Shown: positions 1 through 64,000 of the stretch, piece after piece | Position numbering within the stretch: the stretch's first letter is position 1 | Layout of the letters: each line of letters begins with the position of its first letter | Assembly (NCBI GenBank): GCA_051294375.1 | Contig: CM119265.1 | Span: 17,387,172 to 17,451,171 of the forward strand | DNA: 64,000 nucleotides | Source: Paraspadella gotoi | Lineage: Eukaryota; Animalia; Chaetognatha | Direction: 5' to 3' | The notes under the pieces: generated by a model | What the model was told of the DNA's origin: nothing | Database searches by the model: none | What the model saw: the letters and a program-made list of their open reading frames with translations, nothing else | Program-made: the position numbers and the translations under genes

Positions 1-131
1 TGATCCTTTTTTAGAAATTATTCTTAAAGAAATTAAACTTAAATTAATTTATATTGTCATTGTGATAAATTTTAAATTGAAGAGTATTTGTTAGTGCTTT
101 TTGTTCTACTAGTACTTCATTTTAAAATTAA

Positions 132-3100
132 ATGGATGAGCCATCGGTTCCTGGAGAGGAAGAATTAATTTTGTGTGATCGAATTCCTGTGCTTGATTCT
201 TTTGGAAAAAACGGTAGGAATGGCTGCTACTTGTAATGTTCTATTAGCAACTCATATTATAAAATGAGGTACCCCTTTTTGTGACCAGAATCTGTTTCAA
301 CTAAACTAACGATTGAATTTTATGATATTTTATATACATGACGATATAAATGAAACTATCGAGGCGAATTTTGATATTCAACCCCTGGGGCTTGGGGCCA
401 AAAGAGGCTAAAATTTTTTTTCTTCATATTTTAGTATTTTTTAGTAGCATCAAGGTGCATTGATGTCTTAAACACGTGTTCTGGTCACAAAAAACGGTAC
501 CTCATTTATAATATGAAGCATTCTGTACTTTTGCGTATTACTATGAAATTGGTACAACCAATATAATATGTTTGTTCTTATTGTTTGTTCTTATATTTAG
601 AACCTCTCCCTGCTCGTTCAACTAAAGTGGTTCCGAAGGCCGGCTTACCCCTAAATATTTCGCCAATCGTACCGCTGTTATCCATCCCTTTCATTCCGGT
701 GGCTAAACCTCCTCCTCCAGAAGTTGATTCCTGGAAATATCGGGGAGATTCTTCGCATTTTCTTCCTGATTCGCCATTGATGGATCCTTCAGGGGGTGGA
801 TCGCGTAAAAATCGTGAATACGCGTGGCCCTCTTCGGAAAAATTACCACTCGATGTGGAGGAAGGATTGGTCGAAATCGATGATACTACTTTGAAGGACG
901 TCAACATCAAGTTAGACAAAAATGATGTACCATACAAAAACTATCATCGCAGGTCAAGAGACAGGTCACGGGGCAAAACCGGGAAAAACAGCAGATCTCG
1001 AGAGCAGGATCTTTATGCAGACACGAGAGCGGCGGAGCGAGACTACGAAAAGGCCAAGTCTGCATACGAATTGGCCGTCAGCATCTGGAAGGACCAGTCG
1101 TCCAAATATGCGGATGGCATTCCCGAAGACAATCCTCTATCTCAAGCGGTTCAGATCGCAAAGCGTCGAATGAATGACCGAAAAGGCGACTTTAACAAAT
1201 TATTGAAAGATCCAGATTATTTTCGACGAAGACGTTCTGAACGTGGGCGGCGATCGAGATCCAGCAGCTCTAGCTCTTCACGCTCACGGTCACGATCGCG
1301 TTCTCGCGAAAGACCTAAGTTGAAGAAGGTCTGGAGCAACAGCAGAGGCCGATATATTTTCAGCAACCCTTCGAACTCTTCCAGATCGCCCTCACCTGTT
1401 GCCAAATTACCAGATACAAAGACGTTTGGAAAAGTAATGAATCAATTAAATCAAGGCTCTGTTGGATCTGTATACCAGCCCTTCTTTCATCCATCTGTTC
1501 CCCCTCCAATGATGAACTTAGCTCTGCCCCGACCAATTATGGCCGGTTTTCCACCTTTTTCATACCATCCTGGATTTCCCCCTCCTAATTTTAACGCTCA
1601 ACCCCTCCCGCCTGTGTTTCCACCGACTGGTCTGCCGCCTGTCCCACCGCCTGTCCCACCGCCTGTCCCACCGCCTAGTTTATCGGGGACCGGCTTGCCC
1701 CCAGTGCGACCTTCCGGTCTACCTAACGGACCTCCCCCATTTTTCCCTCCAACAGCGCTTTCACTCCCGGGCGTCGAGACTATTCCATTTCATACGCCCA
1801 CTTCTGTCCATGCCCCTCTCTCAGCCCTTGTCCCAAGTTCAATGCCTGATCCCGCTCCAGTTCCTGCACCCCTTCCACATCTTGTTTCTACACCAGGAGT
1901 CGGTTATCAAAGCGACAAATCTGACTCTCCCGAATTAGAGACGGCTGTTGCGCAATCCTCAAAAATATCTAACGATAGTAAAAATAAACCCATATCAATC
2001 CAGTTGAATTTCCAAAAAAATCCAGTTACTAAGTCAGAAACTAATAATTTAGGGACAAATTCTAAGCTTGACGCCTCTAGTGCTCCGTTTACTCGAGACC
2101 CCGACAAAAAGTGGAAGTTGTTAGCCGAGACAATCGAAACACAAACACTATTTCTCATGAGACGAGTTTATACTCCCAGGGTTAAGACTGTGATTGCTAA
2201 AAATTCCCAACTCTGTGAGATTGGCATACGGACTAACGAAGCCTACTTTCTTTGTTTTTACCCTCAAAGACATCAATCTAAGAGTCAGCAGATGCTCATG
2301 ATGTCCGAGTCGGAGAGAAAGAAAAAAATTTTTGAGCTTTTACGTCAAGAGGGGGGTTTGCTCGTTGATTCATCAGCCACATCGGAACTGGTGATCCAAC
2401 CGGTCAAGGATTCACCCAACCCTTTCGAGACGTGGTCCCATTATCAGATAAAGTTCAAAAATTCCGAAGATTACGTTCGAGCTTTCAAACTTGGTTCAAT
2501 TTTTCCCATCCAGTGGTACGATCTTTGCTCAGTTCTCATTCATTGGCCGCAAATATTTAAGAGTGAAAAGGAAGAAGAATTCTGGATTGAAGGCTTAAAG
2601 ACTCTTCTCTCCGAAATGGGTAGCATCGGTCTTAGTTTACAATTGGCGGAATTTGCTTCGAAAGAAAGGATCGTTTCTAGCAAATTTCCCTTGGTCCGAG
2701 TGATCAGGCTGCCCTACGAAATTTGTCTATACGCCACGTTTGTTTTTCCAGAGATAGTTGATGTATTGGCCAACATGAGGTTAGAATTTCGTAACGTGCC
2801 TCTAGGATTTAGACGAGTTCGAGCCTCCCGCGAAGCATACCAGCGCTCATTGAAAGAGGGTCTCCCGCTCGAAGTGACGCTGGTAGAGCGACAGAGCAAA
2901 TCCTTAGAAATTCCTCCCGACTTCAAAACGATAGAAGGTCCGGGCGCCCTTACGAGAGAATTTTTGAAATTACCCAAGTTTGAAGAATCGGATCCTCCCA
3001 AAACCATCTCGCAAAGCAGATCTCGATCGCCAGAAAGTCAGGGAAAGAACATTTCTCCGTCTCTGTTGACGAATATGGCTCGGAGCTCAGTTTGCGGTTC

Positions 3101-3521
3101 GAGTCGTTCTCTTGACCAGTTCGTTAATGTAAATTCAAACAAAGCTGCTCCAATTACTAAAGAATTACGCGGGGATAGTAGGAATGTTATCGTCGAAAAA
3201 CGGCCTGACAATCGCGAAGGTCGCTGTACCGTTTCCAAGGAAGAAGTTAAATTTCTCATCGCCTCTTCGGCAGACAAAAAGCCTTTGTGTAGTGAAGAAG
3301 TAAAAAAATACTTTAGTAACTTTGGACGCATATCCTGGTGCGTTCAATCGGGGGCTAATGTGGCAGCAGCCGCTTTCGCTTTTGAAGACACCAAGATTTC
3401 GTATAATGTTCTTCAATATGGACATAGGGTTCACAAAAGACCTCTTTGGTTGCAAGGGATGGGTGAAGGAGGAAAGCCCGTGGGAAAACCGACGGTCGCT
3501 AGAGAAATGAATGATCATTGA
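132..3521 (+). CDS. RS-rich/Pro-rich protein (~1000 aa) with possible degenerate C-terminal RRM; function unknown
   Basis: Exon 1 132-213 (MDEPSVPGEEEL...) joins in frame via a GT-AG intron to the long ORF from 601. Contains an RSRSRSRSRE tract, a poly-Pro region and a C-terminal 'EEVKKYFSNFGRI...AAFAF' RRM-like pattern. Confidence 0.75.
252..518. mobile_element. MITE-like fold-back element in intron 1
   Basis: About 38-nt imperfect terminal inverted repeats: tcatattataaaatgaggtacc...gtgaccagaa / ttctggtcac...ggtacctcatttataatatga. Confidence 0.7.
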
Positions 3522-3816
3522 TTTTTCTTTTTTTGAAACAAAATTTTGGTCATAACTTATTTGAGTTTTTTTTTTTTTTTTATTTTGAACGAAATTTTTG
3601 TTACATCTTCTTCCATAGAATTCTTTCTAGGTGAATAAAAAGACACTCTACTGCCTCCAAAAAAGAGCAAAAATTCTACATATATTCACAAACATAAGTT
3701 ATGACAATTTATTGATTTTATTTTTCTTCCTTATTAAATTAATTTTATTTCTAGATCACAAAAAATAGTGGAAACCAACTTTTTTAGCAAAACCAAACTA
3801 TACCCATCATCTAATA

Positions 3817-4994
3817 ATGGATGTGTTTCTGATGGTTAGAAGAAAGAAATGCACGATTTTTACTGATGCAAAAGAAAACACGTCGGTGATGGAATTAAAG
3901 AAAATGGTTGAGGGAATCCTCAAGTATGCGCCCGACGATCAACGGTTAGTATTTAATTCATTTTATTATTTCAAAGTAGTTGCTAAAAAAATGTACATAT
4001 TTATGTATGATTTTAATAAAGATTAACAATTTCACATACATGGTTTTAACTTTTAATATATATTTACAGTAGGGTGAAGTAAAAGTTTGGAATCAAAATT
4101 TAGCAGTTATATCTTGAAAACTATCATATTAGTGAATATTAATCTGTAGTTTTTTTGGTTTTTTTTATAAATATAGTAGCCCAGTCAGCTTATTCTGTAT
4201 ATAGTACTACTCTTATATAATGTTAAAATTTCAAAATGTTTTTTTTTAATTCTGAGAACAGATTAAGATTCTTCGTTAAAAGTTGATAGATCTATAAATC
4301 TTTTACAAAAAATATGTCATTAATTAAGTTAAAATTACAAAAAACTATATTTTTAAGCTGGAAATTAAAAATCGGCGTTTTAAATATAGTTTTTTTTATA
4401 TTTTTTACCAACTTAATGAACGAATTTTTAAAAAAGAATTATACTTTCTTATATCAACTTTTTGCAAGGAATCCAAATCCGATCTTAAAATTAAAAAAAT
4501 TTGCATTTTGAAATTTTAGCCTATTATATACTTATTATTATATTTAAATATAGCTCACTAGTGCCAACTAATGTATAAAATTAAAAAATAAATTTACCAA
4601 AATATTTTTATTGGTTATGTTCATGTTTTATTTGCTAAATTTTAATTTTTTAAAATCACATCACACTAATGTACAAAACTACAGATACATGGGTTATATT
4701 TAAAAATACCTATAATAGCAGTACTCGTAATGCAAAATCCGTTACCCCCGCCTGTATAGATTGTATAAGGACGATACGATTTTGGACGAAACTAAAACTC
4801 TCGCCGAATGTGGGTTTACCAGCCAGACGGCGCGGGCCCAGGCGCCTGCAACCGTAGGCCTTGCTGTTAGAGACGGCGAGATCTGGGAGACGCTGGACGT
4901 GCAGAGTTATTCCACGCCCCCGGAGTTGCCTGACGTCATGAAGCCACAGGAGGCATCGACGGCCTCTCATCCTGCGGAGCTTGAAAAATCCTGA
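3817..4994 (+). CDS. ELOB: Elongin B (2 exons: 3817-3944, 4760-4994)
   Basis: [20 protein letters not shown]...DQR|[35 protein letters not shown]...[11 protein letters not shown] closely matches Elongin B; GT-AG intron keeps the frame. Confidence 0.97.
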
Positions 4995-5314
4995 AAAATT
5001 TATTTTTCTTCGACAATAAAAAAAATTAAAATAATCTCTTATAAAATTTTGTAAAAATGTTTTCGTGTTTTTCCCATTTTATTCGAAGAAATAATGATAA
5101 GACAGAAATTTTTTATTTTGTAGTTGTAGGAAATAGGAGATTTCCTCCTCTTCGTTTGGAGTTTCATTTCTGAAGGATTTTTATAAAAGCGTAGTTGTCA
5201 ATTTCCCTTTCTATATTTTTACTAAATGTTACATTTTAGTTAGTTTTGACCAAATCTCAATTTTTCTCTATACTGAAACGAAAGATAAACAGGTGCTGTT
5301 GAATTTGGGTAGGA

Positions 5315-5955
5315 ATAGGGGTAGCACCAGTCAATGGGGCGAGTCAAAAATTTAGAATAATTACATGCTCAAACGAAAATTTATACATTTTGAAGTATAC
5401 TTTCGATGGACAAAACATGTCTTATATGGCTCTATACCCAAATAATTAATTTTTAAATATTTATTTATAGATAGAAAAGGCCAAAATTTTTTTTATAACT
5501 TTTAAATTTTAAGACCAGATTCAGTTAGCTCATAAAAAGTTGTCTACACAAAGTATAATTCTTTTTTAAATATTTTCCTGATAAGTGAGTCAAAAATAAG
5601 AAAAACCGTAAATAAAAAATTATCATCATCATCTTTCGATCATTTTATCGGTTTTTTTTTTATTTTCACTTAGAAAACGTAAGAATTTTTAAAAGCTGTA
5701 ATTATATTTCTTGTTTAACTTTTTATGCTCTATCAGAATCCATCAAAAAATTTTAAGATTTCAAAAAAAAAAAATTTTAATGTGAAAAAAGACAAGTAAT
5801 ATTTAATGTATTAATCAAGACGTATAATGTAATTTTTTTGTGAAAATGATTGCCTAAAATTTAGGCTAAATATTTAGGCTAAATATTTAGTCAACTAAAA
5901 AAACTTTGCTAATAGTCGAAATTTTATATTATCTCCGGAGTTGGTCCCTAGTAGG
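5315..5955. mobile_element. Non-autonomous DNA element, family shared with 10.7-11.3 kb and 56.5-57.1 kb
   Basis: Shares long blocks (tgctcaaacgaaaattt, ttgtctacacaaagtataattc, tttatgctctatcagaatccatcaaaaaa) with the other copies. Boundaries approximate. Confidence 0.6.
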
Positions 5956-6105
5956 AAATAAAATGCTTAACAGTATCATTTATTTTGGTAAAATTGTTCG
6001 TTTTAATACACACCAGAGCAATGTGTTTAGTATGAAAATACTTCATTGATCTTAATCTTATGTATATTATAATAATTTTATACTTTATAGTCTCAGTAAA
6101 TTTTT

Positions 6106-6301
6106 AACAGCTGTATTAGGAAAAACAGTTTTTAAGGTCAACAACGATTTATTATTGGATATAAGTCGGACAAGTTTCAACTCTTTATTAAGAGTCTTCT
6201 TCAGCGATTTTTAATAATCAACAATTTTCTCTCTTTAACAAAACTGTTTTTCCTAATTTACAAACACAACGAAAAGAAAGAATCATAACAACAGCTGTAT
6301 T
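6106..6301 (-). mobile_element. Small fold-back element carrying a minimal hammerhead ribozyme (Penelope-like derived)
   Basis: 12-nt direct repeat AACAGCTGTATT at both ends, internal inverted repeat ttaggaaaaacagtttt/aaaactgtttttcctaa, and a hammerhead core on the minus strand. Confidence 0.7.
6163..6210 (-). ncRNA. Minimal type I hammerhead ribozyme
   Basis: Minus strand reads aatcg CTGAAGA a GACTCTT aata AAGAGTT GAAA cttg TC cgact: CUGANGA and GAAA core, stem II, GUC cleavage triplet, imperfect stem I. Confidence 0.75.
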
Positions 6302-7027
6302 TTAATGACAAGAAAATTAATTTTCAATTTTTATAAAAATATTCTGATTTCTTAAATTTAATTTAGATTTAATTTAAAATGAGCCATGAAAAATCTTTGA
6401 ATTGATACTGGGTTGCTTCAAAAGTTTATAGCAAAAAAGATTGTCAAATGGGTTCTTTAACAGAATAGATTTTCAATATAGTTTTTTTTTTTGTATATTT
6501 TTAAGCTATTCTCATATTTTTTAATAATAAGTTTTTTTAAATAATTCAGAAAATTATAAGTATAAGCATTTTTAACGTCAATCATGGTTTTATCACAAGC
6601 TCAAATTTGTTGCGTCTGTTTCTTACCAATTTCAGCGTGCACACATACTGTAAAATGTGTGGTTGGCTTTTATGCCTGGTCTAAAGATAGTTCAAGAATC
6701 CGGTAAAGTTTGTTAACCTAGTTTTTATAAATATTAACTTTCAGTTAAATTTAACGATCTCGGTAGATACTGATAGGTCTGAACTGGAAGTATAGTTTCA
6801 TTGTAGTTTAAATTACTCGATACTGAAGCACCAAATTTATAATTAAATTGATGCTTTAAAGGAGAAAAGATTCGATTTTATTTTAATATTAAATGGTGTT
6901 TGAACTACAGAAATTTGTCTCCTCCATTTTTATTTAATATTTATGTTGAATATATTGATTAAAACAAACAAAATGTGTATAATCTGTTGAAAAATTCATA
7001 CCCTCATTAGTTGTTTTTTTTTACTGT

Positions 7028-8129
7028 ATGAAAAGTATTGGACAACAGAAAATGAACTTATACGAGAGTGTAACACACTTTACTGGTTACTTACTGAATG
7101 ACCTCGGAATAGAAACAGCATATCTCAAATTCATCTTACACGTGAATTGGAGCTATTCGTGGATATTTAAACCGGTGTTTCTAACCGTTTTTCTCTTCCC
7201 ATTTCTGGTGGTACTCTTTCTATACTCAACAGCGATATTCTTACACGTTTATAAACGCCGTCACCAAATCAAAGCTGTTTTTCAAAACTCGAACGTTCTC
7301 GACAAATGGGATTGGGCACGATATACCTTGGCTACTCTGTGGGAAGCGCATGGCTCCATTTGGCACGGTTACGAAATTCAGGCAAGGGTTCTGCTTTTGG
7401 CCTTGTTCGTTTCTTCTTTTATCTTATTTAATTTTAATATTTTATCCTCAGGGTTTTGAAAAAATTCCAGCTATTGGACCGGCGCTCCTCGTTTTCTACC
7501 ATGGAACGTTCCCCATTGACACTTATTATTTCATTGCTAAGGTTTTGTCACAAAAACAAAGACAAATAAGAACAGTCGGTGATCGATTTATGTTTAAAAT
7601 TCCCGGATGGCGTTTGTTTATGGAAGTTTTTCGAGTACTTCCCGGCTCCATAGACACCTGCGTGGACATTTTAAAAAACGGTCATCTTCTGATGATTTTG
7701 CCTGGCGGCGCTCGAGAAGCCCTCTTCGGCGATGAGACGTATCAAATTCTGTGGGGCGAGCGACTAGGGTTCGCCAAAGTCGCTCTACGCGCCAACGTTC
7801 CCATAATCCCGATCTTCACTAGAAATTGTCGCGAGGCCTTCCGGACTATTAGTTGGGGAAGAAGAATTTTAAAGCGACTGTACGAGGTCATCCGCTTTCC
7901 GTGCGTTCCAATGTATGGAGGCTTTCCCGTGAAACTAGTCACTTGCATTGGCGATCCTATTCCGTACGACACATCCCTCACGGCCGAACAACTCGCCGAA
8001 ATTGTGAAAGAAAGAATGGCTCAGCTCATTCAAAGAAATCAACAAATTCCGGGAAGCATTTTGAGAGCGCTTATCGAGCGTCTTCCTAGTCAGGGCCCTG
8101 GTTGGCCGTCAGTAACTGCGTCCGCCTAG
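7028..8129 (+). CDS. TMEM68: TMEM68 (DGAT2-like acyltransferase); intron 7382-7451
   Basis: WHGYEIQ|GFEKIPAIGPALLVFYHG...PGGAREALF...W..RLGFAKVA...YGGFPVKL motifs. The start could be 7028 or 7052. Confidence 0.92.
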
Positions 8130-8284
8130 TAATATTATTTATTAAATAATACTAATTAAACTCTTAGGAAAAAAATAGGCGAAGATCGTATTTGTCTTCC
8201 AATTTTTAGTCAGTGATTAATGATTTAGTGATTTACTTACCCCCTGAAATTGTACAATTTTTTTTCCCCCTTTTTTAAAAATTT

Positions 8285-8690
8285 TTAGTCATATCTGTTT
8301 ATCAGCAGATAATAATTCTATAATTCACTTTGTCGGTCCCTCCCCTAAATCTTGTCGGTAAATAATTGTTATGTCAGAACATCGAGTTATGTTAAATTAT
8401 GCAAAAAAAATTATCCATCCGTCCCCCCTTCAATTACTCGTGATTGGATGGATTGATTGGAATGAAATTTTGTGTGTGGGTGGGAAAGTGTATGATTGAG
8501 CTGAATATAAAGTGGAGTGGAAATGAATTTAAAAGGAAAAAATATTACTCATAATTATTATATTTATTAAAAATTGGACAGATAAATTGAAATGAAATTT
8601 TGTGTGAGGGTAGGAAAGTATGTGATTAAGCGGGATATAAATTTTTTATGGAATCGTAGGAGTGGAAAAGAGTTTAAAATATAAAACCAA
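8285..8690 (+). mobile_element. HINE/DINE-1-like non-autonomous repeat (related copies ~12105-12395 +, ~12940-13135 -, ~60900-61035 -, ~61870-62040 -)
   Basis: Shared core aattcactttgtcggtcc...atgtcagaacatcga...ccgtcc microsatellite...aaattttgtgtgtgggt...gattgagctg. Classification is by resemblance only. Confidence 0.6.
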
Positions 8691-8749
8691 AAGATATATT
8701 TATTTTATTTTTTCAAACTTTTTTTCTACGTATTTCTTTCTGATTGATT

Positions 8750-8845
8750 GATTGATTGACCAAATTATGTCAGTTGACCAAATTATGCTGGTTGAGCAAA
8801 TTATGCTGGTTGAGCAAATTATGAAAGTTGACCAAATTATACAAG
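8750..8845. repeat. Short 18-nt tandem repeat
   Basis: About 5 copies of gttga(g/c)caaattatg(ctg). Confidence 0.8.
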
Positions 8846-10702
8846 TTGGTACTGGCACAGCTACTCGTAATGATTGATAGATCAATTGATTTATAGATTT
8901 TTTATTTGATTTATTAAGTGTGTTAAGATTTGTTATGATCACAAATTGAGAGTCAGAAAAATTACTATGATTTATAATCGGATTAGCTTATTACCGCTTA
9001 ATTATCGTAGGCAAAACCGACATTGTTTGCTCAAACTATTTTTTTTTTTATCTATTTAACTTTTCCTTCCTACTAGGAGGATTTGTCTCCTACTTTCTTT
9101 ACTAAGATAGATTCCTCCATAAATTTTTAAATTTGTCAGAACGTTTTCTCTTTTTTCCATATTTTTTTGACACGCTAAACGTTTCTCTGATTACTCAAAT
9201 TTCATGAAAAAAATAAAAATTAATAGTACCAATAGTTATTGTTATGTCTCGAATAGATGGAAAAAAAACCTCGTTTAAAAATTCGATCGGGAAGTGGGGT
9301 AACTAAGGTTTACCAATGGCATCCTCCACGCCAATCGTTCTCTCAAATAATTTTTTTTATTTAATACATTTGAAAGGGAAAAAAAGAAAATTCAGAATGC
9401 AGGTTGCAAGAAGGGTACAGATAATATGGACATACTGACATGATAATCATGACCTTTTATGTCTTGTGAAAGGGGCAGTAAAGAAACCTAAAAAATTCGA
9501 TCATTAGAGTCAGTCAATGAACCCTTTCCAATGGGCTATTCCGCGAATTTTTTTTTCTTAATTTAAACGGATGATAAGTAATAGAATTAAATTCCTTGTA
9601 TAAAGGTTGTTATATTTAAAAGAAAATTATCAATACAAATAAACACAATGATGTCTTGCTTTGTCAAATATGTCACCAGCTATGTAATTTTTTAAAATTT
9701 TATTATGATAAAAAGCAGCGTGTCAAGCTTTTTGTTTGCAGTTGAAGATAATGGAAAATGACAATTTTTTTTTCACGGACAAGAAGGTAGATGTCCAGAC
9801 TCTTTATATCAATCTGAATTATATTGTATTTATCATTTTTTCATATTTAAAAAAACATTTCATCCAGCTACTTCATAAATTTTTGCTTGTTTTTTACTTT
9901 AACTAAAAAATACAAGCAAATTTATAGAGTAGAGCAATTTAATGATAATCAAAATGTAATTTAGTCTTTCCTTTTTCAAATTACGAAAGAAGCAAAAAAA
10001 TTTCACAAGCCTTCATTGAAATTTTTAATGCAAAAATTGTTATACTTTTACTCCGATTTAAATAAAAGCTGTGTAAAGATTTATGGATAAAATTTAATAA
10101 AACTATTTCAGAGAGGTGTCCCATGATTAGGGCTTTAATTTAATACCTCACCCACTTTCCTACCTCTTTTCTTTCCAAAGTTTATTCAAGAAAATAACTT
10201 TTTTTACCGTGAGAGAACTAAGGATTTGAACTACGCAGTACAAATCTTTGAAATAAAAATTTCGGCAAAGCGGGAGTATCTCAATTTATCCTATTGGTAC
10301 AATACCTAAATTTTAAAATAAAACTTAAAGAAAAATTTTCCGTCCTCTAGAGACATCACTTTCAGGTTTACCTATCGTCTTACACATTTAAGGATTATGC
10401 TGGAAGAAATCAGCAAAACGTTTTCTCTTTTTTTAAAAATAGTTTGTAAGCTGCGCGTCAGAAATCTAAGAAGAAACTCGAAAATTTTATTCTGACAAAT
10501 TTTGCCTTTCAAGGCTAACGTTTTATGACTATATCTCGGAAACCATTGTAGGAATTTAAAACGGTTTTTTGCAAGTGAACATTGATATCATCCTCCAGGG
10601 ACCGGCATAAAAATATATAAAAAAATAAACTAATATTGGCTCTCGAGTGAGGTATCTAACTAAGAGCATTTTCCCTTTGTTTTCAGCTTATTTTACTAGA
10701 GT

Positions 10703-11280
10703 AGGAGTAGCCTCACTCAGTAAGGTGGTTAAGAAATTTGAATAAAGCACCTGCTCAAACGAAAATTTAAACATTTTTGAAAAAAATTGAATGGGCAAAA
10801 AATTTTAATATTACTCCATACCCCATATATTAATTTTTTAATATTTATTTTTTTTAGGATTCAGGTAGCTTGCAAAGTATAATTCTTTTTTCGATATTTT
10901 GATCATAAGTGGGTGAAAAATATGAAAAACTATTTATAATCATCATCTTCATCATCTTTCAATAATTTTGTTTTTTTTTTAATTTTCATCATGAAAACAT
11001 AAGAATCTTTGAAAGTTCTAGTTATATTTTTTATTTAACTTTTTATCCTCTATCAAAATCCATCAAAAAAGTTAAGATTTATTAACAACAATAAAAGCAT
11101 TAAAATCTAACTTTTTAAAAAAAAATCTTTTTTTACCTGAAAATAGACTTCAAGACTAAAGTTTTGAACCCCCGCCCCTATTGAATTTAATTTCATAGTA
11201 GATTTCTAACTAGAGGGCTCTAAAAAAGCTTTTATAAGACAAAAGAATATTTAAAATAAACTTTATCTGCACCCACTAGA
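10703..11280 (+). mobile_element. Non-autonomous DNA element; inverted copy at ~56480-57102
   Basis: actcagtaaggtggttaagaaatt...gttttgaacccccgcccctattgaatttaat recurs as its reverse complement at 56.5-57.1 kb. Confidence 0.7.
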
Positions 11281-13165
11281 TCTTTACTTGTACTTGCTCT
11301 TGAACAAAATTGCAATTGTTTTTTTTTTAATTTTTATTATTTTAAATCTTTTAAAAATTATTTTTTTTAATATAAGTATTTTTTTATTATTCTATTTTAT
11401 TTTATTCTATTTCTTATGCTATGTCTTAATCAAAGCATTTTAATTATATATCATATATTGAAACAAAATAATATTGTTTTAATTTATAAAATATTTTTGC
11501 AAGTACCGAAATACAATCAGTGCAGTTCAGTTTAAGCCCTTGAAAGTGATTTACATGTATTGGCGCAACCTATGGTTACGTGAATGCTTGAATTTTCAAT
11601 CTGTGATGTTGACCGTCATTATACAGGCCTTTTTGATAAAACCTAATCCTTATTGTGCTATACATTACCAATGATTTATATATTCTGATCTTTAGATATT
11701 TGGATATTTGAATATTTGAAGGATGAAATATCCTCTTGTCTTCACGCCATCAAATTTTTAAAAAGGTCGGTACCCTTTTCCGCTTACGTAAAAATCTTTA
11801 GACAAAATATTTGGGGTTTATTGATCGGTAAGCAGCGAAACAGATTATAAGTTATGATTATTAATATGCGATTTTATTCGAATACAACAGTACAATCAAT
11901 ACAATCATCATCAACAAACAAACATAGACAAAGTCTGAGCAAACGAAAAACATAATAAAATAAAGAAAATTCATTTTTATTTAATATATTTCACCAACAA
12001 TATTCATAATTTAGTTTATGAAATTGTTACAACCAATATAAAATTTTGTAGTTTTAATTCTGGTGATAATTAGGAGGCTATAATAACCAAAGAAGCCAGT
12101 GGATTTTGGCCGCATCTGTTACCACAGATTCCGGCTCTGATTCACTTTGTCGGTTCGTCGGTCCGTCCCCGCAATCATGTCGTAAAGTCAATTTAATCAT
12201 GTCAGAACATCGAATTGTGATAAATTATGCCAAAAAATTAATGTCCGTCATTCCTTATGTCAGTCTGTCCGTCCGTCCCTCTGAGTGTATAGGGCGATTG
12301 ACTTCAAATTTTGTATATGGGTAGGAAAGTGTGTGATTGAGCTGGAATTCAAGTTTCGATGGAATCGTCGAAGTGGAAATGGGGGGGGGGAACCTGTTTT
12401 ACTAATTTATTATTCTTTTTTGATATATATGTAAATGTAAATACAAGCTGCATTAATTAATCAAATAATTAATTAATTGATCAATCCATCAATCAATTAA
12501 TTTATCAATTAATCAATCAATCAGTCAATTAATCGTCGGTCTTATTTTCGTCGTCGCAATCGTCGTCTTTGCTTTTGTAGTGTACAGTGACAAAAAGACC
12601 TAAAAACAAATGTTTGAGCAAATAAAGCCGGATATGACTAAATAATTATTTGGCATTGTGTGCTCAAACTTAATATCGGGAGATATTAATATTGTAAATC
12701 TTTTTTTCCGATTTTTTTGGACCTCTCGTTGTGGAGGGGTCTTAGAAAACACCACCAAATTACACCCCTTTTTTGTTTAATATGTTCGCCTTTTAAGAAT
12801 TACGCGGATTCTGACTGCCGCTTTTAATTTCTTCTTAAATACAAATTTCACCCTTGGCCTCGTCTCAAGATTGTCAGAATCGCGTCAAAAACTGGCCAAA
12901 TTAAATAGTTAATAGTTAAGCGTAATTTTTTTCCACCTAAACTTATTTCCACTTGGACGATTCCGTCGAAACTTTATTTCCAGCTTAATCACATGATTCT
13001 CAACCCACACACAAAATTTCAGGTCAATCGTCATATCTATACATTAGTATTCGGTGTTCAAAGCTAATGGTGGGATTTATGGGACGGACCGACAAAGTGA
13101 ATTAGAGAGCTGCTGTAAGCAGATCCGGCTAAAAATATGTCCTATCGATCTTCAATTCCGATTAA

Positions 13166-13857
13166 ATGGGGAAAATAGCGAAGCAAATTGAAGAATGCTG
13201 GGTAGAAGAAGACAAACTCGATCTTTTGAGACATAACAAACTTCAGATAACCGGAGATGATGTAGTTAAAATTTTTAATACATTTCCAATTGGAAGCAAA
13301 TTTCGTGTCGAAGCCGCTCACTTGGTTGGCCCGAAGTGCGCAGGTTAATTTTGTATTGTTTTAAGTTCTTAAGGTTATAAAGCTTAATTTTTCAAAAATA
13401 TATTTCACAAAAAGGAATAAAGTGCTCGGAGTTAGTGGAAATTCTGAATCAGTTTTTACCCAAAAACTGGGAATGGCAAGTTGAAGCGCTGCAAGAGTTC
13501 GCGAACAACATCGAGGATCCAAATAATCAGGATGAGATTGTTAATGCCATCCAATCGCAAAATGGTACAAGTTTTAACTAGGTTGATGTTACTTTTTACA
13601 AATTCGTTATAGGTATTCTGACTTTAGGTAAAGAGCAAGCTAAGCAAGTGTTGCGAATGGCAACTCGTCAAGCCGCAAAGGTGCCGTTTTATTTATTTTG
13701 AAATTTAAACAATGCCTGAACACAAAATATATTTTACTTTTTATGCCAACAGCCAACGGCGAAACAAGAAAAAACGGAAAGTTCGGATAAAGCTATAAAG
13801 AAAGAAAATTTTGGCAGATTGGGGAGCATAGAGAAAGACGCCTTTTTCGATTTTTAG
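13166..13857 (+). CDS. DUF4476-like helical protein (4 exons; 5' end uncertain)
   Basis: Exons ~13166-13344, 13415-13564, 13628-13680 and 13753-13857 splice in frame. 'EEDKLDLL...VVKIFNTF...LVEILNQF...VEALQEF...IEDPNNQDEIVNAI...KEQAKQVL' resembles DUF4476. Confidence 0.65.
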
Positions 13858-14146
13858 CTATTGACATTGATCAATGTTTAAAGTTCAAAATTAAAAGGGT
13901 AACTTTACTATTCGATGTCCGCAACCAACCTTAGCTACCAATGGTCGTTTATTTGTTAATCCGTTTAATTTTGTTTTCCCTCTAGTGTCGAGTCTCAGTT
14001 TGCGAAGTAATATACACTTTTTTGTGCATAATACAAATTTTATAATTAATAATATGTTTTAAATTTATTTTAATTGCTATTTTTATGTTTGAGGTATAAA
14101 ATGAATTGTTTGTTTATGTACAATGAGTTTTATTAAGAAACATAAA

Positions 14147-14190
14147 TTTCGGACATGTTTCGGCTTTAATGTAAGCCTTCATCAGCGAAA
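14147..14190 (-). ncRNA. Minimal type I hammerhead ribozyme
   Basis: Minus strand reads TTTCG CTGATGA a GGCTT acatta AAGCC GAAA catg TC CGAAA: perfect 5-bp stem I, 5-bp stem II, palindromic ACATGT stem III. Lies in the left arm of a palindrome at ~14134-14317. Confidence 0.85.
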
Positions 14191-14329
14191 AAATGAATTA
14201 ATTTGTCAAACAAATATTTTCACAGACTTTCTCTTCAAACTTCAAAGTTTGTGAAAATATTTGTTTCACAAATTAATACGTTTTTGCGCTTAAAGAACCC
14301 GAAATTTGTTTCTTAAGAGGAAGGTTCAT

Positions 14330-15030
14330 TCACCTTACATCAAGAAATAGTTATCAGTAATCACAAAAAAATCATTTTAATTTAATTTTTAATCAGTAAA
14401 AAACAAAATTGTCAAGTTGAATTGGTAAGCCCCTTTTTTAGACATTTTTTTTTCAATCTGGTTGTTAAAAAATGCTAGGTAAGAAGTTGAAACACGGAAA
14501 AGGGAAATTTAGAAGGGAGAATTAAACAATTAATCTTGTTACTCTGTTGGTTTTCCAGTCGTGAACAAAATCTTCAGTTAAATAGATGGTAAAGAAATTC
14601 GAGCTTCAATGAATTTGAAGAGTTGCAGCCTGAACAACTGCAATAATAATGATTTAAAAAATTGATTAGCAATCTTAAAAACATTTGTGAAAATGTAAGA
14701 GACCTTTTGATATCTGCATTCCAGTTAGGAAGAATTTAGGGTTAAAGTTTAAAAATGTTTCATTTTAAAGGATACAAGTTGAAATTTAAAAATGTCTATT
14801 ACATTTTTCTAATTTAGTAATAAAAAAATTATAAAAAATATCAGATGGATTGGCTTTTTCGTTTGACCTCCAACTCTTCAGATAGGTTTCTTTTATTTTC
14901 TATTATAATTAAAATCGATATAAAATGGCGAAGAGTGCATCAAATTTTAAAAATGAGTACATTTTCGGAATCGCTAAGAGCTCAGCTTTTTGAATATTTT
15001 CAAGTTGATTTGAATGACCCTTTGTCTTAA
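14330..15030. mobile_element. Non-autonomous repeat; inverted copy at ~61060-61800
   Basis: Long near-identical reverse-complement match, e.g. ttactctgttggttttccagtc...aaaatcttcagttaaatagatggtaaagaaattcgagct. Confidence 0.75.
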
Positions 15031-15129
15031 TAAAACTTGTTGTACGTCAACAAAAAATTCATTTATCACCTCAAACAAATAACGCAACGAAATAAAAAAA
15101 AAAAATTTAGATGTTATAATTTTTAAACG

Positions 15130-15215
15130 GTTAGGAATTGGGTTAAGGGTGGTTAGGGATTAGGGGTGGTTAGGGAATTGGTGTACTTAGGGATTAGGGG
15201 TAGTTAGGGATTGGG
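15130..15215 (+). repeat. Degenerate TTAGGG-like tract inside a repeat element (also 57310-57370, 59870-59945, 60470-60545)
   Basis: Runs of ggttaggg/ttagggg or ccctaa, flanked by shared cggcgaa..gtaaa / tttac..ttcgccg ends. Confidence 0.7.
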
Positions 15216-15639
15216 CTATATTTCGAAAAAAATTTATAATTAAAAGTTTTTCTACCCTTTACAGTTTTGTTTTTTCGTAATTAAATTTTTATAGGTCGCT
15301 CATAAGAAGCGAAAAACAAATAACCGACCGCAAAATCCCTGTCGGCGAATGTAAAAATAAGCCAAATTAAAATAGCTAATGATAATAAGTAAGGATTATA
15401 ATACTAAGAAAAATAAGAAATTTATTCTGCAATTCTGAAATTGGTCTTTTGAGAAATAGTTTATTAGTTTGTTAAAATTGAAAAATTACTTGTTTTTCTA
15501 TCTATTACCTAGTAGAATCGTATGTTCTGATAGGGCTACATTTTAGGAAAAGTTTTATAGGGGCACCATTATATATTCAAGTATTAGTTAAAAGATTTTT
15601 TAAAAGTGATAATCAATATTTTATGTTTTTCTTTTATAT

Positions 15640-15988
15640 ATATTTATTATATTATATCATCGCAGGAAATGGACCAGTAGATGGATCGGATAGACCAAAT
15701 GGTTTGCCTCTCTTGGCTTTTCCGTCTTTTCTTCTGATGGACCAATCAGAGAGGAGGCTTCCCTCAGGAAACCGACGGCAGGGAAAGAGGAGAGGGAACT
15801 AGATCACTATCAACTTACCTTCAAGAACTTAACATCAAGTTCTATTTATTGTGTTTTACTGTCTGTTTATTCTGCATAATCTCCATCAATTATCGTTATC
15901 TCCTCGTGTGTTTAATGTTAATAAAACTTCTCTAATTTCTCCTAAATAAACCACGCCTTTTTCCTTCAATGATATTTTATTACGAATA
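15640..15988 (+). mobile_element. Putative solo LTR
   Basis: About 350-nt island with a CCAAT box, a purine-rich block, an AATAAA near the 3' end and TATT...AATA termini. No internal ORF and no second copy in the window. Confidence 0.35.
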
Positions 15989-16009
15989 AGGCTATCAGTT
16001 TGGAATCTA

Positions 16010-17404
16010 TTAGACGAGAATCTCGCTTAAAAAAAAATTCAACATTTTTCTATAGAGATTTCCGTTAAAATCTGACTACCCAAATTGCAAACGAGATTGC
16101 CAGAAATTCGGGTAAAAAACAGTTGTTAAAACACACGATTCCGATAGCGTTATATCTTAAGAGCTAGCCAAATTCGTCTTATGGCATTTGATAAAGGATT
16201 TAATATCAAACAAGCCAGGGGAAATGCACTAGTCATCTCCGGAGAATTTTCAAACCTTGTTTTTACTATAGAAATAAAAGGGAAATTTTGCTTTTCAAAA
16301 ATTGTAAACGGGGCTAGGGTATGTTAACATTATAAATATTACTTCAAATTTTGAGATTTAGAAAGCCTCTTGTCTCAAGAGCTTGCCAAATTTTTCTTTT
16401 CATTATTGACAAACTCTTCATAGTAAACCAACGTTGTAAAGTCCATTGGTCTGGTTTGACAACATGAAATTTTTATTTAATAAGAAATTAAAAGGAAGGT
16501 TGAGAGAAAAAACTGATTTTTCCTGATATCTCTTTAAGGAACAAAGATACAGGGATGGCAATAGTACCAAATGAAGCCATAATCATTGGGCACATACAAG
16601 TTACAATATTAAAATTATTTTTGCTGAAACCTCTTTACAGGGTGTGTGTCAAACTAAGTCAAAATTATAATGAATTTTAAAACTAATGAAACCCCATAAA
16701 AATAAATGAAAATTAAATTCTTTTTAGTGATTCTGAAAGAAAAAAGGCTAAATTGTACTATAGTAAACTTTAAAGTTTTTTGGATAAAGAAAATATAATT
16801 TTTTTTTTCACTTAAATATTTGCTTGACTGATATTACAAGCATGCTTACAAAATTCTAACAAATATTATTCACCCCATCATAGCCTAACTATTTATCTTT
16901 CTTTTCCACCAGCAAAAAGTAAACATTATTTTATGTTAGAGAACAGGGATGTTTACTGAAATGAGCTGGAAGACGTTCAACTACTTCACTTTAATGTCAT
17001 TTTTCAATAATAAAATAGGCGAATCTTTTAATTATTTAACTCTCACAGGCTTTACAAGACATTTTACTTTCATAATATCCCAAAGTTAATGTAATTCATT
17101 ATATTTTTTTACCCAGAAATCATAAAATAACAGAAAGTTGTGGATTCCCTTCGCTCATTTAAGAAAAAAAATTAACTAGCGGAATTATAAGTTTGTAAGA
17201 GGAAGTCAGAATCGGCGAAAATCTTAAAAGGCGAGAATGTTGAAAAAAAGGGGTGGAATTTTGATGGGTTTCCTAAGATTTCTCCACAATGTGAGGTCTG
17301 ATTAAAGCGAAACTTGTGATTTACAATATTCCCGTCATTCCACATCTATCGATATAAAATATAAAAAAAAGTCACTGGCTTCTTTTTCTATAGCGGCTTC
17401 CTAA
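16010..17404 (-). mobile_element. ~1.4-kb Helitron-like non-autonomous element, copy 1
   Basis: Near-identical to 51261-52654. The minus-strand 3' end is a small inverted repeat (CGAGA-T-TCTCG) followed by CTAA/CTAG (CTRR). No TIR or TSD seen. Confidence 0.7.
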
Positions 17405-17523
17405 ATCTATACCCTCATGGATTTCGGCCCTTTAATACCAATATCTAGGTATAGCCATACTACCATAGGCGAGACATCATTAAATGCTGTTATGGTGGAC
17501 TAAAATCCACCAACCGTTCATCA

Positions 17524-17795
17524 GCGGCCATTGGTGCAGGAGGCAAGTCATTCGCCTCCCAACCCAAAGGTCCGGGGTTCTAGCCCGGTGGTTGCCTAGC
17601 AGTTAAGAGGGACGGGGCGCTTAACCCGCCTGTAACACGGTGTTACAGCCTGATCCGAAGCTCAGGGACTGCTTAATTTGAGTGCTTATATTGAACGGTT
17701 TTGTCACTAACAGATAACAATAATTACTGTCTCTTCATTGGTGAGCCTGACGTGAAACTAAGCGAATTTTTATGGCTACTTAAACCGCCAATTTA
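17524..17795 (+). mobile_element. tRNA-derived SINE (head 17524-17595)
   Basis: GCGGCCA...TGGTTGC acceptor-like stem, A box TGGTGCAGGAGG, B box GGTTCTAGCCC, broken anticodon stem and an unrelated 3' body. Confidence 0.7.
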
Positions 17796-17959
17796 CGATT
17801 GATAAATAAAATTATTGATCAATCACTCGATCAATCAAATCATAAATCAATTGTATTTTAGAAGGTTGCTTATCTTTTAGTCGGGATCACCAATGTAGAA
17901 AACGAAAATAAAGGGAGGGAAAAAGGTGAAGAATTGTGACGATGTAAGTGCTGTCCAGC

Positions 17960-18262
17960 TTCTCTTTATCTCTCTCTCTCTTTTTTTCTCTTTTTCTTTA
18001 AATTATATGTCGCTTTCTCTCTTTTTTTCTCCGTCGCTGCCTCTTCTGATTCATTTAAAAAAAACTAATTAAGCTCTGCAGCGACTGGACCTTTAATTAT
18101 ATGTCGCTCTCTTTCTCTCTCTCTCTTGCTCTGTCTCTCTTTTGCTCTCTCTCTTTCTCTTTTGCTCTCTTTCTCTTTTGCTCTCTCTCTCTCTCTTTTG
18201 CTCTCTTTCTTTCTCTTTTTTGCTCTCTTTTTCTCTCTTTTTTGCTCTCTCTCTCACACACT
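17960..18262. repeat. CT-rich microsatellite
   Basis: (ct)n and ttttgctctct runs; source of a spurious 62-aa ORF. Confidence 0.9.
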
Positions 18263-18294
18263 CATACACGCATGTTTTATATACGATGAATGAT

Positions 18295-18500
18295 TCATCG
18301 CGTCAATGAATTACTATTATCGCATTAATCTTTTGGTTATGATCGCATTAATCTTTTGGTTATCATTGCATCAATATTTGGTTATCATCGTATCAATATT
18401 TGGTTTTCATCGCATCAATAATTGGTTATCATCGTATCAATAATTGGTTATCATCCCATCAATAATTGGTTATCATCGCATCAATAAATTACTATTACAT
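18295..18500. repeat. ~21-nt minisatellite
   Basis: About 8 tandem copies of attggttatcatcgcatcaat variants. Confidence 0.85.
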
Positions 18501-18795
18501 CAATCAATCAATTACTATTATGTAAATCAATCATTAACTTTTTTTGATAGTAACGTCTCCAAGATCACTATACTTTTAAGATTTTTTTAAATTTTGTTTT
18601 TTTGCTTATCGGTCATCAAGAGTCATCATATTCGGCTAATCTTAAAAAGGCTTTTCGTGTCTTTTTTAACGTTGGGGAAAAGTGTTTGCTACTGTATACA
18701 AAAATTGTCTCAGTTTTGGTTTGTCGAATTGGAAGTTTCTTAAGAAAAATCGTCAGACCCAGCTTTATGTAAGTTCCTTCTCTTAAATTCCCCAG

Positions 18796-19519
18796 ATGTC
18801 CGAGTCGACGACTCCCATGTCCTCCCCTTCTCCGGTAACCACAACTTCGACAGCTGCGAGGTCGACTTCGTCACCTAGCGGCAGCTCGACGCTGGCATCG
18901 ACCGCCGAATCAACTTACCAAGAGTTAGTTAATCATCCTTCGATCCCGTTGCCTGTTGCTGACGACGCCACTGAGGCGGAGGGGGAGGAGACCTACTACC
19001 CCTACTACCCCGAACAGAGACGCCACGGTTCTCGATGGTTAGCGAAGGAGCTGAGGTGCTTGCTCTACGGATTCGGAGACGACGAAAATCCCTATACGGG
19101 TAATGGTCTGAGGTCTTTGAAATTCTATAATTTGTTACTATTAGGTTATAATAATAATAATAATAATAATAATTATATAATATAGATACCAATACCAATA
19201 GCCGATATCAAAATGAAATAGATGAACTGCTTGGGGAAATATAACTTTTAAAAAAATAATTTATTTTCTGCTTGTCCTCACTCACTTGACCTTTTTTTGC
19301 GCAGAAACCGTTGACCTTTTGGAGGATTTATTGATCGAGTTCATCACTGAAACGACTCATCGTTGCATGGATATTGGCCGCACAGGTCGAGTTCAGGTTG
19401 AAGACATCATCTTTCTCGTTCGGAAGGATCCTAAGAAGTACTCTCGAGTGAAGGAACTTCTCACCATGAACGAGGAATTGAAAAAAGCGAGAAAAGCTTT
19501 CGACGAACAAAAATATTGA
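18796..19519 (+). CDS. TAF13: TFIID subunit 13 (intron 19100-19304)
   Basis: KELRCLLYGFGDDENPYT|ETVDLLEDLLIEFITETTHR...GRVQVEDIIFLVRKDPKKYSRVKELLTMNEELKKARKAFDE is the conserved TAF13 histone fold. Confidence 0.97.
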
Positions 19520-19538
19520 CCACGTACTGTAAAACGAA

Positions 19539-21512
19539 ATGGAGACGAGCATTATTGAAGAAACCGATAGCATCAACTGCGGCAAATGCTGTCAGACATT
19601 CGTTTCTTTTGACTCTTTTAAAAATCATAAATTAAGTGGATGCAATTTCGGAAGAAAGTCCTTAGATCTGGAACCAAACTTTTCCTCGAACCCATCTAGT
19701 TCCAATTCTATTATTTCGCAAGAAATCGATAAATTTTCCACGGTGACTTCAGAACGGAGAGGCCCGGATCAACGAACTATGATTATTATAGACAATTTAA
19801 ATTATAACTTCACCGATAATTCAACGGAACAATCACAACTGTATTTTCTTAATCCCGTCGATCACACAACCTTGTCATCGTTTTTCGGCGCAACGGCAAT
19901 GGAAATTTTAGTCGACCCTCAGCAAACAAATTCGTCGACAAGCACAGGCGATCACGTACAACAACAGTCACCCCATCTCTCTTCATTTATGGATACTAAC
20001 GGAATTTTAATGTCTGCCGATTCAGAGCCGCGTTCTAACGTTTCGAAAACCGGCAGCAATTTAGAAGGTGACGTCGAACCAGGCTCTGATTTTTCAGAGC
20101 GAATTCAAAATGAGGAGGAAAAAATCAAGCCGGCTAAAAAGCGTAACAAGGTGATGCGGATTCTTCCGGCCAAGGTCCCTCTAAATCTAGCCTCTAAAAA
20201 ATCGTGGACTAGAGAAGGCTCCACGGTGACTCAGACTCAGACCTATCGTGTTTTTAAATTAAGTTGTGTATATTGCGAAAAGCGATTTTGTAAGAAGTTT
20301 GACTTGGACGCACACCTAAGGATTCACACCGGCGAAAAGCCTTTCCGCTGCAGCGTGTGTCGAAAAGGTTTCGCTCAGAAGAGTAACGTGAAAAAGCACC
20401 TTTCTTCCCACAAGGTCTGGCCGAACGGCCGGTCTTCTCTCCCTCATAATCTCTTTGCTGACACGAGCGGTCAATCTTTGGTAGACGTGATCACTTCCTA
20501 TTTTTGCCAGTATTGCGATGAAAGGTTTTCCAAATGGCCCAAGCTGTCGTCGCATTTAGCGATAAAGCACAAAGACGAACAAGTTTTCAAGTGCAGAGTC
20601 GTTCAGTGCAACGATACTTTCAAAAAACTGGAAGATTTTTTAAACCATCTTAAGGAACACGACCCCGACGAATTGAAGTTTCGCTGCGATAAATGCGATT
20701 TAATGCTGGATTCCTTACATGAAATGAAAATACACCGGCGTCAACATAATATTATCCCATCATCTGAAGAATCTTTGAATACAAAATTTTCTTGCGCAAA
20801 ATGTAAACAAAAGTTTTCGTCGGCAAAGTCATTAAAGGAACATGCAGAATCCTCTTCTCATGTTATTCCTTGCAACGGTTGTTCGGATAAGTTTTTCATC
20901 TCAGAAGTATGTCTGAGGAAGCACCTCCGGGAGCAGCACGCAGTCGTCAAGCATACATGCGATTTTTGCGGGAAGAGCTTTAAGTCAAAATCAATCCTGG
21001 CGTCACATTACAAGACTCATGGACCTTCGGTCTACGAATGCGAGGATCAAAGTTGTAAGAAGACATTTAAAAGAAAAGATCAATTGAGTCGGCATAGATT
21101 AACGCATCAACGACGCAGATTTCATTGCCCACACTCTAGCATCTGCTCTCGAAATTTCGCGCGACGGGATCAACTCGCTTACCACCTTAAGACTCATGGC
21201 AGTTTACGCCCTTGGAAGTGTCGGATTTGCGGAAAGGGATTCCTGAGCAAAAGCCACTTAAACGAACACGAATCGACCCATAAAGGTAGCAGAAAATTCA
21301 AGTGTTCCGCCTGCGATCGAAACTTTTTAAGACGCAGTCAGTTGGAAAATCACCTATGTGTCCCCGACGTCGGATCGGTAAATCTTCGACGTGATCGGAA
21401 AGCTCGAATTAAAGCGCCCGAAGAGACGCAGAGCGGAAGGCTAAAAGCGTCGGTGATTTTGCGGAGCGGGAGAAAAACGAGACCCACGAAGAGGATAAGC
21501 GATTTACTATAG
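19539..21512 (+). CDS. ZNF341: C2H2 zinc-finger protein 341-like, intronless CDS
   Basis: N-terminal CGKC..F.....F..HK.SGC and the diagnostic 'FCKKFDLDAHLRIHTGEKPFRC..C.KGFAQKSNVKKH...HKVWP'; about 12 C2H2 fingers. Confidence 0.85.
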   Translation: METSIIEETDSINCGKCCQTFVSFDSFKNHKLSGCNFGRKSLDLEPNFSSNPSSSNSIISQEIDKFSTVTSERRGPDQRTMIIIDNLNYNFTDNSTEQSQLYFLNPVDHTTLSSFFGATAMEILVDPQQTNSSTSTGDHVQQQSPHLSSFMDTNGILMSADSEPRSNVSKTGSNLEGDVEPGSDFSERIQNEEEKIKPAKKRNKVMRILPAKVPLNLASKKSWTREGSTVTQTQTYRVFKLSCVYCEKRFCKKFDLDAHLRIHTGEKPFRCSVCRKGFAQKSNVKKHLSSHKVWPNGRSSLPHNLFADTSGQSLVDVITSYFCQYCDERFSKWPKLSSHLAIKHKDEQVFKCRVVQCNDTFKKLEDFLNHLKEHDPDELKFRCDKCDLMLDSLHEMKIHRRQHNIIPSSEESLNTKFSCAKCKQKFSSAKSLKEHAESSSHVIPCNGCSDKFFISEVCLRKHLREQHAVVKHTCDFCGKSFKSKSILASHYKTHGPSVYECEDQSCKKTFKRKDQLSRHRLTHQRRRFHCPHSSICSRNFARRDQLAYHLKTHGSLRPWKCRICGKGFLSKSHLNEHESTHKGSRKFKCSACDRNFLRRSQLENHLCVPDVGSVNLRRDRKARIKAPEETQSGRLKASVILRSGRKTRPTKRISDLL

Positions 21513-21674
21513 ATTTTGACGACTTTTTCGAGGGTTAGCTTCGTGATTAAGATAAAATTATTAATTCTTCACTCAACAGTGCTGCGGCAGATAGTTAAAT
21601 CATCGACCTAGCCAGTCTTGATTTGTTGTACGATTTTGTAATTTTTTAGGCGGACTGAGACATTTCTGTCAACA

Positions 21675-22563
21675 ATGCTTTATAATTCTTGCTTCCAAAC
21701 TGCAACTCATCTTCAACCGTTCTTATTCAGAACGTTTTCGCGAATTTTTTATTTGGTAGGATTGATGACTTTTATTGTAAATAAAATATTTCATTTCTTT
21801 TCTCTGACTCTTTATGATTATATTTTATTTTTGTATACCTTTCCAGCCGAGTCGACACTTTGGACTTTCCAGCGTCATGTCAACTAAAGTGGCCCTTGTT
21901 CTTTCCGGTTGTGGCGTCTACGACGGAAGCGAGGTCCACGAGGCCTCAGCTTGCCTCGTTCACCTATCGCGCTGTGGCGCTGAAGTCACGATGTTCGCGC
22001 CCGATGCCCCACAGATGCACGTGATCGATCACACCAAGGGGGAGCCAATGGAGGGCCATCAGCGGAACGCCATGGTGGAGGCAGCTCGAATCGCGCGTGG
22101 GAAGATTTCCCCATTGAAAGAACTTAAGGCGGCCAATTTCGACGCAGTCGTTTTTCCTGGTGGTTTTGGAGCCGCGAAAAATTTATCTGATTTCGCTGTG
22201 AAGGGTCCGGAAATGTCACTCGTTCCCGACACGGAGCGTGTTCTAAAGGAATTTCACGGGGACGGGAAACCTATTGGACTTTGTTGCATCGCGCCAATTT
22301 TGGCGGCGAAGGCGTTGCCTGGAATTGAGCTCACAATGGGCGGTGAGGACGAACAGGGTGGAAAATGGCCCTACGCTGGCGCTACAGGAGCGGCCAAGGC
22401 GCTTGGGGCAGTACATGTTGCGAAGGACTCTGCGGACGCAGCTCACGTCGATAACAAAAATAAGGTGGTAACGGCGCCTGCTTACATGTGCGAAACCGCC
22501 GTACACGAAATATTTGATGGAATCGGTAAAATGATTCAAGCTGTGCTCAAATTAGCCAAATGA
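21675..22563 (+). CDS. GATD3: ES1/GATD3 (DJ-1/PfpI family), mitochondrial; intron 21756-21846
   Basis: [38 protein letters not shown] and [10 protein letters not shown] motifs; exon 1 looks like a transit peptide. Confidence 0.95.
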
Positions 22564-22854
22564 TTTCGCTAATATTTTTTTTGGTATAAAACGATTCTTT
22601 TTCTCCTGGGTTAAAATGTTTACCCCATTTTTCGTGATACGTCATAATTTTTATTATATGATAGTGATACTATAAACAATTTTATTTGACAGGGAGCTAT
22701 TTATTTAATTAAACAGTAATCGAACAACATTAAAAAAATTTAAAACTTTGTTTTAAAGATTTAATGTAATGACTCTAGCAGTTCGTTTAGAGCTGGAAAG
22801 TGAACGATGTCACTAAAAACTTTCTGGTAGTCTTGATGAGATAATCATAAGATC

Positions 22855-25800
22855 ATGCCGGGACCCAAGGTCCATCCAAAACTTCGTGGAAAGTTGGAAA
22901 ATTGGAAAGCGAGTGAAATGGAAGAAGATAATTCTGGAGGAAACAACGCGACAGCTACAGGTTTTATAAAGAATACGGAAAAAATTGAATGATGTATGAA
23001 ATCGTAATGATTTCTTTACGTTTACCAGTTGGTTTTTTATCCAAATCTGCGTTTTTTCATGAAGATGTTGAAACTGTACTTGCGCGTTCGAAAAATACTA
23101 AGGCGACGCCACCGACGGAAATCATTCATAGGTAGGGCGAGAAGTTTAACATCACCATTAAATAAATGGATTTATTAGTTTTAATTGCAATGGTAAGCGC
23201 TTTTAATTTAACTGTCATTTGTAATTTGGCCTGGTTTTTATTGTATTTTCTATTTATTTTATTGTCTTGATAAGGGAAACTCAAACTACATTACTTGATA
23301 TATTTTATATTATTATTAATTAGCGGTCATTTCATGGTGAGCGAGATCGAGGAAGAAAGTGGCGAATCTGAGGACAGTTCGCTTCAGGACAAAATGGTCA
23401 TCGCAGTGGAAGAGGAGTGTTCCGTCTCTGTCACTGATTCCGCCGATGGTAGGCAATACATACATTAGTTTTAAAGAAATATTGCGCAGACTAATACAAT
23501 TATAAGAGTAATTCCCTGTCAACGGTCCCGAAATTATAGGTGGTTTTTTCCGCGAAGAAGAGCAAAGCCTTGTCGTCGATAACAGGAAAATTCATCAAAG
23601 TGGAGGATCAAACATGAGCTCCTCTGCCGGGTCATATTCACATCGCAAATCTATCACGATCGATGGGTATGAAGCCCCTTCTTGTTTGAAAAAATATCTA
23701 TTTTTTTACATAACTATATTTCTAATTCCTTGCTCTTCTTTTAGTTCTCTTACAAAATTGTTCAAACACATGTCTTTGGCGTATAGTGGAAAAATTACTT
23801 CGCCTAAATGGAAACAATTCAGCGGACTCAAGATGATGCTGAAGGATAAAATTCGTCTTAACAATGTTATTTGGCGAGCTTGGCACATTCAGGTAATATA
23901 TTAAACGTTTCGGAAAATATTTGTTTGGAATTTGTTTAAATTTCAGCTCCAATTTCTATCTATTCAGTACATAAAAATTCAAAAGCCAATTGTGTCCATG
24001 TTTGCGACGCCTTTGGACTTGGAAGAAGATCATCAAAAGCCGCAGGCCGTTGTTCTGGAGGGAAAATACTGGAAGAGACGCCTGGGTGCCATCGTTGAAG
24101 AATATAAAAAATGGCGTCAATACTTTCGCTCAACGCGAAATTCTAACTTCCTTGATGTTGACGCGGTCATCGCCAGCGCAGAAGAATCCTCCAACCGAAG
24201 CAACGAACATAATCTCTTTGGTGATATATAGATATATACAATTATTTTTTATTTTTACATTTTACTTAGTTTACTGAGAATTTTTCTACAGACGATGAAA
24301 TGATGGAGCTTCTTGATCGCGTTGACTGGGAAGTACGAAAGACGCCCGTATGTCACTCGGCCATTGCAGGAACAGTGGCGTCGCCCAATGCGACGGTTGA
24401 CGGGGATTTTATGCAAATGATGGACTTTACCGGTTTGTTTATGACGTTATTTCAATTCTGAGAAACATTAATAATTATTCAATTGCTCTTTTTTAGACAC
24501 ATTGTTTCAAACTTTACAATACCCGTTCGCGTTCCCGGATCCCAGAGAAATTGCCCAGGCCGCAAGCAACGCCGGTACTGTGTACATGTCGCCCCTTGCA
24601 GCCTGTTTTCAAAAAACTTTAAAATAACAAAATAACCTTCTTTCCCATTCAGACGTGATTCAGCCGGGTTTGGTTCAACTTCAACCAACGCTAGACGACT
24701 TTATTCCCGACTTTTCCGACATGTTAACCCCGGCCGCTGCCGCTGTTCCAATGCCTCAGCCGCCCATGTCCCTTTTCCCGAAGTCCGAAACGTTTCTTAA
24801 CGAGATCCCGATCGAGTCCGCGGCGCCGATGATTTCCCAGTCTATTCCTATGCAGTCGATGGTCAGCCACGAAAACAGTGAATTCCTTCAATCTCAGGAG
24901 ATGACGTTTCCCTGCAACAACGTGATGATAGTGGACGCTGGGGACAAATCGTGCCAAAACTGGGAGACAGGATTGGTCGATCAACAGGGTTCTACGGCAC
25001 CCGTTCCAATAACGTTCGTCAACGCGCCGACCGTCGACAACAACAATTCTTTAACGGTGATTCCGAACGTCACCTTGGATGATGCTGGACGTGGATGCTT
25101 AATTCTACCGAAACCCGATGCGGTCGCAATAGCCCAGGATTCCGGTTCCGCTTCTGTCGGTCAAACTCCTGAGGAAACCGCGGTCACCTTCTTGGTTGAG
25201 GCTCCTTCCTCATGCAAGGAATCTCTCACTACTCAGACAGAACCTCCGTCTTCTTATTGCGGCTCCGAACTTCTGGTCAATCTATTGAAGACGGAATCTC
25301 CTGGGTTCGGTGCCACTCTGACAAAAGTTTCTGAAGCTATTGCAGAACCGAATAACTCGGTCTCCGTCGAATTTTCGATGCCGATTACTCCGAACCAGAC
25401 TGTTCCCGTCAACTCCGTGGTACCAATCCCGCCGGCACCGCCTTTTAACGGAAATTTAAGCAGCGGAATACCGAAACCCTTTCACCGACAATTTCCTTTA
25501 CAGGGATCGTTGGTCGGCACTGTGCCGAATTCTAGGAGCACCACTCCTTCCCCAACCCCGCTTAGCACCTTTACGTCCCACCTGTCGCCTCTAATTGTCG
25601 CCCCGTTGAACACGACTATGTTTCAGACGGTGCAGACGACTCCCCAAGCAAGACCTCTGTCGTCTAACGCCTCTACGCCGTCCCCAGGCCAATCTGACGT
25701 ACACCCCAAGCCAGTCCGCCATTCATCTTCGGATACGCCCACTTCGACGCCGACGATCGCTGATTTGAAGCGTGGTGACGATGGATCTTGGGGAGGACCC

Positions 25801-26496
25801 TCGGCTTCGAAGAGGAGCAAGGTTCAAGACTGCGCCTCGTCGAGTCATAGTTGCGAAGGGGACGCGAAGACTCAGCGGCGTCAAAAAGTTCACGTCAGCT
25901 CAGAGCAGAAGAGGCGCGGCAACATCAATAGTGGATTCGAGATGCTTCAGCGAATGATTCCTTCCATGAATCCCAACCTGAAAGTAAGCAAGGCCCAAAC
26001 GTTGCAAAAGACCACGGAATACCTCACTAAGTTGAAGACGGAACGCGAGCAGCGCAAAGCAGAGCTGCATAGCCTTAAAGCTGAGGCGGAAGCTCACAGC
26101 AGGTGCATTACTGAATGTCAAAACGCGCTGCCCGCCACCGGCGTCTCATTTTCCCACTTGGACGCCAATTCCAAAGAGGAGCAGGGAAAGTTTCTTTGGA
26201 AGTTGTATCACGACTACGTTAGGAGTCGGACCCTTGTAAATTGGAAATTCTGGATTCTCTCCAAGTTGCTCACGCCCCTTTTTGACGCTTATGTAGCGGC
26301 TGTGACGGGACTAAGTTCTGAACGGACGGAGGAGTTGGTGGAAGCTCTTCAGAGGTGGATGGAAAGGCACTGCAGTTTGACTGCGTTGAGGCCGATGATC
26401 ATGAATGCTTTACGAAAACTCAGCACAACTACGGGCATAATCAATCGTCCTGATAGACTACCGCAAGAGGCGGTGGCCGATGTTAAAACGGAATAA
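22855..26496 (+). CDS. MLXIP: Mondo/MLX-interacting bHLH-Zip transcription factor (multi-exon)
   Basis: Mondo conserved regions EIIHS|GHFMVS, SLTKLF..MSLAYSGKITSPKWK, RLNNVIWRAW, LEGKYWKRR, FPDPREIA and IQPGLVQLQP; bHLH HVSSEQKRRGNINSGF; C-terminal NWKFWI. Confidence 0.93.
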
Positions 26497-26780
26497 AAAC
26501 TGTCGCCTCGAGTTTAACTAGTCATTTAACTTTTACATTATTGCTCAAGCCTTGGGTAAAATCTTTGTTGATGAATGATGACACACACAAGCATTGTTTA
26601 TTAGGTATTGAAATTGTAAAGTTGATTTGGCTTAATAGTTGCTAATTCTGACAAACGTGTAATGCCTTTTTGAATTTTGTTATTAATAATTTTTTTATGA
26701 ATTGTTAACAGATATATTTTACTTTTTACAGAACTAATGAATTCCATCGATACAGTGGTTATTTAATAAATTCAGAAACG

Positions 26781-27539
26781 ATGGCGGAGTATTTGGCCTC
26801 GATCTTCGGGACCGAAAAGGACAAAGTCAACTGTCCTTTCTACTTCAAGATTGGCGCTTGTCGCCACGGAACCTCTTGCTCTCGTTTACACAACAAGCCG
26901 ACATTTTCCCAAACCATCGTTCTTCAAAATTGCTATCGCAACCCGCAAAACACGGCGACTTCGGCCGAAGCGGCTTCGCTTCTCTCGGATGTTGAGCTCC
27001 AGCAGCACTACGACGATTTTTTCGAAGATATCTTCCTGGAAATGGAGGACAAATACGGAGAGGTGGAGGAGATGAACGTCTGCGACAACCTTGGCGATCA
27101 CCTCGTTGGAAACGTCTACATCAAGTTCCGTGAGGAAGAGGATGCCACCAAAGCGGTGACGGACCTCAACAATCGCTGGTACAACGGTTCCCCGATCTAT
27201 GCGGAATTGTCGCCGGTGACCGACTTTCGCGAGGCTTGTTGCCGCCAGTACGAGATGGGCGAATGCACCAGAGGAGGATTTTGCAATTTCATGCACCTCA
27301 AGCCCATTTCGCCGAATTTGAAGCGGGAATTGTACGGAGCCAGACGCAGAAGGCGAAGATCCAGGTAATACTGAATAATTTTCTTCACTTTGGTCGTGAC
27401 CCTAGTTAACCATAGTTTCCCCCTTCTCTCTAGAAGTCGGTCTCGGTCGCGGGAGAATCATAAGAGGCGTTCCCGTTCCCGCGAACGAAGAAAGCGCTCG
27501 CGATCTCGTGACCGCGGGGAAAGAGGCGGAAGGTTCTAG
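26781..27539 (+). CDS. U2AF1: U2AF small subunit (intron 27365-27433)
   Basis: MAEYLASIFGTEKDKVNCPFYFKIGACRHG, UHM domain, second CCCH finger, and an RS tail completed by exon 2 (...RGERGGRF*). Confidence 0.98.
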
Positions 27540-27829
27540 CCACAATCTCTTCTTCTGACGATTCGCATACTAATTTCAGCAAAAGGATTTCCCGCCCCTT
27601 TTGCAAACACAGTTTAAAATTATTAGCATTCAAGTTGAAATGGAATGCTTATTTGAAGAATATTTTTTATTCTTAAGGTTTTCGAAATTTTAATTTTCAC
27701 AATGATACCCATGTATCCCTTAACCTAAAGAATTGTTTAGTGTTTTGTTTACTTTTTTCCAGTTTGTTGCATGTAAACGATACCCCTATTACACTTATTT
27801 CAGTTTAAAATTAAATTCGATTAATCCTT

Positions 27830-29716
27830 ATGGCGTCTCCAGGCCAAGCAACCGAGCGGCCATCCACACTAAGAACTTATATTGATCGATTCCGACGTGG
27901 GAGTCCTACGAGTCGAGCCGAGCGAGATACTACGATGCGAGAATTTTGGTGGCTCCAGCTTGACAAAGAAACCGAAAGTGCTATCACAATTGCAGAGAAA
28001 CCTCTTCACATGATCGCCGAGGGACATCACAGTAGCCCTCGGTCATCTGAGATGCTTGGGGAAGAAGCACGAATCACTTCTAAAAATTCGAACCCTATGG
28101 AGGAAACCTCCCTGCTTATTGTTGCCCCTTCCCCCGGAAGTGAAATAGTTCCCCCTGAAAGAACCACATTGCAGCAGCTTGATGATATTTTATCTCGAAA
28201 AAAAATGTATCAAACATCCCATGAAAAAAGTTCTTCGATCGGCCATATTCCTGCACCTAAAACCAGGATAGCGCCCTCCTCCGATTCGCCCGTGGGGGTC
28301 ATCTCAAGCCGAGGTTTGGGGAGTCAACCAGACGATGATGATTCTCTTGAAAATCGCGTCTCCGTCAGTCGAGATTCCCCGCCTGTGTTGCCGCAGTTCG
28401 CTAAATTGCTAAATCCCGTTGCAGAAGGTTACGGTGGCATGCAGAGAAAATTGACCTCGCTTCATCATCGAGAAAAGCGTCGGCTTGTTTCTCCAAAAAA
28501 CCCTGAAGACGATATTCTTTATCAGTGGCGTTTAAAGAGAAAATTACAGGACGCAAGGCAAGACGTGGGAAAGAGATCGGACATTTTGAAAAGAATGGAA
28601 AACCAGTTGTCTCATTTACCGCGAAAATCAACCATTACGTGCTCCGACCCTTCGAGAAACCGAATAAATGGCAGAAACGGCGATAGGGTCGAATCAAATT
28701 CTCCTCACATCAATCAATGCGAAACTTTAGTTTCGTCGAAATCGCAAGCTGACGCAGCCACTAGTCCTACCTTTCCTCCTTACAAATGTGATACTTTTTC
28801 CCCATTACTTACTTCCCCCAATCAACCGAATTTATTGCCGTTTCTGCCCAACCCTTGGTTCGGGGCGGCCTATGGCCCTTATTTTGAGCCGCTTCGTTAC
28901 GAATCTGCTTGCAATTGCTGTCGTCTCAATCGTCAACACCCCCGGTTAACACAAGACCAGGGGACTTGTTCAACTCGAAAAAGTATGGAGGTACTTAACT
29001 CGGAAAAACAACCGTCAAAATTGTCTGCTTCCATTAGAGGCAGCAAAGTGACGACCTGTTCTATCCCTGGCGACAGACCTTCAAAGACGTGCGCGGTAGC
29101 GCAATCTAAAGACGACAAAGATCAAAAATCTTTTTCCTGGAAACGTCGAGACGTTATTCGTCCTTCGACTTTGTCTCCGGTCTCAAAAGACGCGCCAAAA
29201 CATCGCCGCTGCCAAAAGTCATTTCCAACTGACGACACAGCGAGCGAACCTGTCGAGTTTCGAAAGGAGAGTTGCCGTCCACCCGTTCCGTTTGATGTGG
29301 AGGAAACTCAAGCCCAGTTAATTGTTGATTCAAGCAACTACAACGACGGGGACCTCACTGTCGTATCATCGTTGTCTTCCTCCCATGACGATTTGCCTTC
29401 GCTCGACGCGCTTTCGACCTGCGGGGATGAAATGGAAGCGGAGCGTCCGAATCGTGACTTAGACAATGACCGAGAGACGATTCCAAAAACTTTGGGTCCA
29501 GCGTCTGGTTTGGCCTCGCCTGCCCATCCGCGAGACGCTCAAAGAGCGTTGGATCAAGAATCCCGGATTCCCCGACGCATCGAGGAGTTCGAGTCTGACG
29601 AGTCCGAATTCGAGGACGATGAAATTCTCCTGGTCCTTCGTAAGCGGAGAAAGCGACTGATTGCGACGATGTGGGCTTTAGCAAAGGCGATGAAAGATTT
29701 GGATCTTATTACATGA
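27830..29716 (+). CDS. PROSER3: PROSER3 (C19orf55)-like protein, intronless CDS
   Basis: Three short conserved islands: YIDRFR..PTSR.ER...FWWL, EDDILYQWRLKRKLQDAR and FEDDEILLVLR. Confidence 0.75.
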   Translation: MASPGQATERPSTLRTYIDRFRRGSPTSRAERDTTMREFWWLQLDKETESAITIAEKPLHMIAEGHHSSPRSSEMLGEEARITSKNSNPMEETSLLIVAPSPGSEIVPPERTTLQQLDDILSRKKMYQTSHEKSSSIGHIPAPKTRIAPSSDSPVGVISSRGLGSQPDDDDSLENRVSVSRDSPPVLPQFAKLLNPVAEGYGGMQRKLTSLHHREKRRLVSPKNPEDDILYQWRLKRKLQDARQDVGKRSDILKRMENQLSHLPRKSTITCSDPSRNRINGRNGDRVESNSPHINQCETLVSSKSQADAATSPTFPPYKCDTFSPLLTSPNQPNLLPFLPNPWFGAAYGPYFEPLRYESACNCCRLNRQHPRLTQDQGTCSTRKSMEVLNSEKQPSKLSASIRGSKVTTCSIPGDRPSKTCAVAQSKDDKDQKSFSWKRRDVIRPSTLSPVSKDAPKHRRCQKSFPTDDTASEPVEFRKESCRPPVPFDVEETQAQLIVDSSNYNDGDLTVVSSLSSSHDDLPSLDALSTCGDEMEAERPNRDLDNDRETIPKTLGPASGLASPAHPRDAQRALDQESRIPRRIEEFESDESEFEDDEILLVLRKRRKRLIATMWALAKAMKDLDLIT

Positions 29717-29866
29717 CGGTCTTCGCTGTAATTCCAATGTATTTTTTTTTTATTCGTTTTGTGATTTTTGAATTATTTTGATTTCGTGTATTTAAATTTT
29801 TTCGTCATTTTTGAGGTTGATAAACTAACCGGAATTAGTTCCTTACGCCCTTAAAAGGAAATAATT

Positions 29867-31279
29867 ATGGTTATTCCTCCGTCATACGCTGGTAGGTTAG
29901 CAGACCCGATTTTAGAAAATGTTCCAGCAAGTAAGACTTTTTTTTCTCTTTAGATTTGGGCAAAGCGGCCCGGGATTTGTTCAGCAAAGGCTTCAACTAT
30001 GGAAGCGTCAAAGTTGAACTGAAGACGAAGACGAGTTCGGGCGTCGGCTTCACAACTGGTGGATCGTCTAAACTCGACTCTGGCAAGCTCAATGCCAGTT
30101 TGGAGACCAAATACGCAGTCAAGGTTAGTAGTATCCTATCGCAGGCTATTTTTTGTTGATAACCTAGGCTTTTTTTGGGTTCTTCCTCCAAAATAGGAGT
30201 ACGGCCTGAATCTCTCTGAAAAATGGACGACTGACAACATCCTCAGCTCGGAAATCTCGGTCGAAGACAAATTGGCGGAGGGACTGAAGCTTACTTTGGA
30301 ATCTGCTCTTGCCCCTCAAACGGGAAAAAAAGCAGGAAAAATTAAGGCGTCTTACGCCCGGTAGGTATTGCTCATTGACTATTCATTGGGATTCATCTTG
30401 TAAGTTGTCATTTTCAATGTTTTGAATGTTCTTGAATATTTTTATTTATTATTTATCGATTCGGCCTTATGAAATTTTTTTTTTGGAGAAAAATGTTTTT
30501 TAGAAAGACGTTTCATACAGAAAGTCAGAAATGCTAATGATTATAAAATACTATTTTAAATATTTGTTTCAGTGAATACCTGAACGTGAACGGCGACATG
30601 GACCTAAATTTCGCCGGTCCGCAAATTAACGCCGCGGCGGTTTTAGGATATTGTAATTGGGTGGCTGGAACACAGCTCGCTTTCGATTCATCCACCTCGA
30701 AACTAACGAAAACGAATTTTGCCCTTGGCCACCACGCCAAGGACTTTGAAGCCCATCTCTTCGTTAACGAGGGGGAGCATTTCACGGGCTCTGTCTTCCA
30801 AAAGGTACATGATTTACGTTAAATTATTAAAATTTGTATTAGCTTTGAATTTTTAATTTCATTCGTGAATTGTAGTGACACGTTTATATCGTTCTTTGAA
30901 CAGGTTTCTCCGGCTCTGAGCACCGGCGTACAAATGTCCTGGTCCAAAGGTTCCAACGCAACTTCCTTTGCTCTCGCTTCTAAGTATGCTGTTGACGCCG
31001 ATGCAACCATCGCTACCAAAATCAACAATGAAGCGCAATTGGGCCTCTCCTATTCTCAGGTTTGAGGCGTATTTTGGATTTTTGATTTTTATTCACAATT
31101 AAAAATAAAGTAAAATTTCTTTTACAAAGATTTTTGCTTGTTATTATTATGATCATCATTATTATTTTTCAAAGGCTCTCCGGAAGGGGATTAAGCTAAC
31201 CTTGTCGACACAACTTGACGGAAAGAATTTCAACTCTGGTCGACACCAGGTTGGCTTTGGACTCGATTTCGAATCGTGA
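29867..31279 (+). CDS. VDAC: Voltage-dependent anion channel / porin (6 exons)
   Basis: MVIPPSYA|[17 protein letters not shown]...EKWTTDN.L...KINN...LGLSYSQ|[18 protein letters not shown]...[11 protein letters not shown]. Confidence 0.97.
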
Positions 31280-32106
31280 ATCCCGCCACTTAATAGAGAT
31301 CTCGCTCATACCTATGGCTATGCCCTATTGCTTGGCATGGTGCAGTTACAGAGATTGGATTGGTTCCTGGGTTTTATTGGACGCAGCATGTGTTGTGTTT
31401 TTAGCTTCATTTCATTCGAAGGATTCACTGACGAAGTTTTTTTATTTCCTGGAATCTATTAGGGCTTTTTCGGCAAAAAATTAGGACTGATATTCGTTTA
31501 CATTTGTTTTTAGCTCTACCATCTTTTCCCTTAAAATCAAAAGATTTATGTGTCTATTTATTTCTTTATTTAGTAAATCATTTCAAGTTGAAATGATTTA
31601 CTAAATTTATTCATTCACTAAATTACTAAAACTAAATTCAAGTTACTGTGTACAAATTCGTGAGTTTTTTATTCGTCTCACATTTTATGATATTTTCTAT
31701 TTAAGTTGTTAACATCGTAACTATTAAACTTCATAAACTTTTTACCATAAGCATAGTTGTGTAATTCTAATAAAAATTATTTCGCTTTCCTGTATTATTA
31801 CTAATTAGGGCAAAATATACGTAAATAAATACCCACTAATTGGATAGTTTTTTCTTTTCAAGACTTAGCTTGAATTTATCATTTTAATTATTTATCGTCG
31901 CGTTGTAAGCCAGATTAATGCTAATGTGGGAGTCCGTACGTGAAAAAGCTTCACAAGCCGATCAGCCTGTCATAAAACTACGTTAATATTCACTCACATA
32001 CTTTAATCACCTCTCTCAGCCAAGTGTCCTTCAACTCTTTTTTGGCATAATCTCCCCTTCGATTTGAAAAAAAATTGTAAAAAACTCTCCCACGCACCTA
32101 ACTAAA

Positions 32107-33486
32107 ATGACGGAGAATCTGTCATGGTCTGAAGCCAGGGACGAACTTCGTAGATTTCGCGAGAACAACACCCGATTTTCGGAGCGCGTTATCGAACTTT
32201 GGGAAGACGTCATCTGCGACAGTCAGCATCGACTCGGGGATGAAATTTGGGTCGTTCTCGAACAGGTCTGCGTCGCTGCCATCGATTGCGCTCAAGAGGA
32301 AGTTTTTCGAGGTTGGTACTTTAAATATTTTTCCCACGTGTCCTACCAACCGTTCGACCCGATTTCGAGTAAAACAATTCCCCATTTCAGACTGCATCAA
32401 AGAGCTCGACGGACAGTTTCCGGAAAGTCATCGCGTAAAGCGTTTGAAAGGAATGCGAGAGGAGAGTCGCGAGAACTTCAAAGGAGCCGAAAGTATCTAC
32501 GATTCCATCCTAAATGAGGACCCGACTAATTCCCTCGTCAAAAAGCGAAAGATTGCCATGTTTAGAACTCAAAACAGATTAAATGAGGCCATCGCAGAAC
32601 TCAGTCAATACCTCAAGACATTTATGAACGATTTAGAAGCTTGGCAGGAATTGTGTGATTTGTACTTGAAGGTTCAAGAATATACGAAAGCCGGACACGC
32701 TATGGAGGAACTCATCATCTCCCATCCTCACCATCATCTGTACCAACAACGTTACGCCGAGATTCTTTACACCCTAGGAGGGACAGAAAATTTCGGTTAG
32801 CTACCAATTTATATAAGTTACTTTTCGGTCGGACTGTCTCTATCCGAAAATCATATTTGATTTTTTTCCTTCTTTTTTATGTAGTGACATAATTATACGG
32901 TCATATAACTAAAAAATATAAATTTTTTGAAAGCGCGTCCTAAAATGGTTTTTCTCCTAATTTTTTAGAACTCGCTCGATCTTACTTCGCGAACGCAGTT
33001 AAGCTAAGCAATCAAACGAATATGCGTGCTTTGTATGGACTCATGCTTACTGCGAACTCGTTAGCGTCAAATCCTAAGGCTAATCCGAAAGCTAAACAAG
33101 ACAACAGGCGATATGCTGCGTGGGCCAGGGACAAAATTAGGGCCAAGCACCAAGAGGTTTTAACTAAATTGCAATTTTATTAATTTTGTTTCCTTGAAAG
33201 TTATGTAGTGAATTAATAAACTATTTATGATTCATAATTAAGTTTCTATATATATATTTTTTTTATTGTAGCATAAGTCCTGAAACAAATTATCTATTTA
33301 TAAATTGTAAAGGAAACAAAAAAATATGTGTAATTATTACCTTGTTTTAAAAAACTTTCCATACAATTTCTCTAGGCGCTCCCTAATCACGCCTTAGGGT
33401 CCAAATGCGAAGAGGCGATGATGGAATGCCTGGAAACCATGTTAGAAGAAATGCAACTCGGCGGAAGCGCCCCTCAAATGTCATGA
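32107..33486 (+). CDS. EMC2: ER membrane complex subunit 2 (TTC35), 4 exons
   Basis: LGDEIWVVLEQV..AAID, QFPESHRVKRLKGM, YLKTFMND.EAWQELC.LY, EELIISHPHHHLY.QRYAEI.YT.GG and N.RALYGL. Confidence 0.95.
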
Positions 33487-33816
33487 AATCAAATCGCTCT
33501 TTGTGATGAAGACAATCTCATGCCTTCTCGATAAAGCGGGAGAATATAGTTGCCGAACTTAATTTTTCCGATCATTTAGTCATTTTTAGCGTTACTTTAG
33601 GTGTATGTGTATTTATATTTCCTTCGAGATCGAACCATTCCATCTAATTTAATACAGACTAAAAGAGAAAATTTTCCCGATTTAATAGAATTGCCATTGG
33701 AGATGATATTCATTAGCGGCGTCAAAGGTTGAGCCGATTAAAAAAAAATGAAATCATGAAAGAATTTGCATTTTTTAGAATTTTTTTATTAGAAAACTGA
33801 TTTTACAAATATCCAA

Positions 33817-36137
33817 ATGTCCGCTTCAATGCAAAAGACACTGAGCGCCATGTTGGCGGCGGGAGGTCAAAACCACAAAGAACTTATAGAGAAGTTGCGT
33901 AGCGTCTTGGATCAAATATTGCAGCTTACGGAAGAAGAGAGGATAAAATGTAACCGCGTAGGTTGTTTCTCGATTTACTTGGTTTTAACGAATTGTCGTT
34001 TCAAAAGGTTTGAAGGCCTTCGTGGAATCGATGGTAAACGAAAATGTGAGCTTGGTTGTTTCGAGGCAGTTGTTCACCGACTTCGGAGCGCGGCTTCAAA
34101 CTCTTGAAGACAACGTAGCTGGTGAGAAAAACTTTTTTCAAATACCCAAATAATTTGATGAAACAACGTTGATTTTGTGAATTTCAGAAACTGTGGCTCT
34201 TTTTACTTTGGAAAAGATTCAGCCCCGCGTGATTTCGTTCGAGGAGCAAGTCTCTTCTTTGAGACAACACCTTGCTCAAATGTACGAGCGGCAAGAGTTA
34301 TGGAAGAAGGTGTGTTCGTTGTCTCTTTCTCCTTATGCTTTCCATCTCTAACTCGTCTTATTCATCGAATGTAGGCCGCGGCTGTTTTGGTCGGTATTCC
34401 ATTGGAAACTGGCCAAAAGCAATATTCGATCGATTACAAGCTCGAGACTTACTTAAAGATCGCCCGCCTCTTTCTCGAGGATGATGATCCTGTTCAGGCG
34501 GAAGCATATATAAATCGCGCGTCGTTGTTGCAAGGTGATCTTAAATAGGGCTCATTGAAAATTTTTCAATTATTTTACTAACTTATTAACTCCTTCATTT
34601 GCAAAATGCTGCTGTATCAATCATTAATCATCATTCAATTTATTGTAATCAACTTGTAAAATTAACTTATTTGGTATGAGGAATAATTCGGTAATTATTA
34701 TTTCCTTTTTTGGCGCGCGCGCGGGTAGCGGAGTCAAAAAACGAGGAGCTTCAGATTCAGTACAAAGTCTGCTATGCTCGAGTACTCGACTACCGGCGAA
34801 AGTTTATCGAGGCGGCTCAGCGCTACAACGAGCTCTCCTACCGCACCATCATTCACGAGTCAGAGCGCAAAACTGCATTGCAGAACGCCCTTCACTGCAC
34901 TATACTAGCTTCCGCCGGACAGCAGCGTTCCAGGGTCCTTGCGCTATTATTTAAGGTTGTCTATAAGCTAATAGCTGTTTTTTTTTTTTTGTTTTTTTTT
35001 TGAGGCTACCTATACCAAGTTTTACTTAACATTTTCGTCTTTTAGTTTTTTCAGTGGTGGAATAGATAAAATCAAATTATAGTCAAACTTTGGTTTTTAT
35101 AACTACTAGTTATCCTAATCTCCATTTCATTATTTTTTTTCTCGAATTTTACGGCTTATTTTTTTATCCACCATAGTACTTTATTTTCATATTAGGTTTC
35201 TGAATTGGTTGTTCTCCATCGCTTTATGAGACTGTCATTTTGTAATAAAAGATGGGAATACGTTTTAGAGCTGTGATGAGAAACATACTACACAGTAAAA
35301 AAATCGTTGTCGCCTATGTAGTACGTACGTAAGAACGTATCCAACAAAACTTTTAAAATAATTATTATATAATAATTATTATTAGGATGAGAGATGCCAA
35401 CAGTTACCAGCTTATGGAATATTGGAAAAGATGTACATGGACCGGATAATTCGTCGACGGGAGTTAGAGGAATTCGCTGCTCTGCTGCTTCCTCACCAGA
35501 TGGCGAAGACTGCGGACGGCTCGACGATCCTCGATAGAGCAGTCACCGAGCACAACCTTCTGTCCGCTTCCAAACTCTACAATAACATTTCTTTTGAAGA
35601 ATTGGGAAGGTAAATTGTCTCAGAAAAGAAAAACATATAAAATTGTGAAAATTTTATTTTCATTTTATAGACTTTTGGAAATACCCCCGACCAAAGCGGA
35701 AAAAATCGCTTCGCAAATGATCACCGAGGAACGAATGGGGGGACATATCGACCAACTAGAAAGCGTAGTTCACTTTGAAACGAAAGAGTCCCTTCCCACC
35801 TGGGACCGGCAGATTGAGGGACTTTGTTTTCAGGTATGGTCGGCTTAATTTGAAGTCAGTATAGTTAGGTCGAGTCAAAGCCTAAAATAAATACGTTACA
35901 ATACCAAACCAATACATGATAACTAAACTAACTAGTAAGACGTGGGTAAGAAGGTAAAAACTAAACAAAATATTTATTAAAATTTAAAATCTTTAGTTTT
36001 TTTACTCGGAGTCTTTTGTTTCGTGCGCAGCGCTGAAGTGAAACATCTTTTTCCAGGTTAATTCCATTATAGAGAAAATAACCGCCAAAGAGCCGGAGTG
36101 GATACAAAAGACCATGGCCGAACAAATGTCGATATGA
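33817..36137 (+). CDS. COPS4: COP9 signalosome subunit 4 (8 exons)
   Basis: [75 protein letters not shown] and WDRQI. Confidence 0.97.
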
Positions 36138-36522
36138 CGAATCCCCTAAGTAAAATTAGATATTGAGACCAAAAAACTCCTTCCCCAATTAGTAGAATCG
36201 AAATGTGTTGCTGGATCTGTGATCTTTCCGCTTTTTCAACTACCACATTTTTTTTTCATATGTTGCATTTTCTGCTCTTCATTTCATTTAGTTTTCTGCT
36301 TCGTTTGTTGTCCATGATCGAAAATAAAAATCGCAAATTACGAAATCTGTCGCCCTCTAGAATTCTTAATAATTTGTTCGAACCACGAAATAATTTTGCC
36401 GATCTTAATTCTTTTTATCTCGTTCCTCGTTTTCATCGAAAAGAAATGAATCCGTCCTCCGAATAGAACGGAGGACATCGACCTCTTTAACGTAATCCCA
36501 CGCGTCACCCAAGCTTTTATAA

Positions 36523-37371
36523 ATGATGGCTCCACAGAACGACCGGGCTTTTCCGGTCGGCCTCCGTCCCCGCGAATCGGACGGAGCTCACCGCGACGCT
36601 CCTCCCGACCAACCCGTCCGACCTCTCGTCCTTCCCCGCGAAATTTCCTCCAAGCTCCGCCAATTCGGGATCGACCTCGTTCGTCATATCGTCGTCGCCT
36701 CGATAGTCGACCTTCCGCCCGATGATCCGAACGAACCGGACGGTCAGCGGCATCTCCCACCCCCTTTTCCCCCCTCCAATGGTTGCGGGTTGTCGATCAT
36801 CAACCTGCTGACGACGGATCGCGCCACGCTGACCATGCGACGCCTCGTGACTAAGGCCTTACTCGATAAGGCACCCACGTTGGCCGCTACGGTCCGTTCC
36901 CTACAACGAATTCCCGAAGACGTCGTTGAGTTCAGAAACGTTTTTGACGCGGTCGTCGAACAGATGGTCAATCCTGCAGAACCAGTGGTCCCGGATGACG
37001 AACCCGGAGACCGGGAGCCCACGGCGCCGACGCCGGCCCGGGGTTCATGGGGGAAGCTGGTGACCGCTTTCGCTTTCGGCGTCCGACTCATCAAGGGGTT
37101 CGTTGATCAGAGACATCACGAGGGGCGAGCCATCGAACTGGACGTCGACGAATGGGGTGCGGCCATGGGGGACGTCCTCGCCGAGAGGATGGGTCCCTGG
37201 ATCTGGGCTCAGGGAGGGTGGAACGTCGGCTTCAACGACTTCTTTGTCGACGCCCGCGGACTCGAAGAAACGATCACGAAGAACCTTTTTCTTGTCTTTG
37301 TCCTGGGAATAGGAGTCGTCGTCGCTTATAAATCACGGGCATTCGGTTTGGGCTATTTCTTTTCTAAATAG
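36523..37371 (+). CDS. Bcl-2 family protein (Mcl-1-like architecture), intronless CDS
   Basis: BH1-like SWGKLVTAFAFG, BH2 WIWAQGGW..F..FF, C-terminal hydrophobic anchor and a Pro/acidic N-terminal extension. Confidence 0.85.
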   Translation: MMAPQNDRAFPVGLRPRESDGAHRDAPPDQPVRPLVLPREISSKLRQFGIDLVRHIVVASIVDLPPDDPNEPDGQRHLPPPFPPSNGCGLSIINLLTTDRATLTMRRLVTKALLDKAPTLAATVRSLQRIPEDVVEFRNVFDAVVEQMVNPAEPVVPDDEPGDREPTAPTPARGSWGKLVTAFAFGVRLIKGFVDQRHHEGRAIELDVDEWGAAMGDVLAERMGPWIWAQGGWNVGFNDFFVDARGLEETITKNLFLVFVLGIGVVVAYKSRAFGLGYFFSK

Positions 37372-37745
37372 GCGCGAGACAAAGAGACAAACCCTATTGC
37401 TCTCTGACTCTTTACTATTTTTTTTTTATTGCTAATACTCAGTGCACTCTATTTTTCAACTTGGCCTTTTGTTTTTTTGTTTTTTTTATTTTCCTGCCGA
37501 AAAATTTCCTCTTTTCATGTTTTTGTTATTAATGTGTAAGAGCCAATCTTTCTTGCAAATGCTGGCTCTTTGAGTGCTATTATGTTTTACAAATTATGTA
37601 TTTGTATGTCGTTCACCATAATCAATTGTTGTGCCTCGCCGTTGGCACGTTTATAAATTCTGGTGACATATTTAATACTATTATTGTCATTTGTCATAAT
37701 TTTATAGCCGAAGAGGAGGCCGGTCGGCTGAAACGGTCATAAGCG

Positions 37746-38723
37746 ATGTCTTTGTCCTTGGCATCGGAACTGTCTTCTACCTGCGCAACCATCTCGTACG
37801 GAGTTTCCCCCGAATCGGATCAGGCGGTCGCTACCAAGTCTTCGATTGCTAAACAACGTTGGAAAATTCTGTGCAACGCTGTTACCAGGACGGGCCAAGA
37901 AAACTATATTGACCGGGAAATATCAGTTCGTCGTTTTTCCTCTTTCCATCTTTTTCAAGTCCTTCGAATTCCTAGCCCACATGTTTCGAAGACTCCGGAA
38001 AATAACGAACGGTCGGAGGCGTGGTTCGAATATCTCGCGGAAGATCTCGATGTCTCCGTCAAAGTTTGCCTTCGGTCTGACGAAGTTAGAGTGCGAGAAC
38101 TCCTCGATTTCGACAACACGGGAAACGTTTGCCTGTGGCCTTCCGAAGAAGTTCTTGCCTTCTACTTGGTCCGACGGCCGGAACTCTGCCGAGGAAAGAC
38201 GGTCGGCGAATTAGGCGGGGGCATGACATGTTTGGCCGGTCTTTTCGCCGCTCATCTCGGGGCTCGCCGGGTTGTTCTCAGCGACGGTAACGTCAAAGCG
38301 GTCGCCAATGTTCGTAAAATCATCGAAGCTAATAATACAAGCGAAGACAGAGAATTTTTATTAAAAAATGTCAATGCTCGCGTTCTACGCTGGGACGCTG
38401 TCTCAGAGATGACATCGGATCTCAGGGGCGGTCTTGACCTCATCATCTCCGCCGATTGTCTCTTTTTCGACGATTTTCGCCAGTCATTGGTTGATACCAT
38501 CGATTTTTTGTTGGCCCCGGGAGGAAAATCTCTCATTTTCGCACCGCGACGAAAACGCACCATGGAAGATTTTTGTGCACTGGCAGAAGCTCGAGGGTTT
38601 CTTGTTAAGATTTCAGAACATTACGACCACGTCATCGGGGTCAAACTGCAAGCGGCTCTCCGTTCAAAGTGTTTCGACAAAGACATTCACTATCCATTGA
38701 TGGTTGAGTTAACGAGACATTAG
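37746..38723 (+). CDS. CAMKMT: Calmodulin-lysine N-methyltransferase, intronless CDS
   Basis: AKQRWKIL, SVRRFSSFHLF, FDNTGNVCLWPSEEVLA, ELGGGMTCLAG, DGN, ADCLFF and FDKDIHYP. Confidence 0.95.
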   Translation: MSLSLASELSSTCATISYGVSPESDQAVATKSSIAKQRWKILCNAVTRTGQENYIDREISVRRFSSFHLFQVLRIPSPHVSKTPENNERSEAWFEYLAEDLDVSVKVCLRSDEVRVRELLDFDNTGNVCLWPSEEVLAFYLVRRPELCRGKTVGELGGGMTCLAGLFAAHLGARRVVLSDGNVKAVANVRKIIEANNTSEDREFLLKNVNARVLRWDAVSEMTSDLRGGLDLIISADCLFFDDFRQSLVDTIDFLLAPGGKSLIFAPRRKRTMEDFCALAEARGFLVKISEHYDHVIGVKLQAALRSKCFDKDIHYPLMVELTRH

Positions 38724-39386
38724 CTTTAAATAAGTAGTCTGGTGAGCATGAAAACGGAACGCTCCATTATGAAGTGTTTTTTTTTTTAATATGAAAATGC
38801 AAGTGAACCAACTTATTACCTAGTCTGTAACTACTTAAGAAAGTACAAACAGAAATGTAGATAAACCTTCAGTTTCGGCTAAAAAAATTTTTCTGAGCCG
38901 TTCCGAAATCATACCCATGTCACAGTATTTTTTTCACTTGTCTGGCATAAAATTCTATGGATATTTAGTTATTTACCAAAGATAATATTTATTTATATTC
39001 AGTAATGCAGTACGGAGTCACATTAGCAAAGGTAACTATTTAATCATCCTCAGGAATTTTTTATTGATTGCCAATCATTTTTTTAACTGCATATTGTATT
39101 GCAAAGAGGAGAATAATTGAGATTACCAGTAAATTGCACATTGTGATCCCTTTTTAAATTTTGAAATTAGGTATTTATATTATTTATTTTGATTTGGTCC
39201 TTTCATTATAGGTTTTTGTGCCCGTAAAAGGAGTGTCAAGGTGCCACCCCTGAATAATTATCAAATTTTATTAGAAAAGATTTTTAATAGAAACTCATTA
39301 CCATAACCCGCCTAACTCGGAATTGTCAACCTTTTTAAAATATATTCGTTCTTCAACATTTGTCTTCTATCACCGTTGCTCTTACC

Positions 39387-40957
39387 ATGCCTCTCTCTGT
39401 GGATCCGTTTAGCCATCAGTCTTGGGACTATTCCAACTATTCTAACTCACATTCACCCATCTTCGGACTGGGTGCTCCACCTTCTCTTTTAAAGGTATAT
39501 CAGGACTAGATCAGGACTAATCTGAGCCACGTTGATTTTCAAGTTCATTTTCTCAATGTTTTCGTCTTCAGAGTCTTGATAATTTGAACGACTCCTTTTC
39601 GTCCTCCGTGGTTGAAAAGGGAGAAAAGACGAACCCTTCGAGGTACAAAACCGAACTGTGCCGACCGTTTGAAGAAAACGGAACTTGTAAATACGGAGAC
39701 AAATGTCAATTCGCACACGGTAACGATTTTCCGGCATGATTTTCCGACGAGTAATCTTTTTAACGTTTATTGATTTTCATCTCTATAAGTTAGTGTGTTG
39801 CTTGTCACCTTTTCATTATTTTAGGTCGCTCAGAACTTCGGAGTCTCAATCGTCATCCGAAGTACAAGACGGAATTGTGCCGCACTTTTCACACGACAGG
39901 AATATGTCCCTATGGACCTCGTTGTCACTTTTTGCATGCGGAGGCGTTTGAAATAGAAGAGGCGTCTTCTAATCATGCCTCGTCCAAGTCAGCCAGACTT
40001 CCTGGGGAAACTTTTCCGCGTCTGGCGAGGCCATCCAATCTTAATCTGAGTCTTTCCTTTAACGAGCCCGAAATGAAACACAACCAGTTCGGCAGCAGTC
40101 CAGTTAATAGGACGTTTTCCACTGGAATGGGGGCTTCCCCGTCTCCACTAAGCCCCGCCTCACTTTCTTCCGTCTCTACTCTCTCGTCCATGTCTTCCTC
40201 CTCCTATTACATCGATGGGTCTGAAACCGAGACCCATGCCACAGTCGATGCCCCAACGGCCGCTTTCGTGGCCTCTGCCGCGACTTACACGTCGTCCCCG
40301 ACGCCATTCGAATTTCTTTCGGAAGGGAACTCGACTACGCCTTACGGTTTATCATCCTCTCGTGCGGACCGATTTAAAGAGCCGCTAATAAAGCCCGTCT
40401 CTCTCCTCGAGGGGCGTCGCGCGAACCACAAACCTGCTTCAGGCTTACCTTTAGCGCGTTTTCCATTCGCAGATGTCGAAAGTTCTCACGCCAATATTGA
40501 TCAACTCAGCAAGATGATCGTTAATGAATTATTGGATCGTCTTGGAAAGATGACCAGGGTTCAGCCCGACGACGTATCGCCGCTTCAGCAACAACAGGCG
40601 TTGATCGGTCATATTCAAGCGTTGCTTGCTGGTGGTCCTATTTCGGGTGGATTTGGACCGGAAGGCCGCCGCGATTCCGGTCAGATCACATCAAAGCTCG
40701 TTGCCTCGGTCGGGCAGTATGGGGAGGCGCATGACCAAACCAAAGTCACCTCTCTGGTTCACGCTGACCACAAGTACGGGCCAATAGGCGGCAAGAAGCG
40801 TATCGCGACATTGCCTTATCTCCGTAGCGGCGAATTATCGGTGGCCGTATCATCAGCATCCCCGTTACTCTCACCAAATCAGGGCATTATTTTGGAGTCT
40901 GATGAATCCCAAGCTACCCAGCTGCGTCTTCCTATTTTCTCGCAGCTAACCAAATGA
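39387..40957 (+). CDS. ZFP36: Tandem CCCH zinc-finger mRNA decay factor Tis11/ZFP36 (3 exons)
   Basis: [27 protein letters not shown]|...[28 protein letters not shown] and the C-terminal NOT1-binding motif RLPIFSQL. Start codon inferred. Confidence 0.93.
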
Positions 40958-41289
40958 CGGCTTCACTTACTATTTTTCTTATTATTATTCTTTTTCTTTC
41001 TGGGAAACAGCTTCTCGCTACTAATCGCATTCCATTATTCAAATTTATTCTTGTTCTTTTTTATCTATGTAGAATCAATCTTCGTTTGAGCGTTTTTTCT
41101 TCGCTTCTTTTTTTGTACTTTTATAAATTTTCATCTTTTTATACATTCCATTATACATCATCACTGCCAAAAACTTTCATTGTTGATTGTCGACAAACGT
41201 TTAAACCAAACGATTTTTGTCAATTTTCAAAGTTGACTTCGTAAACACCAGGAGAATAATATGGCGTCTGACCCATTTTGGTGACTAAC

Positions 41290-41625
41290 TCATTTGATGT
41301 TTTGCATGTTTTATTTATTTTATCGAAACATAGTTGACAATTTACAGTAGTAAAGCGTCTTATTTGTTATTGATCAAGAGTATTAGGTACAAAAATAAAC
41401 ATAGATGTTCTCTTGGTAAAATTATTGCTTAATTTAAGTAATTTTTTGTATTATTTATGTATTTAAGACGATTCAAATCTTACGTTTAAATAAATTATTT
41501 TTATCTAGACCATTCCGCCGCATATCAATAATACGAAAATATTTTTGTCTTCAATGAATTGTGTAGAATATTGTAGGTGAGTTTATTTATAACGAAATAA
41601 AAGTTGCGTATTTATTTAATTTCAC
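41290..41625 (+). promoter_or_regulatory. AU-rich elements in the putative ZFP36 3'UTR
   Basis: Several TTATTTAT/TATTTATTTA motifs (~41310, ~41452, ~41583, ~41610) and an AATAAA at ~41597. The AT-rich background weakens the call. Confidence 0.4.
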
Positions 41626-42847
41626 TAGAAATGATGGTATAAAGCGGAGTGTGAGTGTGTATAATGCAATTCATTCTTATAAAATTTCTCCAATGCGTTT
41701 ATTAAAAAACCGTCTTTAATTTGGAATGAATAGCATTTTTATTTTGACCCTATTTAGCTAATAGCATTGTTGAGACCTTTAATTACCAGATTCGGTATAA
41801 GGTTACTAATGATATAATTTATTCTTCAGGTTTAGAAGAACAACTTCTATTCCTAGTGCTTTCATAATTTTATAAAACTAAGCCGACACTGTGTTATAGA
41901 GTGTGGATCAACCCTCTTTGTAACCTTTGCACCACGTTGAATTTTTTTATTTGATCGGAATTGGAATACCTTTTTGCCTTTTTGTACTTTTTTAACTGAT
42001 GCAGCCGCTGATTAAACGCAGTCAAGATGTGACCTTTTTGTTATTTTTTTTTCCTATTAATCCTACTGCTACAATAATATAATGTGATACGAACACCTGT
42101 TATCGCATTGAAGCTATACGTAATTGAGATTATTAATAATTTAATCCTACCATGTCAGAAGGAATGTTACCTCAAGACAAATGTGCCTAATTTTGTATTC
42201 CTATTTTTAGTTGATGCTCGCCTCATTAATATTTAAATATGGGGGTGAAAGGTGTGGGTGCAACGTCAATGACCCGCAATGAAATAAGAAAACTAATCAA
42301 ACAAAAGATGAAAGATGAATGTGAACACATTTACGAAAATGATGGAATTATGAGGTAAAAAAGAATTTCGTTGCTGGGCTCGAACGTTGGATAAAATTGG
42401 GCATTAGACAAAACACGGGGAAAACTCGTCAAAACTGGACAAATTAGCTAGGATTAAAATTTGTTGTTAATTCAATGTTTTAGAAACTTATTTATGTATT
42501 AATGAAAAGCATCAAAATATTACCTTAAGAAAAAAATTAAATAAAAAATTTAAAATAAATGAAGACTTTCCCCATATACCTTCAGCAATGCATTCCAAAG
42601 TTTTTAAAAAAAATTTATCCAACAAAGTTAGCGTAATTAGACAATGTTTTTGCGCTAGTTTTTAACGAAGTTTTATATTAAAAGCGTTTAATGCTAGCAA
42701 AAAATCTGCAGCCATTTTATAGGGTTATTTTGTGATTAGTTTTATAGCGCGTTTATAAAAGCTATTTTCGAGAATTGAGCATATTAAACTTTGATTTTTC
42801 ATTTTAGGTTCCGTATACCTTATTCAGCCAAGGCAACTTCTTATCCA

Positions 42848-43442
42848 ATGAAAACCTTTCACCCTGAGATGGAGATGGAAGGGTTTAACCACAAATATCA
42901 CGGAAACATCGTAGTTCCCGACTACAGGATTTACGACGTCAAGAAAGTGGCCATTTACAGCTCAGATTTGCGTAAATACATGGCCAAGTTGGACAAAGAG
43001 GAACTCCATGATCCCTGGCTACGTAATCATATTTGGGAGTAAGTTTTTTTTGTTTTTCTTAATTAACTGACAAATGTTTTAATTGTTTTTATTTTTGTGT
43101 GGCAGTCAAGATCCTTACAGTGGCTACGAAACTACTGGATGGGGCTACTTCTTCGTCTTGACCCGCGGAATGGGCCTTGGTCTAGCCTTAGCGGTACTGC
43201 ATATTTGCCTAAAGCACTTTTACGAAGGTTATTATCCGCCTCACGAGTACTGCACGGACAAGTGGTGGGAAGCGCGCGAAACTCCAAAGCCGAACAATAT
43301 TTATAACCGATTTCAACCAGAAGGCGTTATCATGGGGCTGCCGTTTTCGAAAAACCCCGAGTTGAAACGTTATATCGGGGAAGATGTTGGCGTTGATCTC
43401 CCGCCTCCTAAGGATTACTCCTTTAGAGAGAAGAAATGTTGA
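42848..43442 (+). CDS. NDUFB3: Complex I subunit NDUFB3 (B12)-like with C-terminal extension (intron ~43039-43105)
   Basis: VPDYRIY...KL..EELHDPWLRNHIW followed by a TM segment (RGMGLGLALAVL). Start uncertain. Confidence 0.7.
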
Positions 43443-43689
43443 GAAGAACTTCGCCCTGCCCATTTATGTTTTCGAACCCTAGTCGTTTCAGGCATTTTCT
43501 CAATTTCGTGACGGAGACTTGTTAAATTTTGACTTGTCTAAAAAGGAAACGTGTCAAAATGTTTTTCACGTTTTTTTTAAATGTGAAAAAGCTCGAAAAA
43601 TATATATACTAAATTAAATACAGGACTTTTAAAATGATTTCTTCTGTTTATACAGATTGAATTGTAATTTGATCAGCGAAAGTTAAATT

Positions 43690-44090
43690 ATGGGTGCCGT
43701 AGCTTCCCTAGGAAAGTACCCAAAGGAGTACAACCCAAAGGTTCACGGGCCTTTTGTTCCATGGAGAAATTACGGGCCGATCGACACGCCGTTTAGCCAA
43801 GTAAGACCGACCGCGTCCCGGACCAGTTGTGATGACAGTCTGACGAACACCTTTTTTTTATGTAGGTACGCATCATCGACCTTCCAGGCTGGTTGGCTCG
43901 CCGCGATCAGTCCCTTTCGGGCATTTTACGCGGTTGCTCTCGCATGGCACACAGATGGCACTACAAATACACAATGCCGGTTAACGGAAGCTTTGCTTAC
44001 GTTTGGCACATCATTATCCCTCTATCCCTCATAACGCTCTACGCTAGCTATGAGCGATACGAGGCTGTTCGGCAGAAGAAATACCACTAA
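43690..44090 (+). CDS. ATP5MF: ATP synthase subunit f (intron 43801-43865)
   Basis: GKYPKEYNPKVHGPF.PWR.YG..DTPFSQ|V....LPGWLARRD.S...RWHYKY...KYH*, the invertebrate-type subunit f pattern. Confidence 0.93.
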
Positions 44091-44280
44091 GAGGAAACTT
44101 TTTAATGAGGGAGGGGAAAACTGGATGACACGACTGTTGATGATCAGGTTGTTAGTATTTGTCGACTCGAGTGTATGATTTGGGCTACTCGAGCAGAAAT
44201 AAAAAAACGTTTTTTTTTTTAATGTCCGCGAATTACCCTTTTTCTTTGGTTTAATTTGAACGCAGATTTAAAAATTCTTC

Positions 44281-45227
44281 ATGCCTCTCGACTGGAAGGA
44301 GGAACCTTTTAACTTTTCTTGGGCTATTCCTGGTCTCTTGGCCGGTTGTGGCTTTCCAAGCGAGCGGCATCTCCGTTGGCTTCAGGAAGAAGGCGTCGAC
44401 CATCTGGTCACACTCAACGCCGAACGCGCTCCTCCGGTCGCGGCTTTTCGTGAGCATGAGTCAAACGAGTCGTGTTTGGAATGGACGCGCATCTCCATCG
44501 TTGACTTCTCTCCTCCGACCGTCGATCAAATAGAGACAGTTATGGATATAATCGAAAAATCCCGTTTGACGAATAAAAAAGTTTGCATTCATTGCACCAT
44601 GGGACGGGGCAGAACGGGCAGCATGATTGCTTGTTGGCTTATCAAGAGTCAGGGAATGGACGGTCAAACAGCAATTAGGTACGAACGGTTGTAAATAAAA
44701 TAAAAAATAACATCATCATGGTTTAGTTACGGATTAGCTTAGCCAGAACTATCGTCTACTTATGGTCGTTTTATGCTCTTGTATTATCATTCGGACATAA
44801 TTTCGAAAAAGAACAAGAATGGTAATTCAAATGTGTTGCGCCGCAGTAACTTTATTTTAACGTGTATTTCCCTTTGATCATATGACATGATTAAAAACCT
44901 TTTTTTGCCCGTATATTTATGACATGCATTGCATCAAAATTCCGTCTTTTATTCCTTATAGTTTTAATAATTCCTTAACAAATAAGCAACCAACTCTAAA
45001 CAAATTATATTTATTTTTAATATAAGTGGGACAGACTTACCGACAGACCGACCGAAAAATGACTTATAGAGTTGCTCCCCAGTACTCGCTGCGCTACTAA
45101 TAAGCGATAATTTACTAACTTTTTTGCTTTCCTGCTTCACAGAGAAACGCGGAAATTACGGCCTGGTTCTATTGAGACTAAAGGACAAGAGGAAGCAATT
45201 ATAAACTATGCTCTGTCAATTCGATGA
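44281..45227 (+). CDS. DUSP23: Dual-specificity phosphatase 23 (exon 2 45143-45227)
   Basis: PFNFSW...LAG, DFSPPT, catalytic HCTMGRGRTG; exon 2 encodes RKLRPGSIETKGQEEAI. Confidence 0.93.
45022..45102 (-). mobile_element. Short HINE-like repeat (second copy ~46062-46148)
   Basis: ataagtggg..cagact...accgaccga...gctcc..agtactcgc.gcg.actaataa occurs twice. Confidence 0.55.
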
Positions 45228-45607
45228 TTCGTATTATTGTATCAGTTACGATAGTTCATTTTACTTTAATTCTAATGAAAATTATTTCTGAAGTAAATCA
45301 TGACGTTTCCAGTTTCGTTATAGGGTATCTCGATGGTTAATACTTTTTATGCCGAGCTGATGCTGTTTCTCGTTGAATGCTTTATATTAGCATTAGCTAT
45401 TTTAGTTGGCTTTAACAAAGTTTTTCGAATTTTTTTTACAACGAAAAACTTTGCTAATCTCTTACAACAACGAAAGAAATGATTATACCATAAAGTTGGC
45501 TTTAAAAAAATTACGGAGATTTTATCTCATAATGCAAATGAAATAAGTTTAATGTTAATCACCAGTGCGCTAGATGGGCTGAAGACTGCTTTGAGTCCTG
45601 GGCTTGG

Positions 45608-45712
45608 GAGGTCGCTACGCCCTCAGAAAAATTTACGGCCGTCCTCACGCTTCCCTTTGGGTAAATCCGATACCTAAAACGTAGTTATGTTGACTTTACT
45701 CAATGAGCCACC
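45608..45712 (-). ncRNA. Candidate spliced-leader RNA / Sm-class small RNA (speculative)
   Basis: Minus strand has a 39-nt segment ending AG|GTATC (donor-like), a short hairpin, an Sm-like AAATTTTTCTG and a 3' hairpin GAGGGCG-TAG-CGACCTC; total about 105 nt. Confidence 0.3.
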
Positions 45713-48700
45713 ATGGAAGTTTCTTATTGTAATGGCGTGATGAACCTAAGCAATGCCTGCTTACAATGTAACCAAGGAGTCAAGAAATATTTAATCGTAT
45801 TAATTTATAGTATACCATGAGCCTTTTCTCATTTACACGTTTTGTTTGTGTAGTTCCCGATTTCGTGAACAGAAACTTTGTACTTACTGCTTCTTGTTTA
45901 GTGTATTATTACAAACAAGAACTGGCAAGTTCAAGACTGACTTTCTTTTGTGGATGCATTTCCCAATGATCATGTGATTATACAAGTGTGAAACATAAGT
46001 AAAAGAAGCATCCTTTGGTTATATCTATGAACTTAATTTATGAAGTTTAACTCTAGTTAACATAAGTGGGTCAGACTGAGAGACACACATACTGACTAAC
46101 CGACCGATACCCTAGAAGCTCCGCGAGTACTCGCGGCGTAACTAATAATTTGTTTTGCTAGTATAAGAAAATTCAATTTTAGGTGATTTAAATTTAATTG
46201 TAAAAACCAAGTGAATTTAAAAAAAATATCAAGTTTCAAGGATATATCGCGGTCTGATTTCCGGAATGCAGCTGCAAAACCGTATCTGAATCTTGCCCGC
46301 TTTGTATTGACTTTTCTGCAAAGCTTTTAAAATAAAATATTTTTGGTCAGTTAATTTTTAACTTCTACACTGCAGCGCATAAAGTTCCGACTTTTCTAAT
46401 TTAAATCCACACTACCTTTTGTTAAACTAAAAAATATAAACAACACGGGGTATAAGGAATAAAAGACGGAATGTGATCCAAGGGAAAAATAAACATGAAA
46501 ATAGACACTGCGGCGCAACAAATTGGAATTACCGTTCTGTTCTCTTATTTTTTTTGTTTTAATTTTTTTCCCTTTAATTTTTTTTAATTTATTTTTTTTT
46601 ACGAAAAAATTTTACATGCGCCGCGATTACTTACAGAGCATCTCAATAAGTCACTTTTTGGTCGATATTTCTCTTCTACTTATATTTATATTTAGTTCAT
46701 ATTTTTATGAAAGTTAGGTACCATAAGTGACTGGACAAACTTTTGTAAGAGATGATTATTTAATATGATCTTAAATGAGATTGAATCTCTCAATCTCATT
46801 TACATATTGCAGTATTGAATCTAAACTTTTAACTTTTTATAAATAAACATTCATAATAAAAAAAATTTTGTTTTGGCTGAATAAATTTGTTTTACACTTT
46901 TAAACGATTTAAATGAAAATTGCACCATTCGTTTTATCTATTGATAAGCTTTGTTTAACGTCTCTTTATTTGTTTATATATTTATAATCAAACCTTCGTG
47001 GTTTTTTTCATCGTAAAAAAAGTTGGAACTTTTTGCGTCACATTTTTATTAGGCCTCTGCTTACAATCCTCGCATTCAGATAAAAAACTAGTTTTTCCAG
47101 TATTGTTCAGTTACTATTAACAAAATAAATTTAAAATTTGCCCCATAATATAAATTAGGCCAAAATATGGATTAGTTAAAACCATCTCCAGCTATTTCTA
47201 ATCATATAAGAGTACATTTTTGCAACTTTTAGGAAAAAAAATCATGTCCATTTTTGTCCATTTTCACTTTCGTCTTCAAATTTGAATGCCAAGGAAAGTT
47301 GAGAAAATTTTTTTATTTTGGAATTCCTTTCTTCCTTATCTTCTTCACCCCTGAGTAAAATATTTTCCTTATATCATTCATAGTTCACTTATGAATTAAT
47401 TTGAAAGTTGACAAGTCAAAAGTCGCAGTTTTAGTTTTTATTATAATTTATTAAACAAAAATAGTTTAAATTGGCTTAAACTAACAGAAATATAACCCAC
47501 AGAATAAGCTTTAAGGCCTGGGATCACTGGCCAAAAGTTATAATTAGGATTAAATAAAGCTTGTATTCGGAAAGTGGAGGTCCAGTTGATTCTGAAAATG
47601 TATTCACTTTATCTTCTCTTCGAATCCATTGCTGTTTTTTCGAATTTTATATACTATATAGAATAAAGAAACCTTTCGGAAGAGTTGCGGCCCAAACGGC
47701 TAAGGGGATTTTTATGAAATTTTACATAAATTTACTTGAGGACAAGGGTCCCAATTCTATGAGAGGGATTTTTCAAATTCGCTTATCTTCATAAGAAAAA
47801 AAAAGAATAAGAAAATTTTAGCATTAAATTCTAAATATCTTGAAAACTAGTAACATTTTCCAAAATCCCTCTCATAGAATTTCTCCACCTTTCCATACTT
47901 ATAAAAAATAATTTTAGTTTATTTTTATTTCAAACGGTTTTAGCTCCAACTCTTTTTGTTTATTTATTTTTTATTTTTTATTTTTTTTCTGTAGATTTTA
48001 CAGAACTGAAAGTCGAGCAAAGGAACTTTAAATCGATACGCTTTTCCAAAATCTATTTCATTTCTAGTTTAAATGATGGCTTTACCGATCTTTAAAGTTT
48101 TATCCAAATTTTGTACAATTTTTTTTTTATTAACAAATGGCTGTGGCTGGGGAAAGCAGTCAGTAAACAAGGAGGAATGCTGCAAAGTGTTTATTTATTT
48201 TTTTCTCAGTCTTCGGTCAAGCTTTAATGCCAGTTTTTGAACATGGGGAACAGAAACTAAATTTCATAAGCAGAGCATGAGGATGGTCCGTCTGTGGAAT
48301 CTGTAGCAGTCTATGGCACCATTGAGGGTTGTTTTCAAAGTGGACCCAACTTCATATGCCAGTGGACGAATGTCTTTGAATTTTACAATTTTACAATTTT
48401 TAATCATTCTTTTTTGTAATAAAATGATAATAGACATCCTGATATAAGCGTTCTGCTCTCTCTCTACATAAACGTTTATGTTTTCATCATTAATTGATTC
48501 TATAACATAATTGGAATGACTTGGTTTAGTTGTTAGTATTACACTGAGGTAGGTGCTGTTAATTGAAAAAAAAATAAAAAATTGCGTTTAAAAAGGACTT
48601 TACCGTGTTGGATGAAATTTTTAAGGTTTACTGATAAAAAAAATTGCCCGATTTTAGTTGCCTCTGAAGCTGAACCTTAATCAAATTTAGAGTTTTTTTT

Positions 48701-49164
48701 TTTGAAACGTGAAGGGAATACACTTTCTTTGACATAATAATAGATTGTACAAAGCTTTATGCAATTCTTGTTTGAATGATCCAGGCCTTAACACCTACAA
48801 AATTATCAAAAAAACTCATTTCGTTTAGCCATAGATATTTTTTAAAGACGACAATTAATTTGTGACTTTTTGTGACTTGCATTTATTTTTAATAAAGATA
48901 AGATTTTAAATTTATTTTATAGTTTTAACAGTTCAGGAACATACTGACGTTAATAAAACAAAAAAAACCGCATCCTTTTAAACCAATGGAAAGCGTCAGG
49001 ACTTGTTTTTTCTCAGAATCGACAGATTTTGCGGAAATATTTTCCGCAAAATCTGTCGATTTACTAAATTTGCCAGGCAACCAAAATTGAAAGAAAAATC
49101 ATGAGATACCGTAAATTTCTTTTCTTATAATGGATTATAAAAAATTTCTTTGATTTGGCTCAAT

Positions 49165-49540
49165 GTAAAGGCAGAAAAGTAGTGGGAGGGAACATGAAAG
49201 GGAGAACAAGAAAAGGAGAAGGGGAGAATGAGAGAGAAAGGGGGAAAAGCATAAAAAAGAAGGCAAAGGAGAAAAAAATAAGGAGATAAAGGAAAGGCGG
49301 AAAAAGAAGGGAAAAATGGAAAGAAAAAGAGGGGAAAAGAGGGGAAAAGAAAGAGAAGGAGAGAAGGCAATAAAAAAGGATAAGGAAAGTGAAATAGTGG
49401 CAGAGAAAGGTAGGGTCATAGAAAAGGTAAGTTACGGCGTGAAAAGTAGGGGAGGAAAGAGGAAGATAAAATAGAAACACAGAGAAGAAAAGAGATGAAG
49501 AAAGAGAATCAGGGAAACGGTATGAAATGAAAAAAAAATG
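49165..49540. repeat. Purine-rich (GA) low-complexity tract
   Basis: Almost only A/G; produces spurious F/S/L-rich minus-strand ORFs. Confidence 0.85.
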
Positions 49541-49854
49541 TATCAGATAATGTGGCATCTTGTCTGAAAAGTTTTGTGTAAATAAAAGCCACAAAAATTA
49601 AAAGGAGGAATTTGATCTTTAAAAGTTGTTGGTACCATAAAAATTCATCATACTTTCATCTCAAATTAGGTTGTTAATGAGATTAGATTGATAATCTCCG
49701 AAGAAATCATGTCTTACCGTATTTTTAACTCATAGAAATTTAACTGAACAGTACTAGGTAATAAGAATGAGATAACCATAGCAAACCGTTTTTTTTAAAT
49801 AAAGAAAACTTCATACTAATCACTGAGATCAAAAGAGATGGTAATTATTTAAGT

Positions 49855-52800
49855 TCAGAAATCGTTATCTAAAGGAGTCGATCGTACGTGGAGCCTTAGA
49901 CCTTCAGTATACCTGTAATGTATTTCCTCCCGACCATATCCGTAAATTTCATTTTTCACTTTTTCCTCTTCCTCTATTCTTTTGATTTTCGCGACCTCGT
50001 AATTATCGTCTTTTTTCGGTTCGTTTTCTACGTCAACACTCTTCTCCATACGTTTTTGCCCTTGGTTTTCCGAGTTAATTTCGTTTTCTCTGCCGTTTTT
50101 CTTTAATCCACTCTCTCCATGACTAAATTCCATGGAGTTATTTAAAACACCAAATCTGTAGCGATTTTCAGTCGGCATCGGGGTCAAAAATTGTGATGGA
50201 TAATTTTCATTGAATCGGTAGAACTCATGGGTTTCAGTGCTATTTGATCCTTCGAGATCGTCCCCTCTTTGAGGAATATAGATTGTGAACTATTCCAGTT
50301 TATACCCTTCGTCTTGCTTTGCTGTGCAATTCTCACTCTTTTTCCCTCATTGCGTAACTTTGACCTCGACGTATGGACCCTGAGTGCGAAAACAAAATAC
50401 GTTTCAAAAAAAAATGATGTCTTACAATTATTTCTTTCTTCCCTTTTCACCTGTCAACAGTATTCATATCATTGTCGTGATAGACTTGGCTCCAATTTTC
50501 GGGATCCTCATTTACATCGGTCTCTTTGCGATGTGTTTCTTGGGAATTTGGGAAATATTCTAGTTCCGGAGCTTTTCTTTGCTCTTCATCATTTTTGAGG
50601 ACCGTCGTTTTTTCTCCGTTGTCGATTTCCAATCTCTTGTCCAAGTCGTCTTCAAAATCATCTTCCTTGAGGCGTTGTCTTAAAATTATTTAAAAAAATA
50701 AAACTTTGTTTCGAGTTTAAGTTTATAATTCACATTACACACGCGCACAGCTCATTAAGGAATTGCTCACATTTGTAGTCATTAGAGAGTTTTCTTCTTG
50801 ACTTCTTCGCGATTTCTTTCATTCTTTTCCAACGTTTAGAAAATTTTTTTGCTAATTTTGTAGGTTTTCCAGATGGGGCATTGGGAACTCGGAGCTCTAA
50901 TCCACCGGCGTTATTTTCCCAATATCCAGCTGAATTATGTTTTTTTTTCTTTTCGTGACTTTATGGCGCTTGTCAACCGATCTTTGCTTTCACTTAATGT
51001 CGATTTGAATTTGTTGGTCGCATTGGACGTTTTTGGTATGATTGAAGTTGGATTTCTTTGTTCTTCTGGTGAGCTGTTACGTTCCTAAATAGCAGACTTT
51101 ATTTAAATCATAAGGATATATATAGTTTTTCTAAAACAAAAATATTGCAGCAAGTAGGAGAGAATCTCGCTTTAAATAAAATTTAACATTTTTATAATGT
51201 AGAGTTCCGTTCAAATCTGACTACCCAAATTGCAAACGCGATTCCAGAAATTCGGGTAAACTAGACGAGAATCTCGCTTAAAAAAAATTCAACATTTTTC
51301 TAATAGAGATTTCCGTTAAAATCTGACTACCCAAATTGCAAACGAGATTGCCAGAAATTCGGGTAAAAAACAGTTGTAAAAACACACGATTCCGATAGCG
51401 TTATATCTTAAGAGCTAGCCAAATTCGTCTTATGGCATTTGATAAAGGATTTAATATCAAACAAGCCAGGGGAAATGCACTAGTCATCTCCGGAGAATTT
51501 TCAAACCTTGTTTTTACTATAGAAATGAAAGGGAAATTTTGCTTTTCAAAAATTGTAAACGGGGCTAGGGTATGTTAACATTATAAATATTACTTCGAAT
51601 TTTGAATTTAAAAAGCCTCTTGTCTCAAGAGCTTGCCAAATTTTTCTTTTCATTATTGACCAAACTCTTCATAGTAAACCAACATTGTAAAGTCCATTGG
51701 TCTGGTTTGACAACATGAAATTTTTATTTAATAAGAAATTAAAAGGAAGGTTGAGAGAAAAAACTGATTTTTCCTGATATCTCTTGAAGGAACAAAGATA
51801 CAGGGATGGCAATAGTACCAAAATGAAGCCATAATCATTAGGCACATACAAGTTACAATATTAGAATTATTTTTGCTGAAACCTCTTTACAGGGTGAGTG
51901 TCAAACTAAGTCAAAATTATAATGAATTTTAAAACTAATGAAACCCCATAAAAATAAATGAAAATTAAATTCTTTTTAGTGATTCTGAAAGAAAAAAGGC
52001 TAAATTGTACTATAGTAAAACTTTAAAGTTTTTTGGATAAAGAAAATATAATTTTTTTTTCACTTAAATATTTGCTTCACTGATATTACAAGCATGCTTA
52101 CAAAATTCTACAAAATATTATTCACCCATCACAGCCTAACTATTTATCTTTCTTTCCACCAGCAAAAAGTAAACATTATTTTATGTTAGAGAACAGGGAT
52201 GTTTACTGAAATGAGCTGGAAGACGTTCAACTACTTCACTTTAATGTCATTTTTCAATAATAAAATAGGCGAATCTTTTAATTATTTAACTCTCACCGGC
52301 TTCACAAGACATTTTACTTTCATAATATCCCAATGTTAATGTTATTCATTATATTTTTTACGCAGAAATCATAAAATAACAGAAAGTTATGGATTCCCTT
52401 CGCTCGTTTAAGAAAAAAAAATTAACTAGCGAATTATAAGTTTGTAAGAGGAAGTCAGAATCGGCGAAAATCTTAAAAGGCGAGAATGTTGAAAAAAAGG
52501 GGTGGAATTTTGATGGGTTTCCTAAGATTTCTCCACAATGTGAGGTCCGATTAAAGCGAAACTTGAGATTTACAATATTCCCGTCATTCCACATCTATCG
52601 ATATAAAAATATAAGAAAAAGTCACTGGCTTCTTTTTCTATAGCGGCTTCCTAGGTAAACGGTAGTAAAAATGCACGATTCCGATAGCGTTATCTGATTC
52701 TGAAGAGCTTGTCCTATTCGTTTTATCGCGTTTGATAAAGGATTTGATGTCAAACAAGCCTGGGGAAATTCACTATTCATCTCGGGAAAATTTTCAAACC

Positions 52801-55800
52801 TCGTTTTTACTATAGAAATGAATAGGAAATTTTACAAACTTAAATTTGCAAACAGGATTGCTATATGTTACATGACTTCGAATTTCGCGATTCCGATAGC
52901 TTTGTGTCAAAACAACTTGTCCTATTTTCCTTTTTTTAATTTTGTAATGGTTTTGACATAAAATGATCAGGTTTAAATGAAATAGTCTAGCTTGCATCGC
53001 AAAATTTTTATTTTAAAAGAAAATGAAAGCAAGAACTTTAACTTTATAATTTGTAAGCGTCAGAAGCGGTGAAAATAATAAAAGGCAAACACGTTGAAAA
53101 GAAAGGGGAAATTTTTCTTTTTTAAAATTTTCTCAGCGATAAAAGGTCAAATTAAGACGATACTTAGGATTTACAATGTTGACGTCATTCCACATCTTCC
53201 GATATGAAAATATACGAAAACTTCCATTGGCTTCTTCTTTTATAGTCATCTTCTACAGTAGGAAAGATTTATCATAGCGAAGAAATTAAGAAATATTACC
53301 TCGAAATCCGATTCGTTTAGCGGCGTTTGATTTTTCGCATTCCACGATCCACGAAATAATTTGGGTAATCCATTCATAAAGCGGTACAGGAATGTACAGT
53401 TTTCTGAACCTTGCAACAAGTCGTTTGGACTAAGAAAAATTAAATTTGTAAATAAATTTATGATTAAAAGTCGCATAGATTTTTCGTTTTATTACCACAA
53501 ACCCCCAGTAGTAAAGATGCACAATAAGCAAAAAAAAATCATACCCAAAATTGACATGATAATAATAATAGTAAGGGTCTGCACCCGTTTTGTATTCACA
53601 TTTTTGTAGCCAAATGTTAAAGCAGCCGTTTTATTTTTATATACATACACCCTGAAGAAAAACTGGTACAGTGACTGTTTACATCTTTTTAACTTACTCA
53701 TGCAGTTACTGGATAATGGTTTCGGCGACGGTTTCGTTTACCAAGCATAATTTTTTTAAGGAAGCTGAACAATTTTTTGGAGTAGTCGTCTTCGTATTTG
53801 TTATGCGATTTTTTTTTCCTCTTCTTTTGTCGATGCTCATAGTTTTCGTTATCCTTAATTTCGCTTTTACCAAATTTTTTAACCTTATTTGAAATATTAT
53901 TTTTACTTAAGTTATTCAACATCGATTAGGCGTCTCTTTATTACTTGATCCATCTGCAGTGGCACAAATAATCTTTTGAATAAATTTGAACAAGAGTTGA
54001 AGAGTTTTTCAGAAGTTTTAATGACTCAGTCCAAATTTCTGGTTGAAAATTTTTTTCAAGAACGTCCAAAGATTTCAGATTTGGTAAATTTGAAAAAGTT
54101 TTCGAATCAATCGTCAAAATCATATTCCTTTCAGTAAGAAGTCGAGAAGTTATACCTTAATTTTTGGAAATAATTTTATAACCGACTTACCAGTTTAAAT
54201 TTAAGATTTCTAAACTTTTTAATCCAGAGAAGGAAGTATAATCTAGTTTCCGAATGTAGTTTGACTCAAAATTTAGTGATTTTAAGTTCGGAGCTCCATT
54301 AATGACAGTGCTGATTTCAACTAAATAAAAACTTTTACGTTGATGAGTATTGTAGCATCAATTTTCTTATTATTTTTTAACAATGAGAATTAGTTTTTAA
54401 AAGAAAAAGAAAAGATTTGACTGTACAGAGAGGTACAGCCGTTTTGGGACTAAATTAAAAAAATAGTTGGGATGGGTAAATAAATTATGACATGAAAATT
54501 GTTACATATATAAAGAATTGTAATGACAACAGATTTTTATTTAAAAAATTCAATTTCGGCAGCCATGACCTTTTTTAAGTGTTCAGAGAAGGGGGCATAT
54601 GCTTTTGTGACCGCGCCCATTAGGAATGCCACTATTCTTACCACTATTTCAGATTTCAGAAAATCGAGGTGCATTCTGCTTTTCTATCCTACATTTTGAT
54701 TAAATGGAGTTGCATTCAAAAAACCTATGCGGTCAAAAATCAGGAATCAAAATCGTTCATCTTAATTTTTTTCCAAAATTACTTAAAATTTTGTAAGGAA
54801 TCGGCGCGAAAAAATATGACATGTTATGTAAAAAGCATCAATTGCAGGAGTTGCCGCTAAATATTTCTGACAATTTTGATATCAATCAAAAGAGAAATTA
54901 GCTTAGTTTTCGTGCTGTAAACACTTGAAGTTAGTCCCAAAAGAGTTGGACCTCCCTGTATAGTGTATATTACATATATATATTTTTGTATATTTGCATC
55001 TAATAACGACAGCTGATGAAATCGCCTATTTTGTTGTTTTATGTTGTTTAGAATTATGATTGAGCCTACAGAACGATGCTCCTATTTCCTACCTATTTTG
55101 TTATTGCTCAAATCCAGTTCTTTTAACTTAATCAATGGGCATCTCGGGGTAATAAACTCATATTCCAGTCTGTTTATTTGATTTCTTGCCATTGATAGTA
55201 TTTTCAAATTCGGTGTGAAGCAGAATGCATCAGCATCGACTGTCTGTCATTGTGGAGAAGGCTTAGATTAATTGTAACGTTTCACCTGCGAATTCTTACT
55301 TGTATTCTGTTTCTCTGAAGGTTGAGTTCTTCGAGGTTATCGAGCCCAAAGAAGAAATCAGCAATGATGTCTGTAAGATGATTGTCTCGCAGGAGAAGAC
55401 TGCGTAAAGTGGACATCTTGCGGAAATCTCGTCGGCAAAACGTATGTAATCTATTTCCTGAAAGGTCCACATTCAGTGCGTATGACAGGGAACCTGCGCG
55501 AAAATCCTAACAAAGGTTCGGTAGCATTGTTTAACTATATTTAGCCCGATAGCGTTTATTTTTACTTACTACTGGTAAAAAGTGTAGAGATGGCTTATTT
55601 GCTGCCTCTCCGCATGAGATGTTGTTGCCTTTGCACACACACGATAATGGACACGCTTTCATTGGTATTGCTCTTGGTTCCGAATGTTGTATTTTTATTG
55701 TGCTTTGTGGAATATTACGATAATAAAAATATATTAATTATCAAGTCTATTTTTAGGTTAATTTCGTCACTTTTCCGTTGCATGCTTTTTTGTTTGATTA

Positions 55801-58199
55801 TGATTATTAAAGTTAAATTAAGCGTTTTAAGTTAAAACGAGCATTTTTAGAGAAAAACAAAGTTTATTTGTTTATTTACAACGATTTTTTATTTCACATA
55901 GGGACATGTTTCGGCTTTATGTATAAGCCTTCATCAGCTAATACATAAAGCCGAAACATGTTTCCTATGTGAAATAAAAAATCGTTGTAAATAAACAAAT
56001 AAACTTTGTTTTTCTCTAAATCTACATAAACAACGAAACGAAAGGAAATTAACACAACGAGCATTTTATAGTTGATCACTTATCAAAAAGTTTACTAAAA
56101 CAACAGTATTAGGCGAAATATGCGAAATGACTTTCAGATAACCTAACTGTATCATATCGCGGTTGCCTGATTACACTTATACAAGTATAAAATATCTTTA
56201 TAACTATATTTTATGAATTAATCCGTTTTAATTTTTTAATAATGTGACGTATTACCTATGAAACCTAAGCACAATAAGCATTTTTGGTATATAATTAACT
56301 AAAAGTGAGTTACACTGCGAATACTCGCGCCGAAACTGAATATCTGGACATTGAACAAGTATAGACAGTTAAATAGACAGCCATTTCTATTACCCACCAT
56401 TTTTCTGCAGTTTTGGTTATTTCTTAAAAAATAATATTTACAAAAATAAAATTCCAAAAACTCGTTTATAAGGTGAAATTTAAACAGCTCTATTACTAGA
56501 AATCTACTATTAAATTCAATAGGGGCGGGGGTTCAAAACTTTATTCTTGAAGTCTACTTTTAGGTAAAAAAAGAATTTTTTAAAAAAGTTCGATTTTAAT
56601 GCTTTTATTGTTGCTATTAAAATTACAATATTACTATATAATGATAAAACAATTTTTTAATCAATCTTAAATTTTTTTGATGGATTCTGATAGAGCATAA
56701 AAAGTTAAATAAAAAATTTAACTACAACTTTCCAAAATATTTATGTTTTCTTGGTCAAAATTAAGAAAAAGTAATAAAATTATCGAAAAATGATGATGAT
56801 GATGATTATAAATAATTTTTCATATTTTTCACATACTTATGATTAAAATATCGAAAAAAGAATTATACTTTGTGTAGACAACTTTTTGCAAGCTACCTGA
56901 ATCTGATCTTAAAAATCAAAAAATCAAAAAAAAATTTTTAGCCTTTCCTATTTATAAATAAATATTTAAAAATTAATATATTGAGTATGGAGTAATATAA
57001 AAAAAAATTGTCTATTCAAATTTTTTTAAAAATGTCTAAATTTTCGTTTGAGCAGGTGCTTAATGCAATTTCTTAACCACCTTACTGAGTTAGTCTCCCC
57101 CTAGTATTACATAAGGTTCAATCACAACACAGAAGTTGATAATGGATTAATTGAACGACAGTATACAATCCAAAATGTATTCTGTATTGAATATTATTAA
57201 TAAATAAATTTATGGCTAAATTTTACTTTCGTCGACCGCGATTTTGGCGGCTTTTGAAAAACCATTTAAAAATACATATTTTTTAAAAAAGAGTTAATAA
57301 TAAATATTACTTAACCCTAACCACCCCTAACCCTAAACCACCCTTAACCCTAACCCCCTCCCTAACCCCGGTCGGCGAAAATAAAAGTAACACAAATTTA
57401 CCTTATGATAATTGTTTTAAAAATATTTTATAAAAAAAATGTGAAAAAAATATTCGGGGGTTAATTTCTTATTCATCCACATTTTAAAGTTATTAGTATT
57501 TTAATAAACGTAAATTAGTATATAATATTTGGCTACTCAAAATGGATTTTTTTCATGACCTTACTGCTAATCCTGTTCCCATTGATTTGGTCTATCCCTG
57601 ATTTTACCCTTTTTGCTGTTCTTGGTTGTCGTGGCTATATTCATTCACGAAATCTTCATGAATCAAGTGACCCCTGGATAGCTTAACACTTTCTCCCCCA
57701 ATAGTATCGTTGCGAGAAAATACTTGAGGGATCCTATTTTCAATAAAGCGTAGATTCTGGACGGACAGTCGCCGATGACCTTCTTCACTTTGTAGTGCTA
57801 CCGGAAGACCAACTTTTTCCAAATTTACTGTCTTCTCTTTGTAAGAAGAAGTTTGTTTGTTTTCCCCGATCTCGTGATGAGACTGATTGAGCTCGACAAT
57901 ATTGCGATCATTTTGAAAAAAAATATTTTTATCTTTAATAGTTTCGATCGCATCTTGATCTATAATTTTAATTCCCTTGTGAGGCAGTCGGGCTTCGGCT
58001 AAAGTCTTGGTGAATCCTGCGATAGTTCCATTTCAGTTTTAACGTTATATAGCTATTATTAATTTTTAAACTGTTAAATATTTTTTCAGGACTTACGAAA
58101 CTTACCAATATTTTTAATACGAAGAGTCTCCTCAAGAGAATGCTTCGTTTCCAGCCAAATAATAATGATACAAAATATCACCTTATGATTTTGAACCAT
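49855..58199 (-). CDS. Leucine-rich-repeat single-pass membrane protein (multi-exon; 3' exons uncertain)
   Basis: Exon 1 from ATG 58199 encodes a signal-like MVQNHKVIFCIIIIWL. In-phase splicing leads to LRRNT (CPLSCVCKGNNISC), LRRs (DLSGNRL, LLLRDNHL, LNLQRNRI, LSMARNQI, LDLSNNKI), LRRCT (YLCHCRW), a TM segment (TLTIIIIMSILGMIFFCLLCIF) and a K/E-rich tail. Confidence 0.8.
51160..53245 (-). mobile_element. Helitron-like element copy 2 (51261-52654) with flanking partial/diverged copies, in an LRR gene intron
   Basis: Near-identical to 16010-17404. A truncated copy lies at 51160-51260 and a diverged copy at 52655-53245. Confidence 0.75.
54424..54960. mobile_element. Tc1/mariner-type MITE
   Basis: TA-CAGAGAGGTACAGCCGTTTTGGGACTAA ... 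TTAGTCCCAAAAGAGTTGGACCTCCCTG-TA: imperfect TIRs with TA flanks. Confidence 0.75.
55836..56067 (-). mobile_element. Fold-back element with minimal hammerhead ribozyme (core 55899-55940)
   Basis: 12-nt direct repeat AACGAGCATTTT at both ends and ~78-nt near-perfect inverted arms. Minus strand reads tag CTGATGA a GGCTT atacata AAGCC GAAA catg TC ccta. Confidence 0.8.
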
Positions 58200-58291
58200 G
58201 GTAACTAGAACTTCTAGCTTCAAAATTTTTACTGAGGACGATCCAGTGTCAAGGTCTACAAATAAGCGGTCCAGTGAAGAGTGGTTTTTAA

Positions 58292-59227
58292 ATGGAGACT
58301 CGAAAGTACCTCAACGAACTTTTCGACGGGGAACTTGTCGAACCGACCGTTGATATTGACGAGATTGAAAGCCGTCTCGAAACTTTTATTCGCGAAAAAC
58401 GTCGTGACAAGATTGTTCTGGTTACTTCGGGCGGAACCACAGTGCCTTTGGAAAAAAACACAGTCCGTTTCATTGACAACTTCAGCAGCGGCACGCGAGG
58501 GTCGGCCTCGACCGAGTACTTTCTTAACGCGGGATATGCGGTCGTTTTTCTGTACCGACGCTCGTCTCTTCGGCCTTTTGTTCGGCGACTTCCGGACGTT
58601 TTTGATACGTTTTTACCGACTGAGCAAGGCGATCATGCTCCTAGAGTTAGGGAAAATGTGAAAGACATCGTTCTCGGCTGTCTTTTGGACTACGACAGAA
58701 CAAAAAAGAACTTGTTGGAAGTCTCCTTTGTCTCGCTCGCTGACTACCTACATTTACTTGCCATTTGCGCCGCGAAGTTAGCTGAGTGGGAATCTCGGGC
58801 TATGCTTTACCTCTGCGCCGCCGTGTCGGATTTTTACTTACCAGCCTCAAAGATGTGTGATCACAAAGTGCAGTCTTCATCTGGACCTCTCGAGTTGCGA
58901 ATGTCTGTGACGCCGAAAATTTTGAAGGTCCTGTGCGACGAGTGGGCGCCCAGTGCTTTTGTTGTCACCTTTAAGTTGGAGACCGATCCCAATATTTTAA
59001 TGCAAAAAGCTGAAAGGGCGCTGGACGCCTACGGACATCAAGTGGTGGTGGCAAACTTGTTGGCGTCAAGAAGAAGCAATGTGAAGGTTGTTACTCGGAA
59101 CGGAGACAATATTAAAATCGCGCAGGACATTTGCTTATCAAGCGAACAAATCGCCAGGAACGAGGAGCTCGAGAAACTCATAGTAGAGTACTTAACTTTA
59201 TTACACGATGTGTTTATGAAGAGTTGA
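58292..59227 (+). CDS. PPCS: Phosphopantothenate-cysteine ligase, intronless CDS
   Basis: [58 protein letters not shown] and [11 protein letters not shown]. Confidence 0.97.
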
Positions 59228-59410
59228 AGTTTGGTGTAAATCTGGTGTAATTCTGCAACCCTAATGACGAAAATCAAGTTCGTTTGTCTAATCCAGATCA
59301 GTGGAAAAAATTGATTAAACTGATTAAAATTATATTAATCGTTAAATTTTGTTAATTCCGATATTAACAGGTATCATTACAATGAACTGATTGACGAAGA
59401 AGTATCGAAA

Positions 59411-62400
59411 ATGAGCGTGACCGAACATCTTCCTTGTTTAGCTTCACTCTCTCAAGTTTTGCGAAATCCCACACAAAACCTAGCTGATGTCGTTGTAATT
59501 TTCAAGCCAGAACCAGCTCCATTTTTGTGTCACAGTTTGGTTTTGGAAGCGAGAAGTTCCAAATTTTCGCGTATGATGCAACACGCTCGTTATACACATC
59601 GCCATCACGCGGAGTGCTTTATCTCAAGATGTAAATACTTACTTGAATTAGAGCACCCCTTTCCCGTAAGTAGTTTGCTTGAAAACTATAATTACTTTTA
59701 GGCTGGCCAAAATGTATTACTTTTTATCATTACAAGTTCTGTAATACCAAACATGGGGAAAACGCTGTAACAGGACAAAAAACAGTTTTCTCCATTCTGG
59801 TATATGCGCTGACGTTGAAACAAATATGGGTTAATTTTAATTTCGCCGACCGGAGTTTGGGGGGGGGGATTAGGGGAGGTTTAAGGTTAGGGGTTGTTAG
59901 GGTTAGGGGTTGTTAGGTTATTAGGGTTAGGGTAATTAGGTTAGAATTTGAAATTTTTGTATAAAAATAAGTATTTTTAAGTGGTTTTTCAAAAGACGTT
60001 AAAACCCCGGTCTGTGAATAGTAAAGTTACCAATAAAATGACTTTTTACATTCGCCGTTAATTTTTTTTGCTTTTTATGAGCGACATATAGAAATCTTGT
60101 TACGCATAAATGAAAAAAATATTGGTAAGGGTAAAAAAAATTTTTATAACAATTTTTATTTCAAAAACTTTCTTAACTACCCTTAAACCCTAACCTCTAA
60201 GGCAGAACATAGTAAAAACTAAGAGTTCTGTAATATAAATAAGTTAATAACGTTAGAGCATCCTTGTGGGATAATTTAAAAAAAAGTTAAGATTTTATTT
60301 ATAGTTAATAATATAAAAGCATGTAAAGTTTATCAGATTATTATATTTTTGAAATTCAGAATTTTTAAAAACGGATTAGGGTAGCTTGAAAAAATAAAAA
60401 TTTCAAGATTTCCAAATTTTTATATTTTATTGATTAAAATGAGTAAAAACGGGTTTTATTTTCACCGACCGGGGGTAGGGAAGGGTTCGGGTTAAGGGTG
60501 GTTTAGGTGTGGTTATAAGGGTTGAGAGGGTTTAGGGTTAGGGTAATTAAGTAATATTAAAACAATTTTAAGCAAACAATGTCGGATCTGCCCACGATCA
60601 TTATCGGTAATTAATTAATAAATAATTAAATAATTCAAGTTAATTAATTAATTAATTAGGCAATTAATAATTTCAGCCCCAATGTTTGTTTTTAGGTCTT
60701 TTCGTTACTAACCACGACAAAAGCAATGACGATGTGAATAATGCCAATAACGATTGACTTGATTTGATTGACTGATTAATTAATTATTGATTAATTATTT
60801 TACTAATTGATTAATTAACGGATTAATTATTTGATTTATTAATACATCCTGCATTTACATTTAATATAAAAGGAAACAGAAGCATAATCAATTAGTGAAA
60901 CAGGTTTTTTTTTTTTATTTTAAACTCATTTCCACTCAACCGATTCCCTCAAAACTTGATTTCCTGCTCAAACACACACTTCCCTACCCACACACAAAAT
61001 TTTATTCAAATCCATCCATCCAATCACAAGTAATTGGTGGTTTTTGTTAAGAAAAAGGGTCATTCAATTCAACTTTAAAATAGGCTAAAATGGAGTAATA
61101 ATTCAGAAAGTTGAGCTCCTGGCGATTCCGAAAATGTATTCACTTTAAGCATTTGATGCATTCTACCCCATTTTATATCGGTTTTAATTATAATATAAAA
61201 TAAAAGAAACCTATCTGAAGAGTTGCAGGTCAAACGAAAAGGCCAATCCACCTGATATTTTTTATGAATTTTTTATTACTGAATTAGAAAAATGTAATAG
61301 AGAGACATTTTTAAATTTCAACTTGTATCCTTGAAAATGAAACGTTTTTAAACTTTAACCCTAAATTCTTTCTAACTGGAACGCGTTTATCAAAATGTCT
61401 CTCTATTACATTTTTACAAATGTTTTTAAGATTGCTAATCAAATTTTTAATTCAATATTATTGCAGTCGTTTAGGCTGCAACTCTTCAAATTCAGTGTAG
61501 ATTCATTGTAGCTCGAATTTCTTTACCATCTATTTAACTGAAGATTTTGTTCATGACTGGAAAACCAACAGAGTAACGAGATTAATTGCTTAATTCTCCC
61601 CTTCTAAACTATCCCATACCGTGTTTTAACTTCTTACCTAGAATTTTTTAATAACCAGATTGAAAAACAAATCTTTAAAAAATGTGCTTACTCATTTAAC
61701 TTAACAATTTTGTTATTTACCCATTTAAAAAAAATTATTGAAAACGGAATGTTTACATATAAATAAGAACTTATTTTTTTGTGATTACTGATGACTAAAA
61801 TGTATTTCTCGATATATTAGCTCTAACACATCAATGATTACGTATTGTTATGCTGAATGACCTTTCCTCTTAAGGTGGGACGGACGGACGGGCGGACATA
61901 ATTTTTTTTGCATAATTTATCATAATTCGATGTTCTGACATGATATAAGTGTGTGCCCGAAAATATTGAGGGGGCGGACCGACGGACCGACAAAGTGAAT
62001 TATAGAGTCGGGATCTGCTGATAAGATGCTCCGACTAAAAAAAATGTTCAAAATAAATACTTTTAAATGTTTTTTCAAAAGCCGCCATAACCGCGGTCGG
62101 CGAAAGTAAAATTTATCTGCAAAAACTATAAAAATATAGTACGATGATGATGATGGTGATTTTTAAGGGTTTGGTTTTTATTTGACCCACTTATCATCGA
62201 AATATTGAAAAAGGCATTGTGTAGACAACTGTTTATCTGAATCCGTTGCTTATTCATTGATAAATATTTAAATGCTTCAATATTATACTGTGCTTCACTA
62301 ATTAAAAAAGTGAGAGTAATTATTGATGAAGTATATGATGGACCGCATGACCGTTTAAAAAATATACGTAACATAAAAGAGTGAAATAAATTTAAAACAA

Positions 62401-63109
62401 TCATATAACAAATAATATAAAATATGCGAAAATATCTTATTTCCAACTAACGAATAATGGATCAATGAAAAAAATGTATATTACTGTGAAAAAAAGTATG
62501 TATTACTGCGCAAACTGAGACTCGATGCTAGAGGGAAAGCAAAATTCAATGGATTAACAAACCACCAACCGGTGATAGCTAAGATTGGTTCCAGTCGTCG
62601 AATAGTAAAGTTACCCATAAAATATATATTAGGCATTGTAAAAATGTCACTGAAATTTGTGATTTACAAATATGCTGTTTAATATTAAATTTTTAGTGGT
62701 TTTTTTAGCTGGGTTTTTTGTTTCGTTTTTTTTGGGGGGGGGTATTAGCGGGTTTTTTTGAGCCAACCCTTTCAACATTAGAACTTACCATTTAAAATAA
62801 ACATCGTTTCAGGTTAAAACGGCAGCTTGTGCAGCGTTCCTTTATCTATTGTACGAGGGCTACCTAACATCATGTGATTCTTCTATTAAAACCCAAGTGT
62901 ATCAACTGGTTAAGTTTCATCAAGTTGTTCCTCTTGAAGTTAGAACATGCGATGAGGTATTTCATTGGTCTGAGGCTTTATTTAGCCGCGATTTATCTGA
63001 TTTACCAACGCAAGAAAGTCTAAACGTCTCAATTGAAGACCTTCCTCAACCCGATGATTTTATCTTTAATGCTCCAACTCTTACCTCGTGGTTGTTGCTG
63101 CCAGATTAA
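59411..63109 (+). CDS. Small BTB/POZ-domain protein (exons 59411-59665, 62813-63109)
   Basis: ADVVVIF...FLCHSLVLEARSSKFSRMM then, after a phase-0 GT-AG intron, AAFLYLLYEG: the BTB signature. Confidence 0.8.
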
Positions 63110-63312
63110 AAAAAGTAAAATTTGAGGCTATATTCGTATATTTTTAATAAATTTCCATTTTGTTCGTCGTTATAAAAAATTAGCCACTATTACCATTTAT
63201 TAGTAATTGATATTAGTAATTAATATACTTTAGTTTTGATCTTTGAGTAACATTTCTGCAGCTCAAGCAAGGTAAAAGTTTCTCGAAATAATTATTTCCT
63301 TTTTTTATATGA

Positions 63313-64000
63313 TATATCTTCCCCCTTTTGTCACGAAACCCTGTTCCCGTCGTATCCGTTAGTGGTCACGAATTGGAAAAAAACGAATCCAAAAAAGACT
63401 GCGATGAAAATAGAAGAACCACTTTGCGCGTTTCCCTTGGCCAGTTGCAAGAAAAGATCACTGAATACGAATTGAATGGAATCCTCGCGAAACAACTGGC
63501 ATTGTCTGGTGTCATTGTCTCTCGTCGTGGCGAGGATCTTTTGGTTTCTATGGAAACTCAGTATTGTGAGCAGGTTTTATCTGGCCGATTAACTTTATTA
63601 TTTAAAGATAAGATTTTAAATTTCGAAATTGACGATGTGCACAAGTTATGGACATTGAAAATAAAGGCCACGCGTGAAATTGATTTCAACGAAATTCGTG
63701 GTTATTTTGAAAAAATCTCGGGAGTTATTTCTATAGAAAAATTATCTTCCAACTCTTTAATTTCGGCATTCGTTTATTTTTCGAGCAAGGAAACAATTTC
63801 CAAGTTTCTTAATGAAACGGAACCCATAGAGGCCTTTGAATGGAGAATCGCGACTAGAAACAACGACAAATTGTGGAAAAAACCATATTGGTTGATAAAA
63901 GATCGGAAACTACCTTATTTGATTTTGATAAAAATGCTCAATGATGTGGCGAAGCAGAAGCTGGATTCTGTATTTTTCGTGCACCTAAACCTTTATCAAG
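63313..64000 (+). CDS. Partial ORF with possible degenerate RRM-like domains, runs off the window
   Basis: Open frame of about 229 codons that is absent from the ORF track: ...TLRVSLGQLQEKITEYEL...IDFNEIRGYFEKISGVISIEKL...SAFVYFSSKE... Start not determined. Confidence 0.65.

What the first reader, a model, noticed from the sequence alone, without database searches (positions are those of the whole stretch)
18796..45227. Fifteen-gene same-strand cluster that looks like a very long animal operon
Seen: 15 consecutive + strand housekeeping genes. Stop-to-start gaps are 19, 162, 291, 284, 290, 150, 827, 330, 385, 374, 663, 1890, 247 and 190 nt, with almost no transposons, although the flanks are repeat-rich. 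Most gaps must hold a 3'UTR and a 5'UTR, leaving little room for promoters. Known: nematodes, tunicates, flatworms and chaetognaths have SL-resolved operons, typically with a few genes each. Inference: one or a few polycistronic units, possibly breaking at the 827- and 1890-nt gaps. This is unusually long, and new if operons are undescribed in this lineage.
Basis: partly seen in the sequence, partly recalled or inferred. Interest (0 to 1): 0.85.

Follow-up and report, generated by a model that had tools for sequence, protein, structure and literature searches.

The report
Fifteen-gene arrow-worm operon candidate
Fifteen intact, unrelated genes lie head to tail over 26 kb in what is likely an arrow-worm genome, and spliced RNA assemblies run through nine of the fourteen gaps, so they likely form one or a few long operons cut apart by spliced-leader trans-splicing, a mechanism known in arrow worms, where the longest operon reported has nine genes.

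Summary
Observation confirmed: 15 intact + strand genes at 18796-45227, with 13 of 14 gaps as stated. The 1890-nt gap holds a spliced upstream exon of the next gene. Self-repeats cover 0.4% of the cluster against 25-42% of the flanks. A near-identical RNA run (X1) has empty introns, yet its spliced contigs bridge 9 of 14 gaps, including the 827-nt one. Two contigs start exactly after an AG acceptor, and two gaps are crossed by GT-AG splices. U2AF1 contigs from two relatives carry the published chaetognath SL2 leader, so the animal is very likely an arrow worm. Arrow-worm operons are already described (PMC2481426, PMC12460157), so the mechanism is not new. The length may be: validated or distance-called maxima I read are 7-9 genes (14 only by a loose 3.5-kb rule). 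Not shown: a leader on this organism's own mRNAs, single molecules across gaps, or the number of promoters. One oddity: ZNF341 starts 19 nt after the TAF13 stop with no AG between. The scan earlier noted a 9-gene operon and a 14-gene cluster elsewhere in this genome (unchecked).

The parts
18656..18795 (+). Transcribed leader region before TAF13 (likely outron or 5' UTR); AG at 18794-18795 directly before the ATG
   Evidence: X1 contig of 7696 nt starts at 18656; the acceptor score is weak, 3.5
18796..19519 (+). Gene 1, TAF13 (2 exons, 172 aa)
   Evidence: PF02269; joint
19539..21512 (+). Gene 2, ZNF341-like (657 aa, one exon); ATG 19 nt after the TAF13 stop, no AG in between
   Evidence: N-terminal zinc motif conserved from residue 7; gap sequence
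21675..22563 (+). Gene 3, DJ-1/PfpI family (GATD3/ES1, name recalled), 265 aa; candidate acceptor 21649
22855..26496 (+). Gene 4, ChREBP/MLXIP-like bHLH factor (9 exons, 974 aa); candidate acceptor 22758
26781..27539 (+). Gene 5, U2AF1 (229 aa); candidate acceptor 26731; orthologue contigs carry chaetognath SL2
27830..29716 (+). Gene 6, PROSER3-like (628 aa, one exon); candidate acceptors 27762 and 27803
   Evidence: RNA contig 27987-29560
29867..31279 (+). Gene 7, VDAC (6 exons, 283 aa); RNA contig starts at 29816, directly after AG
32107..33486 (+). Gene 8, EMC2 (302 aa); candidate acceptor 31862, 38 nt after AATAAA 31824
33817..36137 (+).
36523..37371 (+). Gene 10, Bcl-2 family (282 aa, one exon); no strong acceptor within 110 nt of the ATG
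37746..38723 (+). Gene 11, Methyltransf_16 family (CAMKMT, name recalled), 325 aa; candidate acceptor 37707
39032..39211 (+). Non-coding GT-AG intron inside the gene 11 to gene 12 gap
39387..40957 (+). Gene 12, tandem CCCH protein (ZFP36/TIS11, name recalled), 462 aa; RNA continues to 42187
42239..43442 (+). Gene 13, NDUFB3-like; upstream exon to 42354 spliced to 42808; start ATG 42239 or 42848; candidate acceptor 42210
43690..44090 (+). Gene 14, ATP synthase subunit f (111 aa); RNA contig starts at 43656, directly after AG
44148..44265 (+). Non-coding GT-AG intron joining sequence 57 nt after the gene 14 stop to the acceptor 15 nt before the gene 15 ATG; it contains AATAAA at 44198
   Evidence: joint 44144-44263
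44281..45227 (+). Gene 15, dual-specificity phosphatase (DUSP23, name recalled), 160 aa; RNA continues past 46200

Best explanation
The 15 intact co-oriented genes are likely an arrow-worm operon block: RNA polymerase II likely starts near 18656 (perhaps also at a few internal promoters) and reads through the gaps, and each downstream mRNA is predicted to be freed by 3' cleavage of its upstream neighbour and addition of a capped spliced leader at an unpaired AG acceptor. Shown: gene structure, spliced RNA continuity across 9 of 14 gaps, contig starts directly after AG at VDAC and ATP synthase f, two GT-AG splices inside gaps, and the chaetognath leader on U2AF1 contigs of relatives. Inferred: the taxon, leader addition in this organism, and the number of promoters. 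I split the odds about evenly between one 15-gene unit and two to four adjacent operons.
For: X1 holds 0.74 of the sampled words. Its contigs span genes 1-5 (7696 nt), 7-10 (5519 nt), 11-12 (3939 nt) and 14-15 (2023 nt), and my exon sums reproduce the aligned lengths exactly. In 14 of 20 bins checked the long contigs explain the depth to within about 1, so introns are empty and this is not genomic DNA. A loose end before the U2AF1 start in run X2 and the first 16 nt of L001 equal the last 16 nt of chaetognath SL2.0; 1 of 80 loci has the motif and the window lacks it. The window's U2AF1 is 95% identical to the L001 protein, and at most 84% to any listed protein named to an organism. U2AF1 and VDAC are in the list of trans-spliced Spadella genes. 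Best acceptor scores within 110 nt of the ATG average 7.4 against 5.1 in shuffles (0 of 300 shuffle sets reach it) and 5.3 just after stops; 14 genes were used, and ZNF341 (0.7) was left out of the mean. Where a canonical poly(A) hexamer precedes the candidate acceptor, the distance is 29-67 nt in gaps 3, 7, 8, 13 and 14.
Against: Contigs are not molecules: overlapping UTRs of separately promoted genes could be stitched. No leader appears among the X1 loose ends shown (6 rows in each; 133 and 51 rows were not shown). In L001 the leader precedes a VDAC-like first exon before U2AF1, so it may belong to VDAC or to a chimeric contig. Individually only 5 of 15 acceptors are reached by 15 or fewer of 300 shuffles; ZNF341, Bcl-2, DUSP23 and TAF13 score weakly. 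Several gaps lack a canonical poly(A) hexamer, and in gaps 4, 5 and 9 it lies after the best acceptor. Internal promoters inside operons are known in nematodes.
Confidence: 0.85

Rival explanations
1. Sub-case of the best explanation: the block is two to four adjacent or hybrid operons with internal promoters, most plausibly before PROSER3-like or VDAC, the methyltransferase, NDUFB3-like or ATP synthase f, and not one 15-gene unit.
For: Contigs end at gaps 5, 6, 10, 12 and 13. Hybrid operons with internal promoters are described in nematodes. The maxima I read for other animals are 7-9 genes.
Against: Two of these contig starts fall exactly after an AG, as expected where a leader joins rather than at a promoter. 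The unbridged gaps are short (150-374 nt; about 23 nt from RNA end to candidate acceptor at gap 12). There is almost no self-repeat in 26 kb.
Confidence: 0.42
2. The genes are separately promoted, compact neighbours whose UTRs overlap or that show incidental read-through; the leader, where used, only replaces an outron.
For: About half of arrow-worm genes are trans-spliced but only 18% are called operonic. Contigs cannot distinguish overlap from polycistrons. No leader was seen on this organism's own RNA in the rows shown.
Against: It needs 14 promoters inside upstream coding or 3' UTR sequence, all on one strand (p = 6e-5 by chance). The TAF13-ZNF341 gap is 19 nt. The splice across gap 14 starts 57 nt after the upstream stop.
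Confidence: 0.1
3. Some neighbours stay on stable dicistronic mRNAs that are translated by reinitiation, notably TAF13-ZNF341 and possibly genes 14-15 and 11-12, where a cis-splice crosses the gap. This is compatible with the best explanation for the other junctions.
For: The 19-nt gap has no AG and no poly(A) hexamer, and the ZNF341 N-terminus is conserved. A relative's TAF13 contig in X2 runs 1643 nt beyond the TAF13 match (content not seen). GT-AG splices lie inside gaps 11 and 14.
Against: ZNF341 could be trans-spliced at an AG inside TAF13 exon 2 (19426, score 4.2) or at the intron acceptor 19304 (7.3), leaving a short upstream ORF. The gap-11 intron may simply be a 5' UTR intron after acceptor 39002.
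Confidence: 0.4
4. The cluster or its RNA support is an artefact of assembly or of DNA in the library.
For: All RNA support for the organism comes from one run and one study, and that run is only guessed to be RNA.
Against: The contigs skip GT-AG introns and introns have zero residual depth. X1 differs from the window at scattered single bases, so it is not a copy of the assembly.
Confidence: 0.03

Closest known systems
Chaetognath SL-resolved operons: Spadella cephaloptera RPS14-PCNA (PMC2481426) and Paraspadella gotoi genome-wide operons (PMC12460157)
   Same: Co-oriented, broadly expressed genes with short gaps. The SL2 leader is found on U2AF1 orthologues, and U2AF1 and VDAC are trans-spliced in S. 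cephaloptera. The S. cephaloptera BAC 35A21 also has a long run of + strand genes.
   Different: 15 genes against a reported maximum of nine in P. gotoi (250-bp rule). It includes regulatory genes (ZNF341, ChREBP-like, Bcl-2, ZFP36-type), and one junction has no acceptor. The species of the window was not determined.
Nematode SL2 and hybrid operons (Caenorhabditis; PMC9258526, PMC7652881, PMC8629364 passages)
   Same: Unrelated genes with short intercistronic spacing; internal promoters are possible.
   Different: 2-8 genes in C. elegans and 2-7 in C. briggsae. Nematodes have an operon-specific leader, which chaetognaths are reported to lack.
Tunicate and flatworm operons (Ciona, Oikopleura, Macrostomum, Schistosoma; PMC7986045, PMC11067885, PMC8629364, PMC12582326 passages)
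   Same: No operon-specific leader; very short or zero intercistronic distances occur.
   Different: The sizes I read are up to 7 (Ciona) and 9 (an Oikopleura example; maxima in Macrostomum and S. japonicum).
Drosophila dicistronic mRNAs such as Adh-Adhr and stoned (PMC2776167 passages)
   Same: A possible model for the TAF13-ZNF341 junction, where no acceptor lies in the gap.
   Different: Drosophila lacks leader trans-splicing; here the junction sits inside a likely trans-spliced block.

Membership tests
SL-resolved animal operon (chaetognath type) | Consecutive same-strand genes with short spacing | tested here: met
   15 genes, gaps 19-827 nt plus one of 1281 or 1890 nt
SL-resolved animal operon (chaetognath type) | Transcription continuous across intercistronic gaps | tested here: met
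   Spliced contigs bridge 9 of 14 gaps with empty introns; contig level only, five gaps not shown bridged
SL-resolved animal operon (chaetognath type) | Spliced leader on downstream mRNAs of this organism | tested here: inconclusive
   Leader on U2AF1 contigs of two relatives; none in the X1 rows shown; two X1 contigs start exactly after AG
SL-resolved animal operon (chaetognath type) | Unpaired 3' splice acceptor before each downstream start codon | tested here: inconclusive
   Met as a set (mean 7.4 vs 5.1; 0 of 300 shuffle sets; ZNF341 left out), absent from the ZNF341 gap, weak for Bcl-2 and DUSP23
SL-resolved animal operon (chaetognath type) | Single upstream promoter for all genes | not testable with these tools
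   No CAGE, ATAC, raw or long reads were offered; only contigs
P. gotoi operon rule (PMC12460157) | Gene models under 250 bp apart and at least one gene with an annotated leader | tested here: inconclusive
   5 of 14 stop-to-start gaps are under 250 nt; UTR-inclusive gaps would be shorter but the ends are not mapped; the paper's Supplementary Table 1 could not be read
Chaetognatha (taxon of the window) | Closest proteins come from transcripts bearing the phylum's leader, which is reported as unlike other phyla's | tested here: met
   U2AF1 95% to L001, which starts with SL2; no named chaetognath protein was available for a tree

The most novel reading that the evidence does not exclude
All 15 genes form one 27-kb polycistronic unit from a promoter near 18656, the longest animal operon I could find described. 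It would mix three junction types in one transcript: ordinary leader acceptors, a zero-gap junction where the U2AF1 RNA ends at the next gene's acceptor, and an acceptor-less TAF13-ZNF341 junction resolved by reinitiation or by trans-splicing inside the TAF13 coding exon.
Probability: 0.4. Interest if true: 0.65.

Novelty: new member of a known kind. Interest (0 to 1): 0.45.

Why it matters
If one unit, it would raise the reported size of animal operons from about nine to fifteen genes. It would also suggest that fixed distance rules and fused gene models undercount arrow-worm operons. It is a compact test locus for how polymerase II passes many poly(A) signals without terminating in an animal that has no operon-specific leader, and for how regulated genes such as ChREBP-like, Bcl-2 and ZFP36-type factors get distinct levels from a shared transcript. 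The mechanism itself is known, so the gain is in scale and junction anatomy.

Tried and rejected
No whole genome is held for this window, so no SL RNA genes, promoter motifs or operon-size distribution could be examined. Rfam found nothing in the window. No listed run is on record as RNA; X1 is treated as RNA because it is spliced. X1 has no cover at 27807-27986 and almost none at 29561-29815; both stretches include PROSER3-like coding sequence, so these holes say nothing about gaps 5 and 6. Gaps 10, 12 and 13 have residual depth from contigs not listed, so bridging is undecided. Contig depths (165-1146) were not used to rank genes. I first read the 21756-21846 skip as an intergenic splice and rejected that: it is a coding intron of gene 3. 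The cluster look-up gave no organism names. The COP9 gene on the Spadella BAC is subunit 2, not this locus. The sigma-70 promoter scan is irrelevant to an animal. A Pfam scan at E<=1 added nothing decisive. Literature searches for a longer animal operon were made; the only larger or similar figure seen is 14 genes in Pristionchus under a 3500-nt distance rule. The library lacks most subscription papers, so 'longest' is not established.
Full report
Observation. I rebuilt the genes by coordinate. There are 15 open reading frames on the + strand between 18796 and 45227, each with ATG, stop and no internal stop, and 32 of 32 introns are GT-AG. The exception is the 1890-nt gap, which contains an exon (ending 42354) that RNA splices onto the NDUFB3-like gene, so the start may be 42239 and the gap 1281 nt. 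Pfam supports 13 of 15 genes. Gene 2 is ZNF341-like, gene 4 matches ChREBP, gene 6 is PROSER3-like and gene 13 is NDUFB3-like (weak). The names GATD3, COPS4, CAMKMT, ZFP36 and DUSP23 are recalled refinements of family-level hits. Coding sequence fills 62% of the block. Self-repeats cover 0.4% of it against 42% and 25% of the flanks.

RNA evidence. One run, X1, holds 0.74 of the sampled words of 21500-31400; X2 and X3 come from the same study and are other organisms. All three are assembled contigs. X1 contigs skip GT-AG introns: 27 of 32 modelled introns are listed joints. Four long contigs each cover several genes: 18656-27364 (genes 1-5), 29816-37459 (genes 7-10), 37888-42187 (genes 11-12) and 43656 to beyond 46200 (genes 14-15). 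My exon sums give exactly their aligned lengths, after the listed small indels in the second. In 14 of 20 depth bins checked these contigs explain the depth to within about 1, leaving introns empty, so the continuity is not genomic DNA. The other six bins hold contigs that were not listed. Gaps 5, 6, 10, 12 and 13 are not shown bridged. A contig does not prove a single molecule.

Three details fit trans-splicing. First, the contigs that begin at VDAC (29816) and ATP synthase f (43656) start on the first base after an AG, which is where an assembly graph would break if a foreign leader joined (inference). Second, a GT-AG splice (44148-44265) joins sequence 57 nt after the gene 14 stop to the acceptor 15 nt before the gene 15 start and removes an AATAAA. 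Third, the U2AF1 3' contig stops matching at the AG at 27803, 26 nt before the PROSER3-like start, with 7 unmatched letters that were not displayed. A poly(A) tail at the acceptor is one reading; it is untested.

Taxon and leader. The best U2AF1 hits are unnamed-organism proteins from public assemblies at 94-95%, and hits named to an organism reach at most 84%. In X2 the loose end before the U2AF1 start contains 16 nt identical to the 3' end of chaetognath SL2.0 (table in PMC2481426 section 12). Locus L001, 95% identical in U2AF1, begins with the same 16 nt. It is the only one of 80 loci that does, and the window lacks the motif. In L001 a VDAC-like first exon lies between the leader and U2AF1, so that leader may belong to VDAC or to a chimera; either gene is in this cluster. 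The Spadella list of trans-spliced genes includes U2AF1 and VDAC. I infer an arrow worm; the species is not determined. No leader was seen among the X1 loose ends displayed (12 rows shown; 133 and 51 rows not shown).

Sequence signals. An acceptor matrix from the 32 introns gives a mean best score of 7.4 in the 110 nt before 14 start codons, against 5.1 in dinucleotide shuffles (0 of 300 shuffle sets reach it) and 5.3 in windows just after stops. ZNF341, at 0.7, was left out of that mean. Gene by gene the test is weaker: 5 of 15 are reached by 15 or fewer of 300 shuffles. In gaps 3, 7, 8, 13 and 14 a canonical poly(A) hexamer lies 29-67 nt before the candidate acceptor. In gaps 4, 5 and 9 it lies after the best acceptor, and gaps 1, 2, 6, 10 and 11 have none. 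Gaps share the T-over-A skew of introns (0.135 and 0.128), unlike the flanks (0.01-0.02).

The TAF13-ZNF341 junction is the odd one. The gap is 19 nt with no AG, and the ZNF341 N-terminal zinc motif is conserved in a close relative and in Patella, so ATG 19539 is probably the real start. ZNF341 must therefore be made from a dicistronic mRNA, from a leader added inside the TAF13 gene (acceptors 19304 or 19426, leaving a short upstream ORF), or from a promoter inside TAF13.

Mechanism. Most likely the block is transcribed as polycistronic pre-mRNA and resolved by cleavage plus leader addition (0.85). Within that, one 15-gene unit (about 0.4) and two to four adjacent or hybrid operons (about 0.4) are not separable with contigs. 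Separate promoters throughout are unlikely (0.1).

Comparison. Chaetognath operons were reported in PMC2481426 (passages, section 12, supplement 2 part 1 and supplement searches read). They were surveyed in PMC12460157 (abstract, passages, section 15 and a search of three PDF supplements): 18% of genes are operonic, the longest operon has nine genes, the rule was under 250 bp, and there is no operon-specific leader. Its spreadsheet could not be read and may list these genes. Passages only were read for other animals: Ciona up to 7 (PMC7986045), a nine-gene Oikopleura operon (PMC11067885), Macrostomum 9 and C. elegans 2-8 (PMC8629364), S. japonicum 9 (PMC12582326), C. briggsae 7 (PMC9258526), Pristionchus 14 by a 3500-nt rule (PMC4138322), hybrid operons (PMC7652881) and Drosophila dicistrons (PMC2776167). 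Searches showed no description of this locus or of a validated animal operon of 15 genes, within a library that lacks most subscription papers.

Verdict. This is a real, unusually long member of a known kind. The scan's earlier notes on this genome (a nine-gene operon, a 14-gene cluster, unchecked) suggest that long blocks recur here. Interest 0.45; it would be 0.65 if a single promoter is shown.

Noticed in passing
L001:1-170: A transcript contig of a relative reads leader, a VDAC-like first exon with its splice donor, a 16-nt stub ending in AG, then U2AF1. This is either a chimera or a VDAC remnant directly upstream of U2AF1, which would show linkage of the two genes in another order.
   Followed up: partly
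window 567-8129 (+): Another same-strand group: a 984-codon open frame with no Pfam family, Elongin B and an acyltransferase; possibly a second operon, with larger gaps.
   Followed up: partly
window 58292-64000 (+): A DFP-family gene (58292-59227; PPCS-like, name recalled), a weak BTB-like frame at about 59408, and an open frame running off the window end; possibly a third same-strand group.
   Followed up: partly
window 27803: The U2AF1 3' RNA contig stops matching exactly at an AG 26 nt before the next start codon, with 7 unmatched letters not shown; a possible zero-gap poly(A)/acceptor junction.
   Followed up: partly
window 27433-27436: Tandem acceptor (AG at 27432-33 and 27435-36) in the U2AF1 intron, which may explain why the long contig ends at 27364.
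   Followed up: no
window about 53900-55500 (-): Short minus-strand frames that read like leucine-rich-repeat exons (by eye), amid repeats.
   Followed up: no
window about 16000-17400 and 51250-52650: A long near-identical dispersed repeat has one copy on each side of the cluster (seen).
   Followed up: no
window 44800-45110: A repeat element in the DUSP23 intron attracts many partial X1 contigs; it is the one clear dispersed repeat seen inside the cluster.
   Followed up: partly
window 42239-43442: The NDUFB3-like frame (175 or 227 aa) is about twice the length of the solved NDUFB3 chains (79-114 aa).
   Followed up: no
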